A DNA stretch of 64,000 bases from Candidatus Kaiserbacteria bacterium (GCA_016432285.1 CP066682.1:15026-79025); one strand, 5' to 3'; counted from the stretch's first letter, positions 1 through 64,000 are shown. Translations and numbers: made by a program. Notes: a model not told the origin generated them from the sequence alone.

Positions 1-571
1 CGCATTTTTTGCGAAGGCCGCACACACACTCTTTCGACGAGAGAACGTGTGCAATTTGTATTGTCTTCTAACTGACTAATAACTGAAGACAACTAATAAT
101 GGGGCTTACGCCCATTTGCTAGCCCACCGCATTTCTGCGATGAGGTTAGCAGCAATAGTGTTGGGACATTCGGAATTTCTGCAACTCACCGGAACGTATC
201 TCCCATTTCTGGAATTCAATGAATCTTCACAGGCTCGTGCCTGTGCGTTTGTTTCTCTATGCAAATGTCAACGAACCAAACAGAGAGCGCTGTAGCCCCC
301 TGCCTTTCAATGCCTCATCAAAGAAGCATCGGGACAATTATATATCAGCAGGGTTTAAGCGCTAATTCAGCGTATTCTCCGTTTTGTGGATAACTTGTGA
401 TGAAAAATGGCCCGTTTTGGGGGCCTTTTTCCGGGTCACTCGTTACGGCGCCACAATACCCTCCCACCGAGCGGGAGTCAATTGTATTGACGGGCCCTGT
501 GGAGAAATCTTTCAGGCCTTCATCTCTATTTAATGGAACAGCCCCCCGGAAGCGCACCCGGGCGTCAGCCC

Positions 572-1309
572 TTACTGTACGAGGGAGTACCTGCTCCAGC
601 GCTTATCTCCCGTCCTTTTGACCCGTCCGAGAGCGATGAGAGCTGCGAGCTCGCGCTGGATCGTCTTTTCGCTGTATTCCGGCAGGTTCGAGGCGATGTC
701 CTTGATACCGAGCTCACCGCGAGAGCGCAGAATGGCGAGTACTCCCTCGCTGCGTGTCCCTGAAGAAGCAGCTCTAACGGACACCGATCTTCGCGGCGTG
801 TCCTTTATCGCGATTCCGCGTGGCCGTGTTGCGTCCTTGTCCGTTAAACTCTCCGAGAGGAGTTCCTCCCGTTTCAAGACCACGCTCTCCGAGAGCGTGC
901 TGCGCTGCGCGGCAAACAGGAAATTGCTCAGTTCATCGAGCGCCTCGGAGAGGATGGAAGTGTTTTGCTGCGAAATGTAACCGGAGACCGCGAGGATCCG
1001 CACGAGCGAGACGAGCTCCCGGGTCGAGCTGATTGTCCGTTTGAATGGGTGCGATTCGCGGGAGCGAAGCTCGTCTCGGAGCTGTAGGACATTCTCGAGC
1101 AGTTGAACGGCCTCCCGCCGGAGCGCGGTTCGCGCCGGCTCATCCGACGGGATGTGGTTGGTGATGAGGTGGAGGGCCGCGACGATGCGTTCGGCTCTGC
1201 GGTAGGCCCGCTCGGCCGATACGTTGCGTCCAAAGGGCTGGATCCGCGTCCGCTCGTCCAAGATCTCGGCCATATCGGTCCTCCTCTGTATGTCTCTTTG
1301 GTCGTCCAT
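572..1309 (-). CDS. Putative transcriptional regulator with a C-terminal winged-helix DNA-binding domain. The internal Met start was chosen because the long ORF would overlap ftsK.
   Basis: C-terminal motif ...KDIASNLPEYSEKTIQRELAALIALGRVKRTGDKRWSRYSL resembles a wHTH. The rest is helical with no recognised family. It is divergent from ftsK. Confidence 0.4.
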   Translation of the reverse strand: MDDQRDIQRRTDMAEILDERTRIQPFGRNVSAERAYRRAERIVAALHLITNHIPSDEPARTALRREAVQLLENVLQLRDELRSRESHPFKRTISSTRELVSLVRILAVSGYISQQNTSILSEALDELSNFLFAAQRSTLSESVVLKREELLSESLTDKDATRPRGIAIKDTPRRSVSVRAASSGTRSEGVLAILRSRGELGIKDIASNLPEYSEKTIQRELAALIALGRVKRTGDKRWSRYSLVQ

Positions 1310-1454
1310 TGTGTGTTCCTGACGTGTACGTTGCGTGTCCGATTCGACGCATTTGGGATTATATAGATACTTTTCGTGACCGCAATCACGCCCTTCCGTG
1401 CTGTCCTTTAGAGCACTGCGCATCGCGCACGCGATGCGATGGTATGATGCTGCT

Positions 1455-3686
1455 ATGAAAGAGCGCCGAAAAAACGGCAAACAGAAGAAAATCGATCGAG
1501 AATCGCCATCTGCCATCTCGCGCATCAGCGGGGAGGCACTGCGGGGGGTCTCGGCGATTTTTTTTATCGCGATCGCCGGATTTCTCGTGCTCGCGAGCTT
1601 TGAAGTGGGCGGCGCCGTCGGCTCCGTACTCTACGAATGGCTCTCGTGGCTCCTTGGCGTAGGGTACATGCTGCTGCCGCTCTCCCTGCTTCTGCTTTCG
1701 ATCATCATCCTCCGCTCCTTTGAGCGGCACTTCGGAGCGGTCCAGCTCTTTAGCATGGCCGTCTTCCTCTTTTCGGCGCTCGCACTCGTCAACCTCGCCT
1801 TCCCCGGCAAAGGCGGCGTCTTGGGGAGCGCGATCTCGCGCCCACTCGTAAGCGCCGTCGACACCACGGCAACTGTCGTCTTTCTTTTGGCGTTCGTGAT
1901 CGCGGCCTTGATCATCGCCTTCGACATTCACCTCGGTGCCGCTTGGGGCTCGATCCGCGATCGCTTCCGCAAAAACGAAGAATCGGACGATTCGCTGGAA
2001 GAAACCGACATTGAAGACGTGCCGGTCGTCGGTTTGGCGCCAGAAGAGGAAGAGACCGAGGTCGAGGTGGAAGCGGAACCGCAACAAAAGGAGGAGCCGA
2101 AGAAAAACACGATTACCTCCTTCCTCGAGCGGGCGCAGTCATCCGAAGGCTTTCCGATCATCGCCGCGACCGGCAGCACGTACACTCCCCCGCCGGTTTC
2201 GATCCTCGCAAAAAATAAAGGAAAGCCCGAGGTGGGAGATGTGAAGGCCAACATGAACATCATCAAGCGCACGCTTCAGAACTTCGGCATTCAGGTGGAA
2301 ATGGACGAGGCTTCGATCGGCCCCACCGTCACGCGCTACTCCATGAAACCGGCGGAGGGCGTGCGGCTCTCGAAGATCGTGGCGCTTCAGAGCAATCTCG
2401 AGCTCGCGCTGGCCGCTTCTCCGGTGCGCATCGAGGCGCCGATTCCCGGCAAATCACTCGTCGGCGTCGAAGTGCCCAACATCTCTCGCACCACGCTTGG
2501 CATGGCGCCTCTCATCACCGACGATGCCTTCTCCGCATCGGACAAGCCACTCCTTTTGGGACTCGGCCGCTCGATTACGGGACAGCCGCACTATGCAGAT
2601 CTCGCGCGCATGCCGCACCTTCTGGTGGCGGGTACGACCGGTGCCGGCAAATCAGTGGCGATCAACGACTTCGTGATCTCGCTCCTCTACCGCTGCGGCC
2701 CGGAGCGCCTCAGATTTATCATGGTCGACCCGAAGCGGGTGGAACTGACGCTCTACAACTCCATCCCCCACCTCCTCACGCCCGTCATCACGGATGCGAA
2801 GAAGGCGATCCTCGCGATCAAGTGGCTCGCCAAAGAAATGGAGCGGCGCTACAACATCCTCGAGACTGAGCAGGTGCGCGACATTGCTTCGTACCATGAA
2901 AACGTGGTCGCACCCGCGATCGCGAAAGCGAGCGACGGGTCGGAAGAAAAAATGCCGGAAGCGATGCCCTACATCGTGCTCATCATCGACGAGCTCGCGG
3001 ACATCATGTCGACCTATCCGCGCGAGCTCGAGAGCGGCATCGTGCGCCTCGCGCAGATGAGCCGCGCTGTCGGCATCCACCTCATCCTCTCGACACAGCG
3101 GCCGTCGGTGAAGGTGATCACGGGGCTCATCAAAGCCAACATCCCGGCGCGCGTCGCGCTCCAGGTGGCCTCGCAGATCGACTCTCGCACCATTCTCGAC
3201 ACGGGCGGCGCCGAAAAACTCCTCGGTGCGGGCGACATGCTCTTTCTCTCGGGGGAAATGAGCAAGCCGCGCCGCATCCAGGCGCCGTACATTTCCGAAG
3301 ACGAGGTCAAGAAGGTGGTCGCGCACATCGCCAAACAGTCTGTCGGGGAACTGACGAGTGAGATCGATTTCACGGAGCGCGGACAAGCGGGCGGCACCGA
3401 TGCGATCTTCTCCTCCATGATCGGCGAGGAAGAGAGCGACGACGACGAGCTCTACCCCGATGCGAAGCGGACTGTCATCGAAGCCGGAAAGGCCTCCACC
3501 TCGTACCTCCAGCGCAAACTCGGTATCGGATACGCGCGCGCGGCGCGGCTCATGGATCTTTTGGAGGAACGCGGCGTGATCGGCCCGGCGGACGGCGCGA
3601 AGCCGCGCGATGTGATCGGCGCGGGCAATGCGGACGAGCTTGTAGAGGCCGCCGAAGCCGCGGAGGCGGAAGAAGAGAATCGCTAA
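1455..3686 (+). CDS. ftsK: DNA translocase FtsK/SpoIIIE
   Basis: N-terminal TM helices, an acidic linker, then a motor domain with Walker A (GTTGAGKSVAIN) and the conserved FtsK gamma-like C-terminus. The track ORF starts at GTG 1398; an ATG at 1455 (MKERRKN) is the likely start. Confidence 0.9.
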   Translation: MKERRKNGKQKKIDRESPSAISRISGEALRGVSAIFFIAIAGFLVLASFEVGGAVGSVLYEWLSWLLGVGYMLLPLSLLLLSIIILRSFERHFGAVQLFSMAVFLFSALALVNLAFPGKGGVLGSAISRPLVSAVDTTATVVFLLAFVIAALIIAFDIHLGAAWGSIRDRFRKNEESDDSLEETDIEDVPVVGLAPEEEETEVEVEAEPQQKEEPKKNTITSFLERAQSSEGFPIIAATGSTYTPPPVSILAKNKGKPEVGDVKANMNIIKRTLQNFGIQVEMDEASIGPTVTRYSMKPAEGVRLSKIVALQSNLELALAASPVRIEAPIPGKSLVGVEVPNISRTTLGMAPLITDDAFSASDKPLLLGLGRSITGQPHYADLARMPHLLVAGTTGAGKSVAINDFVISLLYRCGPERLRFIMVDPKRVELTLYNSIPHLLTPVITDAKKAILAIKWLAKEMERRYNILETEQVRDIASYHENVVAPAIAKASDGSEEKMPEAMPYIVLIIDELADIMSTYPRELESGIVRLAQMSRAVGIHLILSTQRPSVKVITGLIKANIPARVALQVASQIDSRTILDTGGAEKLLGAGDMLFLSGEMSKPRRIQAPYISEDEVKKVVAHIAKQSVGELTSEIDFTERGQAGGTDAIFSSMIGEEESDDDELYPDAKRTVIEAGKASTSYLQRKLGIGYARAARLMDLLEERGVIGPADGAKPRDVIGAGNADELVEAAEAAEAEEENR

Positions 3687-3689
3687 ACC

Positions 3690-4094
3690 ATGCTCCCGTA
3701 CCGCGACAGCAGGCTCACGCGCATCACCCTCATCGCCTTCTTCCTCTTGGTCGTCGGGTACGCGTACTTTGAGGGCCGCGGCCTCTTGTATGGCCCCACG
3801 ATTGAGATCGAGGGCCGCGCGATGCAGGTGGAGGACCCATTTATTACAATCGAAGGGCGCGCGCAGCGTGTCCTCTCACTCACCATGAACGGACGGGCCG
3901 TGCCTCTCACCGAGGCGGGCGATTTTAGCGAGCCCTTCGTGCTCGCGCCCGGCTACAACAGAATCCTCCTTGAGGCGAAGGACCGGTACGGCAAATCGAC
4001 TGAGCGTCAGATCGAAATCGTCTACACAGGCTCGCTCGCCACCTCCTCCCACAGCAGCGACACTGCGTCGTCCACCGAATCGATAGCACCCTGA
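3690..4094 (+). CDS. Hypothetical small membrane-anchored protein
   Basis: N-terminal TM helix ([16 protein letters not shown]). It lies 3 bp after the ftsK stop. No recognised domain. Confidence 0.4.
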
Positions 4095-4119
4095 AGCGCA
4101 TCTGATACACTCAGTACTT

Positions 4120-5181
4120 ATGGCATTCACCAAAAAGGAAAAAGTGGCCCCCAAGCAAGTCGGCAAAGGATCGGACAAAGACGTGGAGCGCGCGATCTCC
4201 GAGATCAAAACCAAATTCGGCGACGAAGCAATCATGAAACTCGGCGAGCAGCCGAAGGTCGACGTCAACGCGATTCCCACTGGCTCGATTGGCGTCGACT
4301 GGGCGCTCGGAATCGGCGGTCTTCCGCGCGGCCGCATCATCGAAATCTTCGGCCCAGAGAGCTCCGGCAAAACCACGCTCTGTCTCCACGCGGTCGCGGA
4401 AGCGCAAAAGAAGGGCGGCGTGTGCGCCTTTATCGACGCGGAGCACGCGCTCGACCCGGAGTACGCAAAAAAACTCGGCGTGGATATCTCTTCCCTCCTA
4501 GTGTCGCAGCCGGATACCGGCGAGCAGGCGCTTGAGATCGTTGAGTCCCTCGTGCGATCTGGCAAGATCGACGTGATCGTCATCGACTCCGTCGCGGCGC
4601 TCACCCCCAAGGACGAGATCGAGGGAGATATGGGCGCACAGCACGTTGGGAAGCAGGCTCGCCTCATGTCGCAGGCGTTGCGCAAACTGACCGCGATCGT
4701 CAGCAAAACGAAGACGGTCGTGATTTTCATCAACCAGATCCGCATGCAGATCGGTGTGATGTTCGGCAATCCCGAAACCACGCCGGGCGGCAAAGCCCTG
4801 AAGTTTTACACCTCGGTGCGCGTCGACATCCGCCGCATCGCACAAATCAAAAAGGGCGACGAAACCGTGGGCGGCCGGCATCGCGTGAAGATTGTGAAGA
4901 ACAAAGTGGCCGCACCCTTCCGACAGACGGAATTCGACATGCTCTACGGCGAGGGCATCTCAAAGGAGGGCGAGGCCCTCGCGCTCGGCGAAAAATTCGG
5001 GCTCGTGCAGAAATCTTCGGGCGGCGCTTACACGATCGGCGAAACGAAGCTCGGCCGCGGTTACGACGCCGCCCGCACCTTCCTCCGGGACAACAAGCCG
5101 GTGTTGAACGCGCTCCTCAAAGACATCCGAAAGGCGCTCCAAGAGGGCGGCGTCGCCAAGGCAGCGCCCTCCGAGGAATAG
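4120..5181 (+). CDS. recA: Recombinase RecA
   Basis: Full-length match to RecA, including [10 protein letters not shown] Walker A and the L1/L2 loop regions. Confidence 0.97.
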
Positions 5182-5303
5182 CGAAGGTGCGAGCGGGGCG
5201 TTGCCCCCGAGCGAAAACCATTGTGCATTCCGCACATACATGTATAGTGAGCGGACTATTCGCTTAGGGGGCACGGCAGCGATGACCGACCTCAAAGTGA
5301 GAG

Positions 5304-6689
5304 ATGAAAACAACCGCAAAAAAGAAACGCAAGAACGGCCACAAAAAATTCTGGCAGCTCGGCCGCGAGGAAGTGAACACCGCGCACTTCGACATCTCTC
5401 CCGAAGGGACGCTTATGGTGCGCGAGGGCAACTACCAGTACAACATGTTCGATATCGTCAAGAAGTACGGCACCTCGACCGAGATCTTCTTCCCCACCAT
5501 CATCGAAAACCGCGTGCGCGACCTCATCGAGACCTTCAACGCGTACATCAAGGTATCCGGCTACCGCGGCAAATTTTTCTACCACTACCCCATGAAGGTC
5601 AACCAGAACCGTGAGTTTGTGCTCCCGGCAGTCGCCGAGGGTGCAAATCTCGACGTCGGCTCCGCCAACGAGCTCTTTCTCGTGAAGCGGATGGTGGAGC
5701 AGGAGAAATTCCACAACAAGATTCGCGTCATCTGCAACGGCCCCAAGACGGAGCGCTACATGGACCTCATTGAGGAGCTGCGCGGCAAGGGCCTTGTGGT
5801 GATCCCGATCATCGAGGACCGTGTCGAGCTTGAGCGCATGAAAAAGTTCAAGGGCGAAGTCGGCATCCGCGTCGATCTCAACGTGAAAGTGGACAGCCAC
5901 TGGGACAAACGCTACAACCGCTTCGGCTTTACCGAAGAGGAACTCTTGGATCTCGGAAAAATCCGCAACCTCGCGGTCTTGCACTACCACATTTCGAGTC
6001 AGATCGAAAAAGTGGACGGCTTTCTCCAGCCCTTGAAACGCGCGGTGGCGCTCTACGCGAAGATGCGCGAAAAAAATCCGCAGCTCGACACGATCGACTT
6101 CGGCGGCGGCGCGGGCGTCCCTTACGACAAGCGCAAGCGCTTCTACACCGGCAAGAGCCTCATCAGCCAGATGGTCAAAACCGCCAAGAAGCAGTGCGAC
6201 CGCCTCGGCGTTCGGCACCCCAATCTCGTCGCGGAGTGGGGGCGCTACGTGGTCGCGCCAGCGCAGATCACGATCTACCGCATCACCGCCGAAAAGCAGG
6301 CATACAACAAAGGCGGCAACAGCTGGTACGTGATCGACGGCTCCTTTATGAACGACCTCCTCGACACATGGGCCATCAAGCAGAAGTGGCACGTGGTGCC
6401 GATCAATCACATGCACAGCAAAAAGCTCGCGCATGTGTGGCTCGGCGGCTCTTCCTGCGACAGCGACGACAAGTACACGGCGGGCGGCTCGTACATCCTC
6501 CTCCCGCGTCTCGGAGACGTGGACGAGCTCTACGTGGCCTTCCTCGACACGGGAGCCTACCAAGATTCCCTCGCCTCCCACCACTGTCTTCTCTCCTCGC
6601 CGCTGAAGCTCATGGCCCAGAACGGCGAGATTAAAGTGGTGCGGCGACGCGAGAGCCCCGAAGAGGTCGGCAAGCAATTCGGCTGGTAA
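5304..6689 (+). CDS. speA: PLP-dependent arginine decarboxylase, short SpeA-like form of the alanine-racemase-fold decarboxylases
   Basis: Motifs align with biosynthetic ADC (YPMKVNQ, HYHISSQ, DFGGGAGVPYD), but the protein is only 461 aa. It is first in an operon with CANSDH, CANSDC and agmatinase. Confidence 0.7.
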   Translation: MKTTAKKKRKNGHKKFWQLGREEVNTAHFDISPEGTLMVREGNYQYNMFDIVKKYGTSTEIFFPTIIENRVRDLIETFNAYIKVSGYRGKFFYHYPMKVNQNREFVLPAVAEGANLDVGSANELFLVKRMVEQEKFHNKIRVICNGPKTERYMDLIEELRGKGLVVIPIIEDRVELERMKKFKGEVGIRVDLNVKVDSHWDKRYNRFGFTEEELLDLGKIRNLAVLHYHISSQIEKVDGFLQPLKRAVALYAKMREKNPQLDTIDFGGGAGVPYDKRKRFYTGKSLISQMVKTAKKQCDRLGVRHPNLVAEWGRYVVAPAQITIYRITAEKQAYNKGGNSWYVIDGSFMNDLLDTWAIKQKWHVVPINHMHSKKLAHVWLGGSSCDSDDKYTAGGSYILLPRLGDVDELYVAFLDTGAYQDSLASHHCLLSSPLKLMAQNGEIKVVRRRESPEEVGKQFGW

Positions 6690-6696
6690 CGCGCGT

Positions 6697-7923
<1,227 letters not shown>

Positions 7924-7930
7924 TCCTTCT

Positions 7931-9133
7931 ATGGAAAAGCGCCCGACCTCGACGCTTGATACGTCGAAAATAGCCACGCCCGCCTTCGTGATCGAAGAGG
8001 CGCTTCTGCGGCACAACCTTTCGATTTTGCGGCATGTGAAAGAGAGGACCGGCTGCAAGATGTACCAGGCGCTGAAGGCCTGGTCCACGTGGGAGCTCTT
8101 TCCCGTGGTGCGCGAGTACCTCGACGGCACCGAAGCGAGCTCGCTCAACGAGGCGCGGCTCGGATATGAGGAGTTCAATCATGACGTACACGTGTATGCG
8201 CCCGCATACAAAGATGAGGAATTCGATGAGCTGCTTCGCTACAGCAGCACGATTATTTTCAATTCGGTCGATCAGTGGAAAAAGTTCAAGCCCCGCATCG
8301 AAGCGAGCGGAAAACAGATCGAGTGCGGCTTGCGACTCAATCCGGAAAATATCTCGAAAGACGAGCACGGCGGCCTCTGGTCCCCGACGGCACCTGGCTC
8401 CCGGCTCGGCGTGCGCCGCACGGAGCTTGAGGCAGCGCTCACAGAGGACAGAGACGCGCTTCAGGGAATCAGCGGTTTCCACTTCCACGTCTTCTGGGAC
8501 AAGACGTTGCCGGATTTGCGCGAAGCCGTGCGCGTGATCGAAGATAAATTCGGTACGCACTTTTCCGCGGTGAAGTGGATCAACTTCGGCGGCGGACAAA
8601 TGATCACGAACGATGACTACGACGTGGAGGGACTCATCGCTCTCATCAACGATTTCCAAACGAAATATTCCGTGCGAGTGCATCTGGAGCCGGGCGCCGC
8701 GATCGTGAAGAATGCCGGCGCACTGGTTGCGAGCGTACTCGATGTGGTGGAGCGGGATGACGTGCCGTACAAGATCGCGATCCTCGATATGTCGTTCAAC
8801 GCGCACACGCCTGATTTTCTCCTCAGCCGCGATCTCGACATGCCAGTGCGGGGAGCTCGCGCCCTGCGCGACGAGAAGAAACTGAAAGGACACGCGTACC
8901 GGCTCGGCGGCGGCACTTGTGTGACGGGAGACACGCTCGGGCACTTTCATATCTTCGAAAAATCGCTCCGCGCGGGAGACAAAATCGTGCTGGAGGACGG
9001 CATTCAGTACAACATGGTGCAGTGCACGATGTTTAACGGCGTGCAGCACCCCTCGATCGTATTGTGGAAAGACGACGCGGCCGAAACGTTGCGAGCCTTC
9101 ACATTTGAGGATTACAAGGCGAGAATGGGCTAA
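7931..9133 (+). CDS. nspC: Carboxynorspermidine/carboxyspermidine decarboxylase
   Basis: Alanine-racemase-fold PLP decarboxylase of about 400 aa, with HFHVFWD and GGG motifs typical of NspC/CANSDC. It follows CANSDH. Confidence 0.75.
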   Translation: MEKRPTSTLDTSKIATPAFVIEEALLRHNLSILRHVKERTGCKMYQALKAWSTWELFPVVREYLDGTEASSLNEARLGYEEFNHDVHVYAPAYKDEEFDELLRYSSTIIFNSVDQWKKFKPRIEASGKQIECGLRLNPENISKDEHGGLWSPTAPGSRLGVRRTELEAALTEDRDALQGISGFHFHVFWDKTLPDLREAVRVIEDKFGTHFSAVKWINFGGGQMITNDDYDVEGLIALINDFQTKYSVRVHLEPGAAIVKNAGALVASVLDVVERDDVPYKIAILDMSFNAHTPDFLLSRDLDMPVRGARALRDEKKLKGHAYRLGGGTCVTGDTLGHFHIFEKSLRAGDKIVLEDGIQYNMVQCTMFNGVQHPSIVLWKDDAAETLRAFTFEDYKARMG

Positions 9134-10173
9134 TGGGCTGGAAAGACTTCGATCCACAGGGCGTTGGTCTCGAGAATTCGGGTATTTTTGGCTTGCCGTT
9201 CACTCCGGAGGAGGCGCAGGTGGTGCTGATTCCCGCACCGTGGGGCGTCACGGTCTCTTACGGCGGCGGCACCGAAAAGGGGCCGGAGGCAATCCTCGAC
9301 GCCTCACCGCAAATCGACTTTTTCCACGACAGCTACGGGTCCGACTCTTGGAAGCTTGGTATCAGCATGCTCCCGCTTTCGGAGTGGAAAGACGCGCACG
9401 AGGAAGGCCTTGCGCTCCGCAAGCTTGCCGAAAAACACATCGCTTCCCTCTCCGCGAGCAAAGGGGACGCGGCTCCGGCAGAGATCAACGAGCGGTGTAG
9501 AAATTTCCACGAGCGAATCGAGCGGACTGCCGATGATCTCCTCGCGAAGGGAAAGCTCGTGGGTCTCATTGGGGGCGATCACTCCACGCCCCTTGGCCTC
9601 ATGCGTGCGCTTGCGAAAAAACACGAGTTCGGGATTCTCCAGATCGACGCGCACTGTGATTTACGGGATTCGTACGAAGGATTCACCTACTCGCATGCCT
9701 CGATCATGCACAACGCGCTCCACACCTCGCAAATCACGCGCCTCACACAGGTGGGCGTGCGCGACTACTCGATCGGCGAGCGGGCGGTGATCGAAGCTTC
9801 CGGGGGCCGCATACAGACTTTCTTCGATGCGGATCTGAAGAAGCGGCAGTTCGAGGGCGAACGCTGGTCGGAAAGCGTCGCTGCAATCCTCGCGACGTTG
9901 CCCGAAAAGGTGTACCTCTCGTTCGACATCGACGGGCTCGACCCCGCACTCTGCCCCCACACTGGCACCCCCGTGCCGGGCGGCCTCCAGTTCGACGAGG
10001 CGATCTATCTCATCCGCGCGGTCGCGGAATCCGGCCGGACCATCATCGGTTTTGATGTGAATGAAGTGAGTCCGTCGGAGACTTCGGAATGGGACGCCAA
10101 CGTCGGCATGCGAGTGCTTTGGAATCTCGCCATGTGGTCGGCAAAGTCGAACAACATGAAGCCGCTCGCATAA
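9133..10173 (+). CDS. speB: Agmatinase (ureohydrolase family)
   Basis: Arginase/agmatinase metal-binding motifs GGDHS, DAHCD and SFDIDGLDP are present. It overlaps the nspC stop by 1 nt. Confidence 0.8.
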   Translation: MGWKDFDPQGVGLENSGIFGLPFTPEEAQVVLIPAPWGVTVSYGGGTEKGPEAILDASPQIDFFHDSYGSDSWKLGISMLPLSEWKDAHEEGLALRKLAEKHIASLSASKGDAAPAEINERCRNFHERIERTADDLLAKGKLVGLIGGDHSTPLGLMRALAKKHEFGILQIDAHCDLRDSYEGFTYSHASIMHNALHTSQITRLTQVGVRDYSIGERAVIEASGGRIQTFFDADLKKRQFEGERWSESVAAILATLPEKVYLSFDIDGLDPALCPHTGTPVPGGLQFDEAIYLIRAVAESGRTIIGFDVNEVSPSETSEWDANVGMRVLWNLAMWSAKSNNMKPLA

Positions 10174-10300
10174 AAGTAACCCCATACCGAGGTTTAACCT
10201 CGGTATGGGGTGGGCGGCATGTGTCCTCGCGGGGCAAAAGAACTGTATCGAGCCGGGAAAAAGATGGACAAGCCGGTTTTTTTCTCTACAATGCCGCGAT

Positions 10301-10867
10301 ATGTTGAATTACAACGATGTGAAGCCGGGAGTCGCCGTGCTCGTCGAGGGCGAGCCGTACGTCTGTACGTGGAATAACATCATGCAAAAGCAGCAGCGCC
10401 GTCCGGTGAATCAGACGAAGCTGCGCCACCTCATCCGCGGCAACGTGATCGAGTACTCCTTCCAGCAATCTGACAAACTCCAGGAAGCGGAGATCGAGTC
10501 GAAACCCGCAGTGTTTGTCTTCCGCGATGCGCGCAAAAACGAATGGGTCTTCCACGAGACTAAGGACAAATCGAAACGCTTTTCGGTCGACGATGAAAAG
10601 ATCGGCGATGCCGGGCAATTTTTGAAGCCCGCCATGGAGGTGGATACGCTCGCCTTTGAAGGCAAGCTCTTCCGCGTGAAGGTGCCGATCAAGGTGGAAC
10701 TGAAGGTGGTGGAAGCGCCGCCGGACGTACGCGGCAACACCGCACAGGGCGGCTCGAAGATCGTTACGCTCGAAACGGGTGCCTCACTTACCGTGCCGAT
10801 GTTTGTGAAGGAGGGCGACGTGGTCCGCATCAACACCGACACGGGCGAATACGTCGAGCGCGCATAA
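10301..10867 (+). CDS. efp: Elongation factor P
   Basis: Three-domain EF-P architecture with a conserved C-terminus (GEYVERA). The internal Met (MLNYNDVKPG) was chosen as start. The loop at the usual K34 position reads MQKQQRRPV, with no KPGKG. Confidence 0.85.
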   Translation: MLNYNDVKPGVAVLVEGEPYVCTWNNIMQKQQRRPVNQTKLRHLIRGNVIEYSFQQSDKLQEAEIESKPAVFVFRDARKNEWVFHETKDKSKRFSVDDEKIGDAGQFLKPAMEVDTLAFEGKLFRVKVPIKVELKVVEAPPDVRGNTAQGGSKIVTLETGASLTVPMFVKEGDVVRINTDTGEYVERA

Positions 10868-10914
10868 AACACCCAAGAGAAAGGCCCCGACCGGGGCCTT
10901 TCTCTATATTCTCT

Positions 10915-11112
10915 CTATTTCTGAATGTACGGGAGGAGCGCCATGAAGCGCGCGCGCTTGACTGCCGCTTCCACCGCGCGCTGCTGCTTCGCGGTGAGGC
11001 TCGTGCGCTTGCGGCTCATGATGCGGCCATGCGGGTTGATGAACTGCTTCAAAAGGTCGATGTCTTTGTAATCGACGTGCTGAATGTCATTTTGGGTCAG
11101 GATGTTGCTCAT
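10915..11112 (-). CDS. rpsR: 30S ribosomal protein S18
   Basis: 65-aa protein with the S18 core ([12 protein letters not shown]). Confidence 0.9.
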
Positions 11113-11117
11113 AGTAT

Positions 11118-11558
11118 TTAAAACGGAATATCGTCGGGGTTAATGTCTTCTTTTGGATAATCGATGCCGGCGCCATTGGAGGGCTCGTCCGCCTCGTGCG
11201 TGTCGTCGCTGCGGCGCGCTCCGCCCCCGCCCGCGCTCTTGGGGCCGAACTGCACGCGATCTGCCACGACTTCGGTGCGATACTTTTTCTGCCCCTCCTG
11301 CTCCCAGCTGCGGGTCTGCATTCTTCCCTCGACGAATACGGAGCTTCCCTTTTTGAGGTACTGCGCTACCGTGTCGGCCTGACGTCCGAAGACGACGATA
11401 TTATGGAAGTCGGTCTGCTCCTGCTTCTTGCCGTCACGGTCACGGTACACGCGGTTGGTCGCCACGCTGAAATTGCAGACGTTCATGCCGGAAGGAAGCG
11501 AGCGAAGCTCAGGGTCGCGCGTCAGATTGCCAAAGAGCATCGCCTTATTGATGTACAT
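11118..11558 (-). CDS. ssb: Single-stranded DNA-binding protein
   Basis: OB-fold SSB with a Gly-rich tail and an acidic C-terminal DIPF. Confidence 0.9.
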
Positions 11559-11573
11559 ACAAAAATGGTAGCA

Positions 11574-12104
11574 CTATTCGGCGGTAATGTCCTGAAGTGC
11601 CTTGTCGAGCTCCTCTTCCGAAACGGGCGCAGCCTGCTCTTCCGTGCGGCGCGGCGTCGACTTGATCGTATCGGTGCGCTTCACCTCACGCAGCGTCGGT
11701 GCCTTGTACTTCGCGCGCGTGTCCTCGCGGACGGTGCGGAAGAGAATGAAGCGGATCACGTCTTTGCTCTGCTTCAGCGCGCTTTCGAGCGCCTTTGCGG
11801 CCGCGACGCTCCCCTCAAACTTGATCCAGCCGAAGTACCCGCGGTCGTACTCGACCCGCTTTCCGGCTTCGCGCCCTTCAATCGCGTACGAAAAGCGCGT
11901 CATCGAAGGCGCTCCTTCGGCGATGAATGAGCCCCCTTCTTTTTCGATGCGGGAGCGCACGCCACCGACCACTTTTTCGATGTCTTCCTCTTTGACTGAA
12001 GGGGCGATGTGGTATCCGACCTCGTAGATGCGCGAAACGGCGACGTCGTTTTCCGCGTCGTTTTCGATCGTCGAGACTTCGTTCTCCGTCATATGTCGCG
12101 GCAC
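11574..12104 (-). CDS. rpsF: 30S ribosomal protein S6, with N- and C-terminal extensions
   Basis: S6 core YEVGYHIAP...FGWIKFEG...IRFILFR. It heads the rpsF-ssb-rpsR operon. Confidence 0.85.
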   Translation of the reverse strand: MPRHMTENEVSTIENDAENDVAVSRIYEVGYHIAPSVKEEDIEKVVGGVRSRIEKEGGSFIAEGAPSMTRFSYAIEGREAGKRVEYDRGYFGWIKFEGSVAAAKALESALKQSKDVIRFILFRTVREDTRAKYKAPTLREVKRTDTIKSTPRRTEEQAAPVSEEELDKALQDITAE

Positions 12105-12133
12105 TTTAGCACGGGAGGCAGCCCCGAGGCAAG

Positions 12134-12964
12134 CTACGGGAGGCCGAAAACACGCCGCGCATTGGCGACAAGCTGTATCGCGACTTTCTCCTCATCCTCC
12201 GCCCGAATCCGTGCGATCGCACGCACGACTTCCGCCACGTACGAGGGCTCGTTGCGCTTACCGCGATGCGGCACGGGGGTTACGTAGGGAGCGTCGGTCT
12301 CCGAGAGGAGCATGTCGAGGGGAGCGCTCCTCACGACTTCGTCGTAATCGTGCGTGAAAGTGAGCACGCCGGTAAAAGAGAGCGTGAACCCGAAATCAAC
12401 GAACTTCTTCCCCACCTCCCAATTGCCTGCAAAAAAGTGCGTGTCCCCTTTCACCTTCGAGTGCGCTTTCAGTATCTCAAGAGCATCTTCGTACGCGTCG
12501 CGGCCGTCGGAGGGGCGGATGTGGAGCATGAGCGCCTTCCCGAGCACATTTGCGAGTTCGATGTGTTCGATAAACACCTCTTTCTGCAATTCCTTCGAGC
12601 TCTCGTCGCAGCGGTAGTAATCGAGTCCGCACTCCCCGACCGCGATCACCTTTTTGTGCTTCCCGAGCTCCGCGTACTTTGATGCATCGAAGTGCTCGCC
12701 GCGCGAGGTAAAGGCCTTGCCGCCCTCCCCCAACTCTTTTTCATCGTGGTACGACTTCGCGGTGTGAATGGGGTGCAGCCCTATCGTGGCATACACGTTG
12801 TCGTACTGCTCGGCGAGGGCAACGGCCGCGGCCGACGTGTCGTACTGCGTGCCGACCACGTTCATTCCCACCCCAGCGGCCTTCGCGCGCGCGATCACCT
12901 CCTGCCGATCGCTCTCATATGCGGCAAAATTCGTATGCGTATGTGCGTCGAAGTATTTAAACAT
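12134..12964 (-). CDS. tatD: TatD-family metal-dependent DNase/hydrolase
   Basis: N-terminal FDAHTH motif and GECGLDY, typical of TatD. Confidence 0.85.
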   Translation of the reverse strand: MFKYFDAHTHTNFAAYESDRQEVIARAKAAGVGMNVVGTQYDTSAAAVALAEQYDNVYATIGLHPIHTAKSYHDEKELGEGGKAFTSRGEHFDASKYAELGKHKKVIAVGECGLDYYRCDESSKELQKEVFIEHIELANVLGKALMLHIRPSDGRDAYEDALEILKAHSKVKGDTHFFAGNWEVGKKFVDFGFTLSFTGVLTFTHDYDEVVRSAPLDMLLSETDAPYVTPVPHRGKRNEPSYVAEVVRAIARIRAEDEEKVAIQLVANARRVFGLP

Positions 12965-13030
12965 TCTAGTATCCTACAAATAAACGGGTGGACGAGCGAG
13001 AGCCCATCCACCCTTCTTCAGGCCGCTTCT

Positions 13031-13306
13031 TCAGCCGGTTATCGTCCCGACAAAGCAGCCGGCAACGCCGATGTTGCAGCACTGGCAGCCAGACCCGATG
13101 CCCCAGCTATACGGGACGACGCACCAGTTGACTTGCGTCTGGCAGATCCAACTGACGCCGGGCTGCCGTTTCGGTACCGGTGTGAACGGTGCCGTCGGAG
13201 ACGCCTTCGAATAATTCGCCTTCGTGATCTCGAACGCCTGAGTCGGCGTCACAGACACGGAAGCGAGAAGCGTAGCCGCAAGCAATGCGGACACGGTACG
13301 TTTCAT
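13031..13306 (-). CDS. Secreted cysteine-rich small protein of unknown function
   Basis: Sec signal peptide (cleavage after TQA). The mature part of about 67 aa has 6 Cys in a Gly-rich C-terminus (GIGSGCQCCNIGVAGCFVGTITG). A GGAGGA ribosome-binding site sits upstream. Confidence 0.5.
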   Translation of the reverse strand: MKRTVSALLAATLLASVSVTPTQAFEITKANYSKASPTAPFTPVPKRQPGVSWICQTQVNWCVVPYSWGIGSGCQCCNIGVAGCFVGTITG

Positions 13307-13403
13307 GTGGTCTCCTCCCTAGGAACAATGAGCTCACCGACAATCGGCCGCCCACGGTCCACCCAGAATCTAATCAGATTCATTAAGAATGTCCACGGTC
13401 TAT

Positions 13404-16178
13404 TTATTGGCTCCGATTGTACGCGGCGATGAGATCGGCCGTGCTATTACGATGCGGCAGCTGGTACGATCTCCAGCGCTCTTTCAGGTCCTCCGCTCCC
13501 TTTGCAAACGAGCTGTCGAGGCGCGTCTGCACACCCTGCCAATCGATCGCGCCGTCCCGGAGGAGAGTGGAATCCACCTCTGCAAGGAGCGTATCGTTGA
13601 CGCGCATGGTCCCGACGCCGCGCGTCGCCATCACTTGCGCCCTGGGCGATTTTTTGAGCACTTCGGAGATATTCTTCACGCCGCCGCATGAGCCGAGGTT
13701 GACCAGCGCCACGCTTTCGTCGAGCAGTCCGATGGTCTTGTTGGCATGGTAGCTGTGCCCGCGGTGCACAATGACCTGCGGCTTTTCCGACTGCTTCAAG
13801 CGCTCGTTCACTTCGAGCACGGTCTTGTCATTGCGATCGGGCTTATTGGCAAAAATGCGAATCGCGCGCTTGCCGTTGGCGCTCTTTTTTTCGATCACGA
13901 TATACTCGCCGCGATCCTCGAGGCCGATCCCCTTTCGCACCGACACCTTCTTGATCGCGCCGTCTGAGCTCCACTGCACGTCACCACCGAGCGTGCGTAT
14001 GAAGTTTCTGAACGACTGGTGTCCGTCCCACGCCGCTTCCGGCTTCCCGTCTCCTCGGTCGTCATAAAAGGCGTGTAGCTGCACATTCAATTCACGACCT
14101 CCCTCCATGCGAAAGCTCGCGGCGCTATCAAGCTTACTCATCGGCTGAAAGAATTCCTTGTACGATGCGACGCTCTCCTTCGCCCATTCTGGAACGTCAG
14201 ACCTGCTGCGAAATATCTCTGCGACGAGGACGCCCGCCGTCGGATCGCTGCGCTTGAGGAAGCCTTGCAGCGAATTGATCACGAACTGCTGAATCGGCTG
14301 GTTTTTGGTCGCGTGCACGAGCTCGTCGATGGTGATGGCCTGCCCCTGGGAAAGCGTACCCGATCCTTCAAAAAGAAACTTCGTGAGCGTGCGCTGCTGC
14401 GTGTCAGCGTCGCCAAGGTCGGCAAGAAATGTATCGAGCAGATCGTTCTGCGAGAGCACCTCAAGAAAGGTGCCGAACGCGCGCTGGCTCGGGTTTGCGC
14501 GCTGTAGAAAGTCAGAAAGAGAGCCGGATTGCTGCACCTTGGCCATAAACGAGTACTCTCGCTCGCGTCCTGTATATCCGTTGCCGTTGTACATGAGTCG
14601 GAAGGACGAAAGGTACGCGTCTGCACCGACGCGCGTCATCATGTCGAAGAGCATCCCCGCATCCGCCCCCTCCAGCTCCTGGAGCCTTTTGCTGGGAGAG
14701 GCGTCGTGCAATTCGTTCATGTTCCACAGTCGTGTGTAGTAGACGGTCGATGCGCGCTCGCGGAGAATCTCACCGATCGCACCTGTGGAATTTTGGCTCA
14801 TGAGTGCTCCGAATTGCCCGAGGGAAAGTTCGACGAGATCCCCCACTTTTTTACCCAGGCGATCCCAGAGGAGCACGTCATCGGCTTCGCGTGCCGCCGC
14901 ATACCCGCTCACGTATCCGACGTCCCGTGACGCTCGCACGGCAGTTTCAAATTCGCGCAGGTACTCCAGATCTCCGAGACGGCCCCGGGTGAGCGCGGGC
15001 AACGCGGAGAGCATGCGTTCATCGTCTCGATACCTCTGCACGAGATTGCTGGCAGCAGACCACGAAGCCGAGTCGGAGGCGTAGTCGCGCAAAAAAAGCA
15101 TCGTTTCTGACAGTCGCTTTTGCGGCACGCCGTCGAGCGTCTGCTTGAAATCGCTGCGGACGAGCATCGGTGCAAATCGTACGAGATCGAAGCCACCTAT
15201 GCGCTGTAGACTCCTCAAATGCAGCGCGTTTTGCACGAAGTCCGGCGAACGGTACGCGCTCGAGGGCAGTCCGATGATTCCGTGCAAAGCCACAACACCT
15301 TGCGCGTGCAAAGCCGTGATGGCATCGACGAAGGCGGGATCACTCATTTTCGATTCAAAATCGCGCCGATCGCTCGGCGCGGACTCATACGGGGTAATGG
15401 TCGATAAGCTGATCCCGGCCTTCGCAGCTCGGGCGATCCCTTCGACGAACGCAGGGTTCGCGAGTGACGCTGAGCCGATGCGCTTTTTCTTTAACTCGTA
15501 GAGCAGATCTGTCCCTATTGAGATCTCCGGCCCGCGCGACACCGCCGCATCGAAAAGTTGCTTGAAATTTGGCGTCTCCTCCTCGGCGTCCAAGAGGGCG
15601 TTGAAATCTTTTATATCGAGGGAGCCCCTGATCGACTGGTACTTTGCCGGCATCTCCGTAAGGCCCGGTCGATCATACCGATAGCCAGGATTTTCCTTCA
15701 GGTCAGCAGGCATGAGGATGTTCTCCTTGCGTAGCTCCGCCGGAATACGCCCGAGAAGTCTCCTTAGTGCCGCATGGTCTTCTATCGTTTGTATCGGAGC
15801 CTGCATGTCAAACCGGGAGATGTCGCCGCCATACTCCCGAATGATTGAGAGGCCACGGAGAAAGCCCTTGCTTCGCAGTGCAGTTTCGCGCTGAAGAAAA
15901 TCTTTTTTCTCCCTCTCAACCCATGCCTCCCCGGGAGACCGCTTTTCTAGTCGCTGCACATACGCGCGCCCCGCGTCAAGGTCCTTTTCGTAAATCTTCC
16001 GTACGCTGTCGAGATCTTCAAGCCCCTTCTCGGCACTTGCGAGGGTTACCGTATTCTGCTCGGGCACTTGTCCGACGGCTGGGGATGCGGTGGCCACCAT
16101 AAAAGCCGCGACCGCCGACTTGAGGTTGAGCCGGTTGTGTTTTCGCTTACTAAGACCGCCTTCGGGTCCAGAAGACAT
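13404..16178 (-). CDS. Large secreted hypothetical protein (924 aa)
   Basis: N-terminal signal-like hydrophobic segment, mostly helical, no recognised catalytic family. The C-terminal region carries HRGHSYH and LGSCGG motifs. It is immediately upstream of the Cys-rich peptide gene. Confidence 0.5.
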   Translation of the reverse strand: MSSGPEGGLSKRKHNRLNLKSAVAAFMVATASPAVGQVPEQNTVTLASAEKGLEDLDSVRKIYEKDLDAGRAYVQRLEKRSPGEAWVEREKKDFLQRETALRSKGFLRGLSIIREYGGDISRFDMQAPIQTIEDHAALRRLLGRIPAELRKENILMPADLKENPGYRYDRPGLTEMPAKYQSIRGSLDIKDFNALLDAEEETPNFKQLFDAAVSRGPEISIGTDLLYELKKKRIGSASLANPAFVEGIARAAKAGISLSTITPYESAPSDRRDFESKMSDPAFVDAITALHAQGVVALHGIIGLPSSAYRSPDFVQNALHLRSLQRIGGFDLVRFAPMLVRSDFKQTLDGVPQKRLSETMLFLRDYASDSASWSAASNLVQRYRDDERMLSALPALTRGRLGDLEYLREFETAVRASRDVGYVSGYAAAREADDVLLWDRLGKKVGDLVELSLGQFGALMSQNSTGAIGEILRERASTVYYTRLWNMNELHDASPSKRLQELEGADAGMLFDMMTRVGADAYLSSFRLMYNGNGYTGREREYSFMAKVQQSGSLSDFLQRANPSQRAFGTFLEVLSQNDLLDTFLADLGDADTQQRTLTKFLFEGSGTLSQGQAITIDELVHATKNQPIQQFVINSLQGFLKRSDPTAGVLVAEIFRSRSDVPEWAKESVASYKEFFQPMSKLDSAASFRMEGGRELNVQLHAFYDDRGDGKPEAAWDGHQSFRNFIRTLGGDVQWSSDGAIKKVSVRKGIGLEDRGEYIVIEKKSANGKRAIRIFANKPDRNDKTVLEVNERLKQSEKPQVIVHRGHSYHANKTIGLLDESVALVNLGSCGGVKNISEVLKKSPRAQVMATRGVGTMRVNDTLLAEVDSTLLRDGAIDWQGVQTRLDSSFAKGAEDLKERWRSYQLPHRNSTADLIAAYNRSQ

Positions 16179-16201
16179 GTGAAAAGTGTATCACCCGTGC
16201 T

Positions 16202-17635
16202 TTATTTCTTCCGCGGGAACAGATTCTCGGGCTTTTTGTTGGCCACTATCGCTTCGATGATCTTCCGAGACGTCTCCGGCATACATGGCTCAAGCAGGAG
16301 GTCGACAAACGCGAGTTCGCGCACCATTTCAGTGATGAGTTGCTTACCTTTTTCAGGGTCGGTCTTTACGAGCTTAAACGGTTCCATCTGATTGATCTTT
16401 TGATCGAGCGCCTGGATCCGGCTCCACACGTATTCGAGCGCGGCGTTGGTTTCGTACCGCGTGAGAGCGGACGTGTATTCCTCGGGGTACGGTTTCATTT
16501 CTACCGCCACGGGACCTCCGAGATTCGTTTGCGCGAGCTGCATCACGCGTGCCGCGAGATTTCCGATACCGTTCGCGAGATCCGCGTTGTAGGCATCTGT
16601 GAAGCGCTCCATCGTGAAATCGGAATCTTCGAAAGGGTGGACGTGGCGCGCCAGAAAGTAACGCACCGCATCGGTGCCGTACTGCTCCACCAAGGCGATC
16701 GGATCGATCACGTTGCCGATCGATTTCGACATTTTCTGCCCGCCCGAAGTTATGAAGCCATGGTAGAGAATCTGCTTTGTAGTGGAAAGATCTGCGGACA
16801 TGAGCATGGCTTGCCACATGATCGACTGGAATCGCACCTGGTCCTTGCCAGCGAGCTGGAGCGTGAATCCGTCTGTCCAGAATTTCTTGAAATTGCCCGC
16901 CTCGTCCTCTGGCCAGCCGAGCGTCGAGATGTAGTTGGTCAGAGCGTCAAACCACACGTACATCACCTGCGAATCATCATCCGGCACCGGGACGCCCCAC
17001 GAAAGGCGCGATTTTTCGCGCGAGACGCTAAAATCCTCGAGGCCATCTCGGACAAATTTCAGGGCCTCTCCCCGCCGCCACTCCGGCACGATGACGCCCT
17101 CTTTCGAGAGATATGCTTCGAGTTGCTTCTGGTACTTCGTGAGCTTGAAGAAATAATTTTCTTCCTCGACCTCTTGCGGCACCAGATTCGGGTGATTCGG
17201 GCAGCGGCCCTGCACCAAGTCGCTCTCCCGGAGGAACATCTCGTCTCCGACGCAGTAGAGGCCTTTGTACTTTTTCTTGTAGATATCGCCCTTCGCGAGG
17301 CAGCGGCGCCAGATTTCCTGCGCAGCGGCCTTGTGGTGTGCGTCCGACGTGCGGATGAAATGGAGATCGTCGGAGAGTCCGAGCGTGCCCTTGAGGGAGC
17401 GGAACTTCGCGGCGTACTCGTCGACGTACGCCTGCGGATCTTTCCCCTCCTCGGACGCGCGCTGAAAAATCTTTTGCCCGTGCTCATCGGTACCGGTGTT
17501 GAAAAAGACCTCGTCCCCGAGGAGCTTGCGGTAGCGCGCGATGATGTCGGCTGTTACGAGCTCAAATGCAAAACCGATGTGCGGATCGGCGTTGACGTAC
17601 GGCAGTGTCGTCGTGAGGTACAAATGTTTACCCAT
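16202..17635 (-). CDS. metG: Methionyl-tRNA synthetase, short form lacking the C-terminal tRNA-binding domain
   Basis: HIGH-like motif (PHIGFAF), KMSKS, and a zinc knuckle. The start is set at MGKHLYLTT; the track ORF is over-extended. Confidence 0.9.
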   Translation of the reverse strand: MGKHLYLTTTLPYVNADPHIGFAFELVTADIIARYRKLLGDEVFFNTGTDEHGQKIFQRASEEGKDPQAYVDEYAAKFRSLKGTLGLSDDLHFIRTSDAHHKAAAQEIWRRCLAKGDIYKKKYKGLYCVGDEMFLRESDLVQGRCPNHPNLVPQEVEEENYFFKLTKYQKQLEAYLSKEGVIVPEWRRGEALKFVRDGLEDFSVSREKSRLSWGVPVPDDDSQVMYVWFDALTNYISTLGWPEDEAGNFKKFWTDGFTLQLAGKDQVRFQSIMWQAMLMSADLSTTKQILYHGFITSGGQKMSKSIGNVIDPIALVEQYGTDAVRYFLARHVHPFEDSDFTMERFTDAYNADLANGIGNLAARVMQLAQTNLGGPVAVEMKPYPEEYTSALTRYETNAALEYVWSRIQALDQKINQMEPFKLVKTDPEKGKQLITEMVRELAFVDLLLEPCMPETSRKIIEAIVANKKPENLFPRKK

Positions 17636-18710
17636 GCGCTCTTCGTACCACTTCGCCCGTAAACGCTTTCTCCTCCTGCCAGTCGCGCACGAACTCCTGG
17701 ATGACTGCCGCCACCGGCACCGAAAGCAGAATGCCCAAGAAGCCAGCGAGCTCGGCACCGATGATGAGCGCGAGGATCACGAGAAGAGGCGGCACGCCCA
17801 CCACGCGAGTCACGACGAGCGGGTAGATGAGATGATTTTCAAACTGCTGGAGCAGTACGTACACGATGATTACCGTAACCCCCTTGATGGCGCCGCCGTC
17901 GGCGAAGGCAATCAAGACGGCGGGGAGCGCCGCGAGTGTGGGACCGAAGACAGGGATGAGCTCGAAGACTGCGGCAACGACCGCGAGAAGGAGCGCGTGC
18001 TTGATGCCGAAGATGGTGAGGAGGAGGTACACCAAGACGCCGATCAAGACCGCAAGCAGGAGCTGCCCCTGCATCCAGAGCGCGATTTTCTGGCGGGAGC
18101 GGCTCCAGAGATCGAGCACGTAGCTTCGGTGTTGCTTAGGGACGATGATCTGCAAAAAGTCGTCGACGCCTGTTTCGATTACCGCGAAGTAGAATGAGAA
18201 GACGATGATGAGGAGGAACGACAGCAGGCCGCCGAAAATGCTGGCGATCGCCGTGAGCGCGTTGCCAAAGACGCCGCTCTCCCCGAGGGAGTCACGTATG
18301 CTCGCGAGCAGATTCTCGGTCGAGACGGTCGGAGGTTCGATGCCGATGATACTCGCGTATTGATCAAAAGCACTGATTTGGTTGAAGGAGTCGATGTACG
18401 AGGGCACCGAGGAGAGGAAGGCCGCAAACTCGGAAAAGACGGTGGGGACGAAGAAGAAAAAGAGACCGAAGAAAAGCCCAAGCACCACGATATAGACGAG
18501 AAGTACGGAAAGTACACGTGGCACTTTGTACCGCCTGACACGCGCAACTGCCGGCTCCAGCGCGGAAGCAATAACGACCGCCGTGATCAAGATGAGCACG
18601 AGGTCCCGGAGCTCAAAAAGGAGCCACGCCCCGGCAAGTACGAGGAGTGCCTTTATGACCGTACCCGTCGTAATCGAGATCGAAAGGGGGCGATCGCTCA
18701 TACGGGGCAT
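17628..18710 (-). CDS. AI-2E family transporter (PerM/YdiK-like, UPF0118)
   Basis: Eight predicted TM helices with the AI-2E topology. It overlaps the metG start by 8 nt. Confidence 0.8.
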   Translation of the reverse strand: MPRMSDRPLSISITTGTVIKALLVLAGAWLLFELRDLVLILITAVVIASALEPAVARVRRYKVPRVLSVLLVYIVVLGLFFGLFFFFVPTVFSEFAAFLSSVPSYIDSFNQISAFDQYASIIGIEPPTVSTENLLASIRDSLGESGVFGNALTAIASIFGGLLSFLLIIVFSFYFAVIETGVDDFLQIIVPKQHRSYVLDLWSRSRQKIALWMQGQLLLAVLIGVLVYLLLTIFGIKHALLLAVVAAVFELIPVFGPTLAALPAVLIAFADGGAIKGVTVIIVYVLLQQFENHLIYPLVVTRVVGVPPLLVILALIIGAELAGFLGILLSVPVAAVIQEFVRDWQEEKAFTGEVVRRAHG

Positions 18711-18746
18711 CGTAGCACGAGTACCATCTTCATTACACGTGAAGAT

Positions 18747-20039
18747 TCAGGAAGCCAGCTTCTCGAGAAGCTTCCCGATCGGCAGGCGCTCCTGCTTCCC
18801 TGTATCGCGATCACGAAGCGTTACGGTGTCGTCTTGAAGCGTATCGAAGTCGATCGTAACGCAGTACGGAGTTCCGATTTCGTCCTGCCTGCGGTATCGC
18901 TTGCCGATATTGCCGTTGTCGTCCCACATGGTCTGCGGCATCATCTTTTTGAGAATCGTGTACACCTCCCGCGCCTTTTTGACGAGCTCGGGCTTGTTTT
19001 TGAGAAGCGGAAACACCGCCACCTTCACGGGAGCGACGGCACGATTCAGTTTGAGATACGTGCGCGTCTCCCCACCCATTTCATCTTCCGTGTAGGCCGA
19101 GAGGAGCAGCGCGAGCACTGTGCGCTCGAGTCCGAACGACGGTTCGATCACGTGCGGCACGAAGCGCTCTTTCGTCTCCTCGTCGAGGTACGAGAGGTCG
19201 ACGCCGGAGGCGGCAGCGTGCGCCTTCAGATCGAAGTCGGTGCGGTACGCGAGACCGTAGAGCTCTTTGCGGCCAAACGGGAAATCAAACTCGAAGTCGA
19301 TCGTGCGCTCCGAATAGTGCGCGCGCTCTCCGTCAGGCACCTCCAGCTCGTGCACGAGCTCGCGCGAAATCCCGACGGCGTCGAGGTAGCGGTACACTTC
19401 TCCTTTCCACGCCTCGAAGTGCGTCTGCCAATCCGCAGGCTTCACAAAATACTCGATCTCCATCTGCTCAAGCTCCCGCACGCGAAAAATAAAATCGCGC
19501 GGCGCGATCTCGTTGCGGAAGGCTTTGCCGATCTGCGCGATCCCGAAGGGAAGCTTCGGGTGCTGAGAGTCGACGACATTTTTGAAATTGACGAAAATGC
19601 CGCCGGCGGTCTCGGGCCGGAGGTAGGTAGTCGCGGCGACTCCGTCGGTCGCGCCGACCTCCGTCTTGAACATCATATTGAATTGCCGCACCGCCCCAAA
19701 GGAGCCACCGCATTCGGGACATTCCTTCTCCACCTGGTCGGCGCGAAATCGTCGCTTGCATTTCTTGCATTCCACGAGCGGATCCTGAAAGCCTTCCACG
19801 TGCCCGCTCGCCTCCCATGCTTTCGCGTTCATGAGAATCGCGGCGTCCACGCCGTGCATATCTTCCCGCTCCTGCACGAACATGCGCCACCAGAGCGCTT
19901 TGACGTTGTTCTTCAGCTCCACCCCCAAGGGGCCGAAATCCCACGTGCCGGAGAGGCCACCGTAGATTTCGGATCCGGGGTAGATAAATCCGCGGCGCTT
20001 GCAGAGGGAGACGATCTTTTCCATCGATGGCTCGGCCAT
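18747..20039 (-). CDS. glyQS: Glycyl-tRNA synthetase, dimeric alpha2 type
   Basis: Class II motifs and a C-terminal anticodon-binding domain. The start is at MAEPSMEK; the track ORF has a spurious 120-aa Arg/Ser-rich extension. Confidence 0.9.
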   Translation of the reverse strand: MAEPSMEKIVSLCKRRGFIYPGSEIYGGLSGTWDFGPLGVELKNNVKALWWRMFVQEREDMHGVDAAILMNAKAWEASGHVEGFQDPLVECKKCKRRFRADQVEKECPECGGSFGAVRQFNMMFKTEVGATDGVAATTYLRPETAGGIFVNFKNVVDSQHPKLPFGIAQIGKAFRNEIAPRDFIFRVRELEQMEIEYFVKPADWQTHFEAWKGEVYRYLDAVGISRELVHELEVPDGERAHYSERTIDFEFDFPFGRKELYGLAYRTDFDLKAHAAASGVDLSYLDEETKERFVPHVIEPSFGLERTVLALLLSAYTEDEMGGETRTYLKLNRAVAPVKVAVFPLLKNKPELVKKAREVYTILKKMMPQTMWDDNGNIGKRYRRQDEIGTPYCVTIDFDTLQDDTVTLRDRDTGKQERLPIGKLLEKLAS

Positions 20040-20046
20040 AAAGGGA

Positions 20047-22047
20047 TCAGCGTACCACGGTCGCGCTCGAGGCGCTGAAACCGGGGTCGCCCACGATATT
20101 CGTCGTAACGTCGCGCACATCTTTCGATACCGCTTTCTTCGTCGCGTCGTCGATCCCCGTAAAGGTGATGTCCTGCAAGAGGATCGGCTCCTGCCCGATC
20201 TGGGAAGTGGAGGGCGTAAAGCCGATCGCGATCGCGGCCTGCCGCGGCTGCGTGCCGCCGAGTCCGACGCCCGGTTCGAGTGCACCCACGTCCCAGGTAA
20301 CGGTGCTGTCGGTCTGATTGAACGAGAGATTCTCGGATGATGGACTGTAGATGCCGACCCACCGCACGTACGGCGGCAGCGAGGCCCGGAGTTTACCACC
20401 CGTTACTTTGTTGGTGGTGTTCGTGAGGGTGAAAACGATCGCGTAGGTGGTTTCGGAGCCCGCCTTCGGAGGCATCGGGCCGCTCGAGCCGAACGGATTG
20501 GCGTAGTAAAGACCCTGCGCCGATACAGTCAGATCGCTCGCGACTGCGACGCGCTGCGAAGCGGTCGACTGAAGGTTTTGCGGCACGCCGCTTTCGGAAA
20601 GGCGCTTGCCGGCCGCATTGACCGTGATTGTGAGCGAGGGGTTGCGCACCTCCGCGAGTGCTTCGCTCGCGGGCATCTGGAAGGTGAACGAAACAGTGCC
20701 CTTGGCGCCAGCCGGAATGCTCGAGAGTACGCCGCCGGTCGTCGATTTGTCCCAGATCACCGAGTTGTCACTGGAGCGGAAGAAGCCGTCGATCGAATGC
20801 ACGCTCGTGCCGTCGATCGTAAGACCGGTGAGGCGTGCGACGATCACCGCATCGGTAACCGCCACGCCGAGATTGTTCTGCCACGAAACGACCACATTCA
20901 CGTTTTCCTTCGGCGCGACGACAGCCCCCGTGCCGCTCACCTTGTTGACCGCAACCCCGAGCCCGAGGAAGGCGTCGGAGACGCGCAGCTTGAATGCGTT
21001 TTCGGAAAGGGCGGTCGCGATTTCCCCCTCGCTCGGACTTTTTCGCGTACCGAGCGTGACGCGAAAGACGCGCTCGTCGCCGCTCTCGCCGGTGAGTGTG
21101 CCGCGAAGCACGATCTCCTTTTTCTGCCCCGGCGCGAAATCGCCGAGCTCCCAGAAGCCGGGCTTTTTCGGCGACGGGTTTGCCGAGGTAAAGGTAAACC
21201 CGAACGGGTACGAGATCGAAACGAGCGCGTCTTTGATGATCGTGTTGGCGTTTGAGGCCGCGGTGATCCGCAGCTCCACCGGCTGTCCGGAAACGGTCTC
21301 TGTGTTTCCCTCCACCGTCAGCAGAATCGGCGAGGAGCTGAGAGAGGTGTGGTACTGCGACGAAGAAACGAAAATGGCGCTCGAGCCGCCGATGCGGTAC
21401 TCGAGATCGGCCTTGATCTCCACCTCTTTGCCGCTCTCGCCCGAGAAAACGGCCGAGACGGTGCCCTGCCGCGAGCCACCCGGCTCGATGCTCCCAAGGC
21501 AGATGCGCTGCTGCGGAAAATCATACGTCGGGTCTTTCGTGCCCTCCGGCCGTGAGCAGTTGAACTGCGTGAAATTACCCGATCCGACCGAGCGCGTGCC
21601 CTCCGGATACGTGATCACGAGATCCGCGAGCTGCAAGGCGGTGTTGTTGCGGTTGGTAACAGTGATCTGCAATTGCGTCGGCTCGCCGCCCGCGATCTGC
21701 GGCGGGCCAGAGACGATGATGTCGATGTTGCCGGGCGCAGCCGGAAGCGAGCCGCCGCCGACGAGAAAGTAGTATCCAAAGAATCCCGCGGCCGCCAAGA
21801 AGAAAACGATGGCGCCCCCGAGCACCCACCAGAGGGCGCGTCGCGCGAGATTGATCGTGCGCGGGGCAACGGTGGTCTGATCGACGCCTCGCTCCTCCTC
21901 ACGCCAATCCTCACCGACGATCGGGCGTATCTCGTCCATCGCACGGCGCGGACGCTCCTTGAGCTTTTCACTGAGCTGCCGCGAGTACATCGCGCGGCGC
22001 AAGCGCTCTATTTTCTCCTGTTCATGATCGGAGGCAGGCGGCTCCAT
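20047..22047 (-). CDS. Membrane-anchored surface protein with tandem beta-sandwich repeats (DUF11/CARDB-like)
   Basis: Cytoplasmic N-terminus, a single TM helix (WWVLGGAIVFFLAAAGFFGYYF), then four or more repeated Thr/Ser/Val-rich beta domains. Confidence 0.55.
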   Translation of the reverse strand: MEPPASDHEQEKIERLRRAMYSRQLSEKLKERPRRAMDEIRPIVGEDWREEERGVDQTTVAPRTINLARRALWWVLGGAIVFFLAAAGFFGYYFLVGGGSLPAAPGNIDIIVSGPPQIAGGEPTQLQITVTNRNNTALQLADLVITYPEGTRSVGSGNFTQFNCSRPEGTKDPTYDFPQQRICLGSIEPGGSRQGTVSAVFSGESGKEVEIKADLEYRIGGSSAIFVSSSQYHTSLSSSPILLTVEGNTETVSGQPVELRITAASNANTIIKDALVSISYPFGFTFTSANPSPKKPGFWELGDFAPGQKKEIVLRGTLTGESGDERVFRVTLGTRKSPSEGEIATALSENAFKLRVSDAFLGLGVAVNKVSGTGAVVAPKENVNVVVSWQNNLGVAVTDAVIVARLTGLTIDGTSVHSIDGFFRSSDNSVIWDKSTTGGVLSSIPAGAKGTVSFTFQMPASEALAEVRNPSLTITVNAAGKRLSESGVPQNLQSTASQRVAVASDLTVSAQGLYYANPFGSSGPMPPKAGSETTYAIVFTLTNTTNKVTGGKLRASLPPYVRWVGIYSPSSENLSFNQTDSTVTWDVGALEPGVGLGGTQPRQAAIAIGFTPSTSQIGQEPILLQDITFTGIDDATKKAVSKDVRDVTTNIVGDPGFSASSATVVR

Positions 22048-22170
22048 GCGCGAATTATACCCCGTGGGATACGCTAGCCGGAACGTGTTCCGCGTGGCGA
22101 AACGCGTGCCGACTTCGAATCATCGACAACACGGGACCGATTATCCCATGGGGAGATCGCACATCGCGCC

Positions 22171-22743
22171 TCAAAGCTGAGTCTCGGGCAGCGCCCGATT
22201 GATCGAATCGAGCAGTTTCTGCCGCAGTTGCTCTCCTTCAGAAACTGCATCGAGGTCGTACGCCGTGTGCGTGAGAAGCGCGGTGTCGAGCGCCTCGGCG
22301 GAGAGATACCCCAGCGCGTACAAAAGACGCGCGACCGAGATGATCTCGATCGTCGGTACGATTTCCTCCGATGCGCTCTTGAGAGCTTGGTGCGCTTCAC
22401 TCAGCGTCGCGTAGAGATACACATTCGCTTCTCCAGAACCGGTGAGCCGCACGGTAAGGTCCGCAATCCGCGCGAGAGCTCCGGCGCTTTTCGGCGCAGC
22501 CGGGGCGTTTTGGATCGCTGCCGCTCCCGCGACCCTCCACCCGCGCTTGCCCTTCACGAGCGAGACCGACGCGAGCGAGAGACTCTGGAGCGCGTAGCGC
22601 ATGCGGGAGGATTCCGCGCGGACCGCGGAAGCACGCGCGCGCACGAGACCGAAGTCTTTCGTGTAGAGCGTGAAGACGCGATCGCTCTCCCCGCTCTCGC
22701 GACTCCGGAGGACAAGCGCTTCCGTCGAGTACTTCTGATACAT
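22171..22743 (-). CDS. recO: DNA repair protein RecO
   Basis: N-terminal OB-fold signature (EALVLRSRESGESDRVFTLYT..GLV). It is directly downstream of ileS. Confidence 0.75.
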   Translation of the reverse strand: MYQKYSTEALVLRSRESGESDRVFTLYTKDFGLVRARASAVRAESSRMRYALQSLSLASVSLVKGKRGWRVAGAAAIQNAPAAPKSAGALARIADLTVRLTGSGEANVYLYATLSEAHQALKSASEEIVPTIEIISVARLLYALGYLSAEALDTALLTHTAYDLDAVSEGEQLRQKLLDSINRALPETQL

Positions 22744-22745
22744 AC

Positions 22746-25550
22746 CTACGCAAGCGACACCGTGGTGTTCGTCTGCCGCTCGACATGGGCGAGGTGCTTC
22801 TCGACGACGGCTCTATCCGCCGTCGGCACAGTGATCGATACGGATCCGCGCTCGCCCATCTTCAGCTTCGCGGCCTTGCGGGCCTCTTGCACAAGACGGA
22901 GCGTGTCGCGAACCACGCCTTCTTCGCGCAACTCCTCGGTGAGTGTCGTGTCGAGCGCAAACGTGCCGCCCACCTCGACCTTTTTTACGTTCACCTCTTC
23001 GGCGATGATGCTGAAATATTCGGCAGGCACTTTTTTGTCGGCCGGAATGGTGAGCTTTGAGAGCGGCTGCCGTATCCGGAGCCCTGCCTTCTCGCGGGCT
23101 TCGAGCGCCGCCGACACCAGATCTCTCGCCACCGTCATGGATGAGAGTACCGACGCGTCGCTCTCTCCACGAGAGAAAAGTCGCGCGAAAAAGCCCAGCC
23201 GCTGGCGGCCCTCCGGCCATGCGGCAAGATGCACGCTCTCCGGATCCTGCGGCTCGCGGACCGTCTGGAAGAGGTATTCGGAAAAGAACGGCATCGAGGG
23301 TGCCAAAACGAGCGAGAGCGTGTGGAGCACGTACCGCAACGTCGCGAGCGCTGCGTACCGATCTTCCCCTTCCTCCTTGAACCGGTCCCTGCTGCGACGG
23401 AGGTACCACACGGAGAGGTCGTCGATAAAAAGAGAAATCGGCCGCGTGGCCCGGTCGAGCTGGTAGCCTTCAAACCCTTCGCTGGCCTCCCGCACGAGCT
23501 CGTCGAGCCGCGCCAGAATCCACCGGTCGAGCACATGCCCGCTCCCTCGATCGCGACGCGTCGTGCCCTCGTAGAGCTTGTAGAACGAGAGCACGTTGTT
23601 GAGACGTCCGATATTTTTCTTCACGATCTCGTCGACGAGGCGTTCGTCGAAATTCTTCGAATCGCCCGGCGCGTTGACGGTAAACATGAAAAAGCGCAGC
23701 GCATCGACGCCGTACTTGTCGATCACGACGCTCGGTACCACGATGTTGCCGAGCGACTTCGACATCTTCTTTCCTTTCGCGTCGAGTATGTGCCCGAGGC
23801 AAATGACATTCTTGAAGGCGCGTCCGCGGCCCATAATCCCTCCCACCGCATGCAACGTATAAAACCATCCGCGAGTCTGATCGATCGCCTCGCAAATATA
23901 ATCCGCCGGATAACCCGCGCCCTTGACCCACTCTTTTTTTTCAAAAGGATAGTGATCCTGCGCGAAAGGCATCGTACCGGAGTCGAACCACACATCGAGC
24001 ACTTCCGGCACCCGCGCCATCTGTCCCTCGCACTGCCAGCAGGTGTAGTTGAAATCGTCGATGTACGGCCGGTGCAAATCGAGCGCCGCGCCGCCGGTCT
24101 TTTTGCGCAGCTCCGCGACGCTCCCGATCACCTCGAAGGTGCCGCACTCCTTGCACTCCCAAATGGGAAGCGGCGTGCCCCAATATCGCGAACGGCTGAT
24201 CGCCCAATCTTTGAGATCCTTCAGCCATTCCCCGAAGCGGCCATCGCGAATGTGCTGCGGCTCCCAGTGGATCTGCTGATTTTCTTTGATCAGGTCTTCC
24301 TTCAGCGCCGACATGCGGATGTACCACGAGTCGCGCGCATAGTAGATGAGCGGCGTCTTGCAGCGCCAGCAGAAAGGGTACGTATGCTTGATGATTTCTT
24401 TTTTGAAAAGAAGATCGCGCGATTCGAGATCCGCGATCACCTCCGCATCGGCGTCTTTCACGAACTTTCCGGAAAGCGGCCCGGCTGCCGGTAAAAATTT
24501 TCCGTCTTCGCCGACGAGATGGTACTTCGGCAGTCCGATTGCGGTGCCGAGCTCAAAGTCGTCGGCGCCGTACATGACCGCCGTGTGCACGATCCCCGTG
24601 CCGTCTTCGGTCGAGACGAAATCGGCCGCGTACACTTTGTAGGCTTTCGCGAGCGCCTCCTCTTGGGAATGCGGCAGCGACTGCGCCAGATACGGAAAGA
24701 GAGGCTGGTAGCTGCGGCCGACGAGATCTCTCCCCTTTTTTTCTTCCACGATCTTTGCTTCCGGCGCGATCGCGGAGAGCCGCGTTTTCGCGAGCCACAC
24801 TGCACTCCCGTCGATCAGCGCTTTCACGTAGTCGACATCAGCGCCGACCGCAAGCGCAAGGTTGCCGGGCAACGTCCACGGCGTGGTCGTCCACGCGAGA
24901 AAATATTCATTCGCGTCGGCGGCTTTGAACTTCACGTAGACCGACGGATCCGGTGTGTCGTCTTGGTAGCCCTGCGCGACTTCGTGCGAAGAGAGTCCGG
25001 TGCCGCACCGCGGGCACCACGGCACCACTTTGTAGTCTTTGTAGAGGAGCTTCCGCTCGTGCGCACGCTTCAAGATATTCCAGACCGATTCTATGTAGTC
25101 GTTGTCGAAGGTGAAATACTGGTCGCGATACCAAAAAGCGATGCGCGCCGAAAAATCCTCCCACTCGCCGATGTACCGCAGGACACTCTCCTTGCATTTT
25201 TTGTTGAACTCCGCGATGCCGTACGCCTCGATCTCTTTTTTATTTTTTATGCCGAGCTCTTTCTCCACTTCGAGCTCCACCGGAAGCCCGTGCGTATCCC
25301 ACCCCGCCTTCCGGCGCAAATGGTATCCCTGCATGGTACGAAAACGCTGCACCGCATCCTTGAAAGCGCGTGATTCGAGGTGGTGAATGCCGGGGCGACC
25401 GTTGGCAGTGGGTGGACCTTCGTAGAAAACAAACTCGCCTTTGGGGGATGGCTTCTGGAGCGCTTTGCCGAAAATATCCTTCTCTTTCCAAAAAGCGAGG
25501 ATCTCCTCCTCCCGCCGCGCGCCCTCGCTTTTTTGCTGATTTTCAGCCAT
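22746..25550 (-). CDS. ileS: Isoleucyl-tRNA synthetase
   Basis: HIGH region, a CP1 editing domain and KMSKS (KKMSKSLGN). The start is at MAENQQKS. Confidence 0.95.
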   Translation of the reverse strand: MAENQQKSEGARREEEILAFWKEKDIFGKALQKPSPKGEFVFYEGPPTANGRPGIHHLESRAFKDAVQRFRTMQGYHLRRKAGWDTHGLPVELEVEKELGIKNKKEIEAYGIAEFNKKCKESVLRYIGEWEDFSARIAFWYRDQYFTFDNDYIESVWNILKRAHERKLLYKDYKVVPWCPRCGTGLSSHEVAQGYQDDTPDPSVYVKFKAADANEYFLAWTTTPWTLPGNLALAVGADVDYVKALIDGSAVWLAKTRLSAIAPEAKIVEEKKGRDLVGRSYQPLFPYLAQSLPHSQEEALAKAYKVYAADFVSTEDGTGIVHTAVMYGADDFELGTAIGLPKYHLVGEDGKFLPAAGPLSGKFVKDADAEVIADLESRDLLFKKEIIKHTYPFCWRCKTPLIYYARDSWYIRMSALKEDLIKENQQIHWEPQHIRDGRFGEWLKDLKDWAISRSRYWGTPLPIWECKECGTFEVIGSVAELRKKTGGAALDLHRPYIDDFNYTCWQCEGQMARVPEVLDVWFDSGTMPFAQDHYPFEKKEWVKGAGYPADYICEAIDQTRGWFYTLHAVGGIMGRGRAFKNVICLGHILDAKGKKMSKSLGNIVVPSVVIDKYGVDALRFFMFTVNAPGDSKNFDERLVDEIVKKNIGRLNNVLSFYKLYEGTTRRDRGSGHVLDRWILARLDELVREASEGFEGYQLDRATRPISLFIDDLSVWYLRRSRDRFKEEGEDRYAALATLRYVLHTLSLVLAPSMPFFSEYLFQTVREPQDPESVHLAAWPEGRQRLGFFARLFSRGESDASVLSSMTVARDLVSAALEAREKAGLRIRQPLSKLTIPADKKVPAEYFSIIAEEVNVKKVEVGGTFALDTTLTEELREEGVVRDTLRLVQEARKAAKLKMGERGSVSITVPTADRAVVEKHLAHVERQTNTTVSLA

Positions 25551-25614
25551 TCCGGCAATCGTATCAAACAGAAAGCCCGCCGACGAGGGCGGGCTTTTTG
25601 GAGCGCATTCGAGA

Positions 25615-25956
25615 CTAAACGAAACGAGCAGCGACGACGAAGACCGGGCGAATAATGCCGAGGAAAGAACCTTCGATTCCGCCGAGTGCCCAGGCGAGAT
25701 CATGCTCGGTTTCAAAGCGGCGGCGCCATCCGTTGTATGGATTGTCCCATTGATAGCGGCGACCGAGCTCAACAACTTGGCAATAGATGGGATACTTGCC
25801 GCGGGCGAGACGCAGTAACTCTGTCTTGTCGTGTGTCCGCTCCCCCATCAGCGCGAATCGACTTGGTGGCGGACGATCGACGACATATTTCAGTGCTTTT
25901 CGACTCACCACAGGGTTGAAGTGCGGAGAGCGATCGAATAACAACTTTGAGACCAT
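25615..25956 (-). CDS. Hypothetical protein
   Basis: ORF between ileS and argS with no recognised domain. The internal Met start (MVSKLLF) was chosen. Confidence 0.3.
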   Translation of the reverse strand: MVSKLLFDRSPHFNPVVSRKALKYVVDRPPPSRFALMGERTHDKTELLRLARGKYPIYCQVVELGRRYQWDNPYNGWRRRFETEHDLAWALGGIEGSFLGIIRPVFVVAARFV

Positions 25957-26015
25957 GTGCGGTCCTCCCTGTTGACCAGAACGATAGTAGCCCCGCGTAA
26001 GCGGAACGCAAGAGT

Positions 26016-27677
26016 TTACATTTTCTCGGGCGCGGGGATACCGAGGAGCCACAGGCCGTTTTTGAGGGTGCTGCGCGCGGCGTCGGCGAGCGCGACTTTG
26101 TGCGCGGCGGCGGGTGTGCCGTCAAGAATCTGCTCCTTCGCGTACCAGCGGTTGAACGCGCTCGCAAATTCTAAGAGGTAGTTGGTAAGAAGATGCGGCT
26201 CAAGCTCCCGTACCGCGTATTCCACCGCCTCGGGAAAACGGTGCAGGAGGCGCGAAAGCTCCGTCGCCTCGGCCGCCGCATCGATTTTCGCCGACACCTT
26301 CTGTTCCCGCGCTTTTTCCACGACCTGATGCGCGCGTGCATGGGTGTACTGGATGTACGGGCCCGAGTCGCCTTCCAAGGAGAGAGCGCGATCGCGCTCG
26401 AAGATAATGTCGCGGCCCGACGCCTGTTTCAGAATCTGATACTTGATCGCAGCCACAGCGATCTGCCGCGCGAGCGCTTCCGTGTCGTCGGCGCGACTTT
26501 CCGCCGCCCGCTCTTTCGCGGCTTCGGTCAGGTCCGCAAGGAGCGATTCGCCCGTGATCACGTTGCCGCGGCGGGAGGCCATCTTGCCGCTTGAAAGGCG
26601 CATCATCCCGTGCGAGATGTGTTTGATTTTCGCCGCGAGATCGGGGAAGACTTCGCGCATGGCGGCGATGACAACCTCGAAGTACCCGCTCTGCTCGTGC
26701 GCCGTTACCGTGATCGACTGATCGAAGGGCCACTTCTGCGCCTTCATGCGGGCGAGGCCGAGCTCTTTTGTCTCGTAGGTGGGCAGCCCCTTCGAGGTGA
26801 TGAAAACGCGCGTGTGGAGGCCCGCTTTCTCTCCCTGGTAGACAACCGCCCCTTCGCTTTTGACGAAAATCTCGGGATGCGCGGCGACAAGCTGCAAGCC
26901 TTCCGGCGCCGTCTCGCTCTCGAAAAAGTAGAAATCGAATTTCGTGCCGAGCGACGCGTAGATGTCTTCAAAGTGCGCGAGAGAAGCCGCGCGGCCCGCG
27001 TCGTATACGGCGTTGATCTCAGGATCGGAGCGGTCGTAGATTTTCGCGTTGATCGCGTCGATCTCAGCTCTCGCGCTTCCGTCGTCTTCAAAAGCCGACG
27101 CCCCGGCGGCATAGGCCGTGCCGAGCGCCGCTGCGTCCGTGGGATCGAGCGTGAGCTTTCGGAGCCCCCAGATCGCTTTGGCCACGTGCGGCCCCACATC
27201 GCCCTGGTAGTTGGCGCGCTTCACTTCGGCACCCGAATACTCGATGAGCCGCGCCGTCGCTTCGCCGATCGCGTTGCTCATGAGGTGCCCAATATGAAAT
27301 TCCTTAAAGGGATTCGGGTCGGTGTATTCCACCATCACTTTCTTTCCTGTATTGATCGAGCCTCTGCCCCACTCTTTTGTGCGAGCACTTTCGATCGCCT
27401 CCGCGACAGCCGCATTCGTAAGAAAAAAGTTGACGAAGCCCGCTCCCGCGACCTCGACTTTGGCGACACCGTCAACAGCATCGAGTGCGGCGACCATGCG
27501 CTCGGCGAGCGCGCGAGGAGTCGTCTTCAACTCTTTCGCGTATTTCAGCGCGATGCTGGTGGAGTAGTCGCCGTTTTCGAGGACGGCGGGGTGCTCCAGC
27601 GGTACCTCCGATGCAGAAATCGAAAGTGCGGCAAGCGCCGCTTTGAGCGCTTCTTTGATGTTGTGGGCCGCTGTCAT
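26016..27677 (-). CDS. argS: Arginyl-tRNA synthetase
   Basis: N-terminal Arg-tRNA-binding domain, a HIGH motif (FHIGHLMSNAIG) and a DALR anticodon-binding C-terminus. Confidence 0.9.
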   Translation of the reverse strand: MTAAHNIKEALKAALAALSISASEVPLEHPAVLENGDYSTSIALKYAKELKTTPRALAERMVAALDAVDGVAKVEVAGAGFVNFFLTNAAVAEAIESARTKEWGRGSINTGKKVMVEYTDPNPFKEFHIGHLMSNAIGEATARLIEYSGAEVKRANYQGDVGPHVAKAIWGLRKLTLDPTDAAALGTAYAAGASAFEDDGSARAEIDAINAKIYDRSDPEINAVYDAGRAASLAHFEDIYASLGTKFDFYFFESETAPEGLQLVAAHPEIFVKSEGAVVYQGEKAGLHTRVFITSKGLPTYETKELGLARMKAQKWPFDQSITVTAHEQSGYFEVVIAAMREVFPDLAAKIKHISHGMMRLSSGKMASRRGNVITGESLLADLTEAAKERAAESRADDTEALARQIAVAAIKYQILKQASGRDIIFERDRALSLEGDSGPYIQYTHARAHQVVEKAREQKVSAKIDAAAEATELSRLLHRFPEAVEYAVRELEPHLLTNYLLEFASAFNRWYAKEQILDGTPAAAHKVALADAARSTLKNGLWLLGIPAPEKM

Positions 27678-27780
27678 GAGCCCTATTGTACCGTCAACTT
27701 AGAGGTCGGCGTCGATTCCTTACAGGAGCAGTACACCTTGTGGATATTTTGTTCGCAAGCTCCAAAATACCTCACAAGGT

Positions 27781-27807
27781 CGATCGACACTCCTATTCCG
27801 TGTCGAT
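27781..27807 (-). promoter_or_regulatory. Perfect 9-bp stem-loop overlapping the rplK stop codon (gatcgacac-tcctattcc-gtgtcgatc)
   Basis: Inverted repeat seen in the sequence at the 3' end of rplK, between rplK and argS. It is not followed by a strong U-tract. Confidence 0.3.
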
Positions 27808-28212
27808 CCCCATGCTCCGGGCCGTACCTGCGATGATTTTCTTCGCCTGCTCGACGTCGTTGGCGTTGAGATCCTCCATCTTTTCTTCGGCGATTTCGGT
27901 GATCTGCTGTTTACTCAACTTGCCGACTTTGTTCTGCGGCTTTTGGGATCCCTTCTCCATGTTGAGCTTCTTCAGGATGAGCCGCGACGCCGGCGGCTTT
28001 TTGACGATGAAAGAGAACGAGCGGTCTTTGTACACCGTAAGCAAGACCGGCACGATGTTGCCGATCATGGGGCGCGTCTGGTCGTTGAACTGCTTCACGA
28101 ACTCTCCGATGTTGACGCCCGCAGGACCGAGCGCGGTCCCGACCGGCGGCGCCGGCGTCGCGGCTCCCGCCGCGATCTGCAATTTGATGATCTTTGTGAT
28201 TTCTTTTGCCAT
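27793..28212 (-). CDS. rplK: 50S ribosomal protein L11
   Basis: Full-length L11 ([43 protein letters not shown]...). Confidence 0.95.
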
Positions 28213-28256
28213 ACTGTGAAAAGATAGACTGATTATTTTATCCGGAAGACTCGACG

Positions 28257-28802
28257 TTACACACGTTGGACCTGATCGGCTTCAAGCTCCACCGGAGTCT
28301 CGCGGCCAAACATGGGAACTAACACCTTAACCTTTCCGCGCTCCTCGTCAATCTCGCCCACCTTTCCTTCGAGATCCTTGAAGGGGCCGTCGATGATGAT
28401 GACCGCATCGCCCTCCGAAAGATCGATCGCGTGGCGCACGGTATCTCCCGAGGCGCGCTTCAGAATCTTGTCGACTTCCTCAGGAGAAAGCGGCACCGCC
28501 TGGTTGGCCGTGCCCACGAAGCCCGTCACCTGCGGGGTGTTGCGCACTACGCTCCACGCGTCGTCACTCGCGATCATGTCCACGAGCACGTAGCCGGGAA
28601 AAATCTTTTCTTTAGTCTCGGTGCGGCGACCGTTCTTGATCTTGATCTTCTTTTCGGTCGGCACGACGACGTTGAAGATTTTTTCCTGCATGCCGAAGGA
28701 TTCGACGCGCTGCTTCAGGTTGCGCGCCACGGCATCTTCGTAGCCGGAGTACGTATGCACCGCATACCACTGCCGATCCGTGCCGTACGTTTGCTTTGCC
28801 AT
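28257..28802 (-). CDS. nusG: Transcription termination/antitermination factor NusG
   Basis: NGN domain ([11 protein letters not shown]) and KOW domain ([18 protein letters not shown]). The start is at MAKQTYG. Confidence 0.9.
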
Positions 28803-28803
28803 A

Positions 28804-29076
28804 TTACTCTTGCGGCGTCGAGGTGGAGACGGTGATCTCGCCGAGGCTCGTGCTCGCGGCGCCTTCGAAATCAATGCCCTGCGAAGAAGCAGGGACAAAC
28901 TGCAGGCCACGCGAGAGCGCCGTCGTGAAAATGTAGTCGAAGAGGCCGAGGTACACTGCGACGAAAAGCGAGATGCCGATCACGATCACCGTGTAGATGA
29001 TTGTCTGGATTCGTGTGGGCCACGCCACGTGCTTCAGTTCGCTCCGTGTGTCTTTAAGATATTGAATGAAGCTCAT
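28804..29076 (-). CDS. secE: Preprotein translocase subunit SecE
   Basis: Single TM helix and the conserved VAWPTR motif. It lies upstream of nusG in the canonical secE-nusG-rplK order. Confidence 0.75.
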   Translation of the reverse strand: MSFIQYLKDTRSELKHVAWPTRIQTIIYTVIVIGISLFVAVYLGLFDYIFTTALSRGLQFVPASSQGIDFEGAASTSLGEITVSTSTPQE

Positions 29077-29096
29077 ACTTCTTTTTTGCCAATTTT

Positions 29097-29116
29097 AAAA
29101 CCCCTCGCGGGGTTTC
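29097..29116 (-). terminator. Intrinsic terminator-like hairpin downstream of the PEP carboxylase gene
   Basis: aaacccc-tcgc-ggggttt hairpin, followed on the minus-strand transcript by a U-rich run (uuuuaaaauu). Confidence 0.5.
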
Positions 29117-29176
29117 AAACATAGTACTCCGCACGGGCGGCGAGTCAACCCCTCACTGCCTCCTGCCCGACATCCG

Positions 29177-30685
29177 CTAGCCGAGGCTCTTTCGGAGCTT
29201 CCCTGTTTCCACGATCAGGCGGCTGACGTCCTTTTGGCTTTTGCGCTGCAAGAGAAGCTGCGAAGTGAGGTTGCGGTGCAGAAGCTCCCGATCCGCGCGC
29301 GGGCCAAAGCGCACCCCGAGATATTTTTCCGTAAGTGCGATGTCTTCGGCGACCGCTTTCCATGCGGGGTTGCCTCGCGCGAGCCCTTCAAGGTTTTCCC
29401 GATTGAGATACTTCCCCGCTTCGATTAGATCGTCCGTAAAGTACCGGTAGTACTTTTTCAGAAGATCCCGCTCCTTGTCCGTGAGCGCAAGGAGCGCGCG
29501 ACCGGTGCCGAGAAATTCGGGCGGCACGCCCACCGAATAGAACGCCGCCGTAAAGCTGATCGCGCGCGGCAGCGATTTTTTGCCGACCCTGCGCCCGTAC
29601 GAAAGCAGTCCGATATGCTGGCGCCGCTCCCTGCGGCGTGGTACCGCCGCAAAAATCGGAGAAACGTCTTTGATGAGTCGCGGAAGTGTGGATTGATACA
29701 TTTTCGAAAATATCCGCATCACTTTCAAAAGCGCGGCGCGCTCCGAGCGCGGGATGCGTACCGCCGCGCGCCTTTGCAGGTGCCGCTCCAGATACCGCAG
29801 GGCTTTTTTCACCTCGGTGAGCGGGTTGTCGTAGCGAAAGGCAGATTGGATCGTAACGGTGCGCACGCCGGCGTATTCGGCGGCGAATTTCTTGGCACGC
29901 GCGGGAGTAAGACCGCCGCGAAAGACGAGTCCCCCCGCCCCGATGATGGGATAGACCGCCACATCGTACCTTTGCCCGAAGTCGTAGATGTCAGAAAGCG
30001 CGATCTTGTTGGCGAGGACGTTTGCCGTAAGGCCGCTCACGAGCGCCGGGTCCGAGCGAGCGAGGAAGGGACGCACGTAGAGCGGCTTTTTGCGAAAGAT
30101 TCTCTTATGGAGGCGCAGGTATTTCGCAAGCAGCTCTCCGACCTTCGTTTGATGCTCGACGCCTTCGACGAGCGGGATGATCTCGACATACTCGGTGTTG
30201 TGATTCTTGCGGTGGCTGAACACCTTCGACTTGAAACGCGCCAGCTTTTGAAACGCACGTTGGATATAGAGAAGCTGCTCCGCCCGTTCGGTCATCGGGA
30301 GTATCGCTTCGAAGAGCGGCCGGTCCTTGAAGCGCACGTCTTCGGCGAGATCCTCGCTCGTGAGAATCACCATGAGCGCGCGTATCAGACTGTAGCCCTT
30401 TTCCTGCCAGACGTTGGGGAGCCGAAAGGTCAGGAATTTTTTCTTGCCGAGCGGATTTTTCTTGAAGTATTCGAAATGCTGCGAGAGCAGCTTTTCGATC
30501 ACCGATTCGTCGGCGTACTTCCCTTCCCAGTCCCACATGAATTCCTGCACGCCGAGGTCGCGAAAACTCGAAACGCACTCCTCGGGCTCTTCGTGCACGG
30601 CCACGAAGCCGTCGTCGGTATCCCAGTAGGGCCCCTGCGCGTTGTCGGGGTGCTGGGTGGCCATCGTCGCGGGAATTGCTCTCAT
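29177..30685 (-). CDS. ppcA: Archaeal-type phosphoenolpyruvate carboxylase (PEPcase_2 family)
   Basis: N-terminal MRAIPATMATQHPDNA matches the archaeal-type PEPC signature (IP..MSTQHPDN). Its size of about 500 aa is typical of PepcA and not of the 900-aa bacterial Ppc. Confidence 0.75.
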   Translation of the reverse strand: MRAIPATMATQHPDNAQGPYWDTDDGFVAVHEEPEECVSSFRDLGVQEFMWDWEGKYADESVIEKLLSQHFEYFKKNPLGKKKFLTFRLPNVWQEKGYSLIRALMVILTSEDLAEDVRFKDRPLFEAILPMTERAEQLLYIQRAFQKLARFKSKVFSHRKNHNTEYVEIIPLVEGVEHQTKVGELLAKYLRLHKRIFRKKPLYVRPFLARSDPALVSGLTANVLANKIALSDIYDFGQRYDVAVYPIIGAGGLVFRGGLTPARAKKFAAEYAGVRTVTIQSAFRYDNPLTEVKKALRYLERHLQRRAAVRIPRSERAALLKVMRIFSKMYQSTLPRLIKDVSPIFAAVPRRRERRQHIGLLSYGRRVGKKSLPRAISFTAAFYSVGVPPEFLGTGRALLALTDKERDLLKKYYRYFTDDLIEAGKYLNRENLEGLARGNPAWKAVAEDIALTEKYLGVRFGPRADRELLHRNLTSQLLLQRKSQKDVSRLIVETGKLRKSLG

Positions 30686-30810
30686 CGCTAACCCACTGTA
30701 GCAACTCGCTCGGGATATTGCATCTGATCGGGTCGCGTCTCCTTCTGCTGAAGGAGCGTCCCCGCCAGAAGGCGGGGACGCGAATGGCACGATGCCCCGA
30801 GCAACAATCC

Positions 30811-31623
30811 CTACCTGATCTCGTAGGTAACGTTCACGTTGGAGACGATCTTGTTCTCGCCGGTGGGGAGCATCGGCGCGGAGGCTTTGGTGGATTCCGC
30901 ATCCATGGCGAGCCCGCCCCTCGCGTACGCGTACGGTATCGGGTAGGAGCCGTTCTCGCTGAAGCCGACGATGCGCACGAGCCGCACACCAAGCTGTCCT
31001 GCGAGTGCTTCTGCCTTCTCACGCGCGTCGTCGATCGCCATTTGCCGCGCTTGTGCCTGAAGCGCGTCTTCATCTTCGGTGGTGAAGGAGAGGCCAGAGA
31101 CCTCCGACGCCCCGCGTGATCCGACTCCGGTCAAGAGGTCGCCCGCGAGATCGGTGTCGCGCACCTTCACGGTGAGCGTCTGCGACACTTCGTAGCCGTT
31201 CAAGATCTGCCTCCCCGGCGGGCAGTAGCCGTCGCGGCAAACCGCCGTCTCGTATTCGTACTGCGGATAGACGCTATAGTCGGCCGTCTTGATGTCCTTT
31301 TCTTCGACTCCCGCGCCTTTGAGGTAATTGATGATCGCGTTGATCTTTTCCGTCGCCGTGTCTTGCGCGCTCGCCACCTCTTTGGCACGCTCGCGCACCG
31401 TTACACTAAAGGTCCCCATGTCCGGCACCGCGAATACTTCGCCGTCGCCCGAGACCGTGATCGTATTGCTTGCGGAGACACCGCTGCCGATAAAACGAAA
31501 CTCCTTCAGCTCCCGGACCGTGGCAACCACCAAAAAGAGCGCCAGCATGCCGAGCGCCGCGGCACCCGCCATACGCGGCCAGTGGGTGGCCTCGATAAGC
31601 TTATCTGTCGAACGTTCATCCAT
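30811..31623 (-). CDS. SIMPL-domain protein (DUF541, YggE-like periplasmic immunogenic protein)
   Basis: N-terminal TM/signal segment and SIMPL-like beta-alpha-beta repeats. The C-terminal NVTYEI motif is typical of the family. Confidence 0.8.
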   Translation of the reverse strand: MDERSTDKLIEATHWPRMAGAAALGMLALFLVVATVRELKEFRFIGSGVSASNTITVSGDGEVFAVPDMGTFSVTVRERAKEVASAQDTATEKINAIINYLKGAGVEEKDIKTADYSVYPQYEYETAVCRDGYCPPGRQILNGYEVSQTLTVKVRDTDLAGDLLTGVGSRGASEVSGLSFTTEDEDALQAQARQMAIDDAREKAEALAGQLGVRLVRIVGFSENGSYPIPYAYARGGLAMDAESTKASAPMLPTGENKIVSNVNVTYEIR

Positions 31624-31718
31624 AGAAAGATGTGTTTACTCTTTAGAAACGAATAATAGTAATGCTTCGCCGGCTCATGACGATCTGATGAAGATAATAT
31701 TACCACCCGAAAGGCCGG

Positions 31719-32360
31719 CTACACTCGGCCCCAGAAATACTCGCGATATCTGCGAAAGAGCCGTTCGCAGATGTGGAAAATGGTATAGGTGATGAAGTAC
31801 GCGGAGAGTACGTCGATCGAGTAGTGCACGTGCCCCAAGAGCACGATCACCGCAAAAAAGACCGACCACGCGAGAAAGAAGTACCGCAGCAGCCGCTCGC
31901 GCCAGAAAATGAGCGCCAGAAGAAAGGGCGCGCCGGTGTGTCCCGAAAAGAAAAGGTCGTTGCCGCCGATGAAGCTCGTAACGACCGATCCCCAATCGAG
32001 CTGTACGCGATCCGGAAAAGGCCCGAGATGCGTCAGTGAGATAAAGATCGCGCGCACTGTGTAGAAGACACCGAGGCTTGCGGCGGTAAACGGGACCCAA
32101 TGCGGCCTCGCGAACGCGAGCGCGGCCACAAAAGCGACGAGCACGAAGGTACCGAGCACGAAGAGGTCGTCGACCTGAAAAACAGGCGTGTTGGAGAGCA
32201 CGATGTCCTCGACGTAGTTGCTCGCGCGATACGTGGCGTAGGTGCCGGCAAAGAAGTTGACGATAATGCCGAATATGAGAGCTGCGAGGGAAAACGCGAA
32301 GGCCCTGCGAAAGGGCGGCGAAGAGAGACTCTGTCGGTAGCTTTCGACAGCGTGTTTCAT
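31719..32360 (-). CDS. PAP2-superfamily membrane protein (phosphatase or sphingomyelin-synthase-like)
   Basis: Multi-TM protein with PAP2 motifs C2 (SGHTGAP) and C3 (HVHYSIDV). Confidence 0.55.
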   Translation of the reverse strand: MKHAVESYRQSLSSPPFRRAFAFSLAALIFGIIVNFFAGTYATYRASNYVEDIVLSNTPVFQVDDLFVLGTFVLVAFVAALAFARPHWVPFTAASLGVFYTVRAIFISLTHLGPFPDRVQLDWGSVVTSFIGGNDLFFSGHTGAPFLLALIFWRERLLRYFFLAWSVFFAVIVLLGHVHYSIDVLSAYFITYTIFHICERLFRRYREYFWGRV

Positions 32361-32393
32361 ACGAGTATCAAGAGAAAGTATATACTAATCGCT

Positions 32394-32978
32394 ATGGAAG
32401 GCGGACTTCTGATCCAGCTTCTGATCCAATATAAGTACGCCATCATGGCCCCTGCGTCGGTCGTCTTTGGTCCGACGGCAAGCCTTTTTGCGGGGGTGCT
32501 CGTGCGACTCGGAGTGCTTGAGCTCTTACCGACCGCGCTCATCCTGGCCGCCGGAGAATTGGTGGCTGATATTGTATGGTATTGGCTCGGCAAAAGGTAT
32601 GGGGATTCCTTCGTACAACGGTGGGGCCATTTCTTCGGCATAACGCCTGCCCTCATCGGACGCGTAAAAGCGCTTTTTGCAAATTATCATGACGCGATTA
32701 TCTTCACGTCAAAAATAACGGCGGGGATGGGCTTTTCGATTGCCATCTTTCTCACCGCAGGCATGGTGCGTGTCCCCTTCTGGCGCTATATGCTTGTCAA
32801 TGTGATCGGGCAATTTTTCTGGACGGCAGGTTTGCTTTCCATAGGATATTTCCTTGGCCACGTTTACCTTTCGCTTGGAAGCTTGTTCGAGAAAGCGGCG
32901 CTCGTGGCCGTCCTTGCGATCATCGTGCTCGCAATGTTTGGTTTCGCTCGATACGTACGGGGACAGTTCACTCAGTAA
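32394..32978 (+). CDS. DedA/VTT-domain (SNARE-associated) membrane protein
   Basis: DedA-like TM arrangement and a conserved G(K/R)R..GD-like motif (WYWLGKRYGDSF). The internal Met start was chosen. Confidence 0.75.
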   Translation: MEGGLLIQLLIQYKYAIMAPASVVFGPTASLFAGVLVRLGVLELLPTALILAAGELVADIVWYWLGKRYGDSFVQRWGHFFGITPALIGRVKALFANYHDAIIFTSKITAGMGFSIAIFLTAGMVRVPFWRYMLVNVIGQFFWTAGLLSIGYFLGHVYLSLGSLFEKAALVAVLAIIVLAMFGFARYVRGQFTQ

Positions 32979-32984
32979 CAGAGT

Positions 32985-33476
32985 ATGAAAGCGATCGCTG
33001 CCGTATCTTTTTTCTCGCTGGCTGGAATCGTCGGGTTTTTATTGAGTGATGAGCCTTCGACTCCACTTCTTCTGTATTACGTGGCACTCGTTATAAACTC
33101 CTACTTTTCCGTGGCGACGTTTGCTCCGATGACTCCGACGAGCATCCCACAAGCGCTCATAGATACCGCGCTTACGGTACTCTACGGGGCACTCGCGCTT
33201 TCATTCGAGTCGGTCGGCAATTTTACGCTCATCTCCGCCGCGCTTTTTCTCCTCGCGACGCTGAAGTACGTGCACCTTCGTACGGTCGTTTCTTCCCCCT
33301 ACCTTATTCCGCGGAAAATTCGCATAGACCTCCTCGGTGCAGGCCTCTCTCTGGCGACATTTGTGCTCGTACGTGCAGGGTACCCGGATCTTGCCGCGTG
33401 GACACTGGCCGCGCTCTTTATCGGCGCCAACGTGTACCTTCTTTTCGTATCACCGATGTATCGCTCAACTCCCTGA
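32985..33476 (+). CDS. Hypothetical integral membrane protein
   Basis: Four or five predicted TM helices, with no recognised family. Confidence 0.4.
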   Translation: MKAIAAVSFFSLAGIVGFLLSDEPSTPLLLYYVALVINSYFSVATFAPMTPTSIPQALIDTALTVLYGALALSFESVGNFTLISAALFLLATLKYVHLRTVVSSPYLIPRKIRIDLLGAGLSLATFVLVRAGYPDLAAWTLAALFIGANVYLLFVSPMYRSTP

Positions 33477-34496
33477 TTCTCCCGATTTTGAAACGGCGAT
33501 AAGCGAAAGAAACCTCCGAGCGGAGAGATCCCACGCGTACTTTTTTGCCGATTCGCGGCACCGCTCCGGTGAAATCGTAAGACACTTTTTCGCGGCAACG
33601 GCGATATCGTCGTCGATGTATCCGTTCACCCCATTCTCAATAATGTCTCTCGGTCCCATCGCGTTGTGAGCCGCTACGGGAATTCCCAGTGCGAGCGCCT
33701 CGACAATGACGAGACCGAAGGTGTCCGTAAGAGATGGCATGACGAGCACGTCGGCACAGCACATCCAGTCGATGAGCGTCCTCCCGGTTTGGTATCCCAA
33801 AAAAGTCACGGTGGGATACTGTGCTCGTAGACGCTCCGTATCAGGGCCATCGCCGATCACGATCTTCGTGCCGGGAAGCTCTGCTTTTAGGAAATCTTCG
33901 ATATTCTTTTCGGGAGCGACTCGCCCGAAAAAGGCAAAAACAGGCTTTGAAAACTCCTTCGGGCAGGTGCCGCGGGTGAAAAATTTCGAGTCGACGCCGA
34001 GCGGCCACACCTCAACGTTCGTGAGTCCGAAACCAAGAAGCTGCTGCCGTGCCGTTTCCGTGGTCCCGAGAGTAAGCGTTGCGGGAGCGTAAAAATAGTA
34101 GATCAGCTTTTCGATGAGCTTCCGGGCCCATGCGCCAAAGCGCACTTCCGCATATAGATGGAACTGATTATGGAATGACATGGTGAAGGGCTTTTTGAGC
34201 CTCACGCAGGCCGCTCGGGCATACCATGCGACAGGTCCATACGTCAGGATATGCACCTCATCGTAGTTGCCTTCTGCTATTTTTTTGCGGACACCACGAC
34301 GCGAGAAAAGCGCAATGCGGAACTCCGGATACTTTGGAAGCGGGAACGTCCAAAATTGGAGCGGATCCAACACGTCGACATGCACCCCGGTGCGTTCGAT
34401 CTCCTCTTTGAGATGCTCCAGCACCGTAACAACGCCGTTGATCTGGGGATGCCACGTGTCCGTGACGAGCAGCAGACGGCTTCCGGGCCCGAGCAT
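33465..34496 (-). CDS. Glycosyltransferase family 4 (GT-B, group 1)
   Basis: C-terminal GT1/GT4 motif region (FFGRVAPEKN...GLVIVEALALGIPV) with the EX7E-like signature. Confidence 0.8.
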   Translation of the reverse strand: MLGPGSRLLLVTDTWHPQINGVVTVLEHLKEEIERTGVHVDVLDPLQFWTFPLPKYPEFRIALFSRRGVRKKIAEGNYDEVHILTYGPVAWYARAACVRLKKPFTMSFHNQFHLYAEVRFGAWARKLIEKLIYYFYAPATLTLGTTETARQQLLGFGLTNVEVWPLGVDSKFFTRGTCPKEFSKPVFAFFGRVAPEKNIEDFLKAELPGTKIVIGDGPDTERLRAQYPTVTFLGYQTGRTLIDWMCCADVLVMPSLTDTFGLVIVEALALGIPVAAHNAMGPRDIIENGVNGYIDDDIAVAAKKCLTISPERCRESAKKYAWDLSARRFLSLIAVSKSGESGS

Positions 34497-34539
34497 AGGT
34501 CTTACAAATTATACAGGTCTCGTGGCGTATAATTGCCGC

Positions 34540-35262
34540 ATGCCGACCCCTTCGGTCTCGATCCTCATTCCTGCACACAATGAGAGCGGACCGATCGAGA
34601 AAACGGTTCGCGCGGCGCGTGCGCAGAAATATCCCGATTTCGAGGTGATCGTGATCGATAATGCGAGCACCGACGATACCGCTGCACGCGCGCAGGAGGC
34701 GGGGGCACGAGTGATACGGGAGGCGCGAAAAGGGATTCTCTTTGCAAAAGAAGCGGGCCGCAAAGCCGCGCGCGGCGAAATTATCGCGGGTCTCGACGCA
34801 GATTGCCTACCCCCGGACGATTGGCTACAGCGCGGTGTCTCGCGCTTCACTGATGACACTATTGTGGCGGTGACCGGAGGTTATGAGTACGACGACATCT
34901 CATCTTTTATGAGCGGATTCATCAAACTCGGATTCAAGTATTGGCAGCCGTACCTGAATGCGATCATGCAGTGGCGGCGACGCGGCGCATATATGATCGG
35001 CGGGAATTGCTTCGTGCGCGCCTCAGCTCTGGAAAAAATTGGCGGTTACGATACCTCAATTCAATTTCTCGGCGAAGATACGGATACGGCAACGCGTCTC
35101 TCAAAAATTGGAAAAGTAATTTTCGCAAGAGATCTTTTTGTCCGCTCCTCCGGCAGGCGCTTCCTCGAACACGGATACTTAAAAAGCTATTTCACCTACA
35201 TCAAAAGCGACGCGGAGGTTTTCAGGCGACACCGCAACCAACGTGGTGGTCAGCTTCGGTAG
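34540..35262 (+). CDS. Glycosyltransferase family 2
   Basis: GT-A fold motifs VSILIPAHNE, VIVIDNASTDDT and DAD. The internal Met start was chosen. Confidence 0.75.
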   Translation: MPTPSVSILIPAHNESGPIEKTVRAARAQKYPDFEVIVIDNASTDDTAARAQEAGARVIREARKGILFAKEAGRKAARGEIIAGLDADCLPPDDWLQRGVSRFTDDTIVAVTGGYEYDDISSFMSGFIKLGFKYWQPYLNAIMQWRRRGAYMIGGNCFVRASALEKIGGYDTSIQFLGEDTDTATRLSKIGKVIFARDLFVRSSGRRFLEHGYLKSYFTYIKSDAEVFRRHRNQRGGQLR

Positions 35263-35600
35263 TCTTCGAGTGCCAAAACGGCCCGGCGTATGGCGATAAA
35301 TATATACGCCCACATGAAGGGAAGCCACAGTGGCATGATGCCAAGGAGGCTGTTGCGCTCGAAGGTCTCCACGCCCGTCGATATGAAGATGGTTTCCGCA
35401 ATGAACGAGGCGACGAGCCCGAAGAGCAGGAAGACACGATCCTTGTGATCTCGTTTGCCGGCGGTCGCGATGATGATAAAGGCAATGTAGATTCCCGTGA
35501 GCACGTAGTCGTTGGTGACCACCGGCACGAGAAGAATCATCCCAACGACCGGGAGCGCGTTGGTGGCGATGCGCGACGCGAGCAGAACTTTTTGAATCAC
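35250..35600 (-). CDS. Hypothetical small membrane protein
   Basis: Three predicted TM helices. It is convergent with the GT2 gene and overlaps it. Confidence 0.35.
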   Translation of the reverse strand: MIQKVLLASRIATNALPVVGMILLVPVVTNDYVLTGIYIAFIIIATAGKRDHKDRVFLLFGLVASFIAETIFISTGVETFERNSLLGIMPLWLPFMWAYIFIAIRRAVLALEDYRS

Positions 35601-35622
35601 GCCTTCTATTATAACGAGTTTG

Positions 35623-35695
35623 GGCGACCGGCGGGATTCGAACCCGCAACCGCCTGGACCACAACCAGGAACTCTACCATTGAGCTACGGCCGCC
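35623..35695 (-). tRNA. tRNA-His (anticodon GTG) with an encoded G-1
   Basis: Cloverleaf folded by hand. Acceptor stem GCGGCCG/CGGTCGC with a G-U pair, anticodon loop TTGTGGT, T-loop TTCGAAT. An extra 5' G pairs with discriminator C73, the bacterial His identity element. CCA is not encoded. Confidence 0.9.
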
Positions 35696-35696
35696 A

Positions 35697-36197
35697 TCAC
35701 GATCGAGCCTTGAGGAGACCGCGATCACGCCCCACATCATAATGATGTACAAGGAAATGGCAATTGTGGCAGAGCCATACTAAATTTCCCTCGGCGTTGT
35801 TGAGCCGGTTCCGATCGATATGATGCACCGCGAGCACTCGGTGATCGGTCGTTTTGCACAGAACGCATAGCTTCGTTCTACCCGCTCGATCGAGCACGGT
35901 TCGGTAGGCCTGTCTGCCATGTTTCCAGTTCGCGTGCTTCGGTCCGATAAATACTTGATTCCGCCATCTTGTTTGACACGATCGGCCGCAAAAGTATTTT
36001 CCGCTTTTCGAGGTGCGAACTTGCTTGGGAGTTCGGTGGACGTCTTTGCCGCAGAGAAAGCAAGAGAATTGCGTCCGGCGTCGGTTTGAAAGATAGCCGC
36101 ACTCGCGGCTGCAATATTTTCCGTGCCCCAATCTGACGTGGCTGGGCTTTGTCTTGAATACTTTCCCGCATCGTGCGCACTCGCGCATGAGAGCCAT
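35697..36197 (-). CDS. HNH endonuclease with N-terminal zinc-ribbon repeats
   Basis: Two CxxC...CxxxC zinc ribbons (CARCGK...CSREC, CFLCGK...CGRSC), then an HNH motif (AVHHIDRNRLNNAEGNLVWLCHNCH). Its stop codon is 1 nt from the 5' end of tRNA-His. Confidence 0.8.
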   Translation of the reverse strand: MALMRECARCGKVFKTKPSHVRLGHGKYCSRECGYLSNRRRTQFSCFLCGKDVHRTPKQVRTSKSGKYFCGRSCQTRWRNQVFIGPKHANWKHGRQAYRTVLDRAGRTKLCVLCKTTDHRVLAVHHIDRNRLNNAEGNLVWLCHNCHFLVHHYDVGRDRGLLKARS

Positions 36198-36282
36198 TGA
36201 ACAAGTCTAGCAATGAAGGGAAAGGAGGTAAAGACAGCAGTTTGTGGATTATGTCCACAAGACGATGTATCTACCAATACAA

Positions 36283-36305
36283 ACGCCCGCCGAATCGGCG
36301 GGCGT
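36283..36305 (-). terminator. Intrinsic terminator hairpin
   Basis: Perfect inverted repeat acgcccgcc-gaat-cggcgggcgt, flanked by T-rich sequence on both strands. It lies between the DUF4383 gene and the HNH gene. Confidence 0.55.
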
Positions 36306-36323
36306 TTGTCCTGAAGCGCCGCG

Positions 36324-36749
36324 TTACATCGCCGGCTGCATCGAAGAGGAGGAGCCCTCTTTCATCCCAAAGCCGATCCACAAAAGTGCGACGGCAAGAA
36401 TGAGGTGGAGGACATGGTCGGCAGTGTTGGTCATGATGAGACCGAGAACGGTGTCACCCTGCACGAAGCCGACAACCGTCACGACCGCGTATACGACGCC
36501 GAATACCTGGAAGTAGAGGCGCGCGTACTGTCCGCTCATCGCGACCGCGATAGCGAGCGCTCCCGAGAGGAGGTGGATGACGTTGTGCAGGCCATCTACC
36601 TGGAAGATGCCGAGGAGCATCCCGTTTTGGGTGGCTGCCGGCACATATCCGAGAGCGCCGACCGCGAGGAAGACGATTCCGAAAACCCACGCGAGTTTCT
36701 GAACCATATATGTGTGGTTATGAATACTAATCATCGACCACCTGTTCAT
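36324..36749 (-). CDS. DUF4383-like small membrane protein
   Basis: Four TM helices with Gly/Ala/Val-rich composition typical of DUF4383. The start may be the internal Met MVQKLAW. Confidence 0.5.
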   Translation of the reverse strand: MNRWSMISIHNHTYMVQKLAWVFGIVFLAVGALGYVPAATQNGMLLGIFQVDGLHNVIHLLSGALAIAVAMSGQYARLYFQVFGVVYAVVTVVGFVQGDTVLGLIMTNTADHVLHLILAVALLWIGFGMKEGSSSSMQPAM

Positions 36750-36789
36750 TAATTGTTCTCCCCCGGAAAATAAGTGTCAAGTCCCCTTT

Positions 36790-37902
36790 TCACTCCACTT
36801 TCTCCGCGAGCACAGCCGCGCTTGAGGTGGCCACCACGCTGAACGACACGCGCCCGATCACGTGCCCGTATCGCGTGAGCACGTTGAGGCGCCACTTGCC
36901 GGGGCTCGGCTCGGTTTTGATCGAGTATCCGCGGTAGCCGCCCTCCCTGCCGCCCACGATCTCAAATGGAATCGTCTCATCGGTGCGCCATTCGTCGGCC
37001 GCTTCATCGTAGTGCTGCCACTCATGGAAGATCGTGGTCGAAAGACCGGAGGGAGCGAAGACGGCAGAGAATACATACACGGGCTCGCCCGGCGCCCGGT
37101 GGTACACGGTGTTGTACCGGAGGTAGGCCTCGTACCACCGCAAGGGCTCATAGGAGAGCCGGTAGTCGCTGCCCTCGCGCACGACGCGGTGATACACGCC
37201 ACCCTCCTTGAGGGCAAGCGGCAAGGGCGGAATCACGCCGGAAAAGTAGAAGAGGTTGAAAGTCAGAAAAATGATCGCGATCGCTCGCGCCACGTTGGTA
37301 CGCGCTGCCTTTGCGCGCTCGGGCACGAGGTACGCGAGCAGGTGGAAGAATGCGGTGATGAGAAGGAGGCTCACAATCCCGCTGACCACAAACATGTACG
37401 GGCCGATCTGTTTGAAGACGACGGGAAGAAAAAAGATGAGGAACGAAAAGAGCACTGCAAAAAACATGCTCACCTGGAAGGTGAAGCGCATGTAGAAGCG
37501 CACGAAGCGCTCGTTCCCCACGAGCAGTATCGCGAGAATCGCGATGAAAATCCACGTCAGCTCCACCGCGGCGCTCCTGCTGTAGAGCGAAAAGTACGCG
37601 GTGAAGAGCCCGCCGAAGGCAAACTGCGCCACGACGGGGATCAGTGGCGTTATTTTGATGAGCCACGGATTCTTGAGGCGGCCGGTTTCGATCAGATTGA
37701 GGATGGTGATACAGCTTGCCGCGAGCGAGAGGTAGAAAAGCAGGAGGAGATTCCCCGTCCACAGGTCGACGCGCCGCAGGAGCACGAAGTAGTCGAGAAG
37801 GAGCGCCGCGACGAGCGAGATCGGAGAAATGTAGCGCATATACCACTGCGCCAGCTCCTCCACGTTTTTGGGCAATTTGGTAAGCCGGGTGCGTGCCATC
37901 AT
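36790..37902 (-). CDS. Membrane protein with a C-terminal soluble beta domain (DUF2914-like)
   Basis: About 7 TM helices followed by about 120 aa rich in Tyr/Arg/Glu. It overlaps the PduO gene by 4 nt. Confidence 0.45.
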   Translation of the reverse strand: MMARTRLTKLPKNVEELAQWYMRYISPISLVAALLLDYFVLLRRVDLWTGNLLLLFYLSLAASCITILNLIETGRLKNPWLIKITPLIPVVAQFAFGGLFTAYFSLYSRSAAVELTWIFIAILAILLVGNERFVRFYMRFTFQVSMFFAVLFSFLIFFLPVVFKQIGPYMFVVSGIVSLLLITAFFHLLAYLVPERAKAARTNVARAIAIIFLTFNLFYFSGVIPPLPLALKEGGVYHRVVREGSDYRLSYEPLRWYEAYLRYNTVYHRAPGEPVYVFSAVFAPSGLSTTIFHEWQHYDEAADEWRTDETIPFEIVGGREGGYRGYSIKTEPSPGKWRLNVLTRYGHVIGRVSFSVVATSSAAVLAEKVE

Positions 37903-38468
37903 GGATTCGTTGTTTTGTATTCGGGAGAGCGCTCGTCCACCCCTGCGCGTTGGTTCTCGAGTCGCGCGAGCGCATAAAAGAGCGATGAGAGCCGGTTGGC
38001 GTACGCGCGACTCCCTTCGGAGACCGTGCGATCTCCCGATTCGTGGACCGTCACGAGCCTGCGCTCTGCCCGTCTTGAGATAGCACGCACGATATCGAGA
38101 CGCGCGGAAAACTCCGTGCCACCCGGCACGAGGAAGGTCTTGATCGCTGGCAACTCCTTTTCGATGTCATTGATCAAAGCGCCGAGCGCCTCGACGCTCG
38201 ATTGCGGCACCGACTTCTGCGCCCCCGCGACCTCCGCCTGAATCGTAAAGAGATGATCCTGCACTCCGAGGAGCACGTCCCGGACGGGGGTACCAGTCAC
38301 GGGAAAATCGTCGGGAGCGGCCACCTTGCACCAGCCGACAATAGTGTTGAGTTCGTCGAGCTGTCCCAAGCACTTGAAAATAGCTGAAGACTTGGAGATG
38401 CGTACGCCAGGCTTCGAGTCAAAAAGTTTGGTAGTACCGCCATCCCCCTTTCCCGTAAAAAGCGCCAT
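37899..38468 (-). CDS. PduO-type ATP:cob(I)alamin adenosyltransferase
   Basis: N-terminal MALFTGKGDGGTT motif and the helical bundle typical of PduO/MMAB adenosyltransferases. Confidence 0.8.
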   Translation of the reverse strand: MALFTGKGDGGTTKLFDSKPGVRISKSSAIFKCLGQLDELNTIVGWCKVAAPDDFPVTGTPVRDVLLGVQDHLFTIQAEVAGAQKSVPQSSVEALGALINDIEKELPAIKTFLVPGGTEFSARLDIVRAISRRAERRLVTVHESGDRTVSEGSRAYANRLSSLFYALARLENQRAGVDERSPEYKTTNP

Positions 38469-38511
38469 GCGGCAATCATAACAAACAGCGCGTCTTACTC
38501 CGTGCGGTATC

Positions 38512-39765
38512 ATGTACGGATCGACAGCCATGGAAACTCTTGAGCGTAAAGACGGGCATGATGATCTTCACACACCCTACTGTGAGATCACTCTCAAGCA
38601 GTACTCTGAAGCAGTGCCCGAGAAAAAGAAGTCGTTTGAAATCGTGATGAAAGAAATCGATCGGCAAGGAATCGAAAACTTCGAAGTGTTTCAGTCGGAA
38701 CGATTTCCCGGGGTCGCCTTTTCACACACGAAACTTCAAATAACTCCAGAATTAATACAAAAAATTCGTGAACAAACAATACCTGCACATGCGGACACGA
38801 CTGACGACGAACAGACTAGTACTGAAAATCAGGAAGAAGAAACAAATGCGAAAAGGCATGATTATTTTTTATTCACTGCGTCTGCCCCACCTCCCGACGG
38901 ACATGCGTTCACGGTCCAGGACGTGGCCATAGACCGATTCATTCGCCTCATGCCTCGCGTCGCGAATGCGATCAGACGGGGCGAGAATCCGCCGGAAGTG
39001 AGCGTCTATCTTCTTGGCGCCCCAACGGGGCTCGGGGGTTCGGTTACTCCAGAGTGGTTGGAGACGATCCGACAACGCGGATTTGAAGGACACGGCGAAC
39101 TCTATGCGGAGTTTATCGAGAAGCAGGAATCAGCGAACAAGAAATCAACCGAGGTCCCTCATATCGTACTTCAGGGTGTGTCGAAAGGAGCTGTCGTTGC
39201 AGAGAAGACCTCGAAATACCTTCCGGGGGAGCTCGCGCAACACACGCAAAGACTCCTCGATAACCCCGCCGGCGATCACGAAAAAAATCCTGCGCGCTGG
39301 CTGAAGGGGGCAGAGGTAGCGCTTGGCTACACGGGCGAGGCACTAGCGAGGATGCTTTTCGACGACACGATGAAGGGCCTTATGAAGCGCGGCAACGCAT
39401 TTATCAATTACCTGTCCCTGGAAAAGGGCATCCCGAAAGATGCGCCTGAACAACTAAAGCTCAAATGGAAAGCGACGATCGTGGAAGTGTGGACGCTCAT
39501 CAAAGGATCTTCTCTCGACACAGACGGGGTACGATCATTTATCCGTCGGGGGATGTACGATCCGGTGACCTTTAGCATGGGCCGGCTTTTTGAGATTTGG
39601 CAGAAATCAAACCAAGGAAAGGGGGCGCAATTTTATCAAGACGGAAAATCCGTCGAGGCTCCTTTCCGCGGACAGCACATGTTTTTCTACAACAGATATA
39701 AGCGCTGGAGCACGATCCTGGATTTTGCTGAAGGCTCTTCCGATACCACACCCGCCCGCCTCTAG
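38512..39765 (+). CDS. Hypothetical protein with a possible alpha/beta-hydrolase-like core
   Basis: No family recognised. There is a candidate nucleophile elbow G-V-S-K-G (GxSxG) after YLLGAPTGLGG. Codon usage in the N-terminal 400 nt is AT-richer than neighbouring genes. Confidence 0.4.
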   Translation: MYGSTAMETLERKDGHDDLHTPYCEITLKQYSEAVPEKKKSFEIVMKEIDRQGIENFEVFQSERFPGVAFSHTKLQITPELIQKIREQTIPAHADTTDDEQTSTENQEEETNAKRHDYFLFTASAPPPDGHAFTVQDVAIDRFIRLMPRVANAIRRGENPPEVSVYLLGAPTGLGGSVTPEWLETIRQRGFEGHGELYAEFIEKQESANKKSTEVPHIVLQGVSKGAVVAEKTSKYLPGELAQHTQRLLDNPAGDHEKNPARWLKGAEVALGYTGEALARMLFDDTMKGLMKRGNAFINYLSLEKGIPKDAPEQLKLKWKATIVEVWTLIKGSSLDTDGVRSFIRRGMYDPVTFSMGRLFEIWQKSNQGKGAQFYQDGKSVEAPFRGQHMFFYNRYKRWSTILDFAEGSSDTTPARL

Positions 39766-39833
39766 TGGGGTGCAGGGAGACTCGTCGACGTAAAAATCGC
39801 AATGCCGCTATCATAGCGGGCGGCACCCTCAAG

Positions 39834-40286
39834 CTAGAGTTTCTTCAGGGCCCCACCGTCTAACCGGTATGTATGCAGATCATCCAACCTCTTTGCACCA
39901 ATGGAGGAGAAAAAGGTACCAGCATCCGAATTCCAATCAAGCGCGTGCCAGTCCAGCCGCCCATAATCCCGCTCCTTACAAATATCCGCAAGCTTCTGCA
40001 TGAGTTCGCGCCCTACACCCGTTCGTCGATGAACCTCATCGACGTAGATGTCTTCCAAAAACATGCCGGGTTTCCCCTCCCATGTGGAGTAGTTCTGAAA
40101 GAAAAGAGCAAGTCCTATCGCTTTACCATTGAACTCAGCAAGTATGCACTCGAAAGGAGGTTTTGGTGATTCGAGCTGTTTCGTTACCTGCTCAGCCGAC
40201 ATGTGGACCTTCTCGCGACCCTGATGATGTTCGGCGAGTTCGTTGACTAGACGGACAATCTCCGCGGCATCTTGCGGCCCCGCCAT
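39834..40286 (-). CDS. GNAT family N-acetyltransferase
   Basis: Acetyl-CoA binding motif A (VHRRTGVGRELM) and the GNAT fold. The start was moved to MAGPQDA because the longer ORF would run into tRNA-Leu. Confidence 0.8.
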   Translation of the reverse strand: MAGPQDAAEIVRLVNELAEHHQGREKVHMSAEQVTKQLESPKPPFECILAEFNGKAIGLALFFQNYSTWEGKPGMFLEDIYVDEVHRRTGVGRELMQKLADICKERDYGRLDWHALDWNSDAGTFFSSIGAKRLDDLHTYRLDGGALKKL

Positions 40287-40330
40287 TCTCAAAGCAGGCT
40301 TTGGTTGCTCGAAGCTGTCGCGTAAATCCA

Positions 40331-40417
40331 TGGTGCCCAGGGGGGGACTCGAACCCCCACGCCCTTGCGGGCTACGCCACCTCAAGGCGTAATGTCTACC
40401 AATTTCAACACCTGGGC
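40331..40417 (-). tRNA. tRNA-Leu (anticodon GAG), long variable arm, CCA encoded
   Basis: Folded by hand. Acceptor GCCCAGG/CCTGGGC, anticodon arm ACGCC-TTGAGGT-GGCGT, a 14-nt variable arm and T-arm GGGGG-TTCGAGT-CCCCC. The 3' end reads ACCA. Confidence 0.9.
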
Positions 40418-40419
40418 AT

Positions 40420-41070
40420 TTATAACTTCTGGCCCACTATAGCCAACATTCTCACGATCTTCAATCTCTTCCTCCGCAGACAGAGGACATCGCCGCCACC
40501 GTACATCGTGCGCAGTAATTTCAACGAGGTGCGTTTTGCGTACTTGAGTTGCATCGTCGTCCCTTCGCGGTCGCGCGTTATGTGTCCTTTGACACCCAAT
40601 CGCTTGCTTATTTCCCGACGCAGCCAGTTGATGTGCGACATGCTCGCCGATGCAAACACAGTGTAGAACATGAAGCTTGATTTCCAACGCGGATCCCAAT
40701 ACGAGTAGGTGGAGCCATCGCCGTCAAACGAGCCCCGCAGAAAATCAAAAAAATATTCCCGTGGCACGCTTACCGCGCCGATTATTTTCGATTTATTCGG
40801 CATAAACCCGATAGACAGGAGGTACCGATAAAAGAGCACGTCTCCAAACTGCGCGCGCCAGTGCCCTGTGCTGTTCTTTCCGATGCTGTTTACTATGCCC
40901 AGTGCGCGAAGAAAATTTTCCACCTGCTCTCTGTCTTTTGAGACAAAGACGATGTGGCGGCCGTCAGGCGACAAGCAACCATCTGCCGCGAGAAGCCCGA
41001 GGGCATAGGCAAAGTTCGGAGACCATTCGATCTTGACTTTTCCGGCCGGACTTCTCCCCCGCCTTCTCAT
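40420..41070 (-). CDS. LAGLIDADG homing endonuclease (double-motif)
   Basis: Two LAGLIDADG motifs (YALGLLAADGC and FDFLRGSFDGDGS) about 100 aa apart. Its stop codon is 2 nt upstream of tRNA-Leu on the same strand. Confidence 0.8.
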   Translation of the reverse strand: MRRRGRSPAGKVKIEWSPNFAYALGLLAADGCLSPDGRHIVFVSKDREQVENFLRALGIVNSIGKNSTGHWRAQFGDVLFYRYLLSIGFMPNKSKIIGAVSVPREYFFDFLRGSFDGDGSTYSYWDPRWKSSFMFYTVFASASMSHINWLRREISKRLGVKGHITRDREGTTMQLKYAKRTSLKLLRTMYGGGDVLCLRRKRLKIVRMLAIVGQKL

Positions 41071-41133
41071 AACGCGATAAGTATATATCGCTCAAGTAGA
41101 TAGCGTCTACCAATTGTTTAAAAATAAAAAATG

Positions 41134-41589
41134 CTACTCCGCCTTCGCTTCGGTAGACGCAACGGGTTCGCTCTTTGCGCCAACCTCTTCCTCAGTTGCG
41201 GATTCGAGCTTTTCCTCCGCTTTCATACTGCCGCCCAAGACTCGTGTGCGGCGCAACTGTCGGCGGGCTTCGCGGGCCACTTTTTCGCGGATGTAGTAGA
41301 GCTTCGCGCGGCGCACGCGGCTTCGCTTCAGGATTTCGATTTTGTCGATCATCGGCGAGTAGAGTGGGAAGACCTTCTCGACACCAACGCCCGAGAGAAT
41401 GCGGCGGACCGTAAAGGTGGCACCCGCTTCGGTGCCGTGCTTTCGAGCGAGCACCAAGCCCTCGAAGGCCTGCAAGCGGTACTTGCCCTTTTCCTCCTCG
41501 ATCTTTTGCCAGACGCGCACGGTGTCTCCCGGCCGGAGGTCGAGATTCTTTCGCGCATCCATATCGACTGGCGATACTTTCACTGCCAT
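41134..41589 (-). CDS. rplS: 50S ribosomal protein L19, with a C-terminal extension
   Basis: L19 core ([12 protein letters not shown]...[13 protein letters not shown]...[11 protein letters not shown]). Confidence 0.9.
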
Positions 41590-41616
41590 AGTCGCGGCAC
41601 TATACCATCGTGATTT

Positions 41617-41919
41617 CTAGAAAACAACCTCGAAATTCTCGAGCTGCTCGCCCGCTTGGCGCCATTCCACATGCACGTCCGACACCCGCGCGAGGAAGGG
41701 GCCCTTCCGCAGGTGCGCGATCAATTTCTCAAGCCTGTCGTGGTAACCCTGCGCAACGACCTCTACCATAAAATCGGAAGTGTTGCGGACGTAGCCCGTA
41801 AGCGCGAGGTGCCGGGCGTGCTTTACCACGAAATCCCGGAAGAAGACGCCCTGTACTTTGCCCTTGACGATGCATCGGATCTCCTCGGTTTGCATGTGCG
41901 CGGTGAGGGATTTGGTCAC
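41617..41919 (-). CDS. acyP: Acylphosphatase
   Basis: Signature VKGKVQGVFFR and GYVRN. Confidence 0.8.
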   Translation of the reverse strand: MTKSLTAHMQTEEIRCIVKGKVQGVFFRDFVVKHARHLALTGYVRNTSDFMVEVVAQGYHDRLEKLIAHLRKGPFLARVSDVHVEWRQAGEQLENFEVVF

Positions 41920-42032
41920 GGATAATTTTCTGTTGAAAATTTCCGCGACCCCGCCTCGCGCCGTCGCGCTCCGGCTTTCAAATCCCTGCTCCCAAATTTT
42001 ACAACGCCCCTTTCGGGGCGTCGAAAAATTCG

Positions 42033-42106
42033 GGTGCGCGGTGAGGGATTTGAACCCCCGACCTTCTCTGTGTAAAAGAGTTGCTCTACCACTGAGCTAA
42101 CCGCGC
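42033..42106 (-). tRNA. tRNA-Val (anticodon TAC)
   Basis: Folded by hand. Acceptor GCGCGGT/ACCGCGC, anticodon loop TTTACAC and T-loop TTCAAAT. CC but not a full CCA is encoded. Confidence 0.9.
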
Positions 42107-42123
42107 ATCTCTATCCCACCGTG

Positions 42124-42195
42124 TGCCCCCGCTAGGAGTCGAACCCAGATCAACGCCTTAGAAGAGCGCTGCTTTATCCATTAAGCTACAGGGGC
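42124..42195 (-). tRNA. tRNA-Arg (anticodon TCT)
   Basis: Folded by hand. Acceptor GCCCCTG/CGGGGGC, anticodon loop CTTCTAA and T-loop TTCGACT. It lies 17 nt from tRNA-Val. Confidence 0.85.
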
Positions 42196-42253
42196 ATCAG
42201 CCGAGGGACCGAGATTCCAATCGTAGCCGGGGGCGGGGTGGCGGTCAACGATG

Positions 42254-42586
42254 CTATTTCGACGGATCGGTGATTTGAGGCGACGACTGGAGCGATTGGT
42301 AGTTGGTGGCGCGCAGATCAAAGGTGTCGAGCACCGATCGAAGCTGCATACGATTGAGGGGCGCCACGCCGCTTCCTTGCGGTGAGAGGCCGATGCTGTC
42401 GGCGCCCGTAACGATTGAGATCAGCATGGAAGCGCTCCACAGACCGATCGCAAGTGAGATCGCCGCGGCGGCGGCGAGGAGCGTGCGCCAAAAGAAACCC
42501 GCAAGCGCGCGCAACGATTCCGGCTCGTGACGAAAGTCCCACGCATATCGCACGCTCTCCCATGTGTGCATACCGGGGATTTTCAT
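42254..42586 (-). CDS. Small membrane protein, last gene of the pilM/N/O operon (pilus assembly accessory, putative)
   Basis: Single TM helix. It overlaps the upstream pilO-like stop (ATGA). The start was chosen at MKIPGMHTW. Confidence 0.4.
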   Translation of the reverse strand: MKIPGMHTWESVRYAWDFRHEPESLRALAGFFWRTLLAAAAAISLAIGLWSASMLISIVTGADSIGLSPQGSGVAPLNRMQLRSVLDTFDLRATNYQSLQSSPQITDPSK

Positions 42587-43131
42587 GACGTGGGTAGTTC
42601 GGCCGAGGTAAAGACACGCATGCGCACGACGAGACGCCATGCCCCTTTTGCTTCGGCGGCAGGGAGCCGCTCAAGCTGCACGCTCTCGATTGTCGAGGGA
42701 AGCGAGAGCGCGTAGAGCATTTCCGCAGCGCGGAGTGCATGTGCAAATGTGCCTTGCGATTGAATCACGAAGCCCACGGTGTTGAGGGGTTGCGCCGGAT
42801 CGGTGGAAGGCGCCGAAGACACTTGTCCGATCTCGATCGCAGTACCGGAATCGGTGCCCACCTGTTCGATCGTCTCGATCATGCGCACGATGTCCACACC
42901 AGTATGCTCTGCAAGTACAGCCCGCTCCGATTTCGTTTCGCGGGCGATCGCATGGCGGCGCAAGGCAGAGGCTTGCCGCAGCGCCTCCTCCTCATACGAA
43001 GTGCGCACGGCGAGCCGCTCGTCCATGGTGCCGAGCACCGCGAACGCGAACCACCCAAAAGCCGACCACGAAAGCACGGCGAACGCGAGTAGCAGGTATG
43101 CGAGCATGTGCGTGGTGTCTTTCATACTCAA
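42583..43131 (-). CDS. pilO: Type IV pilus assembly protein PilO-like
   Basis: N-terminal TM anchor plus a periplasmic coiled-coil/ferredoxin-like region. Its position after pilM and pilN supports the call. Confidence 0.5.
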   Translation of the reverse strand: MSMKDTTHMLAYLLLAFAVLSWSAFGWFAFAVLGTMDERLAVRTSYEEEALRQASALRRHAIARETKSERAVLAEHTGVDIVRMIETIEQVGTDSGTAIEIGQVSSAPSTDPAQPLNTVGFVIQSQGTFAHALRAAEMLYALSLPSTIESVQLERLPAAEAKGAWRLVVRMRVFTSAELPTS

Positions 43132-43661
43132 AATGCGCCCGTGAGCGTGATCGTAAAGCGGCCTGCGTCCGCACCGGTGCCAGTCAATACATTGAGTGGC
43201 ACCGAAACGGTCTTGAATCGTTTGTCTGCCCGCAGCTGCGCCGCAAACGAGTTGATAGTTTCCCGCGTCGGCGCGCTTCCCGTGAGCATGATCGTACTGT
43301 CGGCACCCGCACTTTGTGCAAACGAAAGCGCCGTGAACAGTACGCCCTTCGGACGCTGCGCGACCACCTCTTTCAGCACGTTGAATCCCGGGGCGGTTGT
43401 CGAGGCCATAGCGATCAGTTGCCGCACGATCGTTTGGCTTTTGCCGAGCTCGATCTGCTCGCTCTTATCTTCCGGCGAAAGCTGGGGCGGGGCGATTACC
43501 TCCTCCACATCATCGGCACGCGTGACGGCATATACCGGGAGGAGCGCCAGCGTACCCACGAGCGCGACCACAATGGCTGCAATCGATCCGAGCAGCAGAA
43601 AGCGCGCGCGGTACAGACGCGACATCTTTTTTTGTGCGGCTTCGGGAAGTACGTTGGTCAT
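43128..43661 (-). CDS. pilN: Type IV pilus assembly protein PilN-like
   Basis: Short cytoplasmic N-terminus (MTNVLPEAAQKKMSRLYRAR), a TM helix and a periplasmic domain. It overlaps pilM and pilO. Confidence 0.55.
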   Translation of the reverse strand: MTNVLPEAAQKKMSRLYRARFLLLGSIAAIVVALVGTLALLPVYAVTRADDVEEVIAPPQLSPEDKSEQIELGKSQTIVRQLIAMASTTAPGFNVLKEVVAQRPKGVLFTALSFAQSAGADSTIMLTGSAPTRETINSFAAQLRADKRFKTVSVPLNVLTGTGADAGRFTITLTGAF

Positions 43662-44803
43662 ATCAGTGAGACGCCTCGGAGCGCGAGGCCGACGGCCGTG
43701 GCATATTGCAGCGACTCACGATACGTGATCGGCGGTACGTAGTCGTCGAAATCCGCGACATTCTTCCACACATTGGGTTGGTCGGTGGGTGCTTGCACGC
43801 GACCGGCGATGTAGTCAGTGATGCCCTTCATGTTGGAGGTACCGCCGAGGAGGTACACCTGCTCCACCGGAGTCATGCGCTCGCCGTGCTCGTTGCGACG
43901 CGTGTCCCAGTAGTGATAGTGACGCGCCACCTCGTCCGCGAGCGCTGCCGCCGCACCGGCAACGGCTTCGGCACCGGGGGATTTCGCGCCCCCCTCCGGG
44001 GCAATACCCTGCTCGTTGTTGAACTTCATCGCTTCCGCTTCGCTCAGGGAGAGCTTTTCCATGATGGCCTTGATCACGGTGCCGCCGCCGATGGAGACGG
44101 TCGAGGTAAAAATGGGAATGCCGCGCTTCAAGACGGCAAAGCCGCTTCGCGTGCGGCCGAAGTCCACGAGGAGGGTGATCGGGTCGGCGCCCTCCCGACT
44201 CGAGATCGCCCGCGCGATCGAGCTTGCCTCAAGCTCGAGGGAAGCGAGCGGGAGATCGGCGGCGGCGAAGGCCGCCGCGTAGCTTTCGGAAATATCGCGC
44301 GGAAAGACGACGACCCCGATTTCTTCTCCGGCCCCGTTCTTCTCGATGAGATTAAAATCGTAGACGGCGGCGGAGGGCGGAATCGGTACGCGCGCCTCCA
44401 GCTCAAACTCGATGAGACTCAAAATCTGCGCGCGGCGCGAACCCGGAGGCACTTGCATGCTAAAGACGTACGCTGCCTCCTCCGGCAGGGCGGCGTGCGC
44501 GCATTCAATGCCTCGAAGCTCCTTTTTTACCGCAGCAAGAATCGAGACAAGCCCCTCTTTGTCATGCACGAAACCACCCACAACGACACCCTCGGGAATC
44601 GCAATCTCCCCCCACGAACGCACCCGGAGGCCGTTGCCTTTTTTTGCGCTCTCGAGTGCGAGCCATTTGACCGACGCGTCGGAGATGTCGATGCCGGCCG
44701 ATGGCGGCGCAAGGAGCCGCGGCGTCGGAAACGCGCGAGAAAGCGTGCGTGAAAATCCGCGCACGCTCTCCGGCAGATGGATCTGCACGGACGAAAGCTG
44801 CAT
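43658..44803 (-). CDS. pilM: Type IV pilus assembly ATPase-like protein PilM (actin/FtsA fold)
   Basis: N-terminal GIDISDASVKWLALE and a second GGGT phosphate motif typical of PilM/FtsA-like proteins. The start is set at MQLSSV. Confidence 0.75.
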   Translation of the reverse strand: MQLSSVQIHLPESVRGFSRTLSRAFPTPRLLAPPSAGIDISDASVKWLALESAKKGNGLRVRSWGEIAIPEGVVVGGFVHDKEGLVSILAAVKKELRGIECAHAALPEEAAYVFSMQVPPGSRRAQILSLIEFELEARVPIPPSAAVYDFNLIEKNGAGEEIGVVVFPRDISESYAAAFAAADLPLASLELEASSIARAISSREGADPITLLVDFGRTRSGFAVLKRGIPIFTSTVSIGGGTVIKAIMEKLSLSEAEAMKFNNEQGIAPEGGAKSPGAEAVAGAAAALADEVARHYHYWDTRRNEHGERMTPVEQVYLLGGTSNMKGITDYIAGRVQAPTDQPNVWKNVADFDDYVPPITYRESLQYATAVGLALRGVSLI

Positions 44804-44823
44804 GCTGAAAGTATACCGCGCCT

Positions 44824-45156
44824 TTATCGCAACTTTGTGCCGGGAGGCACCTCGCGCTCGGGGAAAAGCAGCGCAACCCCCGACTCGTCGCTCGCGGCGA
44901 GAAGCATGCCCGCGCTTTCGATGCCGCGCAGCACGCGCGGCGCGAGATTCACCACGTACGGCAACCGCCTGCCGACCAGCTCCTCCGGTTTTTTCCACTG
45001 TGCGATGCCCGAAACGATCGTGCGCACGCCAAGCTCACCAAAATCGACGGTGCACTTGATCAACTTGTCGGTTTCCGGGACGAGCTCGGCGGCTTTCACT
45101 TCGCCGATCCGTATGTCGAGCTTCGCGAAATCGTCGTAGGTGATTTCCGGCAACAT
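44824..45156 (-). CDS. Stand-alone tRNA-binding domain protein (Trbp111/CsaA/MetG C-terminal-domain-like)
   Basis: The 110-aa OB-fold tRNA_bind domain (IRIGEVKAAELVPETDKLIKCTVDFGE...) is homologous to the C-terminal appendage of long MetRS. Confidence 0.8.
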   Translation of the reverse strand: MLPEITYDDFAKLDIRIGEVKAAELVPETDKLIKCTVDFGELGVRTIVSGIAQWKKPEELVGRRLPYVVNLAPRVLRGIESAGMLLAASDESGVALLFPEREVPPGTKLR

Positions 45157-45161
45157 AGCGC

Positions 45162-45554
45162 CTACTCTACCGCGCGCGGGTGCATATCCAAATACCGCTG
45201 AAGGATCACGGCCGCGGCTGCCGCATCGTTGTGCGGGGAGCCGGGTGGCGCGAATCGCGCCGCCTCCTGGCTGCTCCAGCTCTCCGGCACGAGCTCGACC
45301 GGGATACCGCCGCGTGAGAGGTCGGCGACAAACTCCTCCGCCGCCTTGGTGATCGTGTTTTCCGCGCCGCCTCCGGTGCGCGTGTCGCCCACCACAATGA
45401 GCTGCACGCCCTCGTCTGTGGCGAGCGTCAAAAGCGAGCGCACGATCTTCTCGTCATTGGTGATGACCGCGCGCGGAAAAGCGATCGCGCCGCGATCGTC
45501 GGAAATCGCGACGCCGATGTTCTTCGTCCCATAGTCCACTCCCATGCACTTCAT
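45162..45554 (-). CDS. ruvX: Holliday junction resolvase-like protein RuvX/YqgF
   Basis: N-terminal MGVDYGTKNIGVAISD, the RNase H-like YqgF signature. Confidence 0.85.
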   Translation of the reverse strand: MKCMGVDYGTKNIGVAISDDRGAIAFPRAVITNDEKIVRSLLTLATDEGVQLIVVGDTRTGGGAENTITKAAEEFVADLSRGGIPVELVPESWSSQEAARFAPPGSPHNDAAAAAVILQRYLDMHPRAVE

Positions 45555-45557
45555 ATG

Positions 45558-45971
45558 CTAATTGTCGGCGAGTTTTGATGTTTTGTACAACTCCGGCTTG
45601 TGCGGCTTGAGGCGCACAGTTCGGACATTCATTCCTGCTTTCTGCAAATCATCTTCGAGATCTCTCACATACATTCCTTCCTGATCATAGCCGAGCGCGA
45701 TCAGATCCGGCCGCGCCGCTGCGATGTGTGCGACATAGCCAATCTCGTCGCTCAGTACAACCTCATCGACGAGTGGGTGCTTTCGGAGGAGTGCGCACCG
45801 TTCACTTTCTGAATGTCGCGGACGAAATCCCTTGATTCGCTCCACGTTGCGATCCCGCGCAAGCGAGACGATGAGATGCGGATCCGCGGCGAGCGCTCTC
45901 GCCTGCTTGAAAAAATCTTCGTGTCCGGGGTGCACGATGTCGAAGGTGCCGAACACCATGATGCGCGTCAT
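45558..45971 (-). CDS. Cytidylyltransferase-family nucleotidyltransferase, probably an FMN adenylyltransferase (archaeal RibL-like)
   Basis: N-terminal [11 protein letters not shown], an (H/T)xGH nucleotidyltransferase motif. It overlaps the downstream riboflavin kinase gene by 4 nt. Confidence 0.6.
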
Positions 45972-46315
45972 ACCGCCCGAAAAAAGGCACGCGCCGCTGC
46001 CGCATCTTGCTCGATCGCGGCCCGCAGCGCTTCGTCGCTGTCGTACACGGCGCTCTCGCGAATCTTTTTCAAGAGCTCAACCTCAATCTCTCTGCCGTAG
46101 AGGTCGACGCTCGCGTCGAGGACGTGGGCTTCGAGCAGGTTGCGCTTCTGGTCCGCAAAAGCGACCGCCGGATGCACATCCCCCGCCACGTATACGCGGG
46201 CTACGAAGATACCTGTGATCGCCGGGTCGTCGAGCGTAATGTTGAGCGTGGGAAAACCGAGCGCGGACGCGCGCTTATTGCCGTTCTGTACCACTCCTTT
46301 ATACATATGCCCCAT
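45968..46315 (-). CDS. Riboflavin kinase (flavokinase domain, RibF C-terminal-domain-like) as a separate gene
   Basis: [20 protein letters not shown] matches the flavokinase G-rich motif and the PTAN motif of bacterial RibF C-terminal domains. It is 115 aa. Confidence 0.6.
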
Positions 46316-46316
46316 G

Positions 46317-46401
46317 CGGAGGGGGTGAGATTCGAACTCACGGTGGGTTTCCCCACTCTTGTTTTCAAGACAAGCGCTTTAGACCTCTCAGCCACCCCTC
46401 C
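46317..46401 (-). tRNA. tRNA-Ser (anticodon TGA), long variable arm
   Basis: Folded by hand. Acceptor GGAGGGG/CCCCTCC, anticodon arm CTTGT-CTTGAAA-ACAAG, a long variable arm, T-loop TTCGAAT and discriminator G. Confidence 0.9.
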
Positions 46402-46480
46402 GAGGCTCGTTGTATCACGTATTTCGACTATACACAGCGACAGCAAAACGGCCTTCACGAGCGGGGTACAATTGCCCCAT

Positions 46481-46885
46481 ATGAAAAACAGAGGCTTTAC
46501 GCTTATCGAATTACTCGTCGTGATCGCAATTATCGGCCTTTTGGCGTCGATCGTCATCGCCTCGCTCTCCACCGTCCAGGCCAAGGCCCGCGATGCCCGC
46601 CGCATGGAAGACGTCAACGCCCTCCAAAAAGCGCTCACCATTTACCTCAGCAACCACGGCTACTACCCGATTTTCACCTCGACGACGACTGTCATTTCGA
46701 CCTCAACCGTGGGAGCGGCGCTCGTGGCTGACGAAGCGATCCCCACCACGCCGGCCGATCCGTCGGTCTATCAGTACAACTACCGCTCCGACACCTCCGG
46801 CAGCACGTACGACCTCAACTTCTGTCTCGAGACCAACACAGTAAGAAATTACGCGCAGGGCTGCGAAAACTACCTGAGACCGTAA
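46481..46885 (+). CDS. Type IV pilin/pseudopilin (prepilin N-terminal cleavage and methylation motif)
   Basis: MKNRGFTLIELLVVIAIIGLLASI is the class III signal peptide plus the conserved hydrophobic helix. Two Cys near the C-terminus could form a disulfide loop. Confidence 0.85.
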   Translation: MKNRGFTLIELLVVIAIIGLLASIVIASLSTVQAKARDARRMEDVNALQKALTIYLSNHGYYPIFTSTTTVISTSTVGAALVADEAIPTTPADPSVYQYNYRSDTSGSTYDLNFCLETNTVRNYAQGCENYLRP

Positions 46886-46954
46886 TCGTTTGATCGCAGG
46901 AGAGCGCCGGACAGGTATTCCCTGTCCAGCGCTCTTTTTGGCAAGCGCAGTGCG

Positions 46955-47446
46955 ATGCTGCGATACAATACGAGCATGATGGAACATGCGGCTCCGATCC
47001 GCTGGCAGGCATACGAGCACGAGCACATCGAGCGCAACCGCGATTGGTTTGTCGCGCTCGGAATCGCTGCCGTTTCTATCGCGCTCATCAGCGCGCTCCT
47101 CGGCAACATCCTCTTCGGTATCCTCATTCTTGTCGCCGCCGTGACGCTCGCGGTACTCGCCAAAAGCCCGCCGCCGCTTGTCCAGTTCGAGGTCTCGGAT
47201 CGTGGCATACGCGTGGCCGGGACGATGCACAAATACGAAGAGATCATCGCCTTCTGGGTGGAGGATCACGACGTGCATCCGCCCGTCCTCTTGGTCGACA
47301 CGATCAAGTGGCTCTCGCCGAATCTCGTGATCCCGATCGAGGGCGTCGATCACCGGCAGGTGCGCGCCTTCCTCGCGGAGCGGTGCGAAGAAAAGCCCAT
47401 GAAGGAGCCGATCTCGCACAAGATCCTGGAATTTTTCGGACTCTGA
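46955..47446 (+). CDS. Hypothetical membrane protein
   Basis: Two TM helices, with no recognised family. Confidence 0.4.
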   Translation: MLRYNTSMMEHAAPIRWQAYEHEHIERNRDWFVALGIAAVSIALISALLGNILFGILILVAAVTLAVLAKSPPPLVQFEVSDRGIRVAGTMHKYEEIIAFWVEDHDVHPPVLLVDTIKWLSPNLVIPIEGVDHRQVRAFLAERCEEKPMKEPISHKILEFFGL

Positions 47447-49531
47447 TTAGTTGCTTACTTCCACGGTCGTCGTGGCGTTGCGCTCGCCGCCGCCCTGCGT
47501 CGTGCACTTCAGATTGAAAGCGGCGGTGTTCGTGAGCGCGGGCGTCATCGCCGTGCCATTCACGTTTGTGTTGTTTTTGTTCTGCTCGGTGAAATCCGGA
47601 AGGTCGACACTCGAGATCACGCACGCCTGCATGCCGGAAGTCACCCACCCGATTCTCGATTGCTCGCCGCTTTTCACGTTCTTCGGATTGGCGATCAGCA
47701 CGATCGAGGGTTTTGCGACCTGCACGTTGCACTGCTGCGTCGCCACCTGTCCACCGCTCGTGCACTTGAGGCTATAGGTTGCGGTGTTGGTGTTCCCCGG
47801 CGGCGTGCCGAGCGTTGCGGTGGCGGAGCCCGATTGCGCACCGCCCGTTTGGAAACCCGACCCTTCGCTCGTCCCGGCGGAGCAGGAGTACGAGATCGCG
47901 ACAGACATGCCGACATCGGCAACATCGGGCTGGCACGAGATTTGCGCCGAGAGTGTGGCACCGCTACTGCCGGACGGGACACACTGCCAGCCGTTTACGC
48001 AGTTGCCGCCGTACGTCGGGCGCCACGCTCCGCCCGCGCAACCCGAAGGATTTGGCTGCGGTGGGGAGCTCGGGCAGTTTTGCCCCTGTGCGGGCGCGGG
48101 CGCGCAGGCGTTGCCGGCGCAACCGTACTGACACTGTTGCACCACGTTATCGACGCACTGATTGTTGCGCTGCATGAGCGACGTGCCGCTACAGAGATAC
48201 TGCGGCTGGCAGGTGCCAGGTGCCTGCGGCGTTTGATTGCCGGCCGGCGGCGGACTTTTCTTCCCTCCCTGCTGACCGCCTCCTAAAAGTTTTTGCAGTG
48301 CTTGCATCCAGTCTCCTCCGCCGCCTTTGTTGAACGTATCGTTTGTCCCGGTACCGGTTCCCGTGCCAGTGCCTGTTCCGGTCCCGGTGCCGGTCCCTGT
48401 TCCAGTGCCGGTGCCGGTTCCTGTTCCGGTTCCTTTCTTCCAGCACACATTGAGGCCCGCATCGCATCCGTACGCAGGATTCGCGGCCTTTGTCGCATCA
48501 TATGGCTCGAACGTCGCGTTCGCCGGCGGCGGAGCGGTGGCAACCTTTTGCGCTGCGAGCAATTTTCTCTCTTCCGAGAGCCTTTTGAGCGCGTCATCGT
48601 TGAGTGCGGCTTTCTGCTGAGCAGCACTCGCCTCTTTTTTCAAACCGGCCAACTGTTCGCATTCTGCCTGCGAAAGTGCTATCCGAGCGGTGGCCGAACT
48701 GAGCGAGCGGCATGTCTCATCGGTGATTCCTTGTTTGCCGAGTTGGGCGATTTGATCCGCCGCCGATTTCTGCGAAGCAGCCGCCGCATCTTTCTCAGCC
48801 TGTGCTTTTTTCTGCTCCTCATTGAGGACACTATTGAGTGCATCGTTGACTTGCGGCGAGAGCGTTCCGCCGATCTCGTCGAGAATCTTTTTCTTCTCTG
48901 CGGGAGTCTTGGCATCCTGCCAGGCCGATTTCAAGCCCTCAAGCTGTTTGTCGGCCACGTTGAGATCGTCTCCGGGCTTCACGCCGTCCGCGACCTTGCG
49001 GCAGTTGCCCTCTCCACCAATACAATATTCTACCTGGCACCTTGCCGGAGGCTGACCGGTGCAGCTTTTGAGTGACTGGCCTTTTGAGCAAGAGAGATTC
49101 GGCGCCTCCGCCGGACAGCCCACCTGCGCGCCGGCACGCACCGGCTTCACCGTCACCGACCCTTTGCTCTCAATAACTTTGTAGTTGAATCCCGGGCGGC
49201 AGCTTTGCTCAAGCTTTTTAATATCTTTCACGACACCCTCCTGCGAGCACGCCCAGTTGACGTACACGTCGTTGCCGCGCGCGTCTTTGTACACCTTGCC
49301 GGTGGTCTCTTTGTCGACGATGACGTTTGGTTTGTTCTCGGCGCTCGGCCCGGCGGGCGCAGCCATCGAAGCCGGCCCCACGGCAAGCACGCCGCTCGCT
49401 GTCTGTGTTTCCCCATTGCTGGCGACACTGCCAACAAGATCCGCGACGGCGGCCGCGGCGCCCACCATGCCAAGGAGAACGAGGCTCGCGAGAATAGAAG
49501 CGCCGCGGCTACCCCGCGTGAGTGAAGACAT
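47447..49531 (-). CDS. Large secreted cysteine-rich protein with a (Gly-Thr)n linker and C-terminal Ig-like domains
   Basis: Signal peptide, many Cys pairs, a coiled-coil Lys/Ala/Gln-rich segment and about 14 GT repeats. The two C-terminal beta domains resemble the C-terminus of the 54738..56060 protein. Confidence 0.5.
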   Translation of the reverse strand: MSSLTRGSRGASILASLVLLGMVGAAAAVADLVGSVASNGETQTASGVLAVGPASMAAPAGPSAENKPNVIVDKETTGKVYKDARGNDVYVNWACSQEGVVKDIKKLEQSCRPGFNYKVIESKGSVTVKPVRAGAQVGCPAEAPNLSCSKGQSLKSCTGQPPARCQVEYCIGGEGNCRKVADGVKPGDDLNVADKQLEGLKSAWQDAKTPAEKKKILDEIGGTLSPQVNDALNSVLNEEQKKAQAEKDAAAASQKSAADQIAQLGKQGITDETCRSLSSATARIALSQAECEQLAGLKKEASAAQQKAALNDDALKRLSEERKLLAAQKVATAPPPANATFEPYDATKAANPAYGCDAGLNVCWKKGTGTGTGTGTGTGTGTGTGTGTGTGTGTGTNDTFNKGGGGDWMQALQKLLGGGQQGGKKSPPPAGNQTPQAPGTCQPQYLCSGTSLMQRNNQCVDNVVQQCQYGCAGNACAPAPAQGQNCPSSPPQPNPSGCAGGAWRPTYGGNCVNGWQCVPSGSSGATLSAQISCQPDVADVGMSVAISYSCSAGTSEGSGFQTGGAQSGSATATLGTPPGNTNTATYSLKCTSGGQVATQQCNVQVAKPSIVLIANPKNVKSGEQSRIGWVTSGMQACVISSVDLPDFTEQNKNNTNVNGTAMTPALTNTAAFNLKCTTQGGGERNATTTVEVSN
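48345..48434. repeat. Tandem hexanucleotide repeat (GTNCCN)x15 encoding (Gly-Thr)n on the minus strand
   Basis: Fifteen consecutive imperfect copies of gtnccn were read in the sequence. They fall in frame within CDS 47447..49531. Confidence 0.8.
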
Positions 49532-49618
49532 GCACGCATGATACCCCGGGAAGCCGAAGGGTGTTTAAAAAATGTGGAAAAACGCGGAAATAATGGTACA
49601 TTTCCTTCGTTCGCTGAC

Positions 49619-49693
49619 GCCCTCGTCGTTCAATGGATAGGACGCATCCTTGCGGAGGATGTAATGTGGGTTCGATTCCTGCCGAGGGCACCA
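49619..49693 (+). tRNA. tRNA-Arg (anticodon GCG), CCA encoded
   Basis: Folded by hand. Acceptor GCCCTCG/CGAGGGC (7 Watson-Crick pairs), anticodon arm CATCC-TTGCGGA-GGATG, T-loop TTCGATT and a 3' ACCA. Confidence 0.8.
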
Positions 49694-49694
49694 A

Positions 49695-49958
49695 CTAAGC
49701 GATCGCGCGCAGTTTCTTCGTGAGGCGTGATTTCATGCGGGCTGCCGTATTCTTTTTGATCGTCCCGTTCTTTGCCGCCTTGTCGATCGCCTGGTAGAGC
49801 GCGGGAAGACCCCCGGCTGCTTCGCCCGCCTTTTTGGCGGTGATGAGTTTCGAGACGGTTTTTACGCTGGTCTTCATCGCGCGCGAGCGGCGCGCGTTGA
49901 AAACGCGGCGCCGGAGGGCGACGCGCTGTGCCTTTTTTGCCGAACTCGTATTCGCCAT
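49695..49958 (-). CDS. rpsT: 30S ribosomal protein S20
   Basis: MANTSSAKKAQRVALRRRVFNARRSRAMKT... matches S20. The start was reset from the over-extended track ORF. Confidence 0.85.
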   Translation of the reverse strand: MANTSSAKKAQRVALRRRVFNARRSRAMKTSVKTVSKLITAKKAGEAAGGLPALYQAIDKAAKNGTIKKNTAARMKSRLTKKLRAIA

Positions 49959-50022
49959 GTGCGCGGATACTACACGCTTTTTTTGGGGGGCGCAAGAAGA
50001 GCGCCTGGGGTATGATGTCTCT

Positions 50023-50598
50023 ATGATCGGACGGCTCGAGGGAGAAGTATCGGCACTGCGACCCGGATTCTGCATTCTGAGCGTGGGCGGCGTCGGGTAC
50101 CGCGTAGCGGGGACGCGCGAAGCGCTCGCTTCCCTCAAGGTGGGTGAGCGCGCCGCATTCTGGACGTACCTTGCGGTGCGCGAAGACGCGCTCGATCTCT
50201 ACGGCTTCAAAACGGAAAACGAGCAGCACTTTTTTGAAATGCTGCTTTCGGTCCCGGGCATCGGTCCCAAATCCGCACTCGCCATCCTGGATCTCGCGCT
50301 CGTGGAAACACTCCGCAGCGCGATCGCAAGCGGCAACGCTTCGTATCTCACCAAGGTGTCAGGCATCGGCAAGAAAACCGCGGAGAAAATCGTAGTCGAG
50401 CTGCGCGACAAGGTGGGCGCGAGCGCGGAAGGCGTGGAGCGGAGCCTCAGCGGCGACGAGGAGGCCCTCGAAGCGATGCGGGCGCTCGGCTACAGCCACG
50501 CCGAAGCGCGGGAAGCGTTGCGAAAAGTGCCGACGGAAGTCGTGGGCGGCAGCGCGCGGCTGCGCGAAGCGCTTCGGATTCTCGGCTCCCGTTCATGA
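50023..50598 (+). CDS. ruvA: Holliday junction DNA helicase subunit RuvA
   Basis: MIGRLEGEV..., an OB domain, two HhH motifs (LLSVPGIGPKSALAIL and KVSGIGKKTAEKIV) and a C-terminal domain III. Confidence 0.85.
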   Translation: MIGRLEGEVSALRPGFCILSVGGVGYRVAGTREALASLKVGERAAFWTYLAVREDALDLYGFKTENEQHFFEMLLSVPGIGPKSALAILDLALVETLRSAIASGNASYLTKVSGIGKKTAEKIVVELRDKVGASAEGVERSLSGDEEALEAMRALGYSHAEAREALRKVPTEVVGGSARLREALRILGSRS

Positions 50599-51872
50599 CG
50601 CCCGGGCAATCGCTCAAAATAGTGCTGAAGCACGCGCTGCCCCCGGCGCTTTTCGAAAAACTGCTCTCTGCATACCATTTTCTGCTCGCGGGCATCGGCG
50701 CGCTGCTGTACCGCTTTCCTTCGAGGAGGCTCCTTGTCGTGGGCGTTACCGGCACCAAGGGTAAGTCGAGCGTAACCGAAATGATCAACGCGATCCTGGA
50801 AGAAGCGGGGCACCGCACCGCGCTCATCAATTCGATCCGCATCAAGATCGGCGACAAATCGATGCGCAACGCGTCGGGTCGCTCCATGCCCGGGCGTTTT
50901 TTCATCCAGCGCTTTTTGCGACGCGCGCTCGCCCGCAAGTGCACGGCAGCAATCCTTGAGATGACATCTGAGGGCGCGAGGCAGCACCGCCATCGCTTTC
51001 TCGACCTCAACGCGCTCGTGTTTACCAACCTCGCGCCCGAGCATATCGAATCGCACGGCTCGTACGAAGAGTACGCCGACGCGAAATACTCGATCGGGCT
51101 TCAGCTCGTCCGCTCGCACAAACGTCCGCGCCTTTTGGTCGCCAATGCGGACGATCCTGAGAGCGCGCGCTATCTTCTCCTGCCGGTCGAATCGGCAATC
51201 CCCTTCTCGCTTTCGGCGCAGCGTCCGTGGACGGCGGACGAGCGCGGCGGCTCGTTCACCTTTGAGGGCGTACAGGTCCCCGTGCAATTGCCTGGAGAGT
51301 TTTCACTCCGCAACGCGCTCGCGGCTGCCATGCTCGCGCGAGCGCTCGGCGTGCACAGAGAAGTGATCGCACGTGCACTCGATACGCTGCGCGAGATACC
51401 CGGGCGCGCGCAGCGTATTGAGGAGGGGCAAGCCTTTACCGTTGTCGTCGACTACGCACATACTCCGGACTCTCTCAAGGCGCTCTTCGAGGCATACCGA
51501 TCGAAGCGAAAAATCTGCGTCGTGAGCGCCACCGGCGGCGGACGCGACAAGTGGAAGCGGCCCGTCATGGGGAAAGTGGCGAGCGAGCAGTGTGATGTGG
51601 TGATCGTTACCAACGAGGATCCGTACGACGAGGACCCCCGGGCGATCGCCGAGGAGGTCGCGGACGGCGCGGCAAAGGCGGTGATCGAAATCGACCGGCG
51701 CACCGCGATTCGAAGAGCGCTTGCGGAGGCTCGTCCCGGGGATGCGGTCTTGATCACCGGCAAGGGTACCGACTCGTCGATCCACGGCCCTGCGGGGAGC
51801 GAAATCCCGTGGAACGACGCCGCAGTGGTGCGGGACGAGCTGAAGAAAGTTTTGCAAAACAAAGCGCAGTGA
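50595..51872 (+). CDS. Mur ligase family protein (MurE-like central and C-terminal domains; the N-terminal domain is short or absent)
   Basis: P-loop VGVTGTKGKSSV and Mur ligase motif DYAHTPDS are present. There are only about 45 aa before the P-loop. It overlaps the ruvA stop (ATGA). Confidence 0.6.
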   Translation: MTPGQSLKIVLKHALPPALFEKLLSAYHFLLAGIGALLYRFPSRRLLVVGVTGTKGKSSVTEMINAILEEAGHRTALINSIRIKIGDKSMRNASGRSMPGRFFIQRFLRRALARKCTAAILEMTSEGARQHRHRFLDLNALVFTNLAPEHIESHGSYEEYADAKYSIGLQLVRSHKRPRLLVANADDPESARYLLLPVESAIPFSLSAQRPWTADERGGSFTFEGVQVPVQLPGEFSLRNALAAAMLARALGVHREVIARALDTLREIPGRAQRIEEGQAFTVVVDYAHTPDSLKALFEAYRSKRKICVVSATGGGRDKWKRPVMGKVASEQCDVVIVTNEDPYDEDPRAIAEEVADGAAKAVIEIDRRTAIRRALAEARPGDAVLITGKGTDSSIHGPAGSEIPWNDAAVVRDELKKVLQNKAQ

Positions 51873-51901
51873 AGGGGCGGCGCGTACTATAATCTGAATA
51901 C

Positions 51902-52924
51902 ATGGCATCGCACGGCGGCGGAGGCGGAATGGTCAAGACGATCCTGATCTGGTCGGCGGTCATCATCGCGATCATCCTCGTGCTCTTGTGGCTCATTTCG
52001 GGCGGGCCACGCAAAATCCGCGAGGCAGCCGGAGGTATCGGAAATCCGCTCTCGGCGATCTTCGGATTCGGCACCTCCAAGGGAGCGGCGTTCAAACTGC
52101 CGTGGCAGCCGAACGATCTCAACATCGCGCCGGAACTTACCTTTGGCACTGACACGGAATCGGGAGAGTCGCCGAATCCGGACGAGCTGAGCGATGCGGA
52201 GCGGGAATATGAGGAGCTCCAGCGAAAAATTGTGGCGGCCAAAAATTTCGGCGAACCGTCGCCCTATCGCGGACAGGTGTCGATCTACGAGCACGCCGCA
52301 GACGAGAGCGCGGAGAGCGAGTACGTCTCGATCCAGGCTTCGAGCGAAAACACCGCGCCCGTATCGCTCGCTGGCTGGTCGCTCCAGAGCGCGGTTACCG
52401 GTATTCGCGGCTTCGTGCCGCGCGGCACGAGCATCTTCACCTTGGGTGCGATCAACGCGCAGCAAACCATTTCGCTTGAGCCGGGAGTGTCGGCGGTGAT
52501 CGCGAGCGGCTTTTCGCCCGTCGGTACGTCATTCCGCGAAAATCTCTGCACCGGCTATCTTTCGCAAATGCAGGATTTCAGACCCTCGCTGGGGAACCGT
52601 TGCCCCGCGCCTTCGGAATCGCTGCCGCTCACCGCGGACAACGTGCGATTGTACGGCGAGAGCTGCATCGACTTCGTGCGCGAGCTCCCCGCGTGCACCT
52701 TTCCGCTCACCGTACCCAACAACCTCACCTCCGCGTGCCGCGGATTCATCGTCGAGAAGCTCTCGTATAACGGCTGCGTCGACACGTACCGTTATCGCAG
52801 CACCTTTTTGCGCGGCGTGTGGAGAATCTACCTCGGTGCTGGCAACGAGCTCTGGCGCAACGCGCACGATGTTGTCCGTCTTCTCGATGCCGAAGGACGC
52901 ACAGTAGACGTGCTCGTGTATTAG
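51902..52924 (+). CDS. Membrane-anchored hypothetical protein with a lamin-tail-domain-like region
   Basis: Gly-rich N-terminus, a TM helix, an acidic linker and a domain containing ...TAPVSLAGWSLQS (LTD-like GW motif). There are six Cys in the C-terminal third. Confidence 0.4.
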   Translation: MASHGGGGGMVKTILIWSAVIIAIILVLLWLISGGPRKIREAAGGIGNPLSAIFGFGTSKGAAFKLPWQPNDLNIAPELTFGTDTESGESPNPDELSDAEREYEELQRKIVAAKNFGEPSPYRGQVSIYEHAADESAESEYVSIQASSENTAPVSLAGWSLQSAVTGIRGFVPRGTSIFTLGAINAQQTISLEPGVSAVIASGFSPVGTSFRENLCTGYLSQMQDFRPSLGNRCPAPSESLPLTADNVRLYGESCIDFVRELPACTFPLTVPNNLTSACRGFIVEKLSYNGCVDTYRYRSTFLRGVWRIYLGAGNELWRNAHDVVRLLDAEGRTVDVLVY

Positions 52925-53385
52925 GAGCGAGCAGAAAAGAGAATCACTCCCGCAGCCACGGCGACGTTGAGGGACTCTTTTTTTCCGCGCATCGGTATTT
53001 CGATCAGCGTGTCGCACCGTTCGCGCAGCTTCGGCGAGAGCCCGCGCACCTCGTTGCCAAACACATAGAGTACGCGCCCTTTCGGCTTCAGCTTCCGATA
53101 ATCCTTCGATCGCGGATCCTGTTCGACGCCGACGATCCTCCACCCCGACTTTCGCAGTGTGGCGATCACCGATTCGGCGGATGCACTTTTTTGCCACGGA
53201 ATGAACTGCTCGGCACCGAGCGCTGTCTTCGCGATCTCCTTTTGCGGACGGCCGAACCGATCGATCGGCGCGGGTGTGAACCCGGAGAGATAGACCTTCG
53301 ATACGCCGGCGGCATCGGCGGTGCGAAAAATGGATCCGACGTTGTGCGTGCTGCGGACGTTGTGCAAAAGGATCGCGATTTCCAT
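52921..53385 (-). CDS. SpoU/TrmH-family RNA 2'-O-methyltransferase
   Basis: SPOUT motifs HNVGSIFRTADAAG, VGVEQ and IEIPMRGKKESLNVAVAAGV. Confidence 0.8.
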   Translation of the reverse strand: MEIAILLHNVRSTHNVGSIFRTADAAGVSKVYLSGFTPAPIDRFGRPQKEIAKTALGAEQFIPWQKSASAESVIATLRKSGWRIVGVEQDPRSKDYRKLKPKGRVLYVFGNEVRGLSPKLRERCDTLIEIPMRGKKESLNVAVAAGVILFSARS

Positions 53386-53422
53386 GCGGCACACTGTATA
53401 GGCAATACGCTATACTGTCTCC

Positions 53423-53767
53423 ATGCTCTCGGTTTTCCCCGAAATCCTCTACCTCTCACCATTCGCACCCTTTCTTATTCGCGTCGCGCTTGCGGTCGTC
53501 TTTGGATACGCGGCATGGCAACACTTACAGCGAAATGATATGCCTTCTCGCGTACTCGCGGTCGGCGAGATCGCGGTAGCGATCGCGTTTGTGGCGGGCT
53601 GGTGGACGCAGCCGGCGGCGATTCTTGCCACGATCGTGGGCGCGATCTGGTTTTTCCAACCAACGAGCCGCGTCTATGCCCTGAGCACGATCCTGCTTTC
53701 GATCTTGCTTCCCTTCACGCTCCTCATCACCGGCGCCGGCGCACTCGCCTTCGATCTGCCGCTCTAA
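53423..53767 (+). CDS. DoxX-family small membrane protein
   Basis: Three or four TM helices of DoxX-like size and hydrophobicity pattern. Confidence 0.6.
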   Translation: MLSVFPEILYLSPFAPFLIRVALAVVFGYAAWQHLQRNDMPSRVLAVGEIAVAIAFVAGWWTQPAAILATIVGAIWFFQPTSRVYALSTILLSILLPFTLLITGAGALAFDLPL

Positions 53768-53806
53768 TAGCATCTCGAACCGCTGTCTGTTACGATGCAA
53801 AGGTAG

Positions 53807-53878
53807 CCGCCCGTAGCTCAGTGGTAGAGCAGACGCCTTTTAAGCGTAAGGTCGTTGGATCGTTCCCAACCGGGCGGA
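53807..53878 (+). tRNA. tRNA-Lys (anticodon TTT), atypical
   Basis: Folded by hand. Acceptor CCGCCCG/CGGGCGG (7 Watson-Crick pairs, C1-G72), D-arm GCTC-AGTGGTA-GAGC and anticodon loop CTTTTAA. The T-loop ATCGTTC has A54/T58 swapped relative to the usual T54/A58. CCA is not encoded. Confidence 0.75.
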
Positions 53879-53879
53879 C

Positions 53880-54737
53880 ATGAATGCCTTCGCCAAACGC
53901 TGCGTCGAACTGCGAAAATCGGATCACACGCTCAATGAGATATCCGAGATAACCGGACGACCCAAAACGTCAGTGTATCCCTACATCCGCCACATGCCGC
54001 TCAGCAGGGAGCGGAAAGAGGCGGTTCTCGATTCGTATCGGTTGCGCGTGCGCAAAATTGCCGCGCGGAGGAAAGGAAAGAGCGTCAGAAGCTTCAAGAG
54101 ATTCACTTCGTGGAGTCCGCAAACGGTATCGCTCGTATCGCATCTGATTTTTGACGGCGAGCTGAACCGCTCCGGTTGTAGTTACAACAACCGAAGCTCG
54201 AGTCTCATTGCGCACGTACGGGAGTGTATGAGGCGGATATACGATTACGATCCGAGAAGCTACGTGGATCCCAAGAGCAAGGTAATCCGCATTAGCTATT
54301 ACAACGTCGCTCTTGGACAATACCTGACACGAAAGTCGCGAGAGCTACTCGGCACAATCGATGTCATGTCGACGGATTCCAAAAAGGAGTTCTTGAAAGC
54401 TTTTTTCAACGACGAGGGCTGCATGGACTTTAGGCCCGAAAGAAATGTCCGGCAGATTCGTGGTTATCAAAAGAACGTGGCCGTCCTACAGATTGTAAAG
54501 GGTCTTCTGCTCGATATGGGAATTGAATCAACAGTTAAGAAACCAAATGAAGTCGTGATCGTCGGTCGAGAGAATCTTTTGAGATTTGGGGAAAAAGTAA
54601 ACTTCTCCCCAGGGGTGCGCATCAATGGATTGCGGTCGAACAGCCTCTGGAAGCAGCCGATGGAGAAGCGCGAACTTCTCGAGCGCGCGATCGCATCGTA
54701 CAAACCCGCAGGCAGCAGCGGTGTGCATCGCCGCTGA
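53880..54737 (+). CDS. LAGLIDADG-type homing endonuclease with an N-terminal HTH
   Basis: Motifs LVSHLIFDGELN and FLKAFFNDEGCMD lie about 100 aa apart, preceded by an HTH (TLNEISEITGRPKTSVYPYI). The ATG starts 2 nt after the tRNA-Lys discriminator base. Confidence 0.6.
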   Translation: MNAFAKRCVELRKSDHTLNEISEITGRPKTSVYPYIRHMPLSRERKEAVLDSYRLRVRKIAARRKGKSVRSFKRFTSWSPQTVSLVSHLIFDGELNRSGCSYNNRSSSLIAHVRECMRRIYDYDPRSYVDPKSKVIRISYYNVALGQYLTRKSRELLGTIDVMSTDSKKEFLKAFFNDEGCMDFRPERNVRQIRGYQKNVAVLQIVKGLLLDMGIESTVKKPNEVVIVGRENLLRFGEKVNFSPGVRINGLRSNSLWKQPMEKRELLERAIASYKPAGSSGVHRR

Positions 54738-56060
54738 TTAGATCGCGATATTGACGGTCGTCTCGTCTTTCACTTTCGTGCCGTCGGGAGCGGTGCACTC
54801 GATCGTAAAGGTCGTTGCGCCCGAAAGCGGCACGGTGGACGCGCCGCCGGAAAGCTCGTCTTCGGTGAAGTTGCCGTCGGAGGAAGTGATGGCGCAGCTC
54901 GTGACGCCCTTCGTATTCCAAAAGACAGAGGTGCGCGAGCCGAGCGCTACCGATGCGGGCGCGGCCCAGATGTCGACCTCGGGCGGTACGACAGTCTGTT
55001 GCTGTGCCGGCGCCTGTGTGCTTCCTTGGGCCGGCGTCGTCTGCTGCGTGAGCTGCACCGAAGGATTCTGCGTCTGCTGCGCGACTTGCGGCTGAAGACC
55101 TACCTGGTAACCACGCCATGAGCAGAGGCTGTCGAAGAAGGAGGGTGGAATGATGAACGAGACGACAGAATTGGACCACGGCCGCGTGGTGCAGAGCGTG
55201 GCGACAACGCCCTGCGGCTGCGTAGTGCCAAAGGTGCTGCCGCCATAAAAGCCCGCAATCTCCGTGTTGGTCTGCGGATCGCGTGCGTTGGCGATCACGG
55301 TGGCTCCCGAATCGAGCACGCGGATGTCGCCCTGCGTCGTCGGCTGCAAACTCGTCGACTGGCCGGCGAGCGAGGAGGTTTGCGTGCCTCCGGTCGAGGT
55401 CTGCGTCGTCGGCTGCTGCGAAGAACCACCCGTGGTGATGTTGAGCAGATTCTGGCTCACGTTGACGGGCGTGCTCTCCTCGTCGCCGAAGGCCGCCCCG
55501 AGCGAGCTTCCCGTGCTGCCGCCGAGCGCACTCAAAAGTCCGTCGGTGCTGTTACTGCTGAGGGGATTATTGACCGATGCGGTTGCGGGCGGCACGTAGT
55601 AGGCGCACGGATCGGAGCTCGGCACCGTCACTTGGTAGTACTGCGTGCAACCGCTCTGTCCCGGGATCGCTCCTCCTGCTGCGCCACCACCGGTGGCGGG
55701 AGACCCACCCCCACCGCCGCCCTTTCCTCCGCCGCCGAGGAGCTCCTTGATCTTGCCCAAAATGCCCATGAATTGGTCCAGCCCCTGGATGCCTTGCATG
55801 CCTCCGCTCAAACCTTGAAAGCCCGTACCCTTGCAGCCGATTGGCGTGCACGTGCCCGTTACGGTTTTGCCGGCTGCAGTCGTTGTGCACGGTTTTGGAA
55901 GACACGGCGGGTTCGCCTGGCACTGGATAAAGTAATTTATGCACATCTGATCCACCCCCTCCGCGACATTGACTTGCGCAGTCGCGACAAGCGCAAAACC
56001 GAAAAGCACGATCGAGAAGGTGCTGAGAGCAAGCGCGAGGCGCAATGACATACGCTCCAT
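54738..56060 (-). CDS. Secreted low-complexity (Gly/Thr/Gln-rich) protein with N-terminal Cys-rich and C-terminal Ig-like domains
   Basis: Signal peptide, a Cys cluster (CINYFIQCQANPPCLPKPCTTT...CTPIGC), poly-Gly and poly-Q/T tracts. The C-terminal domain is similar to that of the 47447..49531 protein. Confidence 0.5.
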   Translation of the reverse strand: MERMSLRLALALSTFSIVLFGFALVATAQVNVAEGVDQMCINYFIQCQANPPCLPKPCTTTAAGKTVTGTCTPIGCKGTGFQGLSGGMQGIQGLDQFMGILGKIKELLGGGGKGGGGGGSPATGGGAAGGAIPGQSGCTQYYQVTVPSSDPCAYYVPPATASVNNPLSSNSTDGLLSALGGSTGSSLGAAFGDEESTPVNVSQNLLNITTGGSSQQPTTQTSTGGTQTSSLAGQSTSLQPTTQGDIRVLDSGATVIANARDPQTNTEIAGFYGGSTFGTTQPQGVVATLCTTRPWSNSVVSFIIPPSFFDSLCSWRGYQVGLQPQVAQQTQNPSVQLTQQTTPAQGSTQAPAQQQTVVPPEVDIWAAPASVALGSRTSVFWNTKGVTSCAITSSDGNFTEDELSGGASTVPLSGATTFTIECTAPDGTKVKDETTVNIAI

Positions 56061-56095
56061 GCTACCGCCTTCGAGTAGGATCGCAATGCATTTTT

Positions 56096-56740
56096 TCAGG
56101 ATTTGTTGACACCGAGAATGTAGCGCTCAAGGGCGTATTCGAGCTCCACACCTTTGCGGCGCGATTCGTGCGGTAGCTCGGCGAGATCCGCTACGTATTT
56201 TTCCGCACGAGCGCGCTTTGCTCCTTCTGACTGGATGAACATCTGTTTGGCGCCCCAAAAGAGCACGCCGTGGATCGCTTCGGGTGCCTCCTTGCGCGCG
56301 AGCGCTTCTTGGTAACCCACCCAGAGCGCCTTTCGGTCGCCTTGGCTCAGAGCCCGAGCGAGTACGAAAATATCGCCGCGCCTTTCCTTTTTGGGTGCAT
56401 CAAACTTCTTGCTCTCTTTTGCGTATTTCTCAATCAGCTTGCGGGTCGCCGCATCGGGCTTCTCCTCAAAAATAGAGAAGGATTCATCGGATTCTTTGAG
56501 ATGCGGAAGCGCTTCCAGCATTACCGCGCGCATCTCCTCGTTGGCAAACACGCCCTCGAGTATCACGACTCGTTTACCGGCAAACATTCCCCCTCCCCGC
56601 AAAGCGCTCTCCAAGTCCGCGAGCGTGTGTGCATCGGTAATGCGCACGATCTCGCCTTTTTTGCCTGCTTCAGCTTCGGCCGCTTTATTCATCGCGGCCC
56701 GCGCCCTTTGCCTGTCTGTTCCGCTAAAAAAATAGATCAT
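56096..56740 (-). CDS. holA: DNA polymerase III delta subunit-like protein (short HolA)
   Basis: N-terminal MIYFFSGTD...KRVVILEG pattern resembles the HolA N-terminal domain. It overlaps the polA stop (ATGA). It is shorter than canonical HolA. Confidence 0.5.
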   Translation of the reverse strand: MIYFFSGTDRQRARAAMNKAAEAEAGKKGEIVRITDAHTLADLESALRGGGMFAGKRVVILEGVFANEEMRAVMLEALPHLKESDESFSIFEEKPDAATRKLIEKYAKESKKFDAPKKERRGDIFVLARALSQGDRKALWVGYQEALARKEAPEAIHGVLFWGAKQMFIQSEGAKRARAEKYVADLAELPHESRRKGVELEYALERYILGVNKS

Positions 56741-59133
56741 GCGCGCTTTGTTTTTTGCACCTCGCCCCAATTGGGGCCCATGGAAATATCGACGATGATC
56801 GGCACGCCATTGAGCGCTTTCGGCGATACAACGGATTCCATGACATGCCGGATCTCCTCGGAAATCTCTTGCGCGCTCTGTATGTCCACTTCATACACAA
56901 GCTCGTCGTGCACCTGCAAAAGAAGGTCGGCCTTCGCGCGCCACCCCTTCTTCTCGATCACTGCGTCGGCCTCCACCATCGCGAGCTTGATGATGTCCGA
57001 CTGCGTGCCTTGCATGGGGGCGTTGGTGGCCATGCGCTCCGCCTGCGCCCGGAGGTTCGGGAGTGCGGATTTGAAACCGGAGAAGTAGCGGCGGCGCCCG
57101 AAGAGCGTCTCCGTGTACCCGAAGCGTGCAGCTTCGGCCTTGGTGCTCTCGATAAACTGCGCGAGCTTCGCGTATTTCTTGAAGTAGTCGTCGAGAAATT
57201 TCGCCGCCTCGTCGCGCGAGATCGACTCCCCGAGATTCGACCGCAGAGCGTTGACGCCCATGCCGTAGAGGATGCCGAAGTTGATCACCTTGGCGCGGCG
57301 CCGCATTTCGTAGTCCACCTTCTCGGGAGCAACGCCGAAGACTTCGGACGCGACGGCGGTGTGAATATCGCCGCCCGCTTTAAACACCTCGACCAACTTC
57401 GGATCGCCCGAGAGCCCGGCCGCGATACGGAGCTCGATCTGCGAGTAATCGAGCGCCGCGAGCACGCGGCCGGGCGAGGCAGCGAAGGCTTTGCGGATGC
57501 GTCTGCCGTAATCGGTCTTCACCGGAATGTTCTGCAAATTGGGATCCTTGCTCGCCATGCGGCCGGTCGTCGTGCCGGCCTGGAGAAACTGCGCATGAAG
57601 CCGGCCGTCGCTTCCGACGTACGCCGGCATCTTTTCGATGTAGGTAGAGAGGAGCTTCTGGAGTTCGCGATACGCGAGCACGTCGGCGATGATCGGATGC
57701 TGCGCGCTCATCTTTTGGAGCTCGTCCTCGCGCGTGGTGCGCGCTCCTCCCGCGGTCTTTTTTTGTTTCTCCGGCGTGATCTTGAGCTCGTCGTAGAGCA
57801 CCGTGCCGAGCTGTTTCGGGGAGCTGACGTTGAACTCCCGCCCGGCATGCTGGTAGATGCGGGCCGCGATCTCGCCGAGCTCCTTGCTGTACTCGCGCGA
57901 GAGTGTTTTCAAATACTTCGTATCGAGCGATATGCCGGTTTTGTTCATGCGATCCACCACTGGCATGAGAGGCTTTTCGATCTTTTCCCACACCTCCTGC
58001 AAGCGGCCCGTTTTCGCGAGCTCGTCGAAAATTGCTTTCCGCGCCACATCGAAATCATCCGCATTCGTGTACGCGAGGATGTCTTCGAGCGTGGGGTCGC
58101 TAAGGTCGGAGCGCAGAAGCCAGAGTGCGATCGAGGTTTCTCGCAGCTCCAGTGGATCGACCGCGGATCGCTCCTTTTGTGTGACGGGCCGCTGCCCTAC
58201 TTCTTCAGCGAGCGCGCGTACACGCTCCCTGATTGAGCGAAATTCGAGCTCCTCGCAGAGCTTGATGATTGGATCGGTGTGATCGAGGATTTCCCACTTC
58301 TTTTTGGGGAGAGAAAAATCGATTGGCGCATCGTGGTGGATCGTGGCGAGCGATTTGGAGAGCTCCGCCTCCTTTTTCCCCTCCTCGATCAGCTTCACGA
58401 AGCGCTTCTGCACGCCCGCTTCATCGGCCACCTTTTCGTGTCCGACCGCTTTGATTTTTTTGTAGATGTCTTCGAGGCTGCCGTACTGAGCGATCAGCTT
58501 CGATGCGGTTCCCTCTCCCACGCCCCGCACGCCGGAGATGTTGTCGGACGGATCTCCCTTCAGGCCTTTGTAGTCAACGACGTGTTCGGGCCCGAATCCG
58601 TACCGCTCCTTCACCGCATCCACGTCAAAGAGAGCGAGATCGTTGACTCCCGTTTTCATGGTGTACACAAGCACGTTGTCGGATACGAGCTGGAGCATGT
58701 CCATATCTCCCGAAACGATCACCACCTGCATGTCTTTTTTCTTCCGGAGCGTGTGGACCAAGGTGCCGATCATGTCGTCGGCTTCGTACCCCTTTGCGGA
58801 GTATTCGGGAATGCCGAACGCCTCGAATATCTTCGGCGCACGATCGAGCTGCACGACGAGCTCGTCGTCGGTCTTCGCGCGCGTGCCCTTGTAGGCTTCG
58901 AAGAGCTCATGCCGCTTCGTGGGGCCGTGCAAATCGCGCGTGGCGATGATGTAGTCGGGCTTCAGCGTGTCGATCGCCTTCAAGAGCGTGGTCGTGAGAC
59001 CGTAGAGTGCGCCCGTGGGCTCGCCCTTGGAGGTCGAGAAATCGGGAATCGCGTGATAGGCGCGGTGCAAAATGGCGTGAGAATCGAGAATGATCACGCG
59101 CTCCTTGCCGCTTCCCTTTTTCTTTTTTGGCAT
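56737..59133 (-). CDS. polA: DNA polymerase I
   Basis: 5'-3' exonuclease domain (HAILHRAYHA...GDPSDNISGVRGVGEGTA) and polymerase motifs A (DYSQIELR), B (RRRAKVINFGILYG) and C (VHDELV). Confidence 0.95.
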   Translation of the reverse strand: MPKKKKGSGKERVIILDSHAILHRAYHAIPDFSTSKGEPTGALYGLTTTLLKAIDTLKPDYIIATRDLHGPTKRHELFEAYKGTRAKTDDELVVQLDRAPKIFEAFGIPEYSAKGYEADDMIGTLVHTLRKKKDMQVVIVSGDMDMLQLVSDNVLVYTMKTGVNDLALFDVDAVKERYGFGPEHVVDYKGLKGDPSDNISGVRGVGEGTASKLIAQYGSLEDIYKKIKAVGHEKVADEAGVQKRFVKLIEEGKKEAELSKSLATIHHDAPIDFSLPKKKWEILDHTDPIIKLCEELEFRSIRERVRALAEEVGQRPVTQKERSAVDPLELRETSIALWLLRSDLSDPTLEDILAYTNADDFDVARKAIFDELAKTGRLQEVWEKIEKPLMPVVDRMNKTGISLDTKYLKTLSREYSKELGEIAARIYQHAGREFNVSSPKQLGTVLYDELKITPEKQKKTAGGARTTREDELQKMSAQHPIIADVLAYRELQKLLSTYIEKMPAYVGSDGRLHAQFLQAGTTTGRMASKDPNLQNIPVKTDYGRRIRKAFAASPGRVLAALDYSQIELRIAAGLSGDPKLVEVFKAGGDIHTAVASEVFGVAPEKVDYEMRRRAKVINFGILYGMGVNALRSNLGESISRDEAAKFLDDYFKKYAKLAQFIESTKAEAARFGYTETLFGRRRYFSGFKSALPNLRAQAERMATNAPMQGTQSDIIKLAMVEADAVIEKKGWRAKADLLLQVHDELVYEVDIQSAQEISEEIRHVMESVVSPKALNGVPIIVDISMGPNWGEVQKTKRA

Positions 59134-59245
59134 TCCCCCGATGATACGCCCGCAGAGGGGGAAGTAAATCGTGCGAGATCTGTTGACGCCGAGAGCATGA
59201 AGCGTAGCATTTGAGGTCGGCCTCGACCCTGAACCAACCGAGGCA

Positions 59246-59551
59246 ATGGAGGAAGCCATGATCTACGTGGTCAACTACATCGACGTGCTCGTGCTCGGAT
59301 TCTTTTTTGCCGTGCGCGCAGTCTCTGATTCACAGCACGACTGTTACCTGCCGCGTGCGGCCGAGTGGGCTTTATACGCCCTCTTTATCGGTGCCGAAGT
59401 GAGCTACCTCGCGTACCTCGCGACAATCGGAACGCCGCGGTCGTACAGAGAGGTTGTCTTGACGGCTGTCATGCTGGGGTTCGCGTACCTCTTCGGCCTG
59501 TACGTGCAGTACACGGTGAAGCACGAAAGCTCGCGGGAGAACACGTCATGA
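59246..59551 (+). CDS. Hypothetical small membrane protein
   Basis: Three TM helices. It is divergent from polA. Confidence 0.35.
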   Translation: MEEAMIYVVNYIDVLVLGFFFAVRAVSDSQHDCYLPRAAEWALYALFIGAEVSYLAYLATIGTPRSYREVVLTAVMLGFAYLFGLYVQYTVKHESSRENTS

Positions 59552-59835
59552 TCGCGATCTATGCGCTCGTTCTCGCGGCGGCACTCGGCGTGGGGTATCT
59601 GCTGTACGCGGAAACCACGACGATGCCGCAGCGCGTCTTCGCGTTCGGTCTCTTGATGCTCCTGATGTTCGTCTACACCGCGTGGCGCCAAGACATCCGG
59701 TTCTATTACGGGTACGAGTTTGAACGCTCCGCGCACGTAATTGTAAGCTTGGTCTTCTACGGCATCGGCACTCCGATCGTGCTGCGGCTGCTCCCGGCCT
59801 TCTGGCGAGCGCTCTCGCGCTCTTTGCACATCTGA
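59548..59835 (+). CDS. Hypothetical small membrane protein
   Basis: Three TM helices. It overlaps the upstream ORF (ATGA). It is an internal start of track ORF 59365..59835. Confidence 0.35.
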   Translation: MIAIYALVLAAALGVGYLLYAETTTMPQRVFAFGLLMLLMFVYTAWRQDIRFYYGYEFERSAHVIVSLVFYGIGTPIVLRLLPAFWRALSRSLHI

Positions 59836-59893
59836 CAAGTAGAGAAAGCGGCTCCGCGCTGGGGCCGCTTTTTTTACGGTAGAATAGGTACAA

Positions 59894-61585
59894 ATGGCGG
59901 TATTCAACGAACGAAAGCAGGACGAGCGCCTCGAGGAGCTTCGCAAGCGCGAAGAGGAGCAGCTCGCAGAGATGCTCGCGCACAAGTACGGTGTCGAGTA
60001 CGTCGACCTCACTTCCAAATCGATCGACACCGACGCCCTCCGGCTCATACCCGAAAACGAGGCGCGCGCCGCCGAGATCGCCGCCTTCCGCAAGGCCAAC
60101 AAAAAGATTCTCCTCGCCATGCGAGCTCCCGAGCGACCCGATGCCTTGCAGCAAGTGGAGAAGATCCAGCGCCTCGGGTACGAGGTCCTGAGGTACATCG
60201 TATCGAGCGCCTCTCTCGCGCACGCGTGGGATCGGTACCGCGATATTTCCTACGCCACCGAGACCGAAGCCGGCGTGCTCACGCTCTCCAACGAAACCAT
60301 CCAACGCATGCTCTCGCAGCTGAAGACGCTCGAAGACGTGCGCGCCGAGATCGCGAAGTACGCGGCAAGCAAAGACGCGCACCGCATCTCGCGCATCCTC
60401 GAAGTGATCATGTCGGGCGCGCTCTCGCTCGGCGCCTCTGACATCCACATGGAGCCGGAGGAGCAGGGCGTGCGCATGCGATACCGCCTCGACGGCGTCT
60501 TGATCGAGGTGCTCATATTTGACGCTGCCACGTACGACCTCATCGCCTCGCGCATCAAGCTGCTCTCGGGTCTCAAGCTCAACATCAAGAGCGCCGCGCA
60601 GGACGGCCGCTTCTCGATCGTCGTCAACGACAAAGAGATCGAAATCCGCAGCAGCATTCTCCCCGGCGCGTACGCAGAAACGATCGTGATGCGCGTGCTC
60701 GACCCTTCGACCATCGCGCTTCCCATGGAGGCGCTCGGCTTCGACAAATACCTCATGCAAATCTTCAACGCCGAGATCGCAAAACCAAACGGCATGATTT
60801 TGAACACCGGCCCCACCGGATCCGGTAAAACGACGACGCTCTACGCCTTTTTGCGACAGGTGCACAACCCGGGCATCAAGATCGTTACGATCGAAGACCC
60901 GATCGAATACCACCTTCCCGGCATCGTGCAAACGCAGGTGTCGAAAGACTACTCCTTTGCCGAAGGGCTCCGCTCCACCTTGCGCCAAGACCCCGACGTG
61001 ATCATGGTCGGCGAGATCCGCGACGCCGAAGTGGCGTCGACCGCCGTGCACGCTTCGCTCACCGGCCACCTCGTCTTCTCCACGCTCCACACCAACGACG
61101 CTGCGGGCACCTTTCCCCGCCTCATCGATATGGGGGTCAACGCCGACATCCTGGGCGCGGCTGTAACGACCGCCATGGCGCAGCGCCTCGTGCGCCGACT
61201 CTGTGCCAACTGCCGCGAGGCCAAGGCGATGAACGCCGACGACCTGAAACTCATGGCGCCGCTTCTGGCGCATATTCCGCATGCCGACGAGCTGCCGCAA
61301 AATCGCGACACCATGTGGGTGCCAAAAGGCTGCGAGAAGTGCGGCGGCATCGGTTACAAGGGCCGCATCGCGGTCGTGGAGGTGATTCTCATGGACAAGG
61401 AAATCGAGGAGACGGTGCGGCACACCAGCAGTGAGCGCGACATCTGGCATGCTGCGAAGCACCAGCAGATCCGCCGCATGGCGCAGGACGGCGCCGTGAA
61501 GGTGCTCCAGGGCGTTACTTCGCTCGACGAGCTCTCGCGCGTCGTCGACCTTCGCGACGAGGTGATGCTTGAGACGATTTCATGA
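59894..61585 (+). CDS. pilB: Type IV pilus assembly ATPase PilB/GspE family
   Basis: N-terminal GSPII-like domain, Walker A (GPTGSGKTTTLYA), Asp and His boxes, and a tetracysteine zinc motif (CANC...CEKCGG). Confidence 0.9.
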   Translation: MAVFNERKQDERLEELRKREEEQLAEMLAHKYGVEYVDLTSKSIDTDALRLIPENEARAAEIAAFRKANKKILLAMRAPERPDALQQVEKIQRLGYEVLRYIVSSASLAHAWDRYRDISYATETEAGVLTLSNETIQRMLSQLKTLEDVRAEIAKYAASKDAHRISRILEVIMSGALSLGASDIHMEPEEQGVRMRYRLDGVLIEVLIFDAATYDLIASRIKLLSGLKLNIKSAAQDGRFSIVVNDKEIEIRSSILPGAYAETIVMRVLDPSTIALPMEALGFDKYLMQIFNAEIAKPNGMILNTGPTGSGKTTTLYAFLRQVHNPGIKIVTIEDPIEYHLPGIVQTQVSKDYSFAEGLRSTLRQDPDVIMVGEIRDAEVASTAVHASLTGHLVFSTLHTNDAAGTFPRLIDMGVNADILGAAVTTAMAQRLVRRLCANCREAKAMNADDLKLMAPLLAHIPHADELPQNRDTMWVPKGCEKCGGIGYKGRIAVVEVILMDKEIEETVRHTSSERDIWHAAKHQQIRRMAQDGAVKVLQGVTSLDELSRVVDLRDEVMLETIS

Positions 61586-62011
61586 TCGAAAATACCGCGG
61601 ACCGGAAAGAGGCGGGGGCTTTTTACTGGAATTCCCGGACGGCCGACGACCACGGCATGGACGGTTGAGCCGGAAAACTTTACACCACAAAACCCGACTT
61701 GCTGTGGGCACATCGGGTGCTAGAGTTTTCAGAGATCCGAGACGCGCAATTTTGGGCGATGCATTCTGGCGAATGTTGCAGCGAGGTTCTGAGGATAAGG
61801 GCCGTAACGCCGCGCGAGGCGGCATACCGCCGCCGTCCTCGAAAAAGCTACCATCGCCCAAAGCTGTGCGCCTCGGATAGGAGTTTGATACCAAGTTTCA
61901 TTGTAGCATAGAGATTTTAAAAGTCAAGCCCAGTTGGAGAGGCCCGAAGCCCTCCAACGGGCCAAGGCACCCTTCCCTCGTTCCTGTAGGCACCGGGGAA
62001 GCAGCCACACT

Positions 62012-63031
62012 ATGAGTAAAGAAACAGAGAAAAATCCCACAGAAAAAGTGTCGCGCACGCTCGACCAGGCGCTCCGGCCAGACAACTGGAAGGAGTACGT
62101 GGGCCAGCCAACGATCAAGGAAAACCTCCGCATCCTCCTCACGGCCGCCAAGGGCCGCAATCACCAGCCCGAGCACGTCCTCTTGTACGGCCCGCCGGGC
62201 CTTGGGAAGACCACGCTCGCGCACCTCATGACAAAGGAGATCGGCGCTTCGATGCGCTCGACCTCCGGCCCCGCGATCGAGCGCGTGGGAGATCTTGCCT
62301 CCATCCTCACCAACCTCACGGCGGGCGACGTGCTTTTCATCGACGAGATCCACCGCCTCAACCGTACGATCGAGGAGGTGCTCTACCCTGCCATGGAATC
62401 CGGCGTGCTCGACATCGTGATCGGCAAAGGCCCTTCGGCGCGCACAGTGCAGCTTGAGCTTCCCGCATTTACGCTGATCGCCGCGACGACGCGCATCTCC
62501 ATGCTCTCCGCGCCGCTCCGCTCACGCTTTTCGGGTGGCACCTTTCGCTTGCAGTACTACACCGAAGACGAGATCGCGGAAATATTGAAGCGATCCGCAA
62601 AAATTCTCGGCATCGAGATCGACAAAGACTCGCTCCAGGAGATCGCGCGTCGCAGCCGCGCGACGCCGCGCACCGCCAACTACCTTTTGAAACGCGCCCG
62701 CGACTTCGCCGAGGTGAACGAGGAGAAGCTCGACCTGAAAACGGTAAAAAAAGCGCTCGCGCTTTTGGAGATCGATGAGGGCGGCCTCAACCAGACCGAC
62801 CGCGACATCCTCACGATCATCGTGGAGAAATTCGGGGGCGGCCCCGTCGGGCTGAAGACCGTCGCGGCCTCACTTTCGGAAGAAGAAGACACGATCGAAG
62901 AGGTCCACGAGCCCTACCTCATGCAGCTCGGCCTGCTTGAGAGATCGCCGCGAGGTCGCGTGGTCACGGCAAAAGGCCATGAGCACATCGGCGCCGCGCC
63001 GTCGAAGCAAACAGGAGCGCTGAACGTGTAG
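62012..63031 (+). CDS. ruvB: Holliday junction DNA helicase RuvB
   Basis: AAA+ Walker A (GPPGLGKTTLAHL), Walker B (VLFIDEIHRL), sensor residues and a winged-helix C-terminus. Confidence 0.95.
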   Translation: MSKETEKNPTEKVSRTLDQALRPDNWKEYVGQPTIKENLRILLTAAKGRNHQPEHVLLYGPPGLGKTTLAHLMTKEIGASMRSTSGPAIERVGDLASILTNLTAGDVLFIDEIHRLNRTIEEVLYPAMESGVLDIVIGKGPSARTVQLELPAFTLIAATTRISMLSAPLRSRFSGGTFRLQYYTEDEIAEILKRSAKILGIEIDKDSLQEIARRSRATPRTANYLLKRARDFAEVNEEKLDLKTVKKALALLEIDEGGLNQTDRDILTIIVEKFGGGPVGLKTVAASLSEEEDTIEEVHEPYLMQLGLLERSPRGRVVTAKGHEHIGAAPSKQTGALNV

Positions 63032-63096
63032 AAATGGGGATAAGGGGAAAATGTGAAAAATCAGCGCGTACAATACAGGCACTACGCACGGTAGCG

Positions 63097-63127
63097 AAAA
63101 GCCTCCCTTGCGGGAGGCTTTTCGTTT
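63097..63127 (+). terminator. Rho-independent terminator after ruvB
   Basis: aaagcctccc-ttgc-gggaggcttt hairpin, followed by tcgtttg. Confidence 0.7.
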
Positions 63128-63508
63128 GCGGTCATTGGCGAATCGATGGTACGTAAAGCGCGTCTTGATATGATCTCCCCGCACTCCCCGCATCACCTCA
63201 CTGCTCTGACCGCCTGTTCCTGCACTGTCTTCGATACCAAAGGCACCGAATAGACTCAAGGAACTACCATCCGGTGTGTCGGGGATTTCTCCCGTCCTCC
63301 TTGAGGCGACTAGCGCACGGTTAGGCACACTAGTTCACCCAATATATATCCGCCGGAATCGCGTCAAATCCGATGAAATATCTCGTTTTCGTGGATTAGT
63401 CGTGCGCGAAGCTGTGGAAAACAATGTGTATATCCAAAAAAAAACCAAACTGGCCCATACACAATCTATGCGCACCCGCGCAGAGTTAGTGTGAGTGAGA
63501 GACGGTAA

Positions 63509-63997
63509 TCAGGAGGAGCGGCCGAAGAGCTGTGAGACGCCCGAGAAGAAACTCTTGATGAGGCCGGCGAAAAAGTCGATCGTCGTCTTCACGGTGAACT
63601 TGGTCGACTCGACGAGGCTCAGCGACTCGCCGCGCTCTTCGAGCGTCGTCTCGCTCGCAAGCGAGTAGTCGTACGATTCCGAAGCCCCTGACACGTCTTC
63701 GGAAACACTCACGATTTCGGCGTCTGAACTGTCTGCTTCGCCAAATGCCGCGCCGGGCGACGTTTGCGCATATACATCCGCATCGAGCCGAAGTGCGAGT
63801 GCCGGCTCGACACCGTCGGTGAAAAGGTTGCGCGTGAGCTCTTCGCTCACCGCACCCTCTTCGTCGTCAGCAGCACGCGACGCGGGAGTGCTGCTGCGCG
63901 GATCGCCCGGGATCAGCGTGGTCTTGTCGGGGGTGAGCGTGAAGCCTGCGAGGCGCTGCGGATTTTCTTTCGTGGCGGCTTTCGGCTTTACCTCCAC
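63509..63997 (-). CDS. Hypothetical acidic protein, possibly truncated at the window edge
   Basis: ORF reaching the last codon of the window. Asp/Glu/Ser-rich with no recognised domain. Confidence 0.3.
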   Translation of the reverse strand: MEVKPKAATKENPQRLAGFTLTPDKTTLIPGDPRSSTPASRAADDEEGAVSEELTRNLFTDGVEPALALRLDADVYAQTSPGAAFGEADSSDAEIVSVSEDVSGASESYDYSLASETTLEERGESLSLVESTKFTVKTTIDFFAGLIKSFFSGVSQLFGRSS

Positions 63998-64000
63998 AAA

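Follow-up and report, generated by a model that had tools for sequence, protein, structure and literature searches.

The 64,000-nt stretch of Candidatus Kaiserbacteria DNA analysed here (the window) derives from a tiny groundwater bacterium of the Patescibacteria and carries seven tRNA genes according to ARAGORN, all seven of which were also found by Rfam. Three of them are joined to a gene for a predicted homing endonuclease, namely tRNA-His to HNH166, tRNA-Leu(GAG) to LAG216 and tRNA-Lys(UUU) to LAG285 (Table 1). An earlier, sequence-only reading had described three such pairs among eight tRNA genes; the pairs stand, while the total is seven. The TGA stop of HNH166 (35699-35697) lies 1-2 nt from tRNA-His, and 2 nt follow the TAA stop of LAG216 before tRNA-Leu, both as previously described. 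LAG285 likewise adjoins tRNA-Lys, but with one base between the discriminator at 53878 and the ATG at 53880 rather than a spacing of 2 nt. Nuclease gene and tRNA share a strand in all three pairs, and a complete, uninterrupted tRNA stands beside each gene, in agreement with that reading; no intron was found around HNH166, LAG216 or LAG285, where Rfam at E values up to 1 returned tRNAs only.

Table 1. Features of the three nuclease-tRNA pairs, in window coordinates.
Feature	Position	Strand	Description and evidence
tRNA-His(GTG)	35622..35695	-	Includes encoded G-1 at 35695; ARAGORN, Rfam 66.3 bits; constant downstream partner of HNH166
HNH166	35697..36197	-	166-aa nuclease; ORF and translation, NCBIfam IscB HNH region, 763 homologues
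HNH166 promoter-like site	36204..36232	-	-35 TTTACC (36232-36227), 17-nt spacer, -10 TAGACT (36209-36204); consensus match
DnaA-box-like motif TAATCCACA	36243..36251	-	8/9 positions match TTATCCACA; left edge of the HNH166 cassette
Weak relic GGCGGGCGTTTGTATTGGTAGATACATCGTCTTGTGG	36255..36291	-	Resembles tRNA-His 5' half (G-1 to position 37); local alignment to the window tRNA-His, score 24, borderline
tRNA-Leu(GAG)	40331..40417	-	Encoded CCA; ARAGORN, Rfam 46.1 bits; constant downstream partner of LAG216
LAG216	40420..41070	-	216-aa monomeric double-motif LAGLIDADG endonuclease (LLAADG, SFDGDG); Pfam LAGLIDADG_3
Promoter-like site TTGAAG-17-TATAGT	40436..40464	-	Within the 3'-terminal codons of LAG216 and 18 nt upstream of tRNA-Leu; candidate tRNA promoter
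LAG216 promoter-like site TAGACG-18-TATACT	41080..41109	-	-10 ends 9 nt upstream of the ATG at 41070
Conserved 23-nt element TTGGTAGACGCTATCTACTTGAG	41091..41113	-	Resembles tRNA-Leu(GAG) from D-loop to anticodon loop, with one extra base
tRNA-Lys(UUU)	53807..53879	+	Anticodon TTT in DNA, C1-G72 first pair, CCA not encoded; ARAGORN, Rfam 62.5 bits; constant upstream partner of LAG285
LAG285	53880..54737	+	285 aa; N-terminal helix-turn-helix, then monomeric double-motif LAGLIDADG (LIFDGE, FFNDEG); Pfam LAGLIDADG_3

The endonuclease genes and their putative promoters

In HNH166, an HNH (beta-beta-alpha-metal) domain is preceded by two zinc-finger-like units of the Cys4 type. The earlier assignment of the protein as an HNH nuclease is not reached by the Pfam cutoffs (HNH_3 16.6 bits against 24.8, with a further sub-cutoff HNH match and TRASH-like matches), but it is supported by the NCBIfam match to the HNH part of IscB (E = 4e-5) and by the signature CxxC...HH..N..CxxCH..H, which is invariant in 25 homologues. 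More specifically, the invariant residues comprise the cysteines C6, C9, C28, C32, C45, C48, C69, C73, C110, C113, C142 and C145 as well as H124, H125, D127, N137, H146 and H150, and identity to the homologues ranges from 53 to 75%. In an AF2 model (pLDDT 83), the top local fold matches are HNH nucleases at E values above 0.2.

Both LAGLIDADG ORFs pass the Pfam LAGLIDADG_3 cutoff of 22.5 bits, LAG216 with 35.2 bits in two stretches and LAG285 with 31.8 bits, which bears out their initial classification. LAG216 has at least 2721 homologues with invariant residues D29-G30 and D115-G-D-G118, and its family profile matches the archaeal intron endonuclease I-Tsp061I (PDB 2DCH, E = 1e-5). The 282 homologues of LAG285 share an N-terminus that aligns from M1 across the family, with D92-G93 and E179-G180 invariant. 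Its AF2 model (pLDDT 90.7, pTM 0.75) matches I-DmoI in Foldseek (E = 2e-7, target-normalised TM 0.66-0.69), and further matches include intein endonucleases and I-Tsp061I. With catalytic residues invariant in HNH166, LAG216 and LAG285, the three genes do not have the appearance of decayed pseudogenes.

The -10 box of the putative HNH166 promoter ends 6 nt before the ATG in the window, and a -10-like hexamer is located 6-7 nt upstream of the start codon in 5 of 7 loci. For LAG216, the corresponding distance is 6 nt in 31 of 80 loci, 7 nt in 8 and 9 nt in 7. With so short a distance (6-7 nt) from the end of the -10 box to the start codon, the mRNAs of both genes look leaderless, or nearly so in the case of HNH166. 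The promoter embedded in the 3' end of LAG216 recurs as TTGAA(A/G)-17-TA(T/C)A(G/A)T in 48 of 75 loci, compared with a density of 0.097 per 100 nt over the remaining ORF. A similar DnaA-box-like motif lies 52-58 nt upstream of the start in 5 of 7 HNH166 loci and is also found in LAG216 and 'cluster 5' cassettes. The HNH166 cassette is made up of the DnaA-box-like motif, a putative promoter, the HNH gene and a complete tRNA-His.

Partner fidelity and empty sites in related genomes

Hundreds of related genomes contain the same nuclease-tRNA pairs. The partner tRNA is present in every evaluable locus (77/77 for LAG216, 9/9 for HNH166 and 6/6 for LAG285), and its identity and side are constant in each family while the other neighbour varies. 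The distance from the LAG216 stop to the start of tRNA-Leu(GAG) spans -44 to +31 nt across these loci, which belong to different species genomes, and in all nine independent HNH166 loci tRNA-His follows the stop after 2-41 nt. The junction between tRNA-Lys and LAG285 (discriminator A, one nucleotide, ATG) is identical in all six independent loci, between which the flanking genes are rearranged. In the window, all three homing-endonuclease genes touch a tRNA, as opposed to approximately 12 of approximately 65 gene positions, and a Pfam scan of the 40 other ORFs revealed no further homing-endonuclease domain. Together with the constant partners elsewhere, this places the adjacency above chance.

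Tight packing against tRNAs is, at least in part, a habit of the host genome. A GNAT ORF has a possible start ATG at 40331-40329 that overlaps the final A of the tRNA-Leu CCA end, and the base directly after tRNA-Ser, 46315, is the first of a riboflavin-kinase ORF. Because such ordinary genes also abut tRNAs, the small gap is not distinctive, whereas the partner fidelity is. The nuclease genes might have accumulated passively in a compact genome whose tRNA flanks offer safe, transcribed insertion sites or hot spots of recombination, without any tRNA gene being cut. The minimal intergenic space illustrated by these two ORFs would fit this explanation, as would further repeat structures at tRNA-Leu 3' ends that are independent of LAG216 and the role of tRNA genes as classical integration sites (PMC2853133). 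We nevertheless regard it as very unlikely in view of the single tRNA identity and side kept by each family beside a varying neighbour, the base-identical LAG285 junction and the placement of the HNH cassette inside an older tRNA-His, in the anticodon-loop region (see below). Furthermore, each cassette measures 0.6-0.9 kb and holds a single ORF, and no integrase or transposase was found between the genes flanking them.

Empty sites exist for both LAG216 and HNH166, including in close relatives. A metagenome scan seeded solely on the tRNA-Leu(GAG) pattern yielded 15 rplS-tRNA-Leu loci, two with LAG216 and 13 without, the latter having spacers of 10-230 nt and being placed taxonomically by L19 similarity alone. 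L19 identity between empty and occupied loci amounts to 90% for L182/L042, 91% for L207/L057 and 88% for L126/L006, and L207 and L057 differ by a clean indel of approximately 800 nt, with collinear sequence to its left and right. Of 32 tRNA-His genes sampled independently, two carry HNH166 and 29 lack it, while a decayed copy at the tRNA-His of L080 has left a 23-residue relic. In L033, DUF2914 is directly followed by tRNA-His, and in L090, L094 and L243 the HNH gene lies between them; similarly, Cob_adeno_trans directly precedes tRNA-His in 11 loci and is separated from it by the HNH gene in L244. LAG216 and HNH166 are dispensable.

These absences bear on a role in the cell. The sequence-only reading had considered a co-transcribed nuclease for tRNA-end processing or defence, which is not supported, given close relatives that have the same tRNA without the gene and folds and active sites that are those of DNA homing endonucleases. 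The genes could also be domesticated host nucleases, operon partners with a tRNA-linked job (for example in regulation, processing or quality control of the tRNA or its locus), that were secondarily lost from some reduced genomes. In keeping with this, purifying selection is strong (55-67% identity over many candidate Paceibacteria families), active sites are invariant, lengths are uniform and co-transcription of nuclease and tRNA is likely. The best 80 LAG216 ORFs are all intact, with no pseudogenes among them, and LAG216 diverges on the same scale as ribosomal protein L19 (mean distance 0.41 vs 0.41); this intactness and conservation would also fit a host function. Distances of tRNA-Leu follow those of LAG216 (Mantel r 0.20, p 0.001; partial r 0.18) but not those of L19 (r 0.07, p 0.08; partial r 0.02), which speaks for a joint nuclease-tRNA cassette. 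Since LAG216 distances level off near 0.40, tree congruence cannot tell repeated loss from repeated gain. On the other hand, LAG216 is absent from relatives with 88-91% L19 identity that keep both tRNA and neighbours, as well as from the other tRNA-seeded empty loci, and HNH166 is missing at most tRNA-His loci or, in L080, has decayed. A host function would furthermore require the independent recruitment of three unrelated DNA-endonuclease folds whose top structural matches are intron- and intein-encoded homing endonucleases, and it leaves the split tRNA-His relics flanking the HNH cassette to be explained. We consider domestication unlikely.

The proposal of a family of tRNA-gene-targeting selfish endonucleases thus holds for their selfish and tRNA-tied character, given the empty sites, the L080 relic, the invariant catalytic residues and the constant partners. 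It does not hold for a single family: HNH166 and the two LAGLIDADG families are unrelated, and LAG216 and LAG285 have no BLAST-level similarity. A fourth candidate family was observed beside other tRNAs in relatives.

tRNA relics around HNH166 and LAG216

In L244, a tRNA-His 5' half (HMM positions 1-34, E = 3e-5) precedes the HNH promoter, and the complete tRNA-His is immediately followed by a 3' part (47-73, E = 2e-3). These relics are complementary to one another (GCGACCG with CGGTCGC), whereas the complete tRNA has a different pair (GTGGCTG with CAGCCAC). L032 likewise has a 5' half (HMM positions 1-39, E = 7.6e-7) in the corresponding location. None of 520 shuffles reached 5 bits, and clear split-tRNA relics are present in 2 of 13 HNH166 loci. 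The borderline window relic GGCGGGCGTTTGTATTGGTAGATACATCGTCTTGTGG matches the position of these clear 5' halves; the gene upstream has a terminator hairpin whose 3' arm is formed by the first bases of the relic. Old tRNA-His halves flanking the unit in two loci show that a unit of promoter, HNH gene and complete tRNA-His split a resident tRNA-His at the anticodon-loop region and brought a substitute. Insertion flush against tRNA genes, as envisaged before, therefore does not describe at least HNH166, which by its split relics went into the tRNA gene.

Upstream of LAG216, the element TTGGTAGACGCTATCTACTTGAG occurs once in the window, and its counterparts have a fixed length of 23 nt in at least 64 of 80 loci, ending at CTTGAG, the anticodon. 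It is not present at LAG216-empty sites. A tRNA-Leu HMM matches the element (positions ~13-41) in 29 of 80 loci at E < 1 and in 0 of 400 shuffles; these 29 matches are not independent, the resemblance being one ancestral motif with an extra base. Promoter function explains part of the conservation. LAG285 yielded neither tRNA relics nor empty sites.

The fact that both the HNH166 relics and the LAG216 element stop at the anticodon loop or anticodon would also be expected if the genes had once resided in group I introns of tRNA anticodon loops and had become free-standing after ribozyme decay and tRNA duplication or repair. Group I introns of Patescibacteria are enriched at anticodon position 35/36, and four of those in tRNA-Asn bear HNH genes (PMC13011429). 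However, each gene is accompanied by a complete, uninterrupted tRNA, models of group I and group II introns give no match at E values up to 1, and the relic halves of L244 are of another tRNA-His type than the complete gene, which points to an incoming cassette instead of decay in place. Such a past is quite unlikely in our assessment; it concerns the origin of the genes and is compatible with their behaving as free-standing cassettes now.

Cassette model and comparison with known systems

We propose, with a probability of about 70%, that HNH166, LAG216 and LAG285 are free-standing homing-endonuclease genes that move as small selfish cassettes, each associated with a particular tRNA gene, in the chromosomes of Paceibacteria/Parcubacteria. 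From their position and the relics, we infer that the nucleases target tRNA genes. The nuclease would cut the cassette-free allele of its tRNA gene, and the recombination machinery would repair the break from a cassette-bearing copy; the window contains the genes for RecA, RuvA, RuvX and RecO. The tRNA of the cassette, presumably resistant to cutting, would keep the cell alive. LAG216 probably follows the same design, with a tRNA-Leu-like relic that now bears the promoter, the nuclease gene, an embedded tRNA promoter and tRNA-Leu. LAG285 seems to lack a separate promoter and is most likely co-transcribed with tRNA-Lys; 3' processing of the tRNA most likely frees the nuclease mRNA as a leaderless transcript.

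Like phage T4 SegB and other Seg/Mob enzymes of 'intronless homing', the genes described here are free-standing, located outside introns and inteins, and situated among tRNA genes. T4 segB is flanked by tRNA-Arg and tRNA-Ile, and the tRNA region is its target; a patchy distribution in related genomes and preferential inheritance of the linked region are further points of likeness. In T4, host promoters embedded in homing-endonuclease genes favour retention of those genes, an arrangement resembled by the candidate tRNA promoter in the 3' end of LAG216 (PMC2988022). SegB, however, is a GIY-YIG enzyme of a phage, whereas HNH and LAGLIDADG enzymes are found here in cellular chromosomes of Patescibacteria. 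Unlike SegB, each family stays with one kind of tRNA across hundreds of species, and HNH166 sits inside a split older tRNA gene and supplies a whole replacement tRNA. The T4 enzymes also cut hundreds of bases from their own genes, while here the relic boundary abuts the cassette.

The endonuclease-bearing group I introns of Patescibacteria, including LAGLIDADG-bearing rRNA insertions (PMC11270868), share the phylum, the nuclease classes and the anticodon-loop hot spot (PMC13011429, PMC11270868). They differ in that no ribozyme is found here by Rfam at E values up to 1, the tRNA is uninterrupted, and function would be restored not by splicing but by an additional, complete copy of the tRNA. Integrative elements and restriction-modification units with 'long target duplication' likewise repeat pieces of the target tRNA at their flanks and preserve its function (PMC2853133), but the units here lack an integrase and carry just one homing-endonuclease gene. 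In integrase-driven insertion, the duplicated part usually runs from the anticodon loop to the tRNA 3' end, whereas here the incoming unit brings a whole tRNA and both old halves are dead relics. The LAGLIDADG enzymes of archaeal rRNA introns, I-DmoI and I-Tsp061I, have the same monomeric two-motif fold of approximately 190-215 residues with an acidic residue per motif. Sequence identity to LAG285 and LAG216 is just 15-21%, however, and the genes described here are bacterial and free-standing, with an added N-terminal helix-turn-helix in LAG285 and tRNA genes instead of rRNA genes as presumed targets.

In the tRNA-punctuation model of mitochondria, flanking tRNAs are cut out, which frees mRNAs for leaderless translation; tRNA-Lys followed directly by the LAG285 ATG is similar, with putative processing between tRNA and mRNA. 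Synthetic 'cleave and rescue' gene drives combine a nuclease that destroys an essential gene with a tightly linked resistant copy. The HNH166 cassette would follow the same logic, provided that its tRNA is resistant as presumed, and its spread among bacteria would rely on homologous repair together with horizontal transfer rather than on sexual inheritance.

Nuclease genes flush with tRNA genes

The window belongs to a compact bacterial chromosome (GC content about 0.58) and encodes PilM/PilN, a Mur ligase, ribosomal protein L19, RuvX, RuvA, RecA, RecO, NusG and EF-P. The LAGLIDADG protein encoded next to tRNA-Leu shows 100% identity to a hypothetical protein of Candidatus Kaiserbacteria, which places the organism in the Parcubacteria/Paceibacteria of the Patescibacteria (Candidate Phyla Radiation). 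The sequence-only reading had counted eight tRNA genes; ARAGORN finds seven, and Rfam confirms seven. Its account of three nuclease genes abutting tRNA genes holds for every pair. The 166-codon ORF of a probable HNH nuclease family (HNH166) has its stop codon 1-2 nt before tRNA-His, whose G-1 lies at 35695, and the 216-codon ORF of a double-motif LAGLIDADG family (LAG216) stops 2 nt before tRNA-Leu(GAG). The discriminator base of tRNA-Lys(UUU), at 53878(+), is followed by one base and then by the ATG of the 285-codon ORF of a family combining a helix-turn-helix with LAGLIDADG motifs (LAG285). No homing-endonuclease domain was found in 40 other ORFs of the window, so all three such genes touch a tRNA. 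Coordinates are collected in the table.

The tiny gaps are partly a habit of the genome. A possible ATG of a GNAT ORF at 40331-40329 has the final A of the tRNA-Leu CCA end in common with that tRNA, and a riboflavin-kinase ORF starts at 46315, the base right after tRNA-Ser. Together with LAG285, a start codon thus lies immediately 3' of three of the seven tRNAs.

The three ORFs are independent, each with its own start and stop codon, and are therefore free-standing. The tRNAs are all continuous, as had been proposed, with no match to a group I or group II intron model. Patescibacteria are known to have tRNA genes interrupted at the anticodon loop by group I introns, a small number of which contain HNH genes (PMC13011429), and to carry LAGLIDADG genes in rRNA insertions (PMC11270868). 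An intron ancestry of the nuclease genes is possible, but no Rfam intron model matches around the three genes at E values up to 1. Intron-encoded tRNA endonucleases, furthermore, lie inside a self-splicing intron, whereas the tRNAs here are uninterrupted.

LAGLIDADG endonucleases carry either two motifs in one polypeptide or a single motif in each subunit, with a catalytic Asp or Glu as the final residue of every motif; they adopt a DNA-binding saddle fold and make site-specific double-strand cuts in targets of about 20 bp. Both LAG216 and LAG285 possess two such motifs with invariant acidic residues (D29-G30 and D117-G118 in 25 LAG216 sequences; D92-G93 and E179-G180 in 26 LAG285 sequences), and both score above the Pfam LAGLIDADG_3 cutoff. 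The LAG216 profile matches I-Tsp061I (PDB 2DCH) at E 1e-5, which points to a LAGLIDADG core. The AF2 model of LAG285 (pLDDT 90.7) is predicted to have the alpha-beta-beta-alpha-beta-beta-alpha core of the LAGLIDADG fold, with Foldseek matches to I-DmoI, intein endonucleases and I-Tsp061I (E 1e-7 to 1e-5). LAG285 homologues align from Met-1 and cover 96-100% of the 285-aa form. The NCBI record, which starts this gene at a later Met and gives 247 aa, is therefore probably too short, and the truncation probably arose because the true start touches the tRNA.

HNH endonucleases have a beta-beta-alpha-metal unit with catalytic His/Asn, a metal-binding His and often CxxC zinc ligands. In the HNH166 family, H124, H125, N137, H146 and H150 are invariant, as are C110, C113, C142 and C145; the model contains two zinc-ribbon-like units and a beta-beta-alpha unit (strand-strand-helix at 121-152). 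Pfam scores remain below cutoff (HNH_3, 16.6 vs 24.8 bits; HNH, 10.6 vs 21.4 bits), and the protein matches the HNH region of NCBIfam IscB (E 4e-5) and the endonuclease domain of group II intron maturases (E 0.003). No significant whole-chain Foldseek match to the model was found; the best local matches are HNH nucleases (Cap5, McrA and the HNH domains of Cas9/IscB; E > 0.2).

Coordinates of nuclease genes, tRNA genes and associated elements in the window and in loci (L numbers) from other genomes and metagenomes
Feature	Locus	Position	Strand	Remark
HNH166 gene	window	35697-36197	-	partner tRNA-His
LAG216 gene	window	40420-41070	-	partner tRNA-Leu(GAG)
LAG285 gene	window	53880-54737	+	partner tRNA-Lys(UUU)
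LAG285-linked tRNA-Lys	window	53807-53879		first pair C1-G72
tRNA-Ser	window	46316-46401
Borderline tRNA-His relic	window	36255-36291		ends in TTGTGG
DnaA-box-like motif	window	36243-36251	-	HNH166 cassette edge
23-nt element TTGGTAKACGCTAYNNNCTTGAG	window	41091-41113	-	sole occurrence in window
tRNA-His compared	L033	5671-5744
Tandem HNH166 paralogues	L063	5036-5987
Tandem HNH166 paralogues	L043	4242-5154		contig ends before tRNA
Four tandem ~42-nt repeats	L087	~2760-2926		just upstream of tRNA-Lys
tRNA-Leu 3'-end repeats	L026	3749+143
tRNA-Leu 3'-end repeats	L030, L051, L031, L032, L034, L044, L046, L068, L133
tRNA-Leu 3'-end repeats	L182, L168			empty sites
Cluster 5 gene	L056	547-1236
Cluster 5 gene	L058	40-711
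Cluster 5 gene	L061	1086-1496
Cluster 5 gene	L070	5205-5876
Cluster 5 gene	L078	4210-4872

Fixed sites and patchy occurrence

LAG216 has at least 2721 homologues of about 212-249 residues that are 55-67% identical. Among the best 80 of 296 loci, drawn from GTDB contigs with one genome per species, tRNA-Leu is the next gene on the same strand in all 77 evaluable cases (anticodon GAG in 75, AAG in one, unclear in one), at -44 to +31 nt from the LAG216 stop, and rplS lies upstream in 74/80. A fixed, domesticated gene was initially favoured on the strength of this constancy. Because loci found through the nuclease are blind to absences, metagenomes were scanned with a pattern drawn only from tRNA-Leu(GAG). 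Of 120 hits, 15 had rplS just upstream; LAG216 was present in two of these and absent from 13, which overturned the domestication reading. Three of the empty loci are closely related to occupied ones: L19 is 90% identical between the empty locus L182 and the occupied L042, 91% between L207 and L057, and 88% between L126 and L006. More specifically, both flanks of L207 and L057 align around a clean indel of about 800 nt that contains the LAG216 gene. No LAG216 remnants were found in the spacers of the empty rplS-tRNA-Leu loci.

A comparison of LAG216 with L19 distances, intended to tell vertical from horizontal inheritance, was uninformative, since LAG216 distances saturate at about 0.40 and even 'close' pairs share only about 80% DNA identity. 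Distances between tRNA-Leu genes track those of LAG216 (r 0.20, p 0.001) and not those of L19 (r 0.07, p 0.08), which fits a tRNA that shares its history with the nuclease. Among the viral contigs of IMG/VR, all LAGLIDADG relatives are distant (23-33% identity), and there was no sign of a phage vector. As a separate observation, contigs of genome bins often end within about 100 nt past the LAG216-tRNA-Leu pair (L002, L005, L007, L020, L021, L027, L036, L055, L066 and others). Assemblies may tend to fragment here, possibly through strain-level presence/absence or nearby repeats.

For HNH166, with 763 homologues, tRNA-His follows 2-41 nt after the stop codon in 9/9 independent loci. When tRNA-His genes were sampled regardless of the nuclease (n=32), HNH166 was present at two, and a further locus, L080, retains its last 23 codons only. 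A DUF2914 gene is followed directly by tRNA-His in L033 and by the HNH gene and then tRNA-His in L090, L094 and L243. Similarly, Cob_adeno_trans is followed by tRNA-His in 11 loci, whereas L244 has the HNH gene between the two. Two loci hold tandem HNH166 paralogues, two in a row upstream of tRNA-His and 45-49% identical to the window protein.

For LAG285, 282 homologues were detected. The junction of discriminator A, one base and ATG is identical in 6/6 independent loci, in spite of inversions or replacements among the neighbouring genes. A search for tRNA-Lys relics near LAG285 found none. The linked tRNA-Lys(UUU) begins with a C1-G72 pair in four of the six loci (the window, L081, L087 and L240) and never encodes CCA, which the tRNA-Leu and tRNA-His of the window do encode. 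In L087, each tandem repeat contains the first ~21 nt of tRNA-Lys and a GATAAT-type -10 box.

A constant insertion site, occurrence in some relatives and not in others, occasional decay and intact active sites together characterise homing-endonuclease genes. Fixed site and presence/absence coincide for LAG216 (77/77, with 13 empty sites) and HNH166 (9/9, with 2/32 occupied and one relic); LAG285 keeps its site in 6/6 loci. The earlier proposal of selfish, tRNA-linked endonucleases is well supported for LAG216 and HNH166, and plausible for LAG285. The phenomenon is also broader than first noted: homing-endonuclease cassettes form a set that extends across the lineage, each bound to one particular tRNA gene.

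tRNA relics and the organisation of the cassettes

A tRNA-His profile was run over the HNH166 loci, with none of 520 shuffled controls reaching 5 bits. In L244, a tRNA-His 5' half (positions 1-34, E 3e-5) lies 52-91 nt upstream of the HNH start, and a 3' part (positions 47-73, E 2e-3) lies immediately 3' of the complete tRNA. The two relics fit together, acceptor GCGACCG pairing with CGGTCGC, and belong to the 'GGTGTAACGG' tRNA-His type still used by L033; the complete tRNA-His is of the 'GTAGCTCAG' type, in which GTGGCTG pairs with CAGCCAC. In L032, too, a 5' half (positions 1-39, E 7.6e-7) precedes the HNH start, as far from it as in L244. Hence a resident tRNA-His received, in its anticodon-loop region, an insertion made up of a promoter, the HNH gene and an entire tRNA-His. 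Across genomes, two clearly different tRNA-His types occur, with D-arms TGGTGTAACGGT..CAC (L033, L090, L094, L026) and TAGCTCA..GGTAGAGC (window, L092, L096, L244). HNH166 adjoins either type; the L244 relic is of the first and its live gene of the second.

At least 64 of 80 LAG216 loci have the 23-nt element 0-50 nt upstream of the ATG, with its length fixed in 61 of the 64. Positions 13-41 of the tRNA-Leu profile (D-loop to anticodon loop) align to it in 29/80 loci against 0/400 shuffles, although these matches descend from one ancestral motif and carry the statistical weight of one modest match. The element is one base longer than in any real tRNA. tRNA-Leu genes at empty sites resemble it slightly more than those at occupied sites (p = 0.03). 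With less certainty, the LAG216 cassette is probably organised like that of HNH166, a tRNA-like piece preceding the gene. Downstream of tRNA-Leu(GAG), an inverted copy of its T-arm/acceptor 3' strand (11-20 nt) occurs ~40-70 nt after the tRNA. A structured stretch separates it from a direct repeat of the tRNA 3' end (14-22 nt, at +95 to +170 nt) that carries the lineage's own acceptor sequence. These repeats, 40-170 nt downstream, were considered as the missing 3' relic and rejected; they occur with and without LAG216, and so represent an element or footprint in their own right.

The -35 box of the LAG216 promoter (consensus match) lies inside the 23-nt element, and in 31/80 loci the end of a -10-like hexamer falls precisely 6 nt upstream of the start codon. 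A -10-like hexamer likewise ends 6-7 nt before the HNH166 start in 5/7 loci, both again by consensus match. With this spacing a ribosome-binding site would not fit in, and the two mRNAs are therefore probably leaderless. LAG285, without space for a promoter, is most likely co-transcribed with tRNA-Lys and leaderless once the tRNA 3' end is cut. Taken together with the -10 boxes 6 nt before the start, the tRNA-then-ATG order in 6/6 loci and in two ordinary window genes suggests that these organisms regularly express genes from leaderless mRNAs, part of which would be released by tRNA processing. For the genome of the window, the flush junctions hint at a general use of leaderless mRNAs punctuated by tRNAs. 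Furthermore, a promoter-like TTGAA(A/G)-17-TA(T/C)A(G/A)T occurs in the last LAG216 codons in 48/75 loci, at nearly 7x the density of the rest of the ORF. In T4, promoters of essential host genes buried in endonuclease genes are thought to shield the selfish gene from deletion (PMC2988022).

A DnaA-box-like motif (consensus TTATCCACA) marks the upstream boundary of the nuclease cassettes and occurs in both orientations. It lies ~50-59 nt upstream of LAG216 start codons (L001-L080) and 52-58 nt before the start in 5/7 HNH166 loci. With at most one mismatch, it is present in 26/80 LAG216 upstream regions against about 3 expected. Of the 16 perfect copies across 442 kb of loci, 11 fall within these 130-nt regions. 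The stretch 'GTGGATAA' upstream of the LAG216 element, considered as an acceptor-stem relic, was rejected: it is the reverse of TTATCCACA, found in both orientations and at other cassettes too.

The motif also precedes genes of a fourth family, 'cluster 5', in L056, L070 and L078. These proteins of ~220 aa combine a helix-turn-helix at the N-terminus with a LAGLIDADG-like motif, for example FIAGLFLYWGEG; Pfam recognises the helix-turn-helix only and no LAGLIDADG domain, and the family is a putative nuclease on a motif seen by eye. Its genes end at, or 10 nt inside, tRNA-Ile(TAT), tRNA-Val(GAC) or tRNA-Gly(GCC). In L070 and L078 the gene stands between tRNA-Phe and tRNA-Gly, the same tRNAs being 12 nt apart in L058. 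No tRNA relics were found upstream of cluster 5 genes.

Known systems and a possible cleave-and-rescue mode

Free-standing homing endonucleases have been studied extensively in phages and organelles, but to our knowledge hardly in bacterial chromosomes. No description of these gene-tRNA pairs was found in the literature. The nearest known system is T4 SegB: its endonuclease gene is free-standing, has tRNA genes on either side and favours the inheritance of the region that contains them (PMC2988022). The three proteins would work like SegB, yet stand outside its GIY-YIG family: they are HNH and LAGLIDADG enzymes, and no GIY-YIG domain was found in any of them with Pfam or NCBIfam. Unlike SegB, the elements lie in cellular chromosomes, each family keeps one tRNA partner over hundreds of species, and at least HNH166 carries a replacement tRNA. 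Integrase islands and restriction-modification units that duplicate tRNA parts (PMC2853133) are a formal parallel, but no recombinase is present here and the inserted units are single ORFs of 0.6-0.9 kb. Integrase islands also leave a direct repeat of the tRNA 3' part, whereas HNH166 is flanked by two different pieces, the 5' half at one edge and a 3' part at the opposite one.

The relics around HNH166 and the recombination genes of the window would fit, indirectly, a homing process in which the enzyme cuts the endonuclease-free allele and repair copies its gene in. A 'cleave and rescue' mechanism, as read from the relics, draws support from two loci. The homing endonuclease would destroy the host's own copy of a tRNA gene that is essential and present only once, and nuclease and resistant substitute tRNA would be inherited as one unit, with the tRNA promoter buried in the nuclease gene. 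As the landing site would be a universally conserved tRNA sequence alone, a cassette could hop between distant Patescibacteria and swap host tRNA alleles, as the replacement of one tRNA-His type by the other in L244 may exemplify. Several nuclease families would have reached this design independently, each for its own tRNA. That they are natural cleave-and-rescue elements of this kind, destroying the resident tRNA and bringing a resistant substitute, is a tentative proposal to which we give roughly one chance in three.

A role and a likely target can now be given to at least three families whose thousands of members are labelled 'hypothetical protein'. If the cassette model is true, it would show how a selfish nuclease can enter an essential RNA gene by supplying a spare copy, with no need of an intron. 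The cassettes would then offer new long-target nucleases with sites in tRNA genes, a natural counterpart to engineered cleave-and-rescue drives, and a mechanism for horizontal tRNA gene replacement in the Candidate Phyla Radiation.
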